Origin: Chiloscyllium plagiosum
Lineage: Eukaryota
Length of the DNA: 64,000 nucleotides
Reading direction: 5' to 3'
NCBI RefSeq assembly: GCF_004010195.1
Contig: NC_057718.1
Location: 43,523,970-43,587,969, forward strand
Positions 1-64,000 of this stretch are shown here, piece after piece; the first letter of the stretch is position 1; the number at the start of each line of letters is the position of its first letter. The notes under the pieces were generated by a model. That model ran no database searches, was not told where the DNA came from, and saw only the letters and a list, made by a program, of their open reading frames with translations. Position numbers and translations under genes: made by a program.

Positions 1-522
1 ATCAAACAAAGTTGTTTTGTATTTCTGCTTAGACACAAAGCTGATGTGTTTCCTATTGCATTGGGCAAGAAAGTCAAGGGAACAATTTTTGTAATTAGGT
101 TATAGACCTCCCCATAAACTCATATCACAGACATACAGCAGTTTATAGATTTGGCCTGCGTGGTCACCTGGGGGGCAGTTAGCAGGATATAGAAGCAGGC
201 AGCCTGCAAATCAAATGGAGAAAATGCTGACTATATTTGTCATGATACAGAATGAGGATGGGGGCTTGTGTCTAGACAGAAGGCTAAGTTTGTGAGCACT
301 TAATGGAGGCTGAAAGGTTTGCCTAGTTTGGAGCGAACATATATACTCTGTAATCCTCACAGGAAGGTGCAGTCCTGGCTGAGCAAGTTAAAATGAAACA
401 GATTATCTGGAGCTGAGAATATTTCTAGATTGGTTCCTGCAGGATGAAGTGTTCACGTGAGGGATAGAGTAACGTATAACAAAAGTAAGATAAATGGGAA
501 ATCTGTTTGTTGTTTAAAGCAT

Positions 523-804
523 GCATCCTGGCATTCTAACTGGAACTCCATCAATAAACACATCGATTTAGACCCTATCTACCTTACCTTGAAAGGAAAG
601 AACCGGAAGTGACATAACCCACCTTAAGAAACCAAGACCTATAAATAGAGAGGCGGGACATACCACCAATGCTTCACTGGAGATTCTCACTGATGATGTT
701 ACCTAGTCAGAGTAATGAAACATCTTGAAACTAGCCTCCCAGCTCAGCACGCTAACTTACATCCATATCATCAACCTGAGCTACAAATCTTCGCAAAAAT
801 CGCT
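523..804 (+). mobile_element. Penelope-like element 3' end (Poseidon-like family) with hammerhead-like core at about 686-728
   Basis: Encodes the endonuclease C-terminus (WHSNWNSINKHIDLDPIY) and is similar to 57470-57670 and 55960-56200 (-). Contains CTGATGA-hairpin-GAAAC. Confidence 0.75.
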
Positions 805-2225
805 AGGAAAAAATACTGTTTAGTCAACAGTGTTTTGATTTAGGTATTTGTTAGAATAAAAGTTTTTAAAATAGTGAAATCTCAAGACGTCATTCTTTCT
901 GACATCTACAACATTGAATTTCTCTTTAAAAATTGTCAGATTCAATGAAGGCCGAAGCACCCAGGAAGCTCAGAGCTTAAACACTACATACTGGTCACGG
1001 ATTGGTCACAGATGACATGATGAAGTTAGCCTCCATGTTTGCACTGGGAAGGATCAGCATGGACCTCTTTATGAAACCCTGGGACAAGTTGGTGTCTGGC
1101 TCTTTCATGCTCCTTCACAGTGACAAAAGTTCCTGTGGCTGGCATCTCAGTCTGTTTTGCCTATCATCATTCTCTACATCACTCCATTAATCCTCACCTG
1201 AGTCAGCTGCATGCAGAATGCATTTGTGACCTTCCCTTCCTGGGAAGCTGGTAACAATGCAATCCTTTTCTATTGGCGTGGGTATACTCTGCTCAGCCTT
1301 GCTGACTCAGCACATGCTGACCTGAATCTTTGAGTCTGTTACATTTCAGGATTGCCAATATCTGAGCTGGTAACAATAAGTGTCAGAGTAATTGATGGCG
1401 TTTTGTCATCAGCAGACCAGTGTAGGAGTTGTTGTGGTTGGCCTGGGGACAGTTCTTGGGTCTTTGAAAGCAGAGTGCAAAATGGGAGGGTAAAAATGAC
1501 AGCTGAAAATGCAGCCAAAAGGTCCGTGCTAATACTGTCTGCTGTATGGATTTCATACCAGATGGTCGGGTGAGACTCAAATGGAAGTTGAAAAAATGCA
1601 TAAGACAGGGATGTGTCTTTTTTTCTGGAATGTTCTTTGTGATAGTGAATGAAATAGCCTTAGTCATAAATGGCTTCATGATGTGAAACCTTTCCTCCTC
1701 CAGACTGCGCTGTTCTGCTGAAAACTGACCATAACTAATTTATCCCTACTTGTCACACTTCATGTGTTCCACTTTATGGATGCCAAATATGCCACAAGTG
1801 CAAATATGTATTTCACTCTTGAGATTGTTTGGCTGAAATTGAATTTTTGTATTCATTAAACAACAACAAAATACAACTGGACATGTATGGCATGAAACTC
1901 AGGAGCATGAGGGCAGAAATGATCAAAGAACTGCTAAATGTTTCTGAAAATTACACATGAGCAATGGTAGCAATGAACAAACAACTACCAATAATACAAC
2001 TAGCAAAAGTATTTTTTGTTTGGAAAGGGTTTTAGCTCCTAATTTGTTTTCTTGATAAACCAAGTTGCATACTGGTGGTAATAAGGTGTGTAACAGAATA
2101 AGACTATTTAGAAGTTCATAATTCACAATAAACTTTCCCTCAATATGCTGACCCAGTGCTCTATACAGTGCCTATTTGGCATGTACCTTTTAATCATAAT
2201 GACTTTTTTGATTACTATTTCACAG

Positions 2226-2288
2226 GCTCTGAGCAGTTCATTGGAGAATGCAAGATTTACGGTTCTCTCAAACAGCTCTCACAAACAG
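2226..2288 (+). pseudogene. USH2A: USH2A pseudo-exon (human exon 5 equivalent), 1-nt deletion
   Basis: Acceptor ttcacag and donor gtaaat are intact. Reads GSEQFIG, then after a one-base shift at about 2244-2247 (gga[a]gaatg) RMQDLRFSQTALTNR. Length 63 nt versus 64 nt recalled for human. Confidence 0.88.
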
Positions 2289-2572
2289 GTAAATACATCT
2301 CAGTAGTTTTTTTTAAGTGCAGCCTTATCATTGGCATTAACGTTTGATCAAAAATGTGAGTTAATAAGATAAATGTGAAGAGCCTTTTAAATTAAATTGC
2401 ATGCTATTTGATTTATTTTGCCTACTGAATTTGTATTTGTTTTCTTTTATTGTTGGTTTTAATATGACAGAGAAATTCATGAAGTGTTTTCTTGTAAATT
2501 TCCATACATGCACACCCAAATAAACTGTTGTTGACCAAGCTCCCATCCACAAGTTCATCCACGTTTACAAAG

Positions 2573-3072
2573 NNNNNNNNNNNNNNNNNNNNNNNNNNNN
2601 NNNNNNNNNNNNNNNNNNNNNNNNNNNNNNNNNNNNNNNNNNNNNNNNNNNNNNNNNNNNNNNNNNNNNNNNNNNNNNNNNNNNNNNNNNNNNNNNNNNN
2701 NNNNNNNNNNNNNNNNNNNNNNNNNNNNNNNNNNNNNNNNNNNNNNNNNNNNNNNNNNNNNNNNNNNNNNNNNNNNNNNNNNNNNNNNNNNNNNNNNNNN
2801 NNNNNNNNNNNNNNNNNNNNNNNNNNNNNNNNNNNNNNNNNNNNNNNNNNNNNNNNNNNNNNNNNNNNNNNNNNNNNNNNNNNNNNNNNNNNNNNNNNNN
2901 NNNNNNNNNNNNNNNNNNNNNNNNNNNNNNNNNNNNNNNNNNNNNNNNNNNNNNNNNNNNNNNNNNNNNNNNNNNNNNNNNNNNNNNNNNNNNNNNNNNN
3001 NNNNNNNNNNNNNNNNNNNNNNNNNNNNNNNNNNNNNNNNNNNNNNNNNNNNNNNNNNNNNNNNNNNNNNNN
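2573..3072. other. Assembly gap (500 N)
   Basis: Run of N. Confidence 1.
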
Positions 3073-3317
3073 TTCTTCCTGACCTCTTCGTCCCCACCCC
3101 CACTCCGGCCTATCACCCTCACCTTGACCTCTTTCCACCTATCGCATTTCCAATGCCCCTCCCCCAAGTCCCTCCTCCCTACCTTTTATCTTAGCCTGCT
3201 GGACATACTTTCCTCATTCCTGAAGATGGGCTCATGCCCGAAACGTCGATTCTCCTGCTCCCTCTGCTCCTGCTGCCTGACCTGCTGCGCTTTTCCAGCA
3301 ACACATTTTCAGCTCTG
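3073..3317 (+). mobile_element. Penelope-like element 3' end / pseudo-LTR abutting the gap
   Basis: Pyrimidine-rich tract followed by cctgaaga..gcccgaaacgtcgattctcctgctcc..tccagcaacacattttcagctctg, the same terminus as at 22922-23044. Confidence 0.85.
3216..3251 (+). ncRNA. Minimal type I hammerhead ribozyme motif in Penelope pseudo-LTR
   Basis: CTGAAGA (3220-3226), one extra nt, stem II gggc-tcat-gccc, GAAA, then CGTC (palindromic ACGT, GUC cleavage triplet at 3245-3247). Confidence 0.7.
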
Positions 3318-3477
3318 TCAAAGATGTCCCAATTTGTTGGTTTTCACTATGCCAGAGGGAGAATAAGGTAAAAATAACTGAAAAATGATAAGAGTGCAAA
3401 TTAAAATATTGTATCATTAATACAGGTATCATATGAACCTGGATTCTGTGAAATACTATACATTGCTTATGTGTATA

Positions 3478-4980
3478 TAAGAACAGAAGAGTTAGAAGCA
3501 GGCCTAGGCCATTTGACTCCTCAAGCCTGCATTGTATTCGACAAGATCCTGGCTGACTTAGCCCAAGTTATAAGTTCTCCTTCATACCAGCTCAGCATAG
3601 CCATCCATTATCTGATATTTCTAATATCTAACTACCATCACAACTCTCTGGAGTAAAGAGTTTCAGAGATTCACTACCGTCAGGGAAGAAATTCCTTCAC
3701 ATCTCAGTTTTATTCTGTAACTGTGTTCCTGTAGATTAAGATTTACTCAGTAGTGGAAAAATCTTTTCAACATCTACCCTGTCAAGTCACCTCAGAATCT
3801 TGCATGTTTCAGTAAGATCAACCTCACTCTTCTAAATCCTAACAAATAACCTATTTTGTCATTCTTGGTAAGTTGCTCCACTCATCCAAGGAATTAGCTG
3901 AGTGAATTGCTTTTAAACAGCTCTCAATGCCAATATGTCCTTTTATTAAATACAGGAACCAAATCTGTACACAGTATTCCATGTGCAGCCTCACCAGCAT
4001 CCTGTACAGTTGTGACAAGACTTCCCTCTTTGCAAACTCCAACCCTCCAGCAATAAAGGCTAAAAATTCCATTTGTCTTTTTAATGATTTAATGTGCCTG
4101 CATGCTAACTTGTGCTTTTTTACAGTCTCTCCACTTAAGCAACAGTCTGCCTTTCGACTCTTCTTACCAAAGTGCATGACCTCACATTTTTCCATATCAA
4201 AAGCTATCTGCCAACTCTAACATTTTCCAACAATAGATTTCCAATCCACGAGAGACTTCTCAGAATCCAGAAACTAAAATATTTTGACAAATGCCTCCAT
4301 TGTCTTTGCAACCACTTCCTTTAAAATTCTAGGATACAGGTGATCAAGTCCTAGCAATATGTCAGTCTTCAGTCCCATTAGTTTGTCAAACACTTCATCC
4401 CTTGTGTTAGAAACTGTTCAGGATGTTTCCTTCCATTCGCACCTTTTCTTCTCTTTGGAGTGCTTATAGTGTTGTGAACTGTAAGACCAATGCAAAGATG
4501 TTTGAACATTTCTACCTTTTCCCTATGCTACTTATCAATTACCCAAATGCATACCCCAAAAGGAGAACTTCCTTTAGCTCCTGTCATTTTATATACCTGT
4601 AGAAGCTCTTGCTGTTTGCTTTTCTTAAATTGCTAATTTATTTTCACAATCAATTTTCTAGCTCTTTATTAGCTTTTCGGTCATTCACTGCTGATTTGTT
4701 AAAAAATTCCCAATCCTGTGACCTATCACATGTTTTGACCCTTTGTATGTCATAGGTTTTGATAGGATACTCTCCTTGACCAATATTGTTCACCATGGGT
4801 AGTTCATCCCTCTCATCGAGTTGTTCTTCTTGTCCAGAATAAAATTGTGCTCAGCATCATGAAATATCTGCTTAAATATCTTTCACTGCTGACCCACTGA
4901 TTTTGCCCTTAGTCTATTTTCCCATTCTGTTTTAGACAACTGTTTCTTCATATCTCTGCAATTGTCCTTATTTAAATAGA
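3478..4980 (-). mobile_element. Degenerate CR1 LINE
   Basis: Minus ORF 3851-4195 has CR1 RT C-terminal motifs (KCEVMHFG, LYRMLVRLHMEYCVQIW); CR1-type 3' tail near 3480-3560. Confidence 0.8.
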
Positions 4981-5014
4981 GGGACAGACCGATGAGAGGT
5001 GGCAGCACGGTGAC

Positions 5015-5350
5015 AGTTACAAGATGCTCTGCAACACCTTACCAAAGTTTTTGATGGTACTCTCCAAATCCATGAACTCTGTTACCTGGAAAACGAAGGA
5101 CAACTGAAGTATGGGAATATCATCACTTTCAGTTTTCCCTACACATTCTCGATTATCCTGATTTGGCAATATATTGCCAGTCTTTCATTGCCATTGGACT
5201 ACTTTGCTAGAAACACAATAGTAGTATCTTCACTGTTGAACAGAATGGTTCATAATGGAGACTCTCTGTCATTTTCCAAAGGGTAATTAGAGATGGGCAA
5301 CAAATGCTGATCTTGCCAGCAATGTCCACAACACATGAAAGAATAAAGAA
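5015..5350 (+). mobile_element. LINE 3' end fragment with a tail shared with the Deu-core SINEs
   Basis: Ends in gatgggcaacaaatgctgatcttgccagcaatgtccacaacacatgaaagaataaa, similar to 37100-37170 and 40300-40370. Confidence 0.6.
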
Positions 5351-7781
5351 ATTTTAAAACAAATATTAAATTCTGCTATCGTTTCTGGCTCTGAAACTCT
5401 TTCCACCTCTGCATTGCAGTCAACATGCAGAAGGCAATGTACTAGCAATTACTTTCTAAGCTGAAAGTTTCTGTTCATTGGCTTGAATTGAGATCTGATG
5501 TTACTACGCCAATATAACATGACTCCACAAATGGATCCAACTTTCTTGTTGACCTGAATCTCTGTTCTAGGGTAAATGAAATTCCTTTTAAAGGAAGCTT
5601 AAATAGGTTTCAGTATAAGTGGCTATTCGAAGGTTAAAGCTCTCCACTTTTCAAGGGGGATCGGAAACTAGCGCCCTTTGCAAAGCCTCCCTGGTCATTG
5701 ATCAGCTACTGCTCACATGTTGAAGTTTCTTGGCTGGTGACTTCTCAGGGATGCAGCTCCACACTAATGGAACAAACCATTCTTTCCCTGATTCTGCAGG
5801 CTACCAGGAGCAACCCTTGATTGTTTGTCTCGGTTAATGCCTGTTTTGTTAACATCATATTTATCTGGTAAAAATAGTCAGAGTATCTTAAATACTTTAC
5901 ATTGATAAAATTTAAGATGTAAAAGGATTTAAATGTGGCAAAATTGGATCGTCTTCACACTTTCACAAATAATCAGCACACAGTCAAAGAGATATTTGAC
6001 AATAGTGGTGGGTTTTCATTACTATCGGACTATGAAAGCTATTTAATTCAAAACTAATACAAGGAACAATCTCTAAATTATTGTGCTTAAAGCAGTACTG
6101 CTGACAGTAGTAAACTCTGTAATTTGTCTAAGTTGTGAGGAGTTCAAACAACTCCCGAATTCAAATTAATCAAAGCGGGATTTTTATAACATTCTGTAAC
6201 ATACATGTGATTGAAAGTTCTGAGCTGTTTTGAACCCCACCAGCCTGTCTACCATGCTAATCTGCACCTGTGCCTGTGGTGCATTATTCTTCCTTGTCCT
6301 CTAAGGTTTGTGCAGCTTTAACATAGCTGGCAATATCTTATTCTACTGCTTCCCTCTATCGTGTAACTGCAAGGCACTGCCCTGACTTAGTTTCACTTCT
6401 TATCCTATACTAATGGTCAGATTTCATGTTTATTAAGTTAACAGCTAAATCTGCCTTTCATTTGTTTGTCTGATACTCTGTCTTGTGGAGGAATTGTCCT
6501 CTGACATCTCCTATATGGGATGGTACAGACTGTATATCTGGACTTTGCTCAGCAGAAGCACAGTTATGCACTGTCTCAAACATTATTATTTTAACTATTA
6601 ATACAGATATTAAGTAAGAAACATAACTTGACCTGTTCTAAAATCTTTGGATGTTCCAGTTGGCCAGAACAAGTGGCACCAAAAATCAGTTGCATCTTTA
6701 GACAGTTTCTTCCTGTTAGATTAGGACATGTGGCTCTCAGATGTCTTCAGTATAAGAGATTGGTATAACTCAACTCTCACCTCCTTTGTGCCTACACTCT
6801 CTTTGTTACCTTCAGCTGTAAACCATAATGATCAGTCCCTCAGCCTGCTTAGACCCTTTGTTGTTCATGTTTTGCTGAAAGCTTAATAGGGTTACCTCAT
6901 GATACCTTTACTTGCTGCTGCTATTCAGCGGTTTCTCATCTCAAAATCATATATAAAACCATCTAGTCAGTTCCTCTGATTCTATAGCAACAACAAAAAA
7001 ATTAGTCTTTTGTTCAGCAACTGCCTTTGCCATGAATGTTAATGTTGTTATATCTGTCTTTCAATGTTATCTCTCTATTTCTTAGCTTGCAGATAATGTG
7101 ATTTAACTATGATTAAAGTTCTTCTTATTTTTGAGGATGCATAAAACAGATTTTCCCTTCATTTGGATAGGTTGTCAACTCCTTTATTTAATATTGGAAA
7201 GCCTAAAACCATAGTTTTTGATGCCTACTTTAAACTATGCTCTCTCGCCATGAATGAATTTCCCCTTTGTGAATATTGAATGATCAAAGTGGCTGTACGT
7301 GGTGAAAATCTCTTTACAGTTTGTATTCTTGGGTAATATTCATCAGTATTATGATGGAAATTTGTGTTTTAGATGAGGATAAGTTCAATTGAACAGGCAA
7401 TGGACGATGTCACCAACAATATGAAGTGTAATATTTTTCTGTGCGTAGAAATGATAATCAAGAAACAGAAGAACAAGCAAAAGTACTATTGTCATTGTTT
7501 TTGAAAATCACAGGAAGTCCCCAAATCCAGCTCTGATTTTGCTTTATGACCAAATACAAGTTCAGTTTCAAATCTGCAAGTGACAGGGGCCTAGCACAAA
7601 CTTGAGATATGGGATCATTCAACATTTTATGTTTCAGCTAATTTCAATGAATATGATTATAAATTGTTTTGGATACGGCATCTTTATCAGTATGTTTAAA
7701 CTTTAATTGCACTGAAGTCTTTGTGTAAATTTGCAAAACTTTTTGAAAGTTGTGTTTCCTTCCCTTTTATATTATTTGTAG

Positions 7782-7969
7782 GTCTTCTATATTATTTTGC
7801 AGTTTAGTAGCCCTTAGTCAGAAGTTGTTAAGATTCGAAGGGAAATGACAGGAAACTCTGAATAGCTAGATTGGCAGTATTTTGCTTGAGACTGCATAAG
7901 TACCTTTGGAATAGTCAATAATAGCCCTCTTGAACATCCTGATGCTGTGAATTGCCTTCGGTTTCCTCA
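7782..7969 (+). pseudogene. USH2A: USH2A pseudo-exon (exon 7 equivalent, LN domain), 3 stops and a mutated donor
   Basis: VFYIILQFSSP*SEVVKIRREMTGNSE*LDWQYFA*DCISTFGIVNNSPLEHPDAVNCLRFP. TAG 7815-7817, TAG 7863-7865, TGA 7887-7889. Acceptor tag intact; the expected donor reads atatgt at 7970. Confidence 0.93.
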
Positions 7970-10469
7970 ATATGTTTATACTCCTTGAAATCACAATTGA
8001 GAATTATATTTCCACATTGCAATGTAGCTATTGTATCTGCCCATCTTGACTAGCAATGCTCTACAAAAGGGCTTTATTGAGCTTAACCCATTGCTGAATT
8101 TGTATGATAACTTCAAACATTTGTCTACTTTCACCTTAAAATCATTTATAAAATCATATTAGATGTAAAATGTGTGCCATTTTGTTTTTATGATATACAG
8201 TTTACAAAACCATTTTCTAATCATCGATGAATTACATATCCAATTTTATGTCATAATGGTTGTTTACCCTTTTAAGCTCCATAGATGCCACAACTAACCT
8301 AAATGCAATATCACACACACACAAATTATTCCATATCTAGCATATGTGTGAAGGATGGGATGATTATTCCAATGAATACATTAGAATGTGCAAAGTGCTG
8401 ATCATTGAGAATTTTTTTAAAAATCTGTTTTTCAATATTTCTACAATCCTCTTTCTTTCAGTAGTTTATTTAACCTCTGTCCTTTACATCTGTCGGTTCT
8501 CATTATCTTGATTTAAAAAAATTTCAATATTAGTCATGTTCTACCCTTTTCCATTTAATTTATAAAGCTGCTTAATGTCATTGCCTACTTAAATAAATTG
8601 CCTGATAAATTGGGTGTGATAATAAGAAGGTTGTACTTCAGTACAGATGTAAAAAAGATAAAGGGTCACAGAACATTTCTTCATTACCAGTGCTCAGTGA
8701 ATACAATAGAGAGCTGTGAACTAGTTGTAATGTTTGTTTGGCTATAAAATAGAAAGAAAAATAGTCAAGTTAACTGCTTGAACCTTCTCCACCATTCTGT
8801 GACCAATCTGCAAACTAACTCTAAACAACTGCTTTTGTCAAAAAATCCTTAATACTTGTGATTAAGAAAAATCCATGAATCACACATATGAAATTAACAA
8901 TTGATCTCATATCAGATGCATTTTTTAGAAAAAGAACCTTTCTACATCAAAGTGCTTACTGATTTTGCACCTGACTGGTCTTAATCTAATGTTTAGGCTA
9001 TGCCCCCTACAGCAAGACTGCTCAAACAGCCAACATAGTTTGCTTCTACCTACCACAAGATTTTTGCTCCAAGATTTTCTGATGCTGTGGTGGTTACCTT
9101 CCTCGGGAAAGCTAAAAGCAAGAAGGACGTGATCTATCCATAACAGGCCCTTTTTAAAACAAACTTTACAAAGGCAAAGGAACTGGACTGTGCTGGCAAA
9201 TAATGTGAGGAATGAAGTTCCAAAGACCTGGATGCGGTGCCACAAAACGTTCAGGAACTTCACAGGAGTAGTGTCAATGAGTGTATCTTTAAGTGACATA
9301 TCCCCTTAACTGTGCTGCTCATCTCACACACTCCTCGATGCACTAGTCCCCATCACTCACTTACCATCAATCTCCAACAGTCATAGGATATTGGTTGCTT
9401 TGCAGTTCAAAAAAAAAGATCCCTTTTGAACAGGTCTTTTCTTCCCCAGAAGATATCCCAATGATCCAAAACTCTGAATTCTTGTACATTGCACCATCTC
9501 TTTGGCTATTGATTTATCTGCCCTATCTTTTTTATTCTTGCTGTCATTAGAACATAGCATATGGATTAAACAAGAGATTACTACCTTTGAGGTTCTGCTT
9601 TACTCAGCAAAGCCTTAACCCTTTTCCTAACTATGACATTCTTACAAATGTGTACAATAACTTCCGGCTGCTCACTCTCCCCTTTAACAATATTCTTCAA
9701 GTGTTTTTTTACCCCTGACACCAGGAAGGCAACATACTATGCTGAATTCCTGGTCACGGTTGCAGAACCTCCTGTCTGTGCCCCTGATGGGAGAGCCCCC
9801 TATAACAATGATCTTTTAAATCTTGACCCGGCTTAGCATAAGATTCATTCTCAGTGCCCAAGATCTGACTGACACTTATATTTCCCTCTGAGAGACTATC
9901 CCCTTCAACAGTACCCAAAACAAAACATCTGTGTGAGAGAGGAATAGCTACAAACCTTTCTTGACAGTCATAACTGTCTGACTGATCCTGCTGTGTAATA
10001 TGTCTCTAAATTTACTAACTATTACACTCTGTTGTCTCCTGGATGCCCTCAATGACAATAAGCCTAAAAAGAAATTCTTAAAAGATCGTCAGATATTAAA
10101 AACCACTCTTTCTTACCCCTACAGATTTTAATTTTGCCAAGACAAAAAGATTAAATATTTAAAATATTCAAAAAAAATCAAGCACTTAGCTGAAACTCCC
10201 ATCAACCAAAAAAGCATCTGAGCCTGTAAATTACTGTGTGTGGGAGGGAGTGGCGGGGGTGGGGGGGGGGGGGGCGGAGAAGGTGGGCAGGTGGTTGTAG
10301 AGGGGCCCCTATGTAACAGTGAAAATAGAAAGACAAATAAACATGATTCTGAATCAATAAGGACCTTGTTACTTTGTAAAGGTAGACAAGATCAAGTCAG
10401 AGAATGAGGCAACTCTGAAGATTAAGTTGTATTTATTTCAATGTTAGCGGTCTTACAGGTAGGGCTGAT

Positions 10470-11000
10470 GACCTCAGGGCATGTATGGGAGTGGGGCATG
10501 ATAGTATTACAGAGACCTGGCTGAAGGAAGTATAGGACTGGCAGCTTAATATTCCAGGTTTTAGATGCTTTAGGAAAGATAGAAAGGGAGACAAGAGAGG
10601 AGAGGGAGTGGTGTTTTTGATTAAGAAAATTATTATGACTGCATTTAGAGAGAATATTCTTGAAGGTCATCCAAAGAAGCTGTGCAGGTAGAAATTAGAA
10701 AAAAGAAAGGGATGATCACCTTGATGGGATTCTACAAAAGCTCCCATTAGTCAGAGGGAAATTGAGGAGCAAAATATGTAGATAGATCTCAGATATATGT
10801 AAGAATAATTGTATTGTAATGGGAAGAGGTTTTCATTTACCAAAGATTGACTGGGACTACCATAGTGTTACGGGCTTGGATGGTGAGGAATGTAAATGTT
10901 CAATATAATTTTCTTCATCAATATGTAAATGTATTTACCAGAGAAGGAGCGAAACTTGACCTTCTCTTAGGAAATAAAGCAGAGCAAGTGACTGAAGTGT
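10470..11000 (+). mobile_element. CR1 LINE endonuclease-region fragment
   Basis: Degenerate CR1 ORF2 N-terminal motifs (actggcagcttaatattccagg; gattgactggga; aaacttgaccttctcttaggaaat). Confidence 0.6.
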
Positions 11001-12507
11001 TTGTACTGCAGTGGTTGAAAATCTGATCTACAAGGATGTCTCAGTCTCAGAAATGAAAAGACCACCCTGTAGCATAAAACACCAATGCAAGCCTAGTGGA
11101 GGGAAATTCAATACAATCACTCAGATTCTTTGCACCTGAATCCAAAGTTGTAAGAAATCTGCTAGTAGCAGGAACAAGGCAAGGTGAGTGTTCTGCTCAT
11201 CTTTGCATGTTTTTGTGGAGCTTATCAGATACTGCACACATATAATTTCGGAATTCCGGTGTGGTATCATTTGGTTGTTGTTCTCAATTGTATTTTTGCT
11301 TTGTTTTGTTAGCCCCAAAGTGTTTGGTTAAGGCATGTGCCATAGCATGCTTGATTATTCAGCAGATGATTTAGAGTAAAAGCTAAACTGTGCTAATGGC
11401 ATAAGCAATACTATTTTGACATTTAAGTAATTTATTAAAGCATCCCAAGCCAAATTCACACAGTCAGCTTAGGCTCCACCATGACGTAAAGCTCCCAAAT
11501 TAAAAATAAGATGCACGCTGAGCCACTACACCATGCACCTGGTAGATCAGAAGTATTTCTGCAAGTTGTTGCTGTTGCGTTTTCTTTTTCGGTTTTCATT
11601 TCCCCCTTTGGTGCAATTTGCTCCAGGCATTAGTTGGCTTTGCTAGATAAGCCTCAGTTTTGCATTTTTGCTTATTTCATTTCCACTGGCAAAATGGCTT
11701 TGATTATTCATGGTTGCTACTGGCATTTAAACTCCTTTCGCAAGGAAGTGATGATGGCTTGTCTTTAGTGTGAACTCAGCTCTCTGTGCAACAGTGGCAT
11801 ACTGCCCAAGTAGTCACAGTTGCAGAGTCTTTTTGCCAGGACTGTGTTATCAGTGCCTGATTTGATGTTATTGCTTGAGATAAACAATCCATCATCGTGT
11901 TAATTTCTGTCAGTCAAAGAGCAAGAATTGTACTGGAGCAACAAAACAAGGCTAATGTTTTCTGTCTCTGAGACGAGATAAAGAAATTCATGTGGTGTCA
12001 TTAACCCACTCAATTGAGAAGGAACTGGGCTGCTAGGCAATTAAAATTGCTCAGCTCATTCTCCCTGCCCTGGAGCTGCTGGAACGTGTGGGATTTGAAT
12101 CCGTGGAACTGAGCATGCCACTCAACTAATAATGGAACAACACTTTTTGTTTGCTAAGTGATGTCACCAGGACCTAACAGCAACTTTAACACCGTTGTCT
12201 GTATGGGAAGCAGCAGTGAATTTTCTGCCAGGCCAGCTTAGTGTGCAGAAGATCAAGGCCAGAAGAGGAAATCTCAGAGCTTCATGAGAAAAGCTTAAGT
12301 TGTCCTCTACAATTGAAATCCCTGACACCCCTGCAACCAGCTGTGAGACCCCTGCAGGATATGTGTGCCTCTGCTGGAAATTGAAAGAGTAAGAAGCAAC
12401 CTGGTTGATCCATAAGATTCTGAGGGGTCTTGGGGTAAACGTGGAAATGATATTTCCGCTTATGGGAGTAAGGGTCACTGATTAAAATAGGGGGTCATCT
12501 ATTTAAG

Positions 12508-12712
12508 GAGAAAGTGAGGACTGCAGATGCTGGAAATCAGAGCTGAGAAATGTGTTGCTGGAAAAGCGCAGCAGGTCAGGCAGCATCCAAGGAGCAGGAG
12601 AATCGACGTTTCGGGCATGAGCCTGAAGAAGGGCTTATGCCCAAAACGTCGATTCTCCTGCTCCTTGGATGCTGCCTGACCTGCTGCGCTTTTCCAGCAT
12701 CACATTTTCAGC
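12508..12712. mobile_element. Short fold-back Penelope pseudo-LTR insertion with 15-bp TSD, inside a CR1 3' fragment
   Basis: Two opposed pLTR arms; direct repeat ggtcatctatttaag at 12493-12507 and 12713-12727. Confidence 0.9.
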
Positions 12713-13666
12713 GGTCATCTATTTAAGACAGATATGAGGAGAATTTTTTTTATTAGAGTAGGTTATGAGTCTTAGAATTCCTCAAAAATCAGTAGAAGCA
12801 GTCTTGGAACATTTTTAAGACAGAGGTGGATAAGCAAAGACATCAAATGTTATCAGATACAGACAGTGAAGTGGAATAATCCGATCAGGCATGAAGTAAT
12901 TGGATGGTGGAGGGGTTCAAGCAGCCTACTTCTGCTTGATGTGTTTATATGATTTCTGTCTACTTTTATATCATAGATATTAATGTGAGGATTATATCAG
13001 TGAATGGTAAAAGCAGCATGGTTTTAATGGGGAATTTTAATTTTCATGTAGATTGGGATATGCATACAAGCTCATGTCAGAAATACAGCATATTTCCTGA
13101 GTATGTTCAGGATAGTTTTCTGTAACAATGTGTGGAATCCTGTTTCTATCAGACTAAAAGTGGAGCTGGACCAACAACGGAAGGTTTGGGTTCTGCTTGA
13201 GGACTGTTTTTGCTTGAAATGACAATGAGAGAAATCTTGACTGCTGAGGCAGCCTGGACAGTGGTGGCTGTGGAGGTCAGTGCTGATTGATAACTCAAGG
13301 AAACCTGGTCCCAGTTTTGCAAGGTGATAAGCTCTGCCAGGGTATGTGGTACTGTCTATATAATGCTACATGCCCCTTAGCATTTTAAGTTTGCCATCAC
13401 AGAGCGCATACCAGGTATCTCCCTCAGATGCCTCCGATTCAAGTAAGAGTGCCATTTCATTGTAGCTATTACTAAAGTGCTACTTACACCACGGTGGTAC
13501 TGCATCTTTTACATCTGCCAGGACCCAAAATTAAACATGAAAGGAGCTTCTGCACTAAGCAGCTCATATACCATCAGCTCACTAACCTTTCTTCACAACT
13601 AAGAGAATGTACACCACTGAACGCTTCTCACCAATGGTGTACATGGGACATAAATACAATCCTTAG

Positions 13667-13935
13667 TGGAGGTGGTGACATGATGGTAATGTGAGTGGAC
13701 TAGTAACCCAGAATTCAGGAGTAGTTTTGGAGACTTGTGATCAAATTCCTCCATGTCAGCTGTTGAAGTTTGAATTCAATATAAAAAGTCTAGAATTAAC
13801 TATGTAATTGTAACATTGCAATTTTCAATTGTCATCAAAACTCATTCTGTTCACTAATGTACATTTAGGGAAGGGAATCGGCAATCCTTACCTGGTCTGG
13901 TCTACTTGTAGCTCCAGGCCCATAGTAATACTGTT
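13667..13935 (+). mobile_element. Deu-core (SacSINE1-like) SINE, degenerate
   Basis: tRNA-like head (ggtaatgtgagtggactagtaacccag) and core ttcactaatgt..ttagggaagggaatc..ccttacctggtctggtctac; similar to 40022-40370. Confidence 0.65.
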
Positions 13936-16048
13936 AACATTTTTTTGTTCATTTGTGGGATATGAGCATCACTGGCCAGCCAGCATTTAATGCCCATCCC
14001 TTGCTGCCCTTGAGAAGATGGTGGTGAGCTGCCTTCTTAAACTGTTGCAGTCCACCTGCCGTGGGTTAATCCACAATGCCATTAGGGAGGAATTTCAGAA
14101 TTTTGACCCAGTGACTGTCTTAATCATCTTCTGAAGTGGTTTAGCAAGCCATTCAGTTCAAGGGCAGCCCTCATCGTAAGGCACTCTGTTCTAATCTAAG
14201 TTTACCCAAGGACCACCCTTCGAGAGGTTTAACTGTGTCAGTCTGCTGTGATTGCTCTACTCTAGAAGATGATCAGATGGTGCAATTTTAAAGCGCCAAA
14301 TCATTTCAAGAAACCATAGGCCTGCCAAATAGGAGACCAGGGATCATAAACCAGAGATTGTATTAACTGTTACCGGTAACAGTACATCACATTCATCTGC
14401 ATCTTTTCTTTGTGTCTGTGAGCATTCTTTGTGTTTGAGACTGTGAGCTATTATGGTATTTCAGAGTAAGTATACAAGAGTAAAACTGTCTTATTTTAAA
14501 TTCACAGAAACTTGCTCCTGAATTATTTAGCATAATACTATTCTAAAAGGTAATTGCCCTGAATAGGTTGATGTCCATGTTATATTCAGTATACTCCTTT
14601 TACTGATGTTGTAAAAGATTCTTGAGTGATGTCAAAAAGTTCTAGCTTTTGAAGAGAATAAATGTATCTGCACCAGCTCCCTAAGATCCCAGTAAATATG
14701 CCTGACCTAATGTTGTTGTACATATTGCTCTCACATAACAACAGTTATCTAAGATCTTGTTATCTAAGAACAGTGCCTCTCCTGTAGATACTGTAGATGA
14801 TGATGTATATGCATAACAACTGATCACCAGATAGGCCCAAGATAAGGGAGGATTAGTGACAGTGAACTACGTCAAACAACATTGCTCAGTACCACATTAT
14901 GGTAGAGGTGGCAAATACAACAGTGTTGCATCAATGATCACTTGGGAAAATACCTCAGATATATACTCCAAATATAAGAAGAGACACAGCTTTTCCCATA
15001 CAAACATATTGATCATGGATTTTAAGTGAAGATCATTCAATCTGTGACAACCTGGTATTTAAAGATATTTGGCAAGATGCTTATATAGACTTACTTATAT
15101 GAGGGACTCAGTAGCCTGTTCCTGTGCCAATGTTCTGTGATCCTGTGTTCTACCCAATTTTCAATTACCAAGTGGAATGTTAGCAGGAAATGTGAGAAAT
15201 CACTAGAAGGATTTAAATGAGGGTAGGGGGTTAAAATATTCTTGGTTCATTTCAGAACAGTGGGTGAGATTTCATTTCATGATGTTACTTTGTAAAGTTT
15301 ATTTGTTAATTACTTTTCCCATGATTTTATAAGTTCACAACTTTTAAAGATGGCATCATGCATTTATGTGAATTATCATGCCCCTTAGGTGGATGAATTT
15401 CTGTCACCTGATGATGAGTTTGCAGAGATTTGCAAAGATCATGAGAATAATCAAATGAAAACTAGTATAGGTCCAGCCATGAACAGAGTGCAAAGAGTAT
15501 CTTAACATCCAAAGAGCAGGGAGTAAGTGGTCTTGCATTTGGATTTCTACATCTCTTAAAAATGAATGGCTAAGGATATGTGATTACCCGGAGTTCACTT
15601 AAATGTCTTGTTTAAGACTGAATCACCAGTGTTGGTTCAGGTTGTCACCATTTTGAAATTTCATCAGCATTTGAAACAAAAAATGGATGTGTCTTAAAGT
15701 CCCACGATCCTTTGTAACCATCTGTATTACTTGTTTTGTGCCTTGTGCACAGTTGCAAGGTATTGTTAAGTAAAACTTGTATTTGTGGGCTACAAAATTG
15801 AGGCAGGCTCCGTCTGTGAGCAGTGATTGAAAAGGGAGGTCATATATGCAAAAGCATGAGGTTGAAGATTGTCTTATATGCCAGTCGACATACAGCATGA
15901 TTTACAGTGAAAGGCCCATGGAATTGCTAATATAAGTTAGTGATTTCAGGTAAAGGTTTATTTGTCTGCTAAGGAAACCATTTCCATTCTGCTCAGGTGT
16001 GAATTAGTATATTTTTCTTTCCTTTCAAATTCATTTATTTTTAACCAA

Positions 16049-16270
16049 AACCACTCCATGCTCAGGTGGAAATGTGACTTTCAACATATCGACTTCTGAA
16101 CCAAGCAGGCGTCCTGGGTACAATGAATTTTGTGATTCTCCAGCTCTTCAAGAATTTGTCAAGGCTACTCATGTAAGAATTCACCTGAGAGACCAATACC
16201 GTACCAGATAAATGTCAGTGAACTTCAGGCGCAGATATTATGAAGTAAATGAAATCACTGTAAGTGGAAG
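16049..16270 (+). pseudogene. USH2A: USH2A pseudo-exon (exon 8 equivalent, LN domain), 1 stop and a mutated acceptor
   Basis: TTPCSGGNVTFNISTSEPSRRPGYNEFCDSPALQEFVKATHVRIHLRDQYRTR*MSVNFRRRYYEVNEITVSGR. TAA 16209-16211. Donor gtaagg at 16271. At the expected 222-nt length the acceptor reads aa (16047-16048). Confidence 0.93.
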
Positions 16271-18489
16271 GTAAGGTTTGATTAAGTATTTAAGAAATAA
16301 TCATTTAAGTGCTTTCCATGAATATGTCAAATCAATTGGGCAGATGTTTTCTACTTAAGATGACCAGTGGAGGATATTTTCCAATTTATCATGATTGGTT
16401 GAGTAACATTTACCTTCCACTTGAAATATTCTTACACTTTTATAGATCTTCAAATGATATTCATATTAGAGTTATGTCATTTTAAAAATGTACTGCTCAG
16501 TTTTGAAACACATTTCAGATATGAGATACAGCTTTGTTTTAATTTGATTCTTTTGACAATTTGTATTTGTGGAGTTTTCCCTTTCATTGTGTTGTCTTTT
16601 ATTAATCATTTCTTATTCTTGATATTGCATGGAAAGAAAAGAAATTACTGGGTGTGGAAGTATCTGTATATAAAGTTGTAACATCTAACATATGAATATT
16701 AATGAGTCACTAATATTCGTGTAATAAGGCACAATTAAAGCAATTTATATTTGGCTGAATATGATCAAAACTATTTCATTATTACTGATCCTTGTTATCA
16801 AGGGTAACAATATATAAGCTGATTTTAACTTTCACAACAGTGACGTTATCGCTGACTAGATACTTCACTCCTGGAAGTGATTGAAATAGTGAAACAGAAC
16901 TAAATTGCTACAAGAGTGATCATCTGCAGATCTCAGAGGTACAGTGTAAATTGCTCATGGTTGAGCAAGCCTTGTAATGAAATGTACTTGAAAATGTAAC
17001 CCCTCCAGCACATTAGTTAATATACTAAAGTACACCTACAAAGAACATCTACAAAGCTACAATATGCCAGTTACCTTTGAGCAACCCTTAAAACAAATAA
17101 ACAATTGTATAGATGAGTCTGTTTTATAAGTATGTACAACGGACAATCTTTAGCAATCACTGTATTGAAAAGTAACAAGAAATGACGTGGCATTATAACA
17201 AAAATGTCAAAAGTGCATTTATGTTGGACTTCCTCCTTCCTCGAAGAATCCTTAAGCTGGTCCTGCAGATCTGATTTTTTAAAAAAATGTGATTGCCACA
17301 AAACCTTTCAAAAGGACTAATTCAAGTCTTTGTTCTTATTAGGTTCACAATCCTTTTGTGCACCTATGGTTTGGACTGCAGTTTGGATTGATGGACTCCA
17401 GTGCTGAGGATATACTAGATCCGTAACTAGGCCCAAAGCAACAGAACTTTAAAGATCAGAGACCTATATCCTCTTCTCTTTTTAAGTCAATGGCCTTGTA
17501 AAGGGGAGGCGAGGACTCTATTCTCATGTGGCCCTCCTAAGGAAATCTTCGTGTAATTCGTATTGCATTTTGTTGGAGCAGCAGTCCACTATCACATTGT
17601 AATGGAGTTGTTTTGTGGAATTGCTGTGGATTTTCTGACTAACTTTTTATTTCTGATGTTTCTTCTTTGTTGTTTGAGTCTTGGTGTGATGTAAAAAATG
17701 CATTATTAATTTTTAACTTCACTTATTTTACAGTTTCAGAAAGGCAACAACAAATGTTGGACTTGAGGTAAAAATGTGCATGATATTCATTGGAACAATC
17801 ACAAATTAGCCAGCATTTGATTCTCTGAATTTTGGAATATCTGGCAAGATTGCAAGGTCCTAATGTGTTACTTGGCATTCGATTATCTGAACATTCAATT
17901 ATCCAACAAAATACTTCCTGCCCATATCGTTCGGATATCCTCTGTAGTGTGAAAACTGATCTTTAGATAAAATATTGAACTGAATCTTTGGTTTTAATAC
18001 CTAATTCATTTCTGATTGTGTGGAAATTTCTTGAGTGTCTTTCACTATGAGAACAAACAAGTTTTCTCCCCCCATCTGCCAAACTCTTCTTATGAATGAC
18101 TTACCCTGCTGTTATGGTGTTTCTCAGTCTGATTTTCATCTTATTGTGTGTCTTTCCCAGAATGACATCCATCCCTTCTGCCCACCTCACCTCTAAAAGG
18201 CTGATATTTCAAATTTGCTAGCTTGTTCAAGGATGTAATGTGAACATATCGGAGTAGGAAAAGATAGCACTGTGATTCTTCAAAGGGATTTGGAGATCCT
18301 GAATGACTGACTAGCCTCAAGAACTGTCAAGAACATCTAGAGAAAATGTGCTGATCTAGACAACCCTCGTTCGATGAATGAATTAAAAAAAAAATCCAAA
18401 TACCACTCCTCTCCCTTGCTTGTATTTCTTGATGGCAAGGTATGTTTGGGCGGGAACAGGATTGGGATGAGTCCCTAATAGCAGTGCAG

Positions 18490-18720
18490 GGCATTAGAAA
18501 GACAATATTCCAAGGTTCTCAGACACTGCATTGGAAGTTGTGCTGTAGAGGAGGAACGATTCTTCTGTTCACAGGGGCTCAGGAAATCATCCAGGTATCG
18601 ATTAATAAGTCAGTGGAACCTGATAGCTGTCACAGTGAGTTCCTCTACCGAGACCTAAGGATTTGGCCACATTAGGGCAACAACTTCTATGACCATCAAG
18701 TCATCAAGGTCAGTGTGCAT
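18490..18720 (+). mobile_element. Possible PIF/Harbinger Myb/SANT-like remnant
   Basis: Degenerate W..IAVTVSS..PRIW-like pattern followed by ttctatgacc..aaggtcagt; recognised by eye only. Confidence 0.3.
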
Positions 18721-20083
18721 CTTCAAACGCCATTTCCTAACAATGGAAGCACTACACTCTTACACTGCTCAATGTACAAAATCTTATGTCTCTTACAGTG
18801 CTGACATTCACATCACCTAAGCAGATTACACCATATTCACTGCCATGTGACTTTGTTTTTGTAAAGGAAGGTGTAGCATATCTAGAATTGACAGCACCTA
18901 AATAGCGAATATACACATTGCATAAATTCACTGCCAGCAGATGAGACGGTGATGAGACTGAAACTATCTGTCAGTTCTGGAATGTTCATACTCATCCTCC
19001 TCATTTTCCATTTCCACCCGATTGCATAATCATTTTGTTATTATAAACTTCAGGTGATGTAAGCATGTACCACTTCCCTACCACAATCCAGAACTTTGAG
19101 CTTCTCTTTTACTCCTTACACAAATACTGCAACCTGTTCAGGCAGGGTTAGAAGAGAAGGTGTAGAAGAGCTGGAAGACAGTGATGAAGAAGATCCGCCC
19201 ATTCACTCTAACATTTGTAACCAGCCAGGTATTGACTTTGCAAATGCAGATAGGTCACTTAAATCTGGACTCTGTTTTGTTGTATGCAAAGTTTTGTGTT
19301 ATGCTTCTTGCCTACATGATATTTGCTTGTCCCTCAATTCTCTCATGCTTCCCTCTTTGAGGAATATTTTAGCATTGCATGAGAGTGCAAAACAGATGAT
19401 AGTGATCTAGTAATCAATGGAAATAAAAATGAATAATGGAAATAAAATTTTAAAAATCTATAATTGCCCCATGATCACAACTCCACCCTCAGCCTGATTG
19501 TGAGTTAGACAGCAGCAAATTAGTACTGCGTCCATTTCTGGGGTAATGGGGTCATGTTAGCATCGGAGAGTATACAAAGGAAAGTCACAAAGCTGATCAT
19601 TTGTGTTGAAGTTTAGTGATCAAAGAAGACTGTGGCACTTAAAAGCCTTGAACATGGACATTCTGAAAGTGAACTTACCGAGGTATAGAAGGTTATAAAT
19701 AATGTAGATAAAGATAAATTTGTAAAGTTACATCACAATGGCCATTCAAACCAGAAGAAATTAATTTAGGCCCAATGCCAAGAATTTCTTTTCCCGACAA
19801 ATTATTATCACTTGGAACAGGTTCCTAGATGTTGTTAAAGTGGTAAAAGCTCCTATATTTATTTAAGAACTAATTGGATACCAGAAAGATGGGAGGAGGA
19901 GTCAGTGCAGAAACTTCTAGAGCTGTACTGGATGATTAAATTCATTTATGATTTGAGTCATGCTGCTTAAATAGGTTTTAACTGCCAGAGTATTGAATTC
20001 TGGCACATTGTAGATTGTCTGGAAGCAAAATAGTGTGTATGCTTCATTATTTGGCAATTGCCTTTTTTTTGTCTTGTCTGCAG

Positions 20084-20176
20084 GTGTGCCTGCTACAGTC
20101 ATGCTGATCAGTGTGACACTACAGCCAATCCATACAAATTCTGTGTGCATAGGAGAACCACATAGAGGGTGATAAT
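20084..20176 (+). pseudogene. USH2A: USH2A pseudo-exon (exon 9 equivalent, laminin-EGF 1), frameshift and stop
   Basis: Acceptor ctgcag and donor gtaagt are intact. CACYSHADQCDTTANPYK, then a 1-nt deletion at about 20139-20140 (Cys codon reduced to tt), then LCA*ENHIEGDN with TAG at 20150-20152. Length 93 nt versus 94 recalled. Confidence 0.9.
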
Positions 20177-20244
20177 GTAAGTTTGTACAAAGACTGAAAT
20201 TACCATTGAATTACATAAGTTGATTTTAGTTAATATTTCAGTCT

Positions 20245-20707
20245 AAAGTCACAGAGCCCTACAGCTTGGAAACTGACCCTTTGGTCCAACCAGTTCATGC
20301 TGAACATAGCCCTCTAAATCTTTGCTATCCAAGTATTTATGCAAATGTCTTTGAAGCACTGTAATTGTACCCACATCCACCACTTCCTCAAGAAGTTCAT
20401 TCAACATGTAAACCACCCCCTGTGAATTTCCCCCTCATGTCATTTTCTAAATCTCTTTCCTCTCACCTTAAAAATGTGCCCTCGAATTTTGAAATCTCCC
20501 ATCCTATGGAAAAGACAACTACCATTAACTCTATCTATATCTCTCATTATTTTCTAAACTTCTATAAAGTCACCTCTCAACCCCCTAAACTATTGTGAAA
20601 AAAACAGTCCCAGTCTATCCAGCCTTTCTTTATAACTCAAACCGTCCAGACCCAGCAACATCCTGATAAATCTCTTCTGAACCTTCTCCAGCTTAATAAT
20701 ATCATTT
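20245..20707 (-). mobile_element. CR1 LINE 3' part, interrupted by the LTR element (resumes at 28805-28885)
   Basis: ..ccttctccagcttaataatatcattt joins ctttctataactaggcaaccagaactggacacagta, giving contiguous CR1 sequence similar to 43450-44000. Confidence 0.8.
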
Positions 20708-20891
20708 TGTTACAACAGAGGGTAAACACCTCTGCTAATCTAAACCAGCCACACAGAAAAGATTCACCCTGTGCTGTAATCTGTTAAAATTTGACAGGCA
20801 AAGAGCATCCCAGAGGTCACTACAGACTTTCCTCTGTCGTCTTTTTGATGTTCTGTTGCGCAAGCTTCTTATAGACAGGCACCACTCAGAA

Positions 20892-23044
20892 AGGAGAAAG
20901 TGAGGACTGGAGATGCTGGAGATCAGAGCTGAGAAATGTGTTGCTGGAAAAGCGCAGCAGGTCAGGCAGCATCCAAGGCAGCATCCAAGGAGCAGGACAA
21001 TCGACGTTTCGGGATAAGCCCTTCTTCAGGAATGAGGAGGGTGTGCCAACCAGGCTAAGATAAAAGGTAGGGAGGAGGGACTTGGGGGAGGCACGTTGGG
21101 AATGTGATAGTGGAAGGAGGTTAAAGTGAGGGTGATAGGCCGGTTGAACTGTTCAACCACCCGTGGGAGCACGAGGTAGCGCCGATACAGTCATCGATGC
21201 AGCGGAGGAAAAGGTGGGGGGTAGTGCCGGTATAGCTGCGGAAGATGAACTGTTCCACATATCTGACGAAGAGGCAGGCATAGCTGGGGCTCATGTGGGT
21301 GCCCATGGCTACTCCTTTGGTTTGGAGGAAGTGGGAGGATTGGAAAGAGAAGTTGTTCAGAGTGAGGACCAGTTCAGTCAGTCGAAGGAGGGTGTCAGTG
21401 GAAGGGTACTGGTTGGTACGACGGGAAAGGAAGAAGCGGAGGGCTTTGAGGCCTTCGTGATGGGGGATGGAGGTGTACAGGCACTGGATATCCATTGCGA
21501 AGATAAGGCGTTGGGGGCCGAGGAAGCGAAAATCATGGAGGAGGTGGAGGGCGTGGGTGGTGTCCCGAACGTAGGTGGGGAGTTCTTGGACTAAGGGGGA
21601 CAGGATTGTGTCGAGGTATGCAGAGATGAGTTCGGTGGGGCAGGAGCAGGCTGAGACAATGGGTCGGCTGGGGCAGTCAGGTTTGTGGAGTTTGGGCAGG
21701 AGGTAGAAATAGGCCATGTGGGGTTGTGGGATGATGAGGTTGGAGGCAGTGGATGGGAGATCCCCTGACGTGATGAGGTTATGGATGGTCTGGGAGATTA
21801 TGGTTTGGTGGTGGGAGGTGGGGTCATGGTCAAGGGGGCAGTAGGAGGAGGTGTCCGTGAGCTGGCGTTTAGCCTCAGCAATGTAAAGATCGATGCACCA
21901 AACTACCACCGCGCCTCCCTTTTCTGCCGGTTTGATAGTGAGGTTGGGGTTAGAGTGGAGGGAGTGGAGGGCTATATGATGCGAGGGTGAGAGGTTGGAG
22001 TGGGTAAGAGGGGTGGAGAGGTTGAGGCAGTTAATGTCGCGGCGGCAGTTGGCTATGAAGAGATCGAGGGCAGGTAAGAGGCCAGCACGGGGTGTCCAGG
22101 TGGATGGGATGTGTTGGAGGCGGGAGAAGGGGCCCTCCCACGAGGAGATTGAAAGTTCATCCACTTTACTAACACCTTCCACCTCGACCTCAAATTTACC
22201 TGGTCCGTCTCAGACTCCTTCCTCCCCTTCCTAGACCTCTCCATTTCTATCTCGGGCGACCGACTCAATACGGACATTTATTATAAACCGACCGACTCCC
22301 ACAGCTACCTAGATTACACCTCCTCCCACCCTGTCCCCTGTAAAAACGCCATCCCATATTCCCAATTCCTTTGCCTCCGCCGCATCTGATCCCAGGAGGA
22401 CCAATTCCAATACTGAACAACCCAAATGGCCTCCTTCTTCAAAGACCGCAATTTCCCCTCCGACGTGGTTGACGATGCTCTCCACCGCATCTCCTCCACT
22501 TCCCGCTCCTCCGCCCTTGAACCCCGCCAATCCAATTGCCACCAGGACAGAACCCCACTGGTCCTCACCTACCACCCCACCAACCTCCAGATACATCGTA
22601 TCATCCTCCGTCATTTCCACCACCTCCAAACGGACCCCACCACCAGGGATATATTTCCCTCCCCTCCCCTATCAGCGTTCCGGAAAGACCACTCCCTCCA
22701 CGACTCCCTCGTCAGNNNNNNNNNNNNNNNNNNNNNNNNNNNNNNNNNNNNNNNNNNNNNNNNNNNNNNNNNNNNNNNNNNNNNNNNNNNNNNNNNNNNN
22801 NNNNNNNNNNNNNNNNNNNNNNNNNNNNNNNNNNNNNNNNNNNNNNNNNNNNNNNNNNNNNNNNNNNNNNNNNNNNNNNNNNNNNNNNNNNNNNNNNNNN
22901 NNNNNNNNNNNNNNNNNNNNNTTATCTTAGCCTGCTTGGCACACCCTCCTCATTTCTGAAGAAGGGCTTATGCCCGAAACATCGATTCTCCTGCTCCTTG
23001 GATGCTGCCTGACCTGCTGCGCTTTTCCAGCAACACATTTTCCA
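20892..23044. mobile_element. Penelope-like element (Neptune-like) with inverted 5' pLTR and inverted RT segment
   Basis: Minus ORF 21121-22182 has KPAEKGGAVVV, YLLPKLHK, RPIVS, MDIQCLYTSIPH, GVAMGT, CIDDCI. The + part from 22136 has FLDL, YYKPTDSHSYLDY, PCKNAIPYSQF. Opposed pLTRs at both ends. Confidence 0.9.
22716..22921. other. Assembly gap inside the Penelope element
   Basis: Run of N. Confidence 1.
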
Positions 23045-23569
23045 GGTACCTTTCAGAGAGCTGTTCTGTTGGCAGTCTGAACATGGTGGTTTGGCAGTTC
23101 TCTCCTAACTGTTCAAAATGTCCAGTTTTATACTCCAAAACATCAGATTGTTTCACTTTTTAAAAATCAAATTACTAAATTCAAATTTGATTGGATGTTG
23201 ATATCTTGGGTAATAATTTAAACTGATTGGCCGAATTTGAACTTGTTTTTGTATCATGGCAACTCCATCTGCTGCTAGCTGTTTCAGCCAATTGTTACAT
23301 TGCTACCTTGTACCAGACCTTTTTGTCCTTGCTCAACTTTCAACTCTCTTAAGGGATAGTACCTCTACACCTTCATAACATCTCCACCCTTAAGAAAAAA
23401 ATGAACCATCATAATGAAAAAGAGGGCTTCATTTTTTGTTTTCTCTACTGCTTAAGCACAATATCATGACATACATATGTCTTTAATCTAAGTTCATATT
23501 AACTTCTTCCAACATAAATATAACTTTGAATAGATATCAATCTTATCTATATTTTATCAGTTAAATCTA

Positions 23570-24675
23570 TGATAACGCATCTGCGATTACACTCTTACGA
23601 CTCGCAACATGTACGAGTTGTGAATTAGAAGTTTGTAACTTAAGACTCCAATGAAATAGTCGCATATTCTTGTCTTTAAAGCATTCCAAGAATACAAGAT
23701 GATTGTGATCCGTGTGCACAACCTTCTCCGACACATTGTTTGTGATATATGCACTAAAATGTTATAAGGCCGGTATCAAACTCAATAGTTCTTTTTTGAT
23801 TGTGGAGTATTTTTTCAGGTGGATGTTGAGTTTCTTTGAAAGGCAACTTTAAAAGATTTTGAAAAGTTTGGTGTAGCTAAAACTGGTTTGATGGTTAATA
23901 TTGATTTCAAACGGTCGAATGCCTCCTGGCATTGCTCTGTCCACTGAAACTTTGTGTTCTTCTTCAGCAAATTGGTTAAGGGTGCCACTACACTGTCAAA
24001 GTTTGGAACAAACTTCCAATAGAATCTGCTTAATCCCAAGAAATGAAGCACCTCTTTCTTCAAGGTTGGTTGTGGAAATTCTTTGATGGCTTTTGTCTTT
24101 GCGTTCCGTGGGGTCACCGTTTCATGACCGATGTTATGTCCGAAGAACATCACCTCTGCTTTCGGAAATTCAGTTTTGTTTAAATTTATTACCAGTTTTG
24201 CTTCTCGTAGACATTCAAAGAACTTTGCCAACTGTACCATGTGATCGTTCCAGGACTTATTAAAAATCACTACATTGTCCACATAGACTGCACAGTTTAT
24301 TAACCCCACCACAACTCTGTTCATGAGTCTTTGGAATGTGGCTGGTGCGTTCTTCATTCCAAAGGGCATCACTTTAAATTGATATAGCCCATTTGGGGTT
24401 ACAAACTCAGAAATTTCTTTCGCCGTCTTTGATAAAGGTACCTGCCAGTAACCACGCAGCAAGTCCAACTTGGAGATGTAACTGGCTTGTCCAACTTTCC
24501 CGATACAGTCCTCCAAACTCAGAATTGGATATGAGTCTGATTTTGAAATGGCGTTGACTTTCCGATAGTCCACGGAGAATCGTTGAGTCCAGTCCGGCTT
24601 GGGAACTAAGACAATTGGCAAACTCCACTTGCTCTGACTTGGTTCAATGATATCCTTGTTGAGCATGGCCTCCAC
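23570..24675 (-). pseudogene. Gypsy reverse transcriptase and RNase H remnant
   Basis: ORF 23815-24675 has PIVLVPKPD, DYRKVN, KLDLLRGYWQVPL, VMPFGMKNAPATFQRLM, AVYVDN; RNase H YSTIKKE follows at about 23790-23810. Confidence 0.92.
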
Positions 24676-25032
24676 CTCTATTTGAACCTGTCAGGCTTTG
24701 AAAGGATTAAGATGATAGGGGTGTTGTTTTATCGGAGCAGTATTCCCTACATCTACTTCATGTACAATAGCATTAGTCCTCCCCATCTAATTCTTACATA
24801 TATCCTTATACTGCAGTAACAAACCTTTTAACTGTGTTCTATGCACCTGAGGCAGACAGTTTACTAACCTCTCCCAATCCTCAAGGACTTCTTCATTTTT
24901 AAATCTATTGTAAGGCCCATCAAAATCACACCATCTTGATTTGATTCTGTGTGGCAGTAACTAACACTTGTTTCTCCAGTTCTTTCTCTCTAGTATAATA
25001 TAGTTTCAACATGTTTACAGGACATACCTGAT

Positions 25033-25272
25033 CTGAAAATGTGTTGCTGGAAAAGCGCAGCAGGTCAGGCAGCATCCAAGGAGCAGGAGAANNNNNNNNN
25101 NNNNNNNNNNNNNNNNNNNNNNNNNNNNNNNNNNNNNNNNNNNNNNNNNNNNNNNNNNNNNNNNNNNNNNNNNNNNNNNNNNNNNNNNNNNNNNNNNNNN
25201 NNNNNNNNNNNNNNNNTCCAGCAACACATTTTCAGCTCTGATCTCCAGCATCTGCAGTCCTCACTTTCTCCT
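25033..25272. mobile_element. Fold-back Penelope pLTR insertion (centre is an N gap, 25092-25216) with 14-bp TSD
   Basis: aggacatacctgat at 25019-25032 and 25273-25286; opposed pLTR arms. Confidence 0.88.
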
Positions 25273-26095
25273 AGGACATACCTGATACCATTTTTTTCCT
25301 ATCTGGCATCTTTACAAGATAGTTCACCTGACTCAACTTTTTCTCAGTTTGATACAGACCACTAACCCTGGCTTTACTGGTAACACGTCACCCCTTTGGG
25401 AAAGCATCTGAGTCTCACAGTTTTTATCTTCCACCTGCTTCATTCTATGCTGTGCCCTTTTGAAGTGCAAACTCACCTACTTGATTTAATCTCTCCTTCA
25501 CTTCCAATATATAATCTAAGTGTGAGATCTCCGACTTTGTTCCTGTCAATTTTTTAAAAATTAATTTCAAAGGACCTCTTATTTCATGCCTGAATATTAA
25601 CTCAAAGGGATTGAACCGAGTAGATTTGTTGGGGAAATCTCTAATGGCAAACAATATGAATGGGATACCTATAGCCCAATTATTCAGGTAATCCTGACAG
25701 TATGCTCTCAACATCGTCTTCAAGATCTGATGCCACCTTTCTGAAGCTCCCTGGGATTCAGGATGATACGCACTGGATTTAGAGTGCTGTATACCTAAGC
25801 TATCCATAACCTCCTTAAACAGCCTAGCAGTAAAATTTGACCCTTGGTACAACTGAATCTTTCTGGGTAGCCCATACCATGTGAAGAAAGCTACCACCTT
25901 TTTTGTCTTGAAACTCCAAAATGGAATTGCCTCTGAAAATCTGGTAGACATATCCATTATTGTTAACAAGTACTGGTTCCTAATTTTAGTTCTGGGGAGG
26001 GGACCTACACAATCAGTTAGAACCCACGTGAAAGGTTCTTCAGATACAGGAATTGGCAACAAAGGTGCTGGTTTTATTACCGCCTGTAGCTTACT

Positions 26096-26386
26096 GACAA
26101 GTGAGTACTGGAGATGCTGGAGACTAGAGCCAAGAGCGTGATGCTGGAAAAGCACTGCCAGTTAGGCAGCATCCGAGGAGCAGGAAAATCGATATTTCAG
26201 ACAAAAGCCCTTCATCAGGACTTTCCTTCATTCCTAATGCATACTCTGAATGAATGGAATTCATTCAGAGTATGCATTAGGAATAAAGGAAAGTCCTGAT
26301 GAAGGGCTTTTGCCTGAAACGTTGATTTTTCTGCTTCTCGGATGCTGCCTGACTGACTGTGCTTTTCCAGCACCACGCTCTTGGCT
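26096..26386. mobile_element. Fold-back Penelope pLTR insertion in the integrase
   Basis: Inverted arms of about 130 nt (26128-26255 and 26259-26386) around a 3-nt loop; hammerhead-like cores in both arms. Confidence 0.85.
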
Positions 26387-26959
26387 TATCTACCATTCGG
26401 CATGTATGACATGTACAGCAAAAGTTAACCACATCCTTGTGCATTCCAGACCAATAAAAATGTTTTTGTACCATAGCCTGAGTCTTTTTTACCTCTAGGT
26501 GACCTCCTACAGGTAGTTTATGTGCTACCTGTAACACTTCCTGTCCATATGCTACTGGCAACACAATCTGTGCACTTTAGCCCCATTTCTCCTCTGCACT
26601 AACCTGCCGTGGTCTCTATTTCCATCTTAGGATTCTATCTTTCAGGTAATAACCCTCAGAAATATTCTCTGCCTCCTTTTCAGAGTACGCACTCAAGTAT
26701 ATATCTTTCATTGTCTTGTCTTTCTGGTGCAAGTCCCTTAACCTTTCAGGACTAAATATTTCTGTCAGACTGTCTGCCTGTTTCGGTTTTTCCTGCACCA
26801 TTACGTCAAACAGGATGACCGTTAACTGAACCTCAACTCCTTCATCTTTCTCTTTAGTTTTCATTTCGTGCTGTGACTTATGATAGTGGGTCCTGGTTAC
26901 TACATAGTCTGGAAAAATACCAGAATATTTCTGTTTTAACTTCTCAGTTTCTTGGTCTT

Positions 26960-27290
26960 CCTTGGGCTTCTCCACAACAAGGGGTGTCACTCCCACTTTG
27001 GACCCTGCTAAATCATTCCCAAGAACTAATTGAATTCCTGGAACTGACACTCTGCAATCACTCCCACTGTAACTTCTCCAGTCTTGAGTTGGCACTCCAA
27101 CCTGATCGTACATAGGGGAATGCTAACTTTCTGTTCATCTATCCCACAAATTATCAAATTCTTGGGTAACAGATCAGAAAGAGTGCAAATTTGCTCATCT
27201 CTTAATATTCGTGACTGCTTAGATCCTGTATCTCTCAAAATTATAACTTCTTTCCCTGTTCTTTCTGAGTAAACTTTACCCACAGAGGTG
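26960..27290 (-). pseudogene. Aspartic protease remnant
   Basis: ILRDTGS catalytic motif and downstream LVLGNDL. Confidence 0.8.
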
Positions 27291-27459
27291 AATTCTTTAT
27301 AGCGATCAGGTACTGGCTCCTTACCCAGCCCCTACCTAGGCTGTGCACTCTCCTGCAGCTCCTCAGCTCTTCTTGGGGTTTCCATTACTACTTTCACTGA
27401 TGCCACTGGCTTAGTTTCTTTTACTACATCTGGTCCCACAGTGCCTTTCCTTAATGACC

Positions 27460-28495
27460 AGCTCTGTGACTATATGTGTCCCACTTTACCATAGTAGAAA
27501 TATCTGAGGCTTTTCACCTCCTTTCCACCCTCTTGGGCTACTTTTTTATCTTGTGGTAAATTCTTTCCAATGTTCTCTACTCTTTGTTTCAGAGTGTAGA
27601 ATCTCCACTTCTCCCAATTTCTATCCCTCACAGGGTAAAGTTCTGGCCGGAAGCTTGCCTTATGCACCAACATGTTTTCATCTGTTAATTTTGCTGCCCT
27701 TCTCACTTCCTGAACTTTCTGTTCTTCCACATGAATTTTTACCATCCCTGGAAGTAAGTTTTTAAACTTCTCCAGCAGAATAATCTCCCTTCAAGCCTCG
27801 TAAGTCCTATATATTTTTAAAGGACGCACCCATCTATCAAAATGACTATGTTTAATTCTTTTGAACTCAACATAAATCTGACTTGTTTCCTTCTATATGT
27901 TTCTGAACTGCTGTCTATATGCTTCTGGTACCAATTCATAAGCGCTTAAAATAGCCTGTTTGACCTCTTCATTATCTCTTGACTCCTTATCTGACAGCAT
28001 GGCAAATACCTCACTAGCTCTGTCTACCAGTTTAGTTTGAACTAGCGTTACCTATAAATCCTCAGACCACTCCATCTGCCTAGCCAATTTTTCAAATGAA
28101 ATAAAGAAGGCTTCAACATCTTTCTCATCAAAATGTGGCAGAGTTTTGACATACTTATATATATCACTATGTTCTCTTTTAATCTCCATCATGTTAACTT
28201 GAGTTTGCTGACTAACTTGCAACTTCTCAAGTTCAAATTCTTTCTCTTTTTGCTCAGCTGAGAACCTTCTCTCTCTCTTTTTCCACCCTCTCTCTCCTTC
28301 TCGCTCCCTTTTCTCTTTCTCTTTTTGCTCAGCTAAGAACCTTATCTCTCTTTTTAATTTTCTAAGTCTATTTTCCTCAACTGTAATTTAAGTTTTTCTA
28401 CCTCTCCTGCACTTGTCTGTTTCTCTGATATACCAAAATGTTTGAGTAACTCCTTTGTAATATCAGCTTTACGTTTGTCCTTGGTTAAACCAACT
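27460..28495 (-). pseudogene. Gag remnant with SCAN-like capsid region and degenerate zinc knuckle
   Basis: LPHFDEKDVEAFFISFEKLA..AILSAYELVPEAYRQQFR..FDRW..LLEKFKNLLPGMVKIHV..YFYYGKVGH. Confidence 0.8.
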
Positions 28496-28501
28496 TGTTG
28501 C

Positions 28502-28804
28502 TGGCTTGACAGTTCTCCCCCTAACTGTTCAAAATGTCTGTTTTTATATCCCAAAACATTGTTCCCATTAGTTTTAATATTATCAAAATACTAAACTCAA
28601 ATTTGATTGGATTTTCGTATCTTGGGGCATAAATCAAACTGATTGGCCAGAATTTGAATTTGTTTTTGTATCATGGCAACCTCATCTGCTGCTAGCTGTT
28701 TCAACTAAGTGTTGCATTGTTACCTTGTTCTGGACTCTCTGCACTTTGTCCTTGCTAGCTTTTCAACACCCTTAAATGTACAGTACCTCTACACTTTCAT
28801 AACA
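28502..28804 (-). repeat. Truncated 5' LTR of the Gmr1-like element
   Basis: Similar to 23086-23380 and fused directly to gag sequence at about 28495. Confidence 0.8.
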
Positions 28805-29149
28805 CTTTCTATAACTAGGCAACCAGAACTGGACACAGTATTCTAGAAGAGGCCTCAGCAATGTCCTTTACAACCTCAACATGATTCTATTCTTGAAGAT
28901 CAGGCTATAATATCTTGGATACTAAGTTGTAGGTGAAGAATAAATAAGCATGTAATCTTTGCAACAAACTGGCTTAACATGATCTGCCTGTTGAAATTGT
29001 GAATCAATATTATTGAATCAATTAAAAGATACTGTTCCTGCATGGAGCAAATTTTAAGAGAAAGGTTGCATGGTCTCTTAAAGTTCATCAAAAAAGAAAA
29101 TTAGGGAATACAAATGTGGGCATCTCAGTTTCGTGAAAAATGATCATAC

Positions 29150-30390
29150 CAACACACAAATTAGAAACAGAGTTAGACCATTCAGCCACTCAAACCTATT
29201 CCACCATTCAGTAAGATAACGGATGTTCTGTTGGTGTTCTGAATTCCACATTCCCATCTACCCCCAATAACCTTAGATTCTTGTTAGACAAAGAAATCAA
29301 TTCACCTCTGCCTTAAAAGTATTCAATAACCCCGTCTAGATTAGAGTGGTGCTGGAAAAGCACAGCAGGTCAGGCAGCATCTGAGGAGCAGGAAAATCGA
29401 CATTTCGGGCAAAAGCCCTTCATCAAGAATCCCGTGCCCATTGCTTTCTGTGGCAGGCTTCCAAAGTTGCACAATCCTCTGACAGAAATACATTTCTCCT
29501 CATACATATCCTCAAAAAGAACAACTCCTCATTTTTATACAGTGCTCCCTAGTTCCAGACTAGAGGAAATGCCTTTTACATATCTGTTTTGTTACGATCA
29601 TTCAGCACCTTATATAATTTAACACATTATGCCTCACTCCTTTAAACTCTAGTGAAAATAAACAGATCCTGTCCCATCTTTGCAATTTCAATTTCATAAA
29701 CTTCTTCTGAACCATCCTCAGTACATTTATGATCTCAAAAGAGACCAAAACTGCACACTACAGGTGAAATGTGCTCTCAATCATCTCCCATATAACTGAA
29801 GCATAACATTCTAAGTTTTATGTTCAATCGTCTTGTAATAATGGATAATCTTCCATTTGCCTTTTTAATCATTGTAGCTGCATCCTAACTTGTTGTGACT
29901 CATATATGAGAACACTTAAATCTCTCTGCATTCTGGAACTCTGCAGTTATTCTCCATTTAAATAACACTCTGTTTTATTTATCTTTCCTGTAGTAGTGAA
30001 CATCTTCATATTTTCCAAAATTATGCTCAACTGTCAGATTCAACCTATCAACCTGTCTGGGGACTTAACCTATCTAGATTGACCAGCATTTGTATTATGT
30101 CACCTTCACAACATATTTTCTGACCTGTTCTTGTGTAGTCTGTAAATGTAACCACCATGTCTTGTCTTTGATACCCTTATTTAAGTCATTGGTAAATACT
30201 AGAAAGAATTGAAGGTCCAGAATAGACCTTTGCAGCATCCCATTGGTTACATGCTGCCAATCTGAAATAGAGGCATTTATGCATACTTGTTTTCTGGCAG
30301 ACAACGGCCAATTTTCTTTCTATGTGAGTATGTAACTATCTAAGCTATGAGCTCCTACTTTGCACAGTATCCTTTTAGGTGGAATCTTGT
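29150..30390 (-). mobile_element. Degenerate CR1 LINE containing a solo Penelope pLTR (about 29337-29430)
   Basis: Minus-strand SDWQHVTNG..Q.SIL..FTNDL motif and a CR1 tail near 29160-29220. Confidence 0.65.
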
Positions 30391-31263
30391 CAGCAACAAA
30401 GGCCTGTTTGTCATGTTCAAAGATCGGACTGTTGATCTCTTACATATGTTATCGTGGCCTATCCTTGTATGCAGCGACCACTAAATTCCATAGAGCATTT
30501 GGGACATGACAAACATGGAGCGGCTATCTGTTTCTACCTCCTGTGGAGCAGTTACGTCACCAGAATCCCAGCAGGCTTGTTGTAAGTCTTTGTAATGAGC
30601 CAGAGTATATACTCCATCGATTATAGAATCAAAAGGAAGTAGGAAGATAGGAGTCATTTGTGACGAGATATTTGCTCAAGGGAAAAGCACTGGCACAAAT
30701 TATGCTGCCAACATTAAATGACACACATATCTGACATGATAAAAGGAGTATATGATAACTGTATGATGATATGATTTAGGAGGCTAGAAAAGAGTAAACC
30801 TTAAAATAGTAAAAGACAGAGTGTCAGGAACAGTGCAGGAGACAAAAGTGAGAGGGTGATCATCGTCCAAGTTTCGAGGTCCTCTGAATGATAGGCTCTT
30901 ACTGTTATGATGCTGGATATAATTGAAAGGCATCCCATATGTAAGACACAAGTATTTATTTTTGTTTTGAAGCTATAAGGATCTCCAGTTAAGTGTGAAA
31001 CATTCTGTAACAAGCACTGGAAGTTATATTAACACTGTTGTTCAGGGAAGAGGGGAGGGAGAAAACATCAGTTATTGGGGAAATTGCCAGGATCTATTAT
31101 TTAGAAATCTTGGCAATACTACCATAAAATTAAAAGAATTATAATCAGGTAAAGCCAAGATGGTTTTATGAAAGGAAAGTTCTGTTTGACAAATCTGAGA
31201 ATTTTTGAGACTGTAACTAGCAGCGTTGATAAAGGGGAAATCAGTCAATTTAGTATGTTTATT

Positions 31264-31578
31264 TGATTAGGTTCTCTCCCATATGGAAACAGGCCATTTG
31301 GCCCAATATGTCCACACCAAACCTCCGAAGAGTAACTCTCCGAGACCCATTTCCCACTGACTAATGCACCTAACACGATGAGCAATTTAGCATGGTCAAT
31401 TCATCTAACCTGCACATGTTTGGACTGTGGGAGGAAACTGGAGAACCCGAAGGAAACCCACACAGATACGGGGAGAATGTGCAAACTCCCCACAGACAGT
31501 CGCCCAAGGCTGAAATTGAACCCGGGTTGCTGGTGCTGTGAGGCAGCAGTGCTCGCCACTAAGCCACTGTGCTGTCCC
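31264..31578 (-). mobile_element. tRNA-derived V-SINE (HE1-like)
   Basis: Reverse complement resembles 44013-44363: A/B-box head, gtttgcacattctccccgt core, CR1-like tail. Confidence 0.85.
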
Positions 31579-32116
31579 AAATGCAGTTGATAAAATAATT
31601 TGATAAGTTGATAAATGAAAGATAAATACATAAGAAAAGGGCTAATGGAGGTGAGGTTAATATATTAGTATGGATAGAGGTTTGTTTAATTGATAGGAAC
31701 CAGAATCGGGTTAAATGGGGCAATTGGCAATCAAGTTGGCAGGCTTTGACTAGTGCAGTGCTGGCATACCAGTTATTTAGAATTTACATTAATGACTTGG
31801 ATCAAGAAACCAAGGGTAATGTATTTAAATTTTCTGATGATATAAAGCTAAATGGAAATGTAAACTCTGAGAAGGACACTTATTGGTGCAAAGAAATGCA
31901 GACTCCTCAAGGAGTGGAAGCAAGATTCCAGATGGAGTATAATGGGGGGATATGTCAGGTTATACATTTGTTCATAAGGTTGGAGAAACAGCGTTTTTTA
32001 AAATGGCTGAGGTTTCTGAATCTTGCTGTTAAAAGGGATTTGCTATGTTTCTTTTATGAGCACATCCAAGTTAGCAAGCAATTACACCAAGCAATGAGAA
32101 AACCAATGAAATGTTG

Positions 32117-32333
32117 CATATCACACAACACCAGGTTATAGTCCAACAGGTTTAATTGGAAGCACTAGCTTTCGGAGCACCGCTCCTTCATCAGGTGGTT
32201 CATCAGGACAACCACCTGATGAAGGAGTGGCGCTCCGAAAGCTAGGGCTTCCAAAAAAACCTGTTGGACTATAACCTGGTGTTGTGTGATTTGTAACTTT
32301 GTACACCCCAGTCCAACACTAGCATCTCCAAAT
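32117..32333. mobile_element. Fold-back Penelope-derived insertion of a distinct family, with 12-bp TSD
   Basis: aatgaaatgttg at 32105-32116 and 32334-32345; inverted arms atcacacaacaccaggttatagtcc / ggactataacctggtgttgtgtgat. Confidence 0.85.
32163..32197 (-). ncRNA. Minimal type I hammerhead ribozyme motif
   Basis: Minus strand reads cac-CTGATGA-a-ggagc-ggt-gctcc-GAAA-gcta-gtg: stem I cac/gtg, palindromic AGCT, CUA triplet. Mirror copy on + at 32213-32247. Confidence 0.75.
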
Positions 32334-33464
32334 AATGAAATGTTGGCCTTTATTGCAAAGGGTTTAGAGTACAATAATAAAGAAGTCTTGCTAAAATTGA
32401 GCAGGGCTTTGGAAAGACCACATCTTGAGTACATTGAAAACATTTTGTCTCAGTATGTAAGGAAGAATAGATACAGTTTGGAGGCGGTAGAACAAAGGTT
32501 CATTGTGTTGATTCCTGGGAAAACAGGGTTGTCCTGTGATCAGAAACTGAGTATATTGGGCCTATATTGCCTGAGATTTAGAAGAATGAGAGGCAATTTC
32601 ATTGAAATAGATGAAGTTCTGTATGAACTTGACAGGATAGACATTGAGAAGCTATTTCCTGTTGCAAGAGAATCTACAATTTGGGGACAGTCTTTAGGAC
32701 AAGGGGTGATTATTTAGCACTAGAATGAGAAGAAATTTCTTCACTCAAACGACTATAAATCTTACAAATTCTGTATGCAAGAGTGTTGTGGATTATACAT
32801 ATTTGAATATGTTTAAAATGAGAAAAACAGATGTTTGGTCTGCTAGGAATCAAAAGATATGAGGAGCAGCCAAAAAATGGAATTGAGACTGAAATCAACC
32901 ATGATCATTTTTACTGAGAGAAAAGGTTTGGTGGGTTGTCTGGTCTACTCCAGCTCCCTTTCTTAAATGTTCTTATTGTTTTCTAATAATATACTCATTA
33001 ATATTCTTGCCAAGTACATGCAGCATTTTTCCTGTGCTCTGTTCATTGTATAACTAGGACATGGGAAAAGGTAGCTCTCAATAGACAACCTTATATTCAT
33101 TTTCCCCTTCAAATAACAGTACACAGAGGATCACTTTACAATGAAGCCAATATGGTAATGTCAAGAAATCAAACATTTATCTGCATCATTCAATGCTGCT
33201 GTACATCAAATAATCAGAATAAAAGTCCTTTGAATTTTAGGATGGTCACAGGATTGAAAGTGGCTGCATATGTGAAGTTGATTATTTCCTCTAAACTGGG
33301 AAAGCTGATACACGAGTACACTTGTGATGAATTAATCTGTTTGTTCAGTCAGTTAATTGAATATTAATGATAATTTGGACCACACAAAATGTATAACCTC
33401 AGTTCTATAGTAGTGCACAATAAAGTGACTGTAGCAACATTTGTTTCCCATTTTGGTTGGAATA

Positions 33465-34880
33465 CTTCCATACTTCAAGAAAGGGAATAGGGATAATCCT
33501 AGAATTAGAGACCAGTCAGTCTTATGTCTGTAGTGGGCAAAGTGTTGGAAAGGATTCTGAGAGAGAGGATTTATGATTCCTTGGAAAACCATAGTTTGAT
33601 TAGAGTTAGTCAGCATGACTTTGTGAGGGCAGTTCATAACGCACAAACCTTATTGAATTTTTTGAGGATGTGACAAAACACGTTGATGAAGGTAGAGCAG
33701 TGGATGTGGCGTACAAGGATTTTAGTAAAGCATTTGATAAGGTTCCCCATGGTGAGCTCATTCAGAAAGTGAGGAGGCATGGGATACTGGGAAATCTGCT
33801 GTCTGGGTACAGAATTGGCTGGCCCATAGAAGTCAGAGGGTGGTGGTAGATGCAAAGTATTCAGCCTGGAGCTCGGTGACCAGTGGTGTTCTGCAGGGAT
33901 TGGTTCTGGGACCTCTGCTCTTTGTGATTTTTATAAGTGACTTGGATGAGGAAGTCGAAGGATGGGTTAATAAGTTTGCCGATGACACGAAGGTTGGTGG
34001 AGTTATGGATAATGTGGAGGGCTGTTGTAGGGTTCAACAGAATGTAGAACTGGGCTGATAAGTGGCAGATGGAGTTCAACCTGGAAAAGTGTGAAGCCAT
34101 TCACTTTGGAAGGTTAAATTTGAATTCATAATACAGGGTTAAAGGCAGGATTCTTGGCAGTGTGGAGGAACAGAGGGATCTTGGAGTCCGTGTCCATAGA
34201 TCCCTCAAGGTTGCCACCCAAATTGATAGGATTGTTAAGAAGGCGTATGGTGCATTGGCTTTCATTAGAGGGGGATTTATTTTAAAAGCTGCGAGGTTAT
34301 GCTGCAGCTCTATAGAGCCATCGTTAGACCACACTTGGAATATTGTGTTCAATTCTGATTGCCTTATTATAAGAAAGATGTGGAAGCTTTAGAGAGGGGT
34401 GCAGAGGAAATTTACCAGGATGCTGCCTGGACCGGAGGACATGTCTTATGAAGAAAGGTTGAGGGAGTTAGTGCTTTTCTCATTGGAGCGAAGAATGATG
34501 AGAGGTGACTTGATTGAGATGTACAAGATGTTGAGAGGCATAGCTAGAGTGGATAGCCATAAACATTTTCCCATGATGGAAATGTCTATCACAAGGGGGC
34601 ATAATTTTAAGGTAATTGGTGGAAGGTTTAGGGGAGATGTCAGAGGTAGGTTCTTTACACAAAGAGTGGTGGGTGCATGGAATGCAATGCCAGCAGTGGT
34701 AATACAGTCAGATACATTAGGGACATTTTAGTAACTCTTGGATAGGCACATGGAAGATAGTACAATGAAGGGTACATAGTTTACCTAATCTTAGAGTAGG
34801 ATAAAAGGCCGGCACAACATCGAGGGCCAAAGGGCCTGTACTGTGCTGTACTGTTCCCTGTTCTATGTACTATGTTCATA
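33465..34880 (+). mobile_element. CR1 LINE, 5'-truncated, best preserved copy in the window
   Basis: RPVSL, DFSKAFDKVPH, SVTSGVLQGLVLGPLLF, KFADDTK, MQRKFTRMLPG, FFTQRVVGAWN; tail gggccaaagggcctgtactgtgctgtactgttc. Confidence 0.92.
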
Positions 34881-35178
34881 GAGGCCTGTGCCTCTGTTCC
34901 AACACACCGTGGCCCCTTATGCAATCTGTGGCACTGTATGCTGATCTAACCATCTTCTATGGCCATTCATATTCCATGCCACACAATGTCCAAATGCCAA
35001 TGTCCAGTAATCCCTCATAACCCTTATGTCCTCCATCAGTCCTTATGTAACCCCTTTGCCAATTCACTGTTAATTGATATCTTCCACCCGGCTACTTTGA
35101 CGTTCCCTCTCCATGTCAACTCAACTAATATTCCTATTTGGAATTCATCAGGATTAGTGCTGACAGAAAATAATTTCA

Positions 35179-35643
35179 TTCTGGATTAGTGGTGCTGGAA
35201 GAGCACAGCAGTTCAGGCAGCATCCAAGGAGCTTCGAAATCGACGCTTCGGGCAAAAGCCCTTCATCAGGAATAAAGGCAGTGAGCCTGAAACGTGGAGA
35301 GATAAGTAGCATAGAGTACAATGGGTGAGTGGGAGAGGAGATGAAGGTGATAGGTCAGGGAGGGGAGGGTGGAGTGGATAGGTGGAAAAGGAGATAGGCA
35401 GGTAGGACAAGTCGTGGGGACAGTGCTGAGCTGAAAGTTTAGAACTAGGGTGAGATTGGGGAAGGGGAAATGAGGAAACTGTTGAAGTCCACATTGATAC
35501 CCTGGGGCCTTTATTCCTGATGAAGGGCTTTTGCCCAAAACGCCGATTTCAAAGCTCCTTGGATGCTGCCTGAACTGCTCTGCTCTTCCAGCACCACTAA
35601 TCCAGAATCTGGTTTCCAGCATCTACAGTCATTGTTTTTACCT
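35179..35643. mobile_element. Fold-back Penelope pLTR insertion with 14-bp TSD
   Basis: agaaaataatttca at 35165-35178 and 35644-35657; opposed pLTR arms (about 35179-35280 and 35507-35608) around a purine-rich spacer. Confidence 0.88.
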
Positions 35644-35959
35644 AGAAAATAATTTCAATTTATCATGTCACTGTTGAAACAATGAAGCCTTCAAAACCCC
35701 TTCAACTAATCTTTTATAAAAAGAAACATTTTCTCGGAAATGTTTAATCCTCTATGTGAACAAACATTTCCATTCTTTAAGCAGTTACAACTGCCCATCA
35801 AAACGCTCACTTGATAGGACCCCAATGAAAGTGATATTTTGAGAAACCAATCATATAGCAGGATAGTTGAGATACCCAACACTGTTTTTCTTTAACTTCA
35901 CACATTATTTGAACAGTTCCTTGATAATCTTTGGCAATCCCAATCTTCATTTTACTGCT

Positions 35960-37170
35960 TACACGAGATTGTCAACAATGCTATGAAGTAGTATTTGCTC
36001 AGCATTCATTGATGGTCCATTTGGTTTCACCGGGATCACTCAACCACTTACCTCATCACTGCTTTGGTCTAAACATGGATAATAGTGCTGACCTCCAGTG
36101 GGCAAGTGAGACTGACTGCCCTTGATGTCAAGTTGGTATTTGACTGTGTTGAATTAAAGAACCCAAGCAAAACTGAAGTCAATGGGAATTGGGGCACATT
36201 TTTCACTGGTTGGAATAAAATCTAGCCTAATAAAGATGGTTGTGGTTCTTGGACATCAGTCTACTCAGCTCTGGGAAATTACTGCAGGAGTTCCTCCAGA
36301 ATGTGTCCTTAGCCCAACTATCTGTTGATGCATCATCAATGACCTACTTTCCAATATAAGGTCAGAAGTGAAGATGGTCATTGATGTTTTCACAATCATC
36401 AGCACTATTCGTGACTCTTCAGATATTGAAGCAGCTTGTATTCAAATGCAGAAGACCTAGACAACATTTAAGCTTGGTCTGATAGGTGGAAAGTACGATT
36501 TGTGCCTCACAGAAACTAGGCAATGACCATTTTCAACAAAAGAGAACCTAACCAGCTCCCCATGACAATCAATGGAGTTACTTTTGCTGAATCCCACACT
36601 ATCTTGAATGCACCAGCCATCTAAATAATATCAACAGATAGGCATTCTGTGGCAAATCTCATGTCTTTTAAATCCCTGTCTACTCTACACAAGGTGAGAA
36701 TACTCTTCCCTTGCCTTGAGGGTTGCAGCTCCAACAACACTAAGGACGATTGACTTCCTTCAAGACGTAACATCCCATTGAATTGGCCCTCAATCTACCA
36801 TCTACAACATTCACTCCATTTGCCACTGACATGCAGTGACAGCAATGTGAACTATTTAGAAAGTGTATTGCAATAACTCATCAAGTCTCCAACAACAGTA
36901 TCTTCCAAAACTGACACCTCTGCCACCTAGATGAACATGGACAGCATATGCATGGAACACCACCACACGCCGTGCTCACCTTGAAGAGGTGTAACTAGCT
37001 CAAAATCCTAGCATTTTCTTCCTAATAGCACAATGTGTGTTCCCACATCGTAATGTCTGAAGCAATTCAAAAAGTCAGCTCACCCATCTTTTCCAGGGTA
37101 TTTAGAGATGGATAGTAAATGCTGTTCAGCCACTAATATATAGTTTCCATGAATGGATAAAGATAAACAA
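35960..37170 (+). mobile_element. Degenerate LINE (CR1/L2 clade) RT and 3' tail
   Basis: LDVKLVFDCV and AGVPPECVLSP..INDL-like RT remnants; tail shared with the Deu-core SINE. Confidence 0.65.
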
Positions 37171-39379
37171 ATTTAATGCCCTTTTCACACAGGAGCATGC
37201 CTACTTTTTGCAATTCCAGAAATGCCTTACCTCCCTCACAAGGAAGACTTAAATCTTCCAAAGAGCGCCTTACTCCCATCAAGTGGAAATTTACCTTCCT
37301 GAAGATGGCAAAATGTTATCGTGCCAGTAAAAAGATTTACCCTCTGGTGGTGCATATTGCTATTTGGATGGACTAACGTTTTTCATCTGGCACTGTGTCA
37401 GCATTGTAAAGTCAGAAAATTCATCTTTTGCCACTCCACAATAATGTAGGACAGAAAATAGGGAGTACGAGTGAATGACAATTTTGCAGAGAGGCAAAAC
37501 ATAAAAAATTGAATCTCACAAGACCATGTGGCAGTCAAGAATGTACTATGCAAGGGACAAACAGGCTGTGAACAAGCAATATTGTTTATAAGATGTACAT
37601 GTGCGTGGCTGTGCTACAAATTGATCATGTACAGTGAAGGGAAATTAAAGGGAACGTTGGTTGGAACTGTTGTGATTCAGTATTTATATGAACTGTCTAG
37701 ACCTTTGAATCAGAATTTCTATGTTTGCTGATGAAATCAATTTTGGGGAGAATAATCATTTTCGAGAAGACTAACAAATTCCAGAAAGATATAAATAAAC
37801 TCGCAGAATGTGCACATAATTGGCAACTGATTGTCAACACGAATGTGAGGTATTATACTTCATTGAGAAAAATAATGTAGTTCTCATATTATATGGAAAA
37901 TAATCATTTAAATGGGATAGAGGAGTAAAGAAAATTGGTAGTAGAGCTCAGTACAAGACTAAATATAGTGATAAAGCTATTAAAATGGCAAATAAAGCAC
38001 TAGGGTTTATTTCTAAAGGGGAAGAATTGAAATCTAATGTATTTCAGTGCACTTAAATTGAATGTTGATTAGACCACAAGTAGAGTATATACACAGTAAA
38101 TGTACTATGTATGCTACATTGAATTTTCAGAAGTTTTTATTCAGTTGTTTAATTGCACATATTCCGACATTCCTGTGACTTTACATGATTCTCACTCAAA
38201 AAAATATGCACCAGGCATTTTCAAAAATATTCTAGTCTCCAGATCATCAAAATAAAATATATGATACATGTGTTAATCCAGATGTACCAACCTCTTTTGT
38301 GGGAATGTCCAGAAATGCTAAGTTTCTCTGGGCAATTGCCTGTCTGCTTGGGTCTCTGTATGTAAATTTCTGACTCGGAATGTGAGTGGGAGACTGGGGA
38401 TTTTAGAAAGTTTAAAAGTTGGTCTAATACCTATGTAATGCCATAATCAACCCCTAGCCCCACCAACACCACCAACACCTTGATCACCTGACTAAACCTC
38501 CCAAAACCAGACCTGACTTCCTAAAAACCCAACTATCCTCTGAGCAGACCAATTACCCCACCGACCTCATCACTGACCACCTGACTTACATCCGACCTAA
38601 CCCGACTATGCCCATAATCCCATCATACTAGCTTTCATACCAGCCAGTTAGCGTCTCAGCAGACTCACCTGCCTACCTGCTCCCCCCACACCCCACCCCA
38701 AGTCAATTACCAATGCCACCCTGCCCCTGCCCCCTGCCCCAGCTCAATCTGATCCCTCTACTATCCTGTTGCCACCTGAGGACATCCCCCTGAATCCAAT
38801 GATATCCCTGGACCATGCATTCAATGCCCAACAAGACCCAATGACATCCAAATCATCCCAATCATCTGAGTATTCCTCAATCTAACTACCTACTCAACCA
38901 CCTACTCACACACACTGACTCTCACATACATCTCACCCACCTCATATACTTTACTCACCTTACCCCGCAATGTATTCACCTACCCACCCACTCAAACTAA
39001 TTTACTCATCCATTCGCTATCATTCATTAAAAGACTTGACTTTTTTAATTCTTATCAGAATATGGCAGTTAGTACCATAAAAAGGACATTTCCCCACTTT
39101 TCACCTCCACAACTCTACTTTGCTCTGATGGAGTTCCCTGAGTGGTGCTCTGCATTTCAATTACAACATATTTGGATGATTCAGAAAGCAATATACAGCA
39201 GCGTTGGTTTGGGAGAGTGTTCGCACACAGCAGTAATACCTGCAGTGTTGATGCTGCACAGAAGATTAGGCCTTTATGTCCTGACCCTTTTCCAAGATTG
39301 CATGCAGAAACAATAGGTTTATATGCATCTTTATCACTTAAGTTAACCTGCAGTCAGAGTCGACGAGTGGTTTGTTGAA

Positions 39380-40500
39380 TGGAAAAGGCTTATGGAATAA
39401 AAAGAATAGCAGCATAGATATGGAATTGGCTGAGTGACAGGCAACACTGGATAGTGGTTAATGGTTGTTTTCTGGACAGCAGGAAAGTTTATAGTCGGGT
39501 TCCCTAAGGGTCTGTCTTAGGACAGACCTCTTCCTGCTGTATATTAATGACTTAGTGTACAAGGCATAATTAACCAAAATGTGTAAATGATTCAAGACTT
39601 GGAAGTAATGTGAACTATAAGGAAGGTAGTGTGGTAGTTCATAAGGACATAGACTGGTGAAATGGCTGGATAAATATCTGATAAAATTTAGTGCAGAAGA
39701 GAAAGCAATTAATTTAAGTCAGAACATAGAGAGACCAGAGGAGGGAAACAGGAAATTGTGAAGAGGGTTGGAGGAGCGGGGGATATGAGTGTATATAAAT
39801 GTAAATTATTGAAGGTGGTAGGATAGATTGAGAGAACAGTTAAAAGGGTTATGGACTGTAAAAGGAAAGAAGTTATGTTAATCCAGTGTAAAACATTGGT
39901 TTGACCTCAAGTGAAGTACAGCATCCAGTTCTGGGCACCACACTTTAATGAGGATGTGAAGTCTTATGAAAAAAAATCATCATGATGGTTCTTCAGACAA
40001 GGATCTTCAGTTACATAGATAGGGGAGACAATGGCCAAGTGAGATTGTCATTGGACTGTTAATCAAGAGACCCAGGTAATATTCTGGGGATCTGAGTTTG
40101 AATCCTACCATGACAGATGGTGTACTTTGAATTCAATGTAAATCTGGAATTAAGAGTTGAATGATGACCATGAATCTGTTGTTGATTGTCAGAAAAACCC
40201 ATTTGATTCACTGATGCCCTTTAGGGAAAGCAATTGCCATCCTTACATGGACTTGCCTACATATGACTTCAGACCCACAGTAATGTCATTGACTCTAGAC
40301 AATTAGGGATTGGCAGTAAATGCTGACCTAGCCAGCAGTGCCCTTATCCCATGAATGAATTTTAAAAAAAGATAGAATAGAATGGTGGGGATTGTTGTCT
40401 TTGGAGAAAGGAAGGCTGAGAGGAATGGTGTTAGAGGTATTCAAAATGATAAGGTATGTGTATTGGTAAGGAGGAGATATTCCCATTGATGGAAAGCTTA
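39380..40500 (+). mobile_element. Degenerate CR1 LINE with a nested Deu-core SINE
   Basis: gggttccctaagggtctgtcttagga..tatattaatgactta; cagttctgggcaccacacttt. Confidence 0.65.
40022..40370 (+). mobile_element. Deu-core (SacSINE1-like) SINE
   Basis: tRNA-like head with gagtttgaatcc B-box, core sequence, A-rich tail; gatag on both sides is a possible TSD. Confidence 0.8.
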
Positions 40501-41031
40501 AGAAGCTTTCTTATATAAAGTAATGCTACCTGTCCCAATTAAAGCAGCATTCACAGCTTTTATGGGGAAGGCTTCCAACTGGAACTTATACCTTCCGTGG
40601 TAGATCTTGGATTCAACAGAAACAGTAATAATGAGTGATGTAAGCAGACTGCTGACTCACTGTCACCCATTATACACTACCACACACAAAGTCAAGATCT
40701 ATCCCATATGTATTCAAAACCATGCAAGTTATATTTGTTGCCTATTCAACTCTTGATTGCAAAAATGTGCATATTATTTTTGTATGAGAATCATTTTCTA
40801 ATGTATGAATTTTGCTAAGCAGAAATTCATTTTTCTGATATTTATGCACTGAGTGTTTATTATTTAAGGAGTATGTGGTTGTCAAGTGAGTGTTAGAAAG
40901 AGAAACATTACAAAGCTTAATTCCTAATGTTGAAAAATAAAATTTTACAACTGTTAAAAACATGTACACGAATTTGTATTCCGCTACTTTGTACTGTTTA
41001 TTTTCTAATGTCATCAATAACTTGTTTTTTT

Positions 41032-41220
41032 GAGCACTGTCAGCCACTCTTCAGTGACAAGTCTTTCCATCAAGGTGAACTGATTCATGCTTAAACCACA
41101 TAAACCTTGCCAGTGCTATGATCAGGCCATCAGCTGCCACCATAACACTTCAACAGATCCATTCTCTCATGACTATTTCCAAGATGGTGGTGGAATTTGT
41201 GATAACTGTCAACATTGCTG
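41032..41220 (+). pseudogene. USH2A: USH2A pseudo-exon (exon 10 equivalent, laminin-EGF), stop, frameshift and lost acceptor
   Basis: EHCQPLFSDKSFHQGELIHA* (TAA 41092-41094), a frameshift near 41095-41101, then KPCQCYDQAISCHHNTSTDPFSHDYFQDGGGICDNCQH. Donor gtaaat at 41221. The pyrimidine tract runs into the exon with no AG and no first Cys codon at the expected place. Confidence 0.9.
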
Positions 41221-43199
41221 GTAAATATATTTGTATATGTTTGAGTTTATCAAAGGTAAGCATGCAATACAAACATGTACATTGACTGTTAAGAATGCTG
41301 AATATCAGGGTTATTTTAGTAATGTAGTATAATATATTAAAGAAAGAAAAACTTCATGTACCAAAACAATTCTATTACTGTAGCAGCAGTTATGACTCAC
41401 TGCATGTGATTATCATGTCACCATCTGCAAACTTAGCTGTTCTTTAATCAGTTCCTGATGATTAATGCTGTATAAAGTTTGTTGTTCTAATGGTGTAGTG
41501 TGTGTTGATCTGTTACTCTTCAGTTTTGTCTTAGTGAGTATGTTCATATGCCTATGATGTTTTACTTAATGAACTCCTACCTTATTCAGATTTCCAAGGG
41601 GGATGTGCATGGACATTATTTGCTTTCCCATCTTGTTCTTTTGAGATAACACCTCAAATCAATGAACTCACTTTGACAAACTTCGTAACGATGGCTGACA
41701 TTGGCATTGATCATCTATGCAGTTAATTGATTAGTAAATGTCTTGCCACATGTGAAGATCTAAACTAATTTAAAGGTGAAATTAAAAGTGCAGTTTCAGA
41801 GTTGCTCATGATTTTATTATTAAGTCCAATGGCTCGCAAAGTGGAATCCATGAGGATCCAACGGGTGGCCTGCAGGCTGATCCAAAATGCAAATTCTTGA
41901 AGTGCAATGGTGCAATTCAGGCTATACAAGCGAATGGCTCAGAATCCCCAATGATCCACCACTTGTCTTTGTTCACAGTACCAGACCAACTCCCATATGC
42001 AGGGCATGAATTATCATAAACAAAATTGATGTTACTGTTACAGTAAACAACTGAAAGGTTGTGTTTTCAACACTGTGGAATTGACAGAAAGAAGGGGTAG
42101 TGGATGAACTCAAAGTCCACACTGAAACTCTCCAGCATGAAACCATACTTCATTGGTCTTATTGAAAATAATAACATTCTTTCCATTAATTGTGATGAGT
42201 TGTTTCACAGTGGCTAGCAAAAAGGAAATAGCACTGATGGATAGTTCTTTGGATTTTTTATCTCCCCTAAATGGTCCAATGATGAATAAATTTGAGAATC
42301 ACGGTTGTATATTACTGGAACTTTTTAAAAAATCAGCAAGGGTTTAAAAATAGGTGAGAACAGATTAGCTACTTATTGTACGTTGCTTGTAACTTACCCT
42401 ACTATGACTTAAATAAAAAGTCAAATGGAATGTATCTAACATATGATCTAATATTGATTTCTTTACATTCTGGCTGAAGTTGAACATTTTTTAGTTTATA
42501 AAAAATATTCTAATTTCTATTGTTGATGTTGTGGTTGTAATATTTATTTGTCAGTTTTGTTACTCACTTTGAAACAATTCAAGGTTTGTAGTTACCACAC
42601 TATCCAATTAGTCACTAGTTATTTTCCATTTTCATTATTTACTGATCATGTTATGTTAAGCCTTCCTCTAAATTCAACTTTCACCCTCATCAATAAAATA
42701 ATCCACTCATCTCATTTAGAAAAAAAATTGTACTGCTGTCACTTTGTTTTACTACTTTGTTAATGCAAAGTTAGCAAAGCCACATTTATTGCACATACAT
42801 TACTGGCTGAGTAAGTGCTATAGAGTTACCCATTAGAAATGCAGCGTTTATTGTGCTAACCCATGGTAGCAGAATACAGAAAACTTTAAGATTGTAATAC
42901 ATGTCATTCCAAGAGAGTATTGTTGATGACTTGGTGAAGATGTTGGAGGTAGTGATGAAAACAGAAAAAGCAGGAAATACTCAATAAGTTTGACAGTGTA
43001 TGGGGAGAGAGAAACAGAATTAATGTTAACTGTTGAGAAATCAAGAGCTCATTGATCTGAAAAATTAACTTTCTTTAACCTACCATAAGTACTATCAAAC
43101 TTGGTTATTTCCAAATATTTTATGTTTTTAATTTCAGAATACCAACATCCACATTACTTTATTGAAGATGATTTTGATAATACTTGCTTTAAATGTCAT

Positions 43200-44960
43200 A
43201 GGAATATAACAACTTTCCAAAATTATTAAGACCAGGAGCAGGCTATTTAGCTCTTCAATCCCTTTTTTGTGTTCAGTAAGATCTGTTCCATCCTCTACTT
43301 CAATTCTACCTTCCCAGACTATTTTTATATTTCTCAATTCCCTTAGTACCCCAAAACCTATCAATCTCTGTCTTGGATATACCTGTATTCAATGATTCAG
43401 CGTGGACAATTTCAGGAGTGGAGAATTCTTTTCATTGAAGGGGCTTAGAATCACAGAGTCATGGAGATATAGAGCACAGAAACAGACCCTTCAGTCCATC
43501 TCATCCATGATGACCAGATATCCTAAATAGATCCGGTCCCATTTGCTAGCACTTGGCCCATATCCCTCTAAACCCTTCTTATTCATATACCCATTCGGAT
43601 GCCTGTTAAATATTGTAATTGTACCAGTCTCACTTCATACACGCACCACCCTCTGTTTGAAAGGTTTCCCTTTAGGTCCCTTTTAAATATTTCCCCTCTC
43701 ACCTTAAACCTATGCCTTCTAGATTTGGACTGCGCCATCCTGGGGAAAAGACCTTGTCTATTTACCCTATCCATGCCCCTCATGATTTTATAAACCTTTA
43801 TAATGTCACTCCTCAACCTTTGTCGCTCTAGGGAAAATAGCCCCAGTCTATTCAGCCTCTCCCTATTGTTCAAATGCTCCAACCCGACAACATCCTTGTA
43901 AATCTTTTCTGAAACCTTTCAACTTGCACAAAATCCTTCCTATAGCAGGGAGACCAGAATAGCATATGATATTCCAAAAGTGGCCTAGGCGAGGTGCTGA
44001 ACAGCCACAATAGGGCAGCATGGTGGCGCAGTGGTTAGCACTGCTGCCTCACAGCATCAGGGACCCAGGTTCGATTCCAGCCTCGGGAGACCGTCTGTGT
44101 GGAGCTTGCACATTCTCCCTGTGTCTGTTTGGGATTCCTCCAGAGGCTCCAGTTTCCTCCCACAATCCAAAGATGTGAAGGTTAGGTGGATTGGCCATGC
44201 TAAATTGCCCAGAGTGTTCAGGGATGTGAAGGTTAGGTGCACAAGTCAGGGGTAAGCATAGAATAATAGGGTAGGGGAATGGGTCTGGGTGGGTTATTCT
44301 TCGGAGGATTGGTGTTGACTTGTTGGGCCAAAAGGCCTGTTTCCACACTGTTGGGATTCTATGAACATGAGCTCCCAACTCCTATACTCAATGCACTGAC
44401 CAATAAAGGAAAGCATACCAAACGTTTTCTTCACTATCCTATCTACCTGCAATTCTGAATTTCTTTTAATGGAATTCCTTTTCACTCTTATCAGTCCTGA
44501 ATGACTGATCCTTAATCTGAGACTATGACCTCTAGTTATGGACTACAACAGAAGAAACATATACAAGCTTCTACTCTGTCAAGCCCCTTAAGAATTAATG
44601 GGTAGTTTAATGTTTCACTGGAATTTTGATCCACTGATCCATTGGTAGAAAAAGATCTGAATGTTTGGCGATCTGTTTCAATTTTGAATGTTTAAGTTAA
44701 ATCATTTGTCATTCCTCAAAATTCAAATAAAAGTAAGTCTGGTCTACTCTATCTTTCTTTAAAGCCCAATTTCATCATGCCAGGATTCCATTGGCTAAAT
44801 CTTTGTTGCACTCTCTGTCAGGGGAAACCAAAACTGTATGCAGTATTCTGTGTGCAGAATCTCATCCCCTTAATATTTCAAGCCCTTTCTAATAAAACGT
44901 AACATAGCATTTGCCTTCATAAATGCTTGCTGTACCTTCACGCTAACACTTTCATATTCA
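43200..44960 (-). mobile_element. Nested CR1 fragments with an HE1-like SINE
   Basis: Minus ORF 43583-43882: RLNRLGLFSLERQRLRSDIIKVYKIM..RHRFKVRG. Confidence 0.8.
44013..44363 (+). mobile_element. tRNA-derived V-SINE (HE1-like)
   Basis: A-box tggcgcagtgg, B-box ggttcgattcc, V-core (gcttgcacattctccc..tttcctcccacaatccaaaga), CR1-like tail gggccaaaaggcctgtttccac. Confidence 0.88.
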
Positions 44961-45863
44961 TGTATATAGATTATTATTATGAGGTTATTATTATACTCCT
45001 AAGAATAAAATGGCAGGGAGATTATAATGGACTACAAACCTGTACTTGTTTCAAAGAATATTGATATAGATATGACTCAATTTAAAGAGTACACTATTTA
45101 AAATCTCTCTGTGAGATGGTGACAAGTTGAGTGGGATTAAAGAAAATCAAAGTTGCTTTCCAGGATAAAAGTTAATATTTGTTAACTCCATAAATCTCGT
45201 TACGTACCCACTCTTCCATAGCTCAAATCTCTACCATTCCCAGCCACTGTCTACTAATCCCCCTACTGCCAAACCAACCTCTCCAGCCCCTTTTCACTGC
45301 AGTTAGCAAGGAACTGAAACAGAATGGAAGTATAGATTGCGGCCATTCAGCCCATTATATTGACTCAATATGTAGCCTTTTTCAAACGAGTAAGCTATTT
45401 ATGGTGGCAGAACAGGTGCTGACATCTTATTTAAGTGGCAGTAACTGCCTGAGTCCCAGTTTCAGTCTGGATTTTGGCCATCCCATGGGGCATACATTAT
45501 TTTTGTGTGTTACCTACTTCAGGTCCAAAGTGCTTCACCCAAATCGACAAAATGTCTCTTTTAAGCATGACTCTGGATTCCATCTACACATGTACCTTGC
45601 ACAATGATTCAGTAAGGCTACACCCAACCCAAAATGTTCATCAGCAGTTCCAGATCACCACAAGGTGATCTATATTTCCATTTAAAAAATTGAGCTACTA
45701 TCTCTGTCTGCAATTACCATCTAAAGTATCTTGAGGCAAACTTTGTGTTTAAACTTTTAACAGAGTTGAGTATTTGCAAACCTTGTGCACTTGAGCATAT
45801 TTGAATCAAATCTACTTTGAAAGTCTGATTAATCTGTGAACATTGTTCAATCAACTCTTGTAA

Positions 45864-45994
45864 GAAGAAATTGTGAATGGTGTAGAGACTATTTTTACTG
45901 AAAAGTAGATGTCTGCCACTTATCAACTGATGTGTGCAAACCTTGTGATTGCTTACAATCTGGAGTCATAAATGGGAACCTCCTGTGTGATCAG
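45864..45994 (+). pseudogene. USH2A: USH2A pseudo-exon (exon 11 equivalent, laminin-EGF), stop and mutated acceptor
   Basis: GRNCEWCRDYFY*KVDVCHLSTDVCKPCDCLQSGVINGNLLCDQ. TGA 45899-45901. Length 131 nt, as recalled for human. Acceptor reads taa (aa at 45862-45863); donor gtgggt. Confidence 0.93.
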
Positions 45995-47502
45995 GTGGGT
46001 AATTTTAATAAGTGCAAGTATGCTTTTAAAAATTCAATTGAATGGCAATGCAAGCGAGTTACACAGAGAATAGAATTTTGTGCTTAATCAAAATTACTAA
46101 AGTAAATGTTCTCAGAATGTTCTCTAGAGTGATGAGACTGTTGTGACAAATTATGTTGTAATGAGTTTGGTTTCACTGTTTAGTTTTTCACTGAGAATTT
46201 TTTTTATGTCAACAAAGTGATGATAGCTAATAATTATTAAATATTTGTACTTGTTTAAATCATTTAAGTTATATGGAAGCTCAGCATAGCTTTTGCATAA
46301 TTCTATTTTTTGCAATTATTTTGCCTGCAGTTATTTTTGTTGTTTTTGAAGAATCATAAATTGTATTAATCTAACTGAAATGGACTATTTAGAGGCACAA
46401 AATGATCTAAATTGCTATTCCAGGTTATGTCTGAAACTTTACCATGTTGTAAATGTGCAATATTCAAAACATGTTTATTTTGTTCATACAATCCACCTGT
46501 CACTGTAATTTCTAGCCAGTAATTTATACCTTCAATAATATGCGACTGAAACAGTTGTTATTTTAATCGATGGATTTCAGAACAACTAACGATTAAATGA
46601 ACACCATTGAAGTAAAACGAGTAAGTTTCTTCTCCTTTGACTGTGGAGAGGAAATAGGGCCTGGGAATTACAATTTCTGTTGTGGAAGGGCTTTAAGACA
46701 CCCAGCCAATCTTTTGATGATGTCAAGGAGATGACCCATTGGTCATATATTGCACTGTAGGCACACTTCAATAAAATTGATGGAAAGAATTTTATCAAGT
46801 GGTCTTGTCATGTGATGCAGTTGAGAGCACTGGAAGCCAAATGAATACACAGGACCTTATTATTTGGACTGTATCTGTTTCAACTCAACTAAATATGTGG
46901 TAGCCATTCAATGGGTTCATTTCATAGGGCAATGGCCTGACCAACCATAGTCAACATGATTTAAAGTTTAACTAAAGCCTGGCAGTTAATTGCCAATCAT
47001 TATTAATTGGTAATGCCACTACCAACCAAACAAAAACAGAAATTTCTGGAAAAACTTAAAAGGCCTGGCAGCATCTATGGAAAGAATTCAGAGTTACTAT
47101 TTCAGATCCAGTGACACTTTTTCAGAACCTCTACCAACTAGAGTCCACTTGCCAAACAATCAGCACTTTCCTCTCATGAAGTATATATCTTGTTTTCCCC
47201 TTTGTGAAAGTATTCTTGAAATCTATCCTGATAAATGTGAGATGAAAAGTTTTGACAAGACATCTCATTTTCTTTCACCAACACTCAAGGTCTGTACGAC
47301 CAAGCACACTGTCTTCAAATGATTCACCAAAGACACAGAGGCAAGGCTGAGTACAGAGCAAGACCTATGGGTCAATTGCTAACCAGAGTTCTTAACATAG
47401 AGGATTTTGCTAATTGAACTACATGTGCCGTACACAGTTTTCAAAAATTCATTCATTCATGGGATGTGGGTGCCACTGACTAAGCCAGCATTGGCTATCT
47501 TT

Positions 47503-47845
47503 GATTTGATTTGATTTGTTATTGTCACATGCATTAAGATACAATGAAAAGTATTATTTTGTGTGTGCTATCCAGACAAATCATACATTTCGTAAGTACA
47601 TCAAGATAACAGAATAGAATGCAGACAGTAGTGTCACAACTACAGAGAAGTTGTAGAGAAAGATCAACTCTAACATATGAGAGGTCCACTCATATGTCTG
47701 ATAACAGTGGGGAAGTAGCTGTTCTTGAATTTGCTGGTATGTGTTTTCAAACTTTTGTATCTTCTGCCTGATGGAAGAGGGAGTAGGGTTCTGTGATAAT
47801 GTTGGCTGCTTTCCTGAGGCAGTGGGAAATATAGATGGCGTGAAT
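47503..47845 (-). mobile_element. Rex1/Babar-like LINE 3' end nested in another LINE tail
   Basis: LPSGRRYKSLKTHTSKFKNSYFPTVIR in the minus ORF; (caaat)n-type tail at about 47503-47520. Confidence 0.6.
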
Positions 47846-48307
47846 GGAAGGAAGGCTGTTTTTTTTTGATGGATTGTTGCTCTTGAGAAGGTGCTGGTGA
47901 GCTGCTTTCTTGACCTGTTGTCATCCATTTGGTGTGAGGGATGGAGTTCCAGCATTTTGGCCCAGTGACACTAAAGGAATGGTGATATATCTCCAAGTTA
48001 GGATAGTGAGTGGCTTGGATTGGAACTTGTAGGAGACGATGTTTCCCTTTATCTGCTGTGCTTGTTATTCTAGATGGACGTAGTTGTGGGTTTGGAAAAT
48101 ACTGTGTAAGGATCCTTAGTGAATTTTTGCAATGCGTCTTGCAGACAATATAAATTTTAGCAACTGACCATCAGTGATGGAGGAACTGAATGTTTGTTTG
48201 TGGGTATGCTGCCAATCAAGTAGACTGCTTTATCCTGGCTGAAATATTCCATCATACTCCTAGCTTGTGCCTTATAAATAGTGGGCAAGCTTTCAGGTGA
48301 CATCGAA

Positions 48308-48760
48308 TGGCAGGAACCTCTTAATCCCATAGAATTTCTTGATAGACCCTGGGCTTGTTTGAGCACTGACCTTTTAATGTATGAAGGCCATTCTTACTTT
48401 ATCATGGTTCTTTTATTTCTCAAGATGGTTTGAGGTCAAAAAGCTGATTTCAATGATCACTGACATGGTTGTGAGAGCACTGTGGATGATATTCCTGAAT
48501 GACGATATTTGATATCACCCATTGTTTGCTTATGAGATGTTGGATTCATTTACAAAGATATTGACCTTTTAACATGCCACAAGTTTGCCTAAACACCTTC
48601 AGTCCAGTGGAGAGGTGTAAACAAATTGCTGAAGAGAAATCCAAATATTCTTATGGCTCTGCTCACTTAACGCATTGACCCTCCTCTTCTCATGACTGTA
48701 CCCATCAGAACTGCTGATGAGGCACAGATTTAAATCCCAACTTCCTACTTTACCAAACTT
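48308..48760 (+). mobile_element. Ty3/gypsy integrase fragment from a different element
   Basis: QEPLNPIEFLDRPWACLSTDL..YFSRWFEV and PSELLMRHRFKSQLPTLP, with frameshifts. Confidence 0.65.
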
Positions 48761-51439
48761 CAAACATTTTCTCAGATTACATTCCATCTGCCAGATTTTT
48801 CCCACCCTCTCAACCAATCTACATCATTCTGCATCCTTATTATGTCATCTTCTCAACACGCTTTCCTACTTATCTTTCTGTTATCTGCAAGTTTAGCTAA
48901 CATACCATCATCAGCTCATCTGATGCATTGATATCGTTTGTAAGAGGCTGTAGCATTTAGTCTTAATTGCTGTTATATTCTTACATTTTTTTCTCTCTGT
49001 TATATACAACTGGAAGAGAGAACCACATATCAAGAATAGTCTTAATAATGTAATGCATGTGTTAGCATGTGAAATTGTATCTAGTATTAATGTGCAAAAA
49101 AACAGAGTTCAAAGGAAACCCAAACTTATTTGTATTAACCTGGATTTTCTAGAGATTCACTTGTGGGTAGGCTTGCCAACCCTACTGAATTCTAAGCTTT
49201 ATTGGAGAAGTTTGTTAGGCCAAAATGGAGTATAATCATGTCAGTGAGATGGAAGGGAACATTACTGTGTTTTTCAACTTTTTTTGGAATAGAGGCTGGG
49301 GACCTATTTAGAGGTGTATTGGACCTTGAGCCCTATACTTAGCCCTGGTTGGAAAATCAACAAGTCACAGAAACCAAAATTGAGAGAACTGAACATAGGT
49401 TTTGTTTTCTTCCAAGAACAGGATCAATGCTGCAAGCTATTGGAAAGGTATTAGATAGCTGGTCTGTACCAAGAGCAAATTGTGTGTAGACACCAATAGA
49501 CTCAGACCACACCATCAACAATGCCTGCTGTAATGAAAATGGAAACTGTTGTTCAAATCAAAAGCCACACATGTCAATATTCAAGCTAGATAGCTGCAGG
49601 GCTTCCAGAATAGAGATAACTTTGTTCTTTTTGGGTTGCATTGAACTTTATTGAAACAGAATGGTGTTATGATATGTTATGATCTCTGATGCCATTAGAT
49701 GGTCATTCTTGAAATGGTCCCTTTACCTCACAGTAAATGAAACAATGAGCAGGGACATGTGACATCCTATTAGTTTTGCCTGTCAAAAGTGTGTGTAGTC
49801 TGGTTGCTGTGGTGAAAGGGGACCCAAGTCATGGAATATTGAAATTCATGTGCCTGGCATAACCCCTGAAAACAAAAGACAGAGCAGTTGGCTTTGTCAC
49901 AGCGAGATGTACAGAATCTCAGGAAGTCTGGTGTAAGGCCACAGGAAGATTCAACCTGGAGAGGCTGAGCAAGGGGATCACCAGGGTTGGGAATGTTGCT
50001 GGAAACCTTTTCAGGGATTCTTAGCAGACTGAGAGAAATTACTTTTTTCTTATGATACACAGTGAAATGGAGAGAATTGTTCCCCTTGGAAGCTAGGAAT
50101 GGTTCCTCTAAAACTAGAGTTCTATGGAGCATACATCATAATATGTAAATGTGGTGTGCATGCACTCACCAAGCTGTTAGAAAGGAAATGTCAGCGTTTT
50201 GATCCACTAACAGTGAAAGAAAAATATTATATTTCCAAGCTAAGGGGGAGTGGGGCCTTGTGAGGAATTTGCAGGTGGTAGTATCTCCATGTGTTCACTG
50301 CTATAGTTCTTCTAGGAGGTAGAGGTCATGTGTTTGGAAGGTACTTTCTTTGATAATATTATTCCTTTTTAGAATCATCCCAGTTTGAACAGGAAGAAGA
50401 AAATTCATGCACTAATATTAACATTTAATTTCATTAAAATTCCATATTTTCTCAGATTTATGTAACAGTCACATCCTAATGCTACATGGCAGATAACATA
50501 CTCCAGAATATACATTGATTAAAGGGGGTTCAGATTAAACCCCAATAAGAAGCCATGGTAAAATGTTTGCATTTAAATAGTGTCTTGCACAACCATCCTA
50601 TGTGTTTCATAATCAATGATGTGCTTAAATTTTGAATTGCAGCCATGTTCTAATGAAGGTAACGTGGCAGCTGATTCTTGTACAGCATGTCCTCAGTAGA
50701 AAAACAAACAGAAATTGAGGTGAACTTTAACTTTCATGGGGTTCAAAAAGAGGGTAGTAATTTGAGTACAGTTTAAACACCCAATCTAATTACTCAAAAT
50801 AAACATTTGTTCCCAAATCCCATTGAGAGATGCCCTGATCTGGCACCAGCGGTGCCATTTTAGAATTTAACACACCCATCTTTTATTTTGGCACAGCTAA
50901 ACCTGTACAACAGAAGGAAGAATATCTCTGACTATGCTTTAAAGCAATCATCAGCCAAGGAGAAGACTTCTCAGCAGGCCACACTGGGCATTCAGGGAGC
51001 AATTTACCCACCTGAAACTCTGTGAAGAATGTTAAACGCCAGACAATGAAATATTGGTTAGACAGAATCCAGGCTGTTCCAACTAGAATATTAGTCCAAC
51101 ACACATACCTCAACTCCAGCATCATTGATTGCTTGATCTTCGCCTATACACCCAAGCAGGTTCCTCACCCAATTATCCTCACCTAACATATAACCATCAA
51201 CACTTCCCTAGTTCCACTTGGCCTCTTGCCAGACTGTACTAGAAGATAACAGACACCCATTTTCCTTAAATAAATTAATATATATTAAGCATGAAAAGCA
51301 AACAAATCAGAAAACACAGAATGACAACATTTTGTGAAAAAAACAACATATATTCTTGATTTTGCTTTTTACATTAAAATTTTGGACATCCCTTTTCAGT
51401 ATGCATAATGCTTCCTTATAACTGGCTTCATTTCACATT

Positions 51440-51885
51440 TCATGGAATCACACAACACGGAAATAGATCCTTTGGTCCGACATAATCTGAAACCTGCCTG
51501 CACTTGGCCCAGATCCTTCCAAATATTTCTTATTCATGTACTTACCTGAAAGTATTTTAAACATTCATTATGCTCGCATTCCCCACTTCCTCTGGATGTT
51601 CATTTCACACATAAACCACTCTCTATGTAAACAAAATTGCCCCCATGTCTTTGCTCAATCTTTCTTCTCTCACCTTAAAAATATGCCCTCTCATCTTGAA
51701 ATCCCTCACACTATGGAAAAGACACCTGCCATTCACCATATCTATACCCCTCATGATTTTATAAATCTCTGTGGGATCACCACACAACCTCCTATGTTCC
51801 AGTGAAAGAAGTCCCAGCCTATCCAATCCCTCCCCCGACTCTCACCCGCCATTTCCAGCAGCATCCTGGGAAATCTCTTTCAGAC
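51440..51885 (-). mobile_element. CR1 3' fragment
   Basis: DRLGLLSLEHRRLCGDPTEIYKIMRG..RGHIFKVR. Confidence 0.8.
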
Positions 51886-52379
51886 AGCTGACTGCTTTAT
51901 CCACCCATTTCAGTTTGGAGAACTCCCTATTCTAGAGCATTTGTTTTAAAGCAGCATTCGAGCATTTTGATGAATCTACGTTATCACATCGTGACTTATT
52001 ATTGATGCAGCACTCAATGCATATTGCTGGTCAGTCCCTTTTTAGAATTTTTTCCAATATTTTTGTGAAGAAAAACAACATATCAACACTTTAACAAGAG
52101 TGAGTGTTTCTGACACAAAGATACTTTTTGCACCTCTTCTGATCATTATAACTTCCTTAGTTAAAGGGCAACATTTACCTCTTTCTCTGAAAGGAAGAAT
52201 TGTAAAAGCTTCTGCATTTGAGAATCCATCACAGATACTTGCATTTCTAAAACTAATAAGAAGAATCACTAAAAATAAGTTTCATGTTCCCAGAATCTTC
52301 AAATAATAGAAATTTTAAAACACAATGCTTCTATTTTTGATTACTTCAATGTTTTTACCTGAATTAGATCTTTTGTTGA

Positions 52380-54110
52380 ACAAACTCTAATGCCAGTGTA
52401 TCCCTTTTTAAAATATGGGGACCAAATCAATACACAATATATCACTATTATCCTGGACAGGTATAATAAGACTTCCCGGCTTTAAAAACTCCAAAAGCAG
52501 TCAAGGTCAAAATTCCATTCACCTTCTTAATTATTTACTACACCTGCATGTGATTTTACAGTGTTTCATGCACAAGAACAACCAGATCCCTTTGTTCTAC
52601 AAGTTTTTTATAGTCTCTATTCATTTAAATGATAGTCTGCCTTTTGATTCTTTCTATCAAAGTGCATGGCCTCATACTTTCTTACATCAAACTCTATGTG
52701 TCAGATTTTTCCCATTTACTCAATCTGTTTATGTCCCCTTTCAGATTCCTTGTGTACTCATCGCAACAAGCCCTCACACTATTTTTGTATTGTTGGTAAA
52801 TTTAAATACATTACACTCTGCCCTCTCCTCCAAATCAATAAGTTCAGTTGTAAATAGTTGAAACCCTAGGACTGATCCGATATGGCACTCTATCAGTTAC
52901 ATCTTTCCAATCTGAAAAAGAACCATTAATCTTGTCTCTCTCTGTCTTCTGTGTATTAACCAATCCTTCATCCATATTACCCTAATAATATGAACTCCAG
53001 TTTGTAGAATATCCTTTTATATGTAACTTGTTGAATGCCTTCTGAAATTCCAAATGCAGTAAATCTACCAGTTCTTCTTTATCAACTCTGCTTGTTGTAT
53101 TCAAAAAGAACTCTAACATTTGTTTGTCAAATACTTTGTCCCTCATGATAGATCCTGTTGCAATATCTTATTTCTTATTAGAACCTTGCTTACTGTTATA
53201 TTTCAGATAGTAATAGTATCCTCACAGTGAACACCAATGCAAAATATCGGTTTAAATGATTTGCCATTTCCCTGTATCCCGCTACCAATTCCACTGTTGC
53301 ACTCTCCAAAGATCCTACACTGACATTAGCTACTTTCTTTTTATATGATCAGAGAAGCTCTTACTGTTCGTTTTAATATTTTTTGCCTGCTTACTTTATT
53401 AGCTTCATCGTCATCCACTGCTAGTTCCTAAAATACTTTCAAACCTCTGGCCTGCTTTGTATGCCTTAGTTTTTGATTGGATGTATTCCTTTGTTAACTA
53501 CTGGTGGTTAATTCTTTTCATCAAGTCATTCTTTTTGATTTGAAACAATTTTTTGCTCAGGAAAATGAAATGCCTACTTAAATGTCTACTATTGCTCATC
53601 CATTGACATTCCCCTTAGTCTATTTTCCCAGTCCACTTTCGACCACTCTTTCTTTATGCCTGTGTAATAGCCCTTATTTAAGTTGAGAACACTAAACTAA
53701 GACCCAAGTTGGCCTCCCTGAAACTGAATTAGCAGTTCTAATGTGTTGTGATTTCTCCCCACTTGAGGGTCCTTAACCATGAGATTGCCATTTAATCCTA
53801 CCTCATTACATGTTAGATCTAAAATAGACTGTTCTGGGTTATTTTCTGCAACAGACTGTTCGAAGGAGCAAAACCTGTACTCATAAATTTGTCTTCTGTG
53901 TTACATTTGCCCATCTGCCCAATCAATATGTAGATTAAAAACACCGATGAAAACTTTACTGCCCTTCTAACATGCCTGAATTATTTCCCAACTTTGATCT
54001 ATTGTAAGGCAACTCTTTGAGGACTTATAGACAATTTTCATCCTTGACTTACTTTGCTTGCCATTTTTTATTTCCACCCAAACTGATCCCACATCATAAT
54101 CCATTGGACC
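52380..54110 (-). mobile_element. Degenerate CR1 ORF2 fragments
   Basis: Similar to 3850-4980; SVWVEIKN motif near 54050-54090. Confidence 0.6.
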
Positions 54111-54470
54111 ATACTGGTACTCATGATATGCTGGTACAGTGCAGATATCTAAGGTTTCTTTGAATGGTACATTTATAAATAGGCTAGCCATGTCAAATAG
54201 GTACTGCATTGCTATTGATATGCAAGTCCTGTAAAAACCTTCACTGGGTAAGTGAAGAGCTTGCTCAAAACTGCAGCAGTTCACCCATACTTTGGCACAT
54301 GTCATGCAGATAATATAGAGTGTAAAAGGACTTGGGAATCCCTGCACATTCGCAGCCACAGTGAGCCATGATTTGTAAGAATTAATGTGGTGTGAACTAT
54401 TGCATGAATCAGTAGTTATTGAGCATATAAACTCAGCAACTTTTGCAGTTGGGTTCAATTTCAACAATAT
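54110..54470 (-). mobile_element. Penelope-like RT fragment
   Basis: LFDMASLFINVPFKETLDIC resembles the PLE FDVxSLFTNVP motif. Confidence 0.6.
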
Positions 54471-54499
54471 CATGTCTGCCCCATGTAACAGTGTTGCTA

Positions 54500-55420
54500 C
54501 AAGATCCCCTCACTAGACTCAATGCTTGCAGATATATTCCACAAGAATCGTGTCTCTGATGTAGTAACATCTAACTTCCTGTCACTTTTTCCTGACACAT
54601 ATTGCATCAAAAGTGTAGATAGAGATTTAGTCAGTCTATTCCACATATGATGACAGGTATCATCCACGTCTAATACCACACAATTGAAAGATTCTGCCAC
54701 CAGCATATTCATCACTGGGCTGAAACTTTTCTCTTTCATCCATATCGCCATCTTTTTCATCTGATCTTTCATTTAATTTTTGTCTCCTATATTTTTTGTG
54801 CTGTGGGCCCGTTTGTCCGGTACTTTGATTCACATCGGAAACATTGATTAACTATCAGGCATTTCTGGGGTTCACTTTACTATTGTAAGTCCCAAATGAA
54901 TGTCTTTTAATGCTTCTGATATTTCTTTTAGCAGCGTGTGTCTATCCATAAATTTAACTCCTGTCAAAATTACAAGTCTGTCTAAACTCAATACCTTGGC
55001 ACAATTCAATAACTAAAGTCCCAGCATAGTCTGGGGAATTTCCAGATGGAATTACTGCAGTTTTGCATACAGTTGACTGAATTTCATTATGTAGTCTTCT
55101 TTGGAACTCTTTCTGAATTTGCCAAAGTCTGACCATGCCTCATAAGCAGTTAGTAAATTATCTTTTTGATAAATGTTATCCATAAAAGCTAATAACTTGA
55201 CCAAACCTTCACCTGTGTTCAAATGATTAATTTCCATTTCTCAACTAACATTTCTTCTTTACTTGCTTTGGTATGGTAGTGAATATCTCAAGGTCATGCC
55301 TTGATTCCTCATCGGTTAACTGTAACACAGATGCACATGGTTACTTCATTCTTCCACTGGTCTTGAGGGTCACAACCCAAGTTTCAGATTTTCATACAGC
55401 CATCTCTCTGAAGTTTCTTA
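54500..55420 (-). mobile_element. LTR retrotransposon gag/protease remnant, possibly GalEa-like Ty1/copia
   Basis: GLVKLLAFMDNIYQKDNLLTAYEAWSDFGKF; CFRCESKY knuckle-like motif at about 54820-54850; SFNCVVLD protease-like motif. Confidence 0.5.
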
Positions 55421-55959
55421 CAACTCACTCTTTGGCTAGAATAATGCTCAGTTTTCAATCTTTGACCACAAGTGACATTGTTTTGTGCAAATACAGATTT
55501 GAGGTGGCAGAAACACAAGGATAGTATTAGCTCAACAAAGCTAGCTATCTATGGACAAACCGAAATTGTACCTTTGTGAAGGTGCTGGAGCACAGTATGG
55601 AGAATCCAAGAGAACACATTGGGCTAGTGAACTACCAGAAGGTGAACTACCATTGAGACAATCAGTAATTAAGCAGCTTTCGTGGGTGTTCCAAAGTTCA
55701 GTCTTCAAATGTGAAGGAATTGAATCACTTGTAAAGTTTAATGAAGTATGATGACTCACAGTGTCACGAATGTCTATCAGTTTGCTTTGAAATGCATGGG
55801 ATTTGCCTTGACTGCATTTGCTATTTGATGTGTTTTTGGGGTGTTTGACTATGTATCTGTCCTCTATACTTACCTCAGATTAATTCTAATTAATGTTAGA
55901 ATGCAGCTAGTATTTATATATTGTACACTATATTACTGTTCTAACTTTGTATAGTTAAT

Positions 55960-57670
55960 GCGATTTTTGAGAAGATTTGTAGCTCAGGTTGAGGTGCAGG
56001 TTGTAAGTTTTCTTGCTGAACCTAGATTTGTAAGCATACTGGGTGACGTCATTAGTGGGCCTCTGGTGAAGTACTTATGTGTCTTGGATTCTTATGCTGG
56101 GTGATATCATTCCTGGTTCTTTTTCTCAGAGGATGGTAGGTAGGGTCTAATTCGATGTGTGTATTGTTGGAGTTCTGGTTAGAATGCCAAGCCTCAAGGA
56201 ATTCTCGTGTGTGTCTCTGTTTAGCTTGTCCTGCAGTGGATATGTTGTCCCAGTCAAAGTGGTGTCCTTCCTCGCCTGTGTGTAAGGATACTAATGATAG
56301 TAGGTCAAGTCTTTTGGTGGCTAGCTGGTGTTCGTGTATCCTGTTGGCTAGTTTTCTGCCTGTTTGTCTGATGTAGTATTTGTACAGTCCTTGCATGGTG
56401 TTTTGCTGGTTGTTTTGCATAGGGTCCTTCAGGTTCATTAGCTGCTGTTGAAGTGTGTTGGTAAGTTTGTGGACGACTATGATTCCAAGGGTTCTGAGTA
56501 GTCTGGAAGTCTAGTAGACTGGTGTCTCACTACCCACTTCACATTCAATAACAAAACCTACAAACAAATCGATGGAATACTCATGGGACCACCAATATCA
56601 GGGTTCCTAGCAGAAGCAGTAATGCAGAGACTCAAACAAACAGCCCTGTCAGCTATCCAACCCAAACTTTGGGTCTGCTACGTAGATGGCACCTTCGTGA
56701 TTACAAAATGGAACAAATTAGAGGAGACCTACAACATTATCAACAATATCCTGACAGGCATAAACTTTACAAAAGAGGAGAACAACAACAGACTCCCATT
56801 CCTAGATGTCACAGTAGAACGAACAGTTAATGGAGAACTTCAAACCAGCATCTGCAGAAAAAACAACACACAAACCAAATACTTAACTACAGAAGCAATC
56901 ATCCCAACACCCACAAACGGAGCTGCATCAGGACATTATTTCAATGAGCCACAACACACTGCAGCATCCAAGAACTATGAACAGCCGAAGAAAAATGCTA
57001 ATACAGCATATTCAGGAAGAAGAGGTACCTAATAAACACAGTCCGCCGATTCCTCAACAACAAATCCAATCAAGTAGATAGAACACACCCAGAAACTCTA
57101 GCCATATTAACTTACATCTACAACATCTCTGAAATGACTTCCAGACTACCAAGACCATTTGGCATCATAATAGCGCACAAACCTACTAAAACACTTCAAC
57201 AGTGGTTAATGAAACTAAAAGACTGTATGTAAAACAACCAGCAAAACAAATGTCGTTTACAAAATACCATGCAAGGACTGTAACAAACACTACATCGCAT
57301 AAACAGGCAGAAAACTAGCCACCAGGATACATGAACACCAACTAGTCACCAAAAGACATGACCCATTATCACTAGTATCCTTACATACAGGTGAGGAAGG
57401 ACGCCACTTTGACTTGGACAACACATCCACTGCAGGACAAGCTAAACAGAGACACACATGAGAATTCCTAGAGGCCTGGCATTCTAACCAGAACTCCATC
57501 AATACCACATCGATCTGAGCCCCATCTACCATCCTCTGAGAAAAAGAACCAGAAATGATATCACCCACCATAAGAATCCAAGACACATAAATAGAAAGTG
57601 AGACACAACACCAGCACTTCACCGGAGGATGTTACCTATAATGGTAATGAAATGTCTGAAAATAAACCTT
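55960..57670. mobile_element. Penelope-like element (Poseidon-like): inverted 3' copy plus forward RT and GIY-YIG
   Basis: + strand from about 56515: MGPPISGFLAEAVMQ, WVCYVDGTFVI, LPFLDV, NVVYKIPCKDCNKHYI, TGRKLATRIHEHQL. Segment 55960-56510 is an inverted copy of the 3' part. Confidence 0.88.
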
Positions 57671-58016
57671 TGTGTAGTAAAGTTTCTTGTTGTCTGCTCA
57701 AAATCATGGAAACCTACAACCTTATTCTTTTAGTAAGTGTCCGTGATCTCAAACTTTGTCAACTTTTTCAATGAAAGGTACTTGTTGCTAGCTAGATTGT
57801 AACTTAAACTTGATAGTCTGGTCCATGGGAACATAACAATTTGTATATCAACTTGCATGTCCCTATGACATCTCAAAATGCTTCATAGACAATTAAATAC
57901 TTCTTGCAATAATGTCTGCCATTATAATGTCGGGAAACATGGCAGTAAGTTTGAATGTAGTCAGACTCAATAAATAGGAAGGTGATAAATGACCAGATAA
58001 TCTGCTTGAGTGCTAT

Positions 58017-58232
58017 TAGAGTTGAAAGTGTGGTCCTGGAAAAGCACAGTAGGTCAGGCAGCATCCAAGGAGCAGGCGAATTGATGTTTCGGGCACAAGC
58101 CCTTCATCAGGAATGAGGCTTGTGGGCCGGGGTGGGGCGTGGGGGGGGGGGGCAGGGGGAAGCTCAGAGATAAATGGGAGGGGGCTGTGGCTAGGGGGAA
58201 GGTAGCTGAGATTGCAATAGGTAGATGAAGGT
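58017..58232 (-). mobile_element. Penelope pLTR fragment with hammerhead-like core
   Basis: Minus strand reads attcctgatgaagggcttgtgcccgaaacatc. Confidence 0.8.
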
Positions 58233-61200
58233 CCTATTAATAAAGTTATGAATATTGACCAGGACAATGCAAAAGCTCCTGCTTTCATTTGTTTAAATCG
58301 TGCCAGTATCCCACAGTGAATCTAGCGATCAGCCAATCTTGAGTGAAAAACATATATAAAACTGTGTCTTCTTTCTTTTGTTAAACTATGATAGGGTAAC
58401 ATTTTCTGTTACTAATCATCATGCCACTGTAATAAAAGAAAGACTTGCATTTATATAGCATTATTCATTATGAACAGATGTCTATTAATTTTATAATTTG
58501 ATAGTTTAACAAATGCGTGTGATGTGAAGTGATGTTTGGCATATCATGTGTATGCAATGATATTATGTGTTCTGGTCTTCCAGGTCTCACTCAAAATGTA
58601 AAAGCCCTTTTTTTTTATTGTTTGCACCTATGTTATATACAGGAAGAAGCCTGAAAGAAAGAAACTGGAATAAAGCCAGAAGCTAAACAGCTGTAACAAG
58701 AATTAGATGGACATGGCATAAAACACACAAATTAGGAAAAGGAAAGATAACAAATTAAATTGAAACATCTAACTCAAAAATAAATCATAATTTCAATGAG
58801 CATATTGTTCAAAAACTCAATTAATCTGAAAATGCTTTATGTGTTTATATGTCATAAATCACATAAATTATAAAGCAATTATTACAATAAATCACATGTA
58901 ATTGTGAAACATGCATAAAACAGTGAGTAGATTTCTGCTGCTCCTGGCAGTTTGGATTGGCACTGGTCCACTTTCCGCCCAAAACAATGAGAAAGTGGGT
59001 TTTGGTTGTTAAAAATTGGGAAAATAAGTGCTACCCACTAACTTCTGAGGAAGTAGTGGTCAGGGGTTTCAGGATGGTGTCTTCGTGCCAAGAAGAGAGA
59101 TTCAGGAAGAGTGTGGGGCAGAGGAAACGTGACTTTCCTTATGCACCCAGACTATTTCTAATCTACCTTTTTGAATTTCTTCACCCTTATCTACAGCTGC
59201 CAAAATGCTTTCACATTGTGTAAAGGCAGTAGAGTGTTCCCTAGTGATGTTTAGGTTAAAATGCAATTGGCATCCTATTGATATAGGATCCCAATAGCAT
59301 AAATTCTTGGTGCCTATTGTCTTTCCTCAGGCAGTTAAACGTGTCTGCAGTCCAAGATCGCAGGATCAGGATAAAGGAACAGCAGCTTCTGTTGTTGTTT
59401 TGTTGTTGTTTCCCTCACCGGATTTCTTTGCTTATTTGCTCTCTGAAAACATTGAATTATCAGCCCCCATTTATTTTTCAGCATTTACCAAGGTATCCAT
59501 TAGTTATGTACAAATCTTAACAACATGTGATACCAAACTATTCAAACATACGTGACATCATTTACAAGGCAATTGTGGTTTTTTTTGGCTGTTGACATAA
59601 GCCCATTTCCAACAAGTGTCATTATATTGGAATCATAAAGTAGAATCCCCACAACTCAAGAGTCATGATATGAATTCTAATGCTACATGGCTAACTGAGA
59701 TCAGCGATCAACAGAAATCAGGGAATTAATTTAGCACCTCCATGGTTCAAATATGACTGATGGAAACAAAGTGTTTAACAGTGCCATCTTAAAGTTTTTT
59801 TTTAAGAACTATCTATAATTTACTTTGTAGATTTCACCTTTTCATTCACGATTTCAATCTTACTCATAGCCTTTTATGATATAAATCTTGACAAAGCAAA
59901 AACAGTGGCTCCATCTTATTTAAAATACACATTCCCTCTTATGCCAGTAATTTTACATCAATCTGTTTAATTATCTTGAATCATTCCAAAGCATTTCAAA
60001 TTATGAAAACTTGTTTCAAACACAGGACACTTTCTTGATGTTCCACTCTTAGACTCAGTCTCATTTATGCTAGAGAAGGAAGTTATTTGACCCTGAGAAT
60101 CCATGCCATTCAGTTCCACTCCCATGTGCAATACCTATCATCCTACAGGTTTCTTTCTTTCATGCCCAATTATATTTTAAAATCATTGTTTCCACTAGCA
60201 TCACTTACATGGACAGCATTTCTAGGTCATTATCCCTCATTGCATAAAAGATTCTTCCTCACTTTTCCCCAATATCTCTTGCCCAAAACCTAAAGTCTGT
60301 GTACCCTTCTCTTTGTATAATCAACTACTAGGAATGTTTTCTCTTTGTCTATTTTATCCAAAACTGCCATATTCTTGTATGTTTATATCAAATGTTCCCT
60401 TAATCTCCTTTGTTCCAAGGAGAACAGAACCAACCCAACTTTTTAATTAAAATCATTCATCCCTTGAACTCTTTCAGAGTCTCACATCTTTCTTAAAACA
60501 TCATGGACAGAGCTTGATTCAGTATTCTGGTTGGAGCTAGCCAGCATTGTGATGGTTCAGTAGATATTTTATTCAGTAGCTGAGACTTTCAAATTTGGAG
60601 TTGAAGTACGGAAGCAGGAGCCTCAGATGGTGTCACATGTGCCATTCCTGGAATAAGTTATCTCATGTGATTAAAACCTTCTTAGCTTTATTTTCTATGC
60701 AAGCAAGTTGTGCAAGTGATTCAGTGAGTCAGAAGAGGTGAGCAAGTGGAATGTTCCCAGCATCCTTGCCATAAAACAATGGATGATTAGCTGTCCTCTA
60801 CAGAGGGGTGTGGTGCCATCTCACTCTGTTACTTCACAGGGCTATCACTCTGTCAATGTCTGCTGTTTCAAGCCTCAGAATCACATGTATGATGCACACA
60901 CAAAGGATCACATCTATGTCATGCTCTCAAGCTGCAATCCTCCCTGTGCACTTCACTTCATACTGACCCCTTGGGATTAGCTGACCATCTCACATGGTTT
61001 TGCATGCTCACAATGTGCTCATGAACTCATTGCCATTACACTAAATCCTTCTGTGACCCTCATGCAGAAACGTCTGGCCCACAATTGCAAAGAGAGGGAT
61101 AAGACTGATGAAAGCAAAGATTCTCAACCTCTTTGAGGAAAGGGCAATGGAACCAGGGCGCTCAGAACCACTGAAAGGTTGAGAAGAGAAATAAGGCTCT

Positions 61201-61329
61201 TCGATCTCAATCCAGACGCCTGCTTTTGCAAAGAGATTGGGTGGTGCCCTGGTCCACATGGAGGAGGAGAAACAGGCAGGCAACCAACGAACTTCTTGAG
61301 GTGCAGAGGGATCTGGGCACCTTCATCCA

Positions 61330-62010
61330 TAAACTGCAAAAAGTTTCATATGAAAGTACAACAAGTAATTAAGAAAGCTAATAGAATGTTATCATTTAAC
61401 GTGGGGTGAACTGAATACAAAAGTTTGGAGGGTTTGGTTCAGTTACAGAAGCACTGTGAGACTGCATCCACAGCACTGGCTATCTTGTTTAAGGAAGGAT
61501 GTTATTGTGTTAGAAGCAGTTCAGAGACAGTTTACTGGATTATTGTGCTTTGAGCAAAGGCTAGACAGACTCAGCTTGTATCTATTGGAGATAAGCGAGA
61601 AGGAGATTTCTTGATTGAAACATGTAGTATCTTGAAGGGTCTTGACAGGATAGATGTGGAGAGGATGTTTCCTCTTTTGGGACAACTTAGAACTGGAGTA
61701 ATCTTTAAAAATCAATAGTCACCCTTTAAAATGGAGAATAGGTAATTTTTTTAATCTCAGTGGTCATGAATTTTTAGAACACTCTTTTTGAAAGGTAGTG
61801 GAAGTAGAGGCTTTTAATACCTTCTTTGGCAAAGGTAGATAGATCATTGTTAGGCTCCCCCACCCCATCCAGCCCCAGAGGTTGAAAGGTTATTGGGATA
61901 GATGGGACAGTAATTTGAAGTTACAATCAGGTCTTCCTTGACCTTATTGAATGGTGGGTCAGACTCGAAGGGCTGAATGGCCTACTCCAAATCCTAATTT
62001 ATATTTTTGT
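61330..62010 (+). mobile_element. CR1 3' fragment
   Basis: KVQQVIKKANRMLSF; tail gaagggctgaatggcctactcc. Confidence 0.7.
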
Positions 62011-63247
62011 CTGTGCTTCCCAGAATAATTTAATGGTGCCCTTCCCCTTCTCCTACTCTATATCGGTCACCCTGTTGCCTCCAGCAACTGAGGCCAAGGA
62101 GTGTGTGCTTGTACCTGTGTAGGAGATTCTCAACAGGTCGAGTCCCCAGAGGACACCTGCCAAAATCTTCAAAGTCACCAGCACATACAAGTCAGTGGGC
62201 TTCCTCATCTCACGCTGCACCTAGATGTCGAACACACCTGATACATTTGGTGGCACTCGTTGTTCAATTATTGTATATAATCTGCACTGTTCTAAGTACC
62301 TATTCGCATGCACTATTCTGACATCTGCTGTCATCTTTTTTACACCAGTCAGAGCAGAAAAGGTTCCCAGATGTGAAAGATGTGGATCATCTCCCACCAT
62401 GAAAGTTTGTGATGTTTTACAATCACCGCACCTTTCTACCTCTTTATAATCAGGAAAAATGGGGAACTAGAGATTGTCTTCCTCAGCAGGACCCCATCTA
62501 CCTATAAACTGGGGATTGGAGTCAAGAGCTCCAGATTACTCTCAGGGACACTGATGTTAACAATAATATCTCAGGAAGGAACCAGGGGCTGGGACATTCA
62601 ATCAGTCAACCCTGCACACGCATCACCTGGGAGCAATGGCAAAATCTCTCATGGATCTACAGGCTCTCGGAGGGAAAGGTTTATCCGTGTCTGGGTCTCT
62701 CAAAGCAGTGCTAGAAAATCAAAGGGTGTAAGGTTAGCAATGACCGCATTATAATGTCACAATATCAGAACTATGGAGTGGAGTGAAGGGAATAGACTTA
62801 AATCTCATAATGGCAGAGCAGTGGATATGTCAATGAGATTACTCAGCATTGCAGAGTTACAGGAAATATTCATTGCATGCTACATCATTGCAGGGATAAT
62901 AGGAGGGCAAGCCTATGCAACCAGGCTAATACCTAGACTTGAGCTGCCTGCAGCCTTGACAATACTATGGACAGACCCCAGAAACCCTCTGTTTATGTAT
63001 GATCCACTCCCTTCAAATGACCATGGTCTGTCCCTTAGATTGCATTTGCATGATCTCCCTGATTGATTGACTAGGCTTATTTTATTTGTCTTCCAGGACT
63101 GACTATGCCTCAATCCTCACTCTGAATTTGTGTCATTCATAGACTTAAACTGTATGAACTGCCTGATTGACAGTAGCCACTCCATCCACCCCCACCCTGC
63201 CATGTCAACTAGAAATGGCCCAGACCTTGGGCTGACTGTGTGTCTGT

Positions 63248-64000
63248 GAGTCGAAGAGTCTGATGCAGGAAAAGCACAACTGGTCAGACAGCATCGAGGA
63301 GCAGGACAGTCAATGTTTCAAGCATAAGCTCCTCCTCAAGAATGAGGGGGTGGCCCAAGGGGGGCTGAGAGAGAAATGGGAAGGGGGCGGGGCTAGGGGA
63401 AGGTAGCTGGGAATGCAATTGATAGATGAAGGTAGGGGTGAAGGTGATAGTTGGAGAAGAGAGTGGAGGGGAGGGTATGCCCGAAACGTCGATTCTCCTG
63501 TTCCCTGGATGCTGCCTGACCTGCTGCGCTTTTCCAGCAACACATTTCCAGCTCTGATCTCCAGCATCTGCAGACCTCACTTTCTCCTCCTAGGAAGGAA
63601 GATGGACAGGTAGGACAGTTCAAGAGGTCAGTGCCAAGATGAAAGATTGAATCTGGATAAGGTGGGTGGGGTGTGGGGGGAGGAGGAATGGGGAAACTGG
63701 TGAAACTCTTGAATTGTCCTTCCTGTCCATCTTCCTTCTGACCTGTCAGCTCCACCCTCCTCTCTGACCTATCACCTTCATCCCCACAGTCATCTACCAA
63801 TCACATTCCCAGCTACCTTCCCCCCCGGCCCGCCCCTCTCCTGTTTATCTCTCAGTCCCTTGGGCCACCCCTTTGTTCCTGATCAAGCACTTACACTTGA
63901 AGCATTGACTCACCTGCTCTTCAGATACTGCCTGACCGGTTCTGCTGTTCCAGGACCACACTCTTTGACTCTGATCTCCAGCATCTGTAGTCCTCACTTT
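63248..64000. mobile_element. Older fold-back Penelope element with a younger pLTR (about 63477-63590) inserted
   Basis: Opposed degenerate pLTR arms at about 63248-63470 and 63715-64000; the central piece is nearly identical to the pLTR at 22970-23044 and 25217-25272. Confidence 0.75.

Follow-up and report, generated by a model that had tools for sequence, protein, structure and literature searches.

The USH2A (usherin) locus of a galeomorph shark is very probably a unitary pseudogene with an unevenly decayed coding sequence

Usherin, the product of USH2A, is the ectodomain partner of ADGRV1 in the ankle links and the periciliary complex, and its loss in humans leads to Usher syndrome type 2A, with deaf-blindness, or to non-syndromic retinitis pigmentosa; no other cause of Usher syndrome type 2 is as frequent. 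An Ush2a-null mouse has reportedly been described by Liu et al. in 2007, zebrafish ush2a mutants exist, and shortened 'mini-usherin' constructs as well as exon-13 skipping have been proposed as therapy. The protein is retained from invertebrates to mammals (named matches in our usherin searches include mollusc, annelid and hemichordate proteins), and among sharks full-length usherins are annotated in Cetorhinus maximus, Carcharodon carcharias, Mustelus asterias, Scyliorhinus canicula, S. torazame and Heptranchias perlo, with usherin isoforms annotated in Pristiophorus japonicus. These intact shark usherins, whose function is assumed from their open frames, share one collinear domain order from the signal peptide to a terminal '...TDTQL' and appear to have exon breaks at the same residues as the locus described here. 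A natural change is known from the cavefish Sinocyclocheilus anshuiensis, whose Ush2a carries two amino-acid replacements in a gene that is otherwise intact (PMC4698820). For cartilaginous fishes, two reports describe the loss of noggin1 in elasmobranchs (PMC10869764) and of PXR in some chondrichthyans (PMC6539745).

The stretch of 64,000 nucleotides analysed here (the window) very probably belongs to the USH2A locus of a galeomorph shark, single and orthologous, which is a unitary pseudogene from which full-length usherin cannot be made. Its + strand carries seven collinear usherin exons, every one disabled; in total, they have 8 in-frame stops and 4 indels that shift the frame, and have lost 4 splice sites. 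A sequence-only reading of the same DNA had proposed six collinear, disabled exons; collinearity and the separation by introns held, while the true count is seven, since 2226-2572 comprises two exons, and all seven are broken by stops, frameshifting indels, lost splice sites or combinations of these. Its seven nonsense codons (TAG 7815, TAG 7863, TGA 7887, TAA 16209, TAG 20150, TAA 41092 and TGA 45899) were found at their given positions in the frame that aligns to usherin, and an eighth, TGA 2532-2534 ('NCC-stop-PS' against shark 'NCRCPG'), is newly found. The three frameshifts it had placed at about 2245, 20140 and 41100 were all recovered, with a fourth, a 5-base loss at about 41215, to be added, and its four broken splice sites correspond to 4 lost out of 13 visible.

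In human numbering, the window holds usherin exons 4, 5 and 7-11; the lengths of its exons with indels allowed for (64, about 101, 185, 222-225, 94, 196 and 131 bases) are presumably equal to those of the human exons. The first (2226..2288, + strand, 63 bases), which we take to be the equivalent of human exon 4 with its 64 bases, has an intact acceptor (cacag before GC) and donor (gtaaat after CAG) and is one base short at about 2244-2247, between 'GSEQFIG' and 'RMQDLRF'; it encodes '(G)SEQFIG / RMQDLRFSQTALTN(R)', the halves of which align to shark 'GSEQFIGRMQDLRFYQTALTNR' in different frames. It is followed by a frame-preserving GT-AG intron of 182 bases (2289..2470, + strand), across which AG joined to A gives Arg and the alignment runs on as '(R)EIHEVFS'. 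The next exon (2471..2572, + strand), presumably the equivalent of human exon 5, reads 'EIHEVFSCKFPYMHTQINCC', the stop at 2532-2534 and 'PSSHPQVHPRLQ', aligned with 'EIHEVFSGKLPYIHTQTNCRCPGTHPRVHPLVQ' of the sawshark. Its 3' end abuts an assembly gap, a run of 500 N at 2573..3072. The window lacks the exon expected between 2572 and 7782 (Carcharodon residues 321-384); it was found on the unplaced contig C96568 (L009 1501-1710, minus strand), which probably belongs in this gap.

Two Laminin-N-domain exons on the + strand come next, both scoring above Pfam's cut-off for Laminin_N. The exon at 7782..7966 (185 bases, E 3.7e-7) contains the first three listed stops and has tc after 7966 in place of a gt donor. 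That at 16046..16270 (E 1.8e-7, with usherin database matches) lacks an AG acceptor, which leaves its start uncertain (16046-16049), and carries TAA 16209 and an intact gtaagg donor. The first laminin-EGF exon (20084..20176, + strand, 93 bases) has both splice sites intact, a single base gone within a Cys codon at 20139-20140 and then TAG 20150. The laminin-EGF exon at 41029..41220 (+ strand, 192 bases) has no AG ahead of 41029, TTT as its first Cys codon, TAA 41092, one surplus base within 41092-41101 and the 5-base loss immediately ahead of the exon 10 donor, itself intact (gtaaat). The last (45864..45994, + strand, 131 bases) is preceded by aa rather than ag, has TGA 45899 where other sharks have Arg, and keeps its donor (gtgggt). 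Pfam gave no Laminin_EGF match in the three broken laminin-EGF exons; the identity of these three rests on alignment to usherins.

Database searches returned seven proteins, six of them named, and all six are usherins (58-68% identity). Per-exon identity to shark (sawshark) usherins is 63-89%, other LN-domain loci of the genome reach just 29-33%, and the best matches are usherin and not laminin or netrin, the families that the sequence-only reading had named as its possible undoing. The window exons match shark usherins at tblastn E values of 1e-8 to 1e-27, in protein order and on one strand, which excludes a chance match. A maximum-likelihood tree nests the window sequence inside Galeomorphii (support 100/100), as sister to Lamniformes plus Carcharhiniformes (87/89), in agreement with the earlier view that the host is a shark. 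Its end branch measures 0.31 against 0.056-0.084 from root to tip in intact galeomorphs, exceeding the branches of intact sharks four- to five-fold in length.

The whole locus extends well beyond the window, with USH2A exons collinear over C9:43,413,061-44,395,559 (about 983 kb) and the domain order following one strand of C9 from Carcharodon residue 10 to 5227, with about 2080 of 5227 residues sampled and Laminin_N the only domain confirmed by Pfam. Ligand-binding exons of ESRRG, the neighbour proposed for a synteny check, lie upstream on the same strand at C9:43,278,977 and 43,282,000, about 131 kb from the first usherin coding exon, and are best matched by ERR-gamma (PDB; 174.8 bits vs 144 for ERR-beta). 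In jawed vertebrates, ERR-gamma is flanked by single-copy USH2A (PMC7617844). For the other neighbour, KCTD3, whose BTB domain is split over short exons, a BTB_2 search gave no match around 44.4 Mb of C9. The proposal of an orthologous locus and a unitary pseudogene is upheld by a broken and syntenic locus with collinear exons behind ESRRG and with no second copy found in the assembly; seven other shark species have annotated usherins. A processed (retrotransposed) pseudogene was ruled out by the introns of 0.18 to 21 kb between window exons and by the syntenic position. Stop-codon read-through or a variant genetic code was also ruled out, because all three stop codons are present along with frameshifts and splice losses.

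Decay is pervasive upstream of the last seven exons, where the 1717 codons aligned ahead of residue 4866 contain 22 stops (the gene-wide mapping took in about 2080 of 5227 codons). The large FN3 exon has 6 stops on its own, and USH2A exon 2 has 2 stops and frame changes around the ATG. Full-length usherin would be blocked from the outset by a start codon out of frame with the signal peptide, and most sampled ectodomain exons carry a stop or a frameshift, have lost a splice site or have had a cysteine replaced. Upstream of the terminal block, 302 of 1272 sites (23.7%) that are invariant in six intact sharks have changed in this lineage, compared with 2.3-3.7% by the same measure in intact galeomorph lineages, and protein divergence is raised eight-fold throughout. 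Neutral evolution over the whole gene fits most exons at this level and fails for the last seven and a few isolated ones. Well-kept ectodomain exons include those for Carcharodon residues 662-726 (4/64 changed), 1548-1591 (3/36) and 1961-2029 (6/64), and the exon at C9:43,612,071 is also well kept, at 89% identity. A purely neutral relic should not show such uneven decay.

One alternative is that this locus is a duplicate pseudogene and that an intact, functional USH2A lies elsewhere, perhaps in unassembled sequence. The assembly is indeed fragmented (101,977 contigs, with gaps), the present locus is itself interrupted by a gap, with one exon displaced, and three of the five second-copy searches used a stricter first pass able to miss matches. 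However, an intact copy is expected to share about 90% identity with the catshark queries and to top every list, and sturgeon and catshark usherin pieces found no second copy in the 3.56-Gb assembly; matches above about 50% identity were confined to C9, where they follow the protein order, and, for the missing exon, to C96568. With the ancestral neighbour ESRRG and the full intron-exon layout over 983 kb also kept here, we consider a duplicate very improbable. Sequencing or assembly errors in a working gene are more improbable still, to the point of being negligible. Long-read assemblies are prone to indel errors and four window lesions are small indels, but most lesions are stop-creating base substitutions and the eight-fold raised divergence runs throughout the protein. 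Moreover, the lesions open to check, for which the sequence-only reading had suggested raw reads, are seen again in contigs assembled independently from this species. Those of a second study (X5) have T at 7815, with 0 of a depth of 9.1 reading otherwise, and repeat exons 8 and 9 (16046..16270 and 20084..20176) with their lesions, including a one-base deletion. All differences in those pieces fall outside the exons: the contig over 15855-17020 differs only at 16641, at 16718 and by a 14-base gap at 16777, and that over 19659-20289 only at 19794, 19955 and 19957. An X1 contig over 7700-8937 has 2 differences in 1238 bases, at positions outside those listed, and so confirms the stops at 7863 and 7887 only indirectly; across this comparison of same-species and related contigs, the differences listed are 40 of 632 for bases and 12 of 65 for indels. 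The T at 7815 was seen in two runs of the same species, while two relatives read CAG, with C there. The comparison with relatives covers this one position, at which they are not broken, and the listed contig of relative B ends at 20061, short of exon 9.

A different question is whether the gene is dead in its entirety, as the sequence-only reading had it; this stands for full-length usherin and does not extend to the last seven exons, which are unlike neutrally decaying DNA. These exons, at C9:44,372,800-44,395,560, stay open in one continuous frame that ends at the natural stop, and all 13 of their splice sites read AG/GT. They specify the final one and a half FN3 domains, followed by the transmembrane helix, the cytoplasmic tail and the PDZ-binding end '...TDTQL'. 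Neither frameshifts nor stops occur in the last 362 residues (0 stops observed vs 4.6 expected, P about 0.01), and of the 269 invariant sites there, 26 have changed (9.7%; Fisher test against the 302/1272 upstream, p = 7e-8). In the transmembrane-plus-cytoplasmic part the count falls to 9 of 140 (6.4%), with intact lineages at 0.7-4.1% there, and the 24-residue alternative exon of the tail is identical to Carcharodon at 23 of 24 residues. These features would fit a gene that is partly dead, its ectodomain lost and its last seven exons still yielding a selected product from an internal or new start, a reading that we regard as possible though doubtful. More specifically, we tentatively suggest that after decay of the ectodomain the 3' block may have been kept by selection as a small membrane-anchored product docking with the whirlin/PDZD7 scaffold, a natural 'mini-usherin'. 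If true, the part that usherin plays in the intracellular scaffold would be separated from its part in the extracellular links. Against such a product, the first in-frame Met past the last upstream stop would leave about 170 residues before the membrane helix and no signal peptide, and the block's three exons for FN3 sequence take a middle position (17/129 changed, 13%), making its edge a gradient rather than a sharp boundary. Furthermore, the isolated ectodomain exons are kept equally well yet cannot belong to such a product; decay may therefore have been slowed in all these exons by something else.

Returning to the unitary pseudogene, the loss is probably old, as judged from the stop density, which would correspond to roughly 10% neutral divergence since constraint was lifted. 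This is five to six times the per-lineage divergence estimated from two related species in public runs, and the relatives should therefore carry the same dead gene. Decay would still be under way, with the stop at 7815 private to this species. Loss of the ectodomain may be common to a whole order of sharks; the best 120 of 383 database proteins included no usherin from carpet sharks, bullhead sharks or rays.

The partner gene ADGRV1 appears to be retained. Its presence is deduced from C2:47.54-47.75 Mb, where an EPTP exon lies between Calx-beta exons of the same strand and a protein-atlas comparison of the C2 exon gave no finer label than 'Calx-beta'. All five exons sampled are without stops, and a check for co-decay accordingly found no sign of it in these five. 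We infer that this shark builds its hair bundles and photoreceptors without the usherin ectodomain and with ADGRV1 apparently still present. A shark lineage that has long been without this ectodomain would be a natural knockout, with hair cells in ear, lateral line and electroreceptors and with working photoreceptors, and could reveal to what extent usherin is needed by ankle links and the periciliary complex, and what makes up for its absence. The uneven decay provides a testable lead on which part of usherin remains needed. The top-ranked papers of a full-text literature search contained no earlier report of USH2A loss in a shark.

Compared with the usherins of intact sharks, which are 84-97% alike, the present sequence is 70-74% identical to them over 1989 sampled columns, and where theirs are open frames of 5221-5330 residues this relic has at least 22 stops together with frameshifts, lost splice sites and replaced cysteines. 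Full-length usherin is absent here as it is in human, mouse and zebrafish USH2A loss. Those clinical and experimental losses, however, are recent lesions associated with disease, whereas the shark loss would be an old and fixed one in a species living in the wild, whose eyes and hair-cell organs work. Therapeutic mini-usherins retain the signal peptide and much of the ectodomain; the shark 3' block, if expressed, would be a far more radical natural shortening that keeps the membrane anchor and tail. The Ush2a of S. anshuiensis is likewise a natural change, discussed in connection with sensory regression, but unlike the shark locus it is not a pseudogene. As reported for noggin1 and PXR, some cartilaginous fishes lack a gene that vertebrates otherwise conserve, or have it in a decayed state; gene and tissue differ, and the USH2A relic can be traced exon by exon at its ancestral locus.

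The window occupies C9:43,523,970-43,587,969 (plus strand) of the Chiloscyllium plagiosum assembly, which comprises 3.56 Gb in 101,977 contigs, and contains three N runs, the longest at 2573-3072. Plus-strand translation at the places singled out by the sequence-only reading gave recognisable laminin-N and laminin-EGF sequence broken up by stops. Laminin_N was matched above the Pfam cut-off by the exons at 7785-7967 and 16050-16271, and three broken EGF-type exons of the window gave no Pfam match. The proposed identity as usherin, as opposed to another LN/LE gene, holds: used as a protein query, the 74-residue exon 16050-16271 returned seven proteins, and all six named ones are usherins (58-68% identity). 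Searching the window by tblastn with sturgeon, opossum, narwhal, alligator, sawshark and white-shark usherins recovered seven collinear exons, which bears out the collinearity claimed earlier but not the count of six, as 2226-2572 comprises two exons around a 182-base intron. Once indels are corrected, exon lengths equal what we take to be those of human USH2A exons 4, 5 and 7-11.

Exon boundaries were read from the sequence and lesions from alignments to usherins; all seven exons lie on the plus strand. The exon at 2226-2288 has good AG and GT signals and lacks one base between 'GSEQFIG' and 'RMQDLRF'; a GT-AG intron that keeps the frame (2289-2470) separates it from the exon at 2471-2572, which carries a TGA at 2532 and runs at its 3' end directly into the 500-N gap. 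The exon absent between 2572 and 7782 was found in reverse orientation on the unplaced contig C96568 (locus L009), its exon proper free of stops, and probably belongs in this gap. Of the two Laminin_N exons, 7782-7966 has TAG at 7815 and 7863, TGA at 7887 and tc at its donor position, and exon 8 (about 16046-16270) has no AG acceptor, a TAA at 16209 and a good donor. Exon 9 (20084-20176) has both splice sites good, one base missing in a Cys codon and a TAG at 20150. The exon at 41029-41220 has a good donor and no AG acceptor; its first Cys codon is TTT, a TAA stands at 41092, and it has gained one base and, close to its 3' end, lost five. The exon at 45864-45994 has aa as acceptor, TGA at 45899 and a good donor. 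These add up to eight stops, four frameshifting indels and the loss of 4 of the 13 visible splice sites. All seven stops listed from the sequence alone are present, TGA 2532 being the eighth; the earlier count of four broken splice sites stands, while that of three frameshifts becomes four. The 21-kb intron between 20176 and 41029 also holds, beside two N runs, broken minus-strand retroelement reading frames (21124-22209, 23818-24690 and 25448-26161) matching reverse transcriptase, reverse transcriptase with RNase H, and integrase core.

Those lesions that could be compared recur in independent sequence. Public runs containing the stretch represent the same species (organism A, sequenced in three studies) and two related ones, B and C; contigs of two A runs from different studies (X1 and X5) and of a single run each for B and C were compared with window 7700-20300, with 40 of the 632 base differences listed individually. 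Position 7815 is T in both A runs (0 otherwise at depths of 9.1 and 8.0) and C in B and C, giving CAG, the glutamine of intact sharks. This TAG is private to the window's species relative to B and C, and the relic is therefore still gathering lesions. Relative to the window, the X5 contig over 15855-17020 shows no differences other than those at 16641 and 16718 and a gap of 14 bases at 16777, and that over 19659-20289 none other than those at 19794, 19955 and 19957; all lie outside exons 8 and 9, so that the lost acceptor and TAA 16209 of exon 8 and the one-base loss and TAG 20150 of exon 9 are reproduced in a second study. For the stops at 7863 and 7887 the one supporting contig is that of X1 over 7700-8937, with two differences from the window at unlisted positions. 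Differences from the window number 63 in 1833 bases for B and 82 in 2041 for C.

No intact second USH2A copy was found by five assembly queries, namely the window's own exon, 1690 residues of sturgeon usherin and three catshark fragments covering roughly residues 395-2400 and 4140-5227. Usherin-like matches above about 50% identity were confined to C9 (43,413,061 to 44,395,559, in protein order) and C96568, and the remaining matches were laminin-, netrin- or FN3-type paralogues (24-52%). Three of these searches used a stricter first look that may miss weak matches; an intact copy would be expected to match strongly. Upstream on usherin's strand lie two nuclear-receptor ligand-binding exons (C9:43,278,977 and 43,282,000), the former with its best PDB match to oestrogen-related receptor gamma (174.8 bits versus 144 for ERR-beta and 106 for ERR-alpha). 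In jawed vertebrates, single-copy USH2A is described as flanking ERR-gamma (PMC7617844). Of the two neighbours suggested for a synteny check, ESRRG is accordingly in place, and the locus sits at its ancestral position, but KCTD3 was not found. Outside the window, the ATG of exon 2 is out of frame with the signal peptide, and that exon also contains two stops. The equivalent of exon 13 shows replaced cysteines, one stop and at least two frame changes; there are one to three stops in each of the FN3 and LamG exons, and a 1.25-kb FN3 exon has six stops and several indels. Sampled columns upstream of Carcharodon residue 4866 hold 22 stops in 1717 codons. The USH2A locus is broken along most of its length, and the earlier proposal of a unitary pseudogene in a shark is supported with two riders: the partner ADGRV1 shows no sign of decay in the exons sampled, and decay at the 3' end of USH2A departs from that of the rest.

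The last seven exons (Carcharodon residues 4866-5227; C9:44,372,800-44,395,560, loci L033, L034, L066, L030, L067 and L032, outside the window) have no stops or frameshifts, all 13 splice sites intact and a frame unbroken to '...TDTQL' and TAA. Among sites without variation in six intact sharks, this lineage has changed 302 of 1272 (23.7%) upstream of residue 4866, 26 of 269 (9.7%) in the last 362 residues (upstream versus terminal block, Fisher test, p = 7e-8) and 9 of 140 (6.4%) in the transmembrane and cytoplasmic part; intact galeomorph lineages have changed 1.5-2.2% in the last 362 residues. By our summary, change in this block is three to four times lower than in the remainder of the dead gene. 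At the upstream rate 4.6 stops would be expected there (P of none ~0.01), and its 24-residue alternative exon is identical to Carcharodon (white shark) at 23 of 24 residues. The simplest reading for the block, which we hold only tentatively, is that it may be kept under coding constraint, perhaps as a putative short membrane-anchored product. A few isolated exons of the ectodomain are likewise well preserved, being 86-94% identical to intact sharks and without stops between heavily decayed exons (L002 1558-1752 at C9:43,593,358; L013 1504-1635; L007 1504-1710; and an EGF-type exon at C9:43,612,071-43,612,229, 89% identical); changes number 4 of 64 for residues 662-726, 3 of 36 for 1548-1591 and 6 of 64 for 1961-2029.

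Across 1989 sampled columns, identity to seven shark usherins is 70-74%, compared with 84-97% among those seven. In a maximum-likelihood tree with 16 rows the sequence falls within Galeomorphii (support 100/100) and is the sister (87/89) of Lamniformes plus Carcharhiniformes, a position where carpet sharks or bullhead sharks would be expected; its end branch is 0.31, against 0.056-0.084 for intact galeomorphs from the same node. If a stop arises from about 4% of random sense-codon substitutions, a textbook figure that we take as an estimate, the 22 stops found in 5151 bases correspond to a neutral divergence of about 10% since the gene was released from constraint (Poisson range roughly 6-15%), in agreement with the 23.7% of invariant sites that have changed. 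Since each lineage has diverged by ~1.7-2.0% in the comparisons with B and C, the loss would be several-fold older than the split from them, and B and C would be predicted to share most lesions. Among the best 120 of 383 database usherins, sharks of three other orders rank top and no carpet-shark, bullhead-shark, ray or skate protein occurs, which could hint at a wider loss or reflect only database gaps.

Four Calx-beta exons and one EPTP exon were sampled on one strand of C2:47,536,568-47,751,745, all without stops. To our knowledge this combination occurs only in ADGRV1, so the locus is probably ADGRV1 and, from these five open exons, the ankle-link partner seems to be retained; the suggested co-decay left no sign in them. 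A separate EPTP-repeat cluster at C4:11,814,869-11,815,405, with two in-match stops, adjoins an intact cluster (C4:11,839,556-11,840,344) and perhaps represents a tandem duplicate, now decayed, of an LGI/TSPEAR-type gene. Among the top-ranked papers of a full-text literature search, none was found to describe loss of USH2A in a shark or any other vertebrate. The nearest case among them is a cavefish reported to have two amino-acid changes in Ush2a (PMC4698820).
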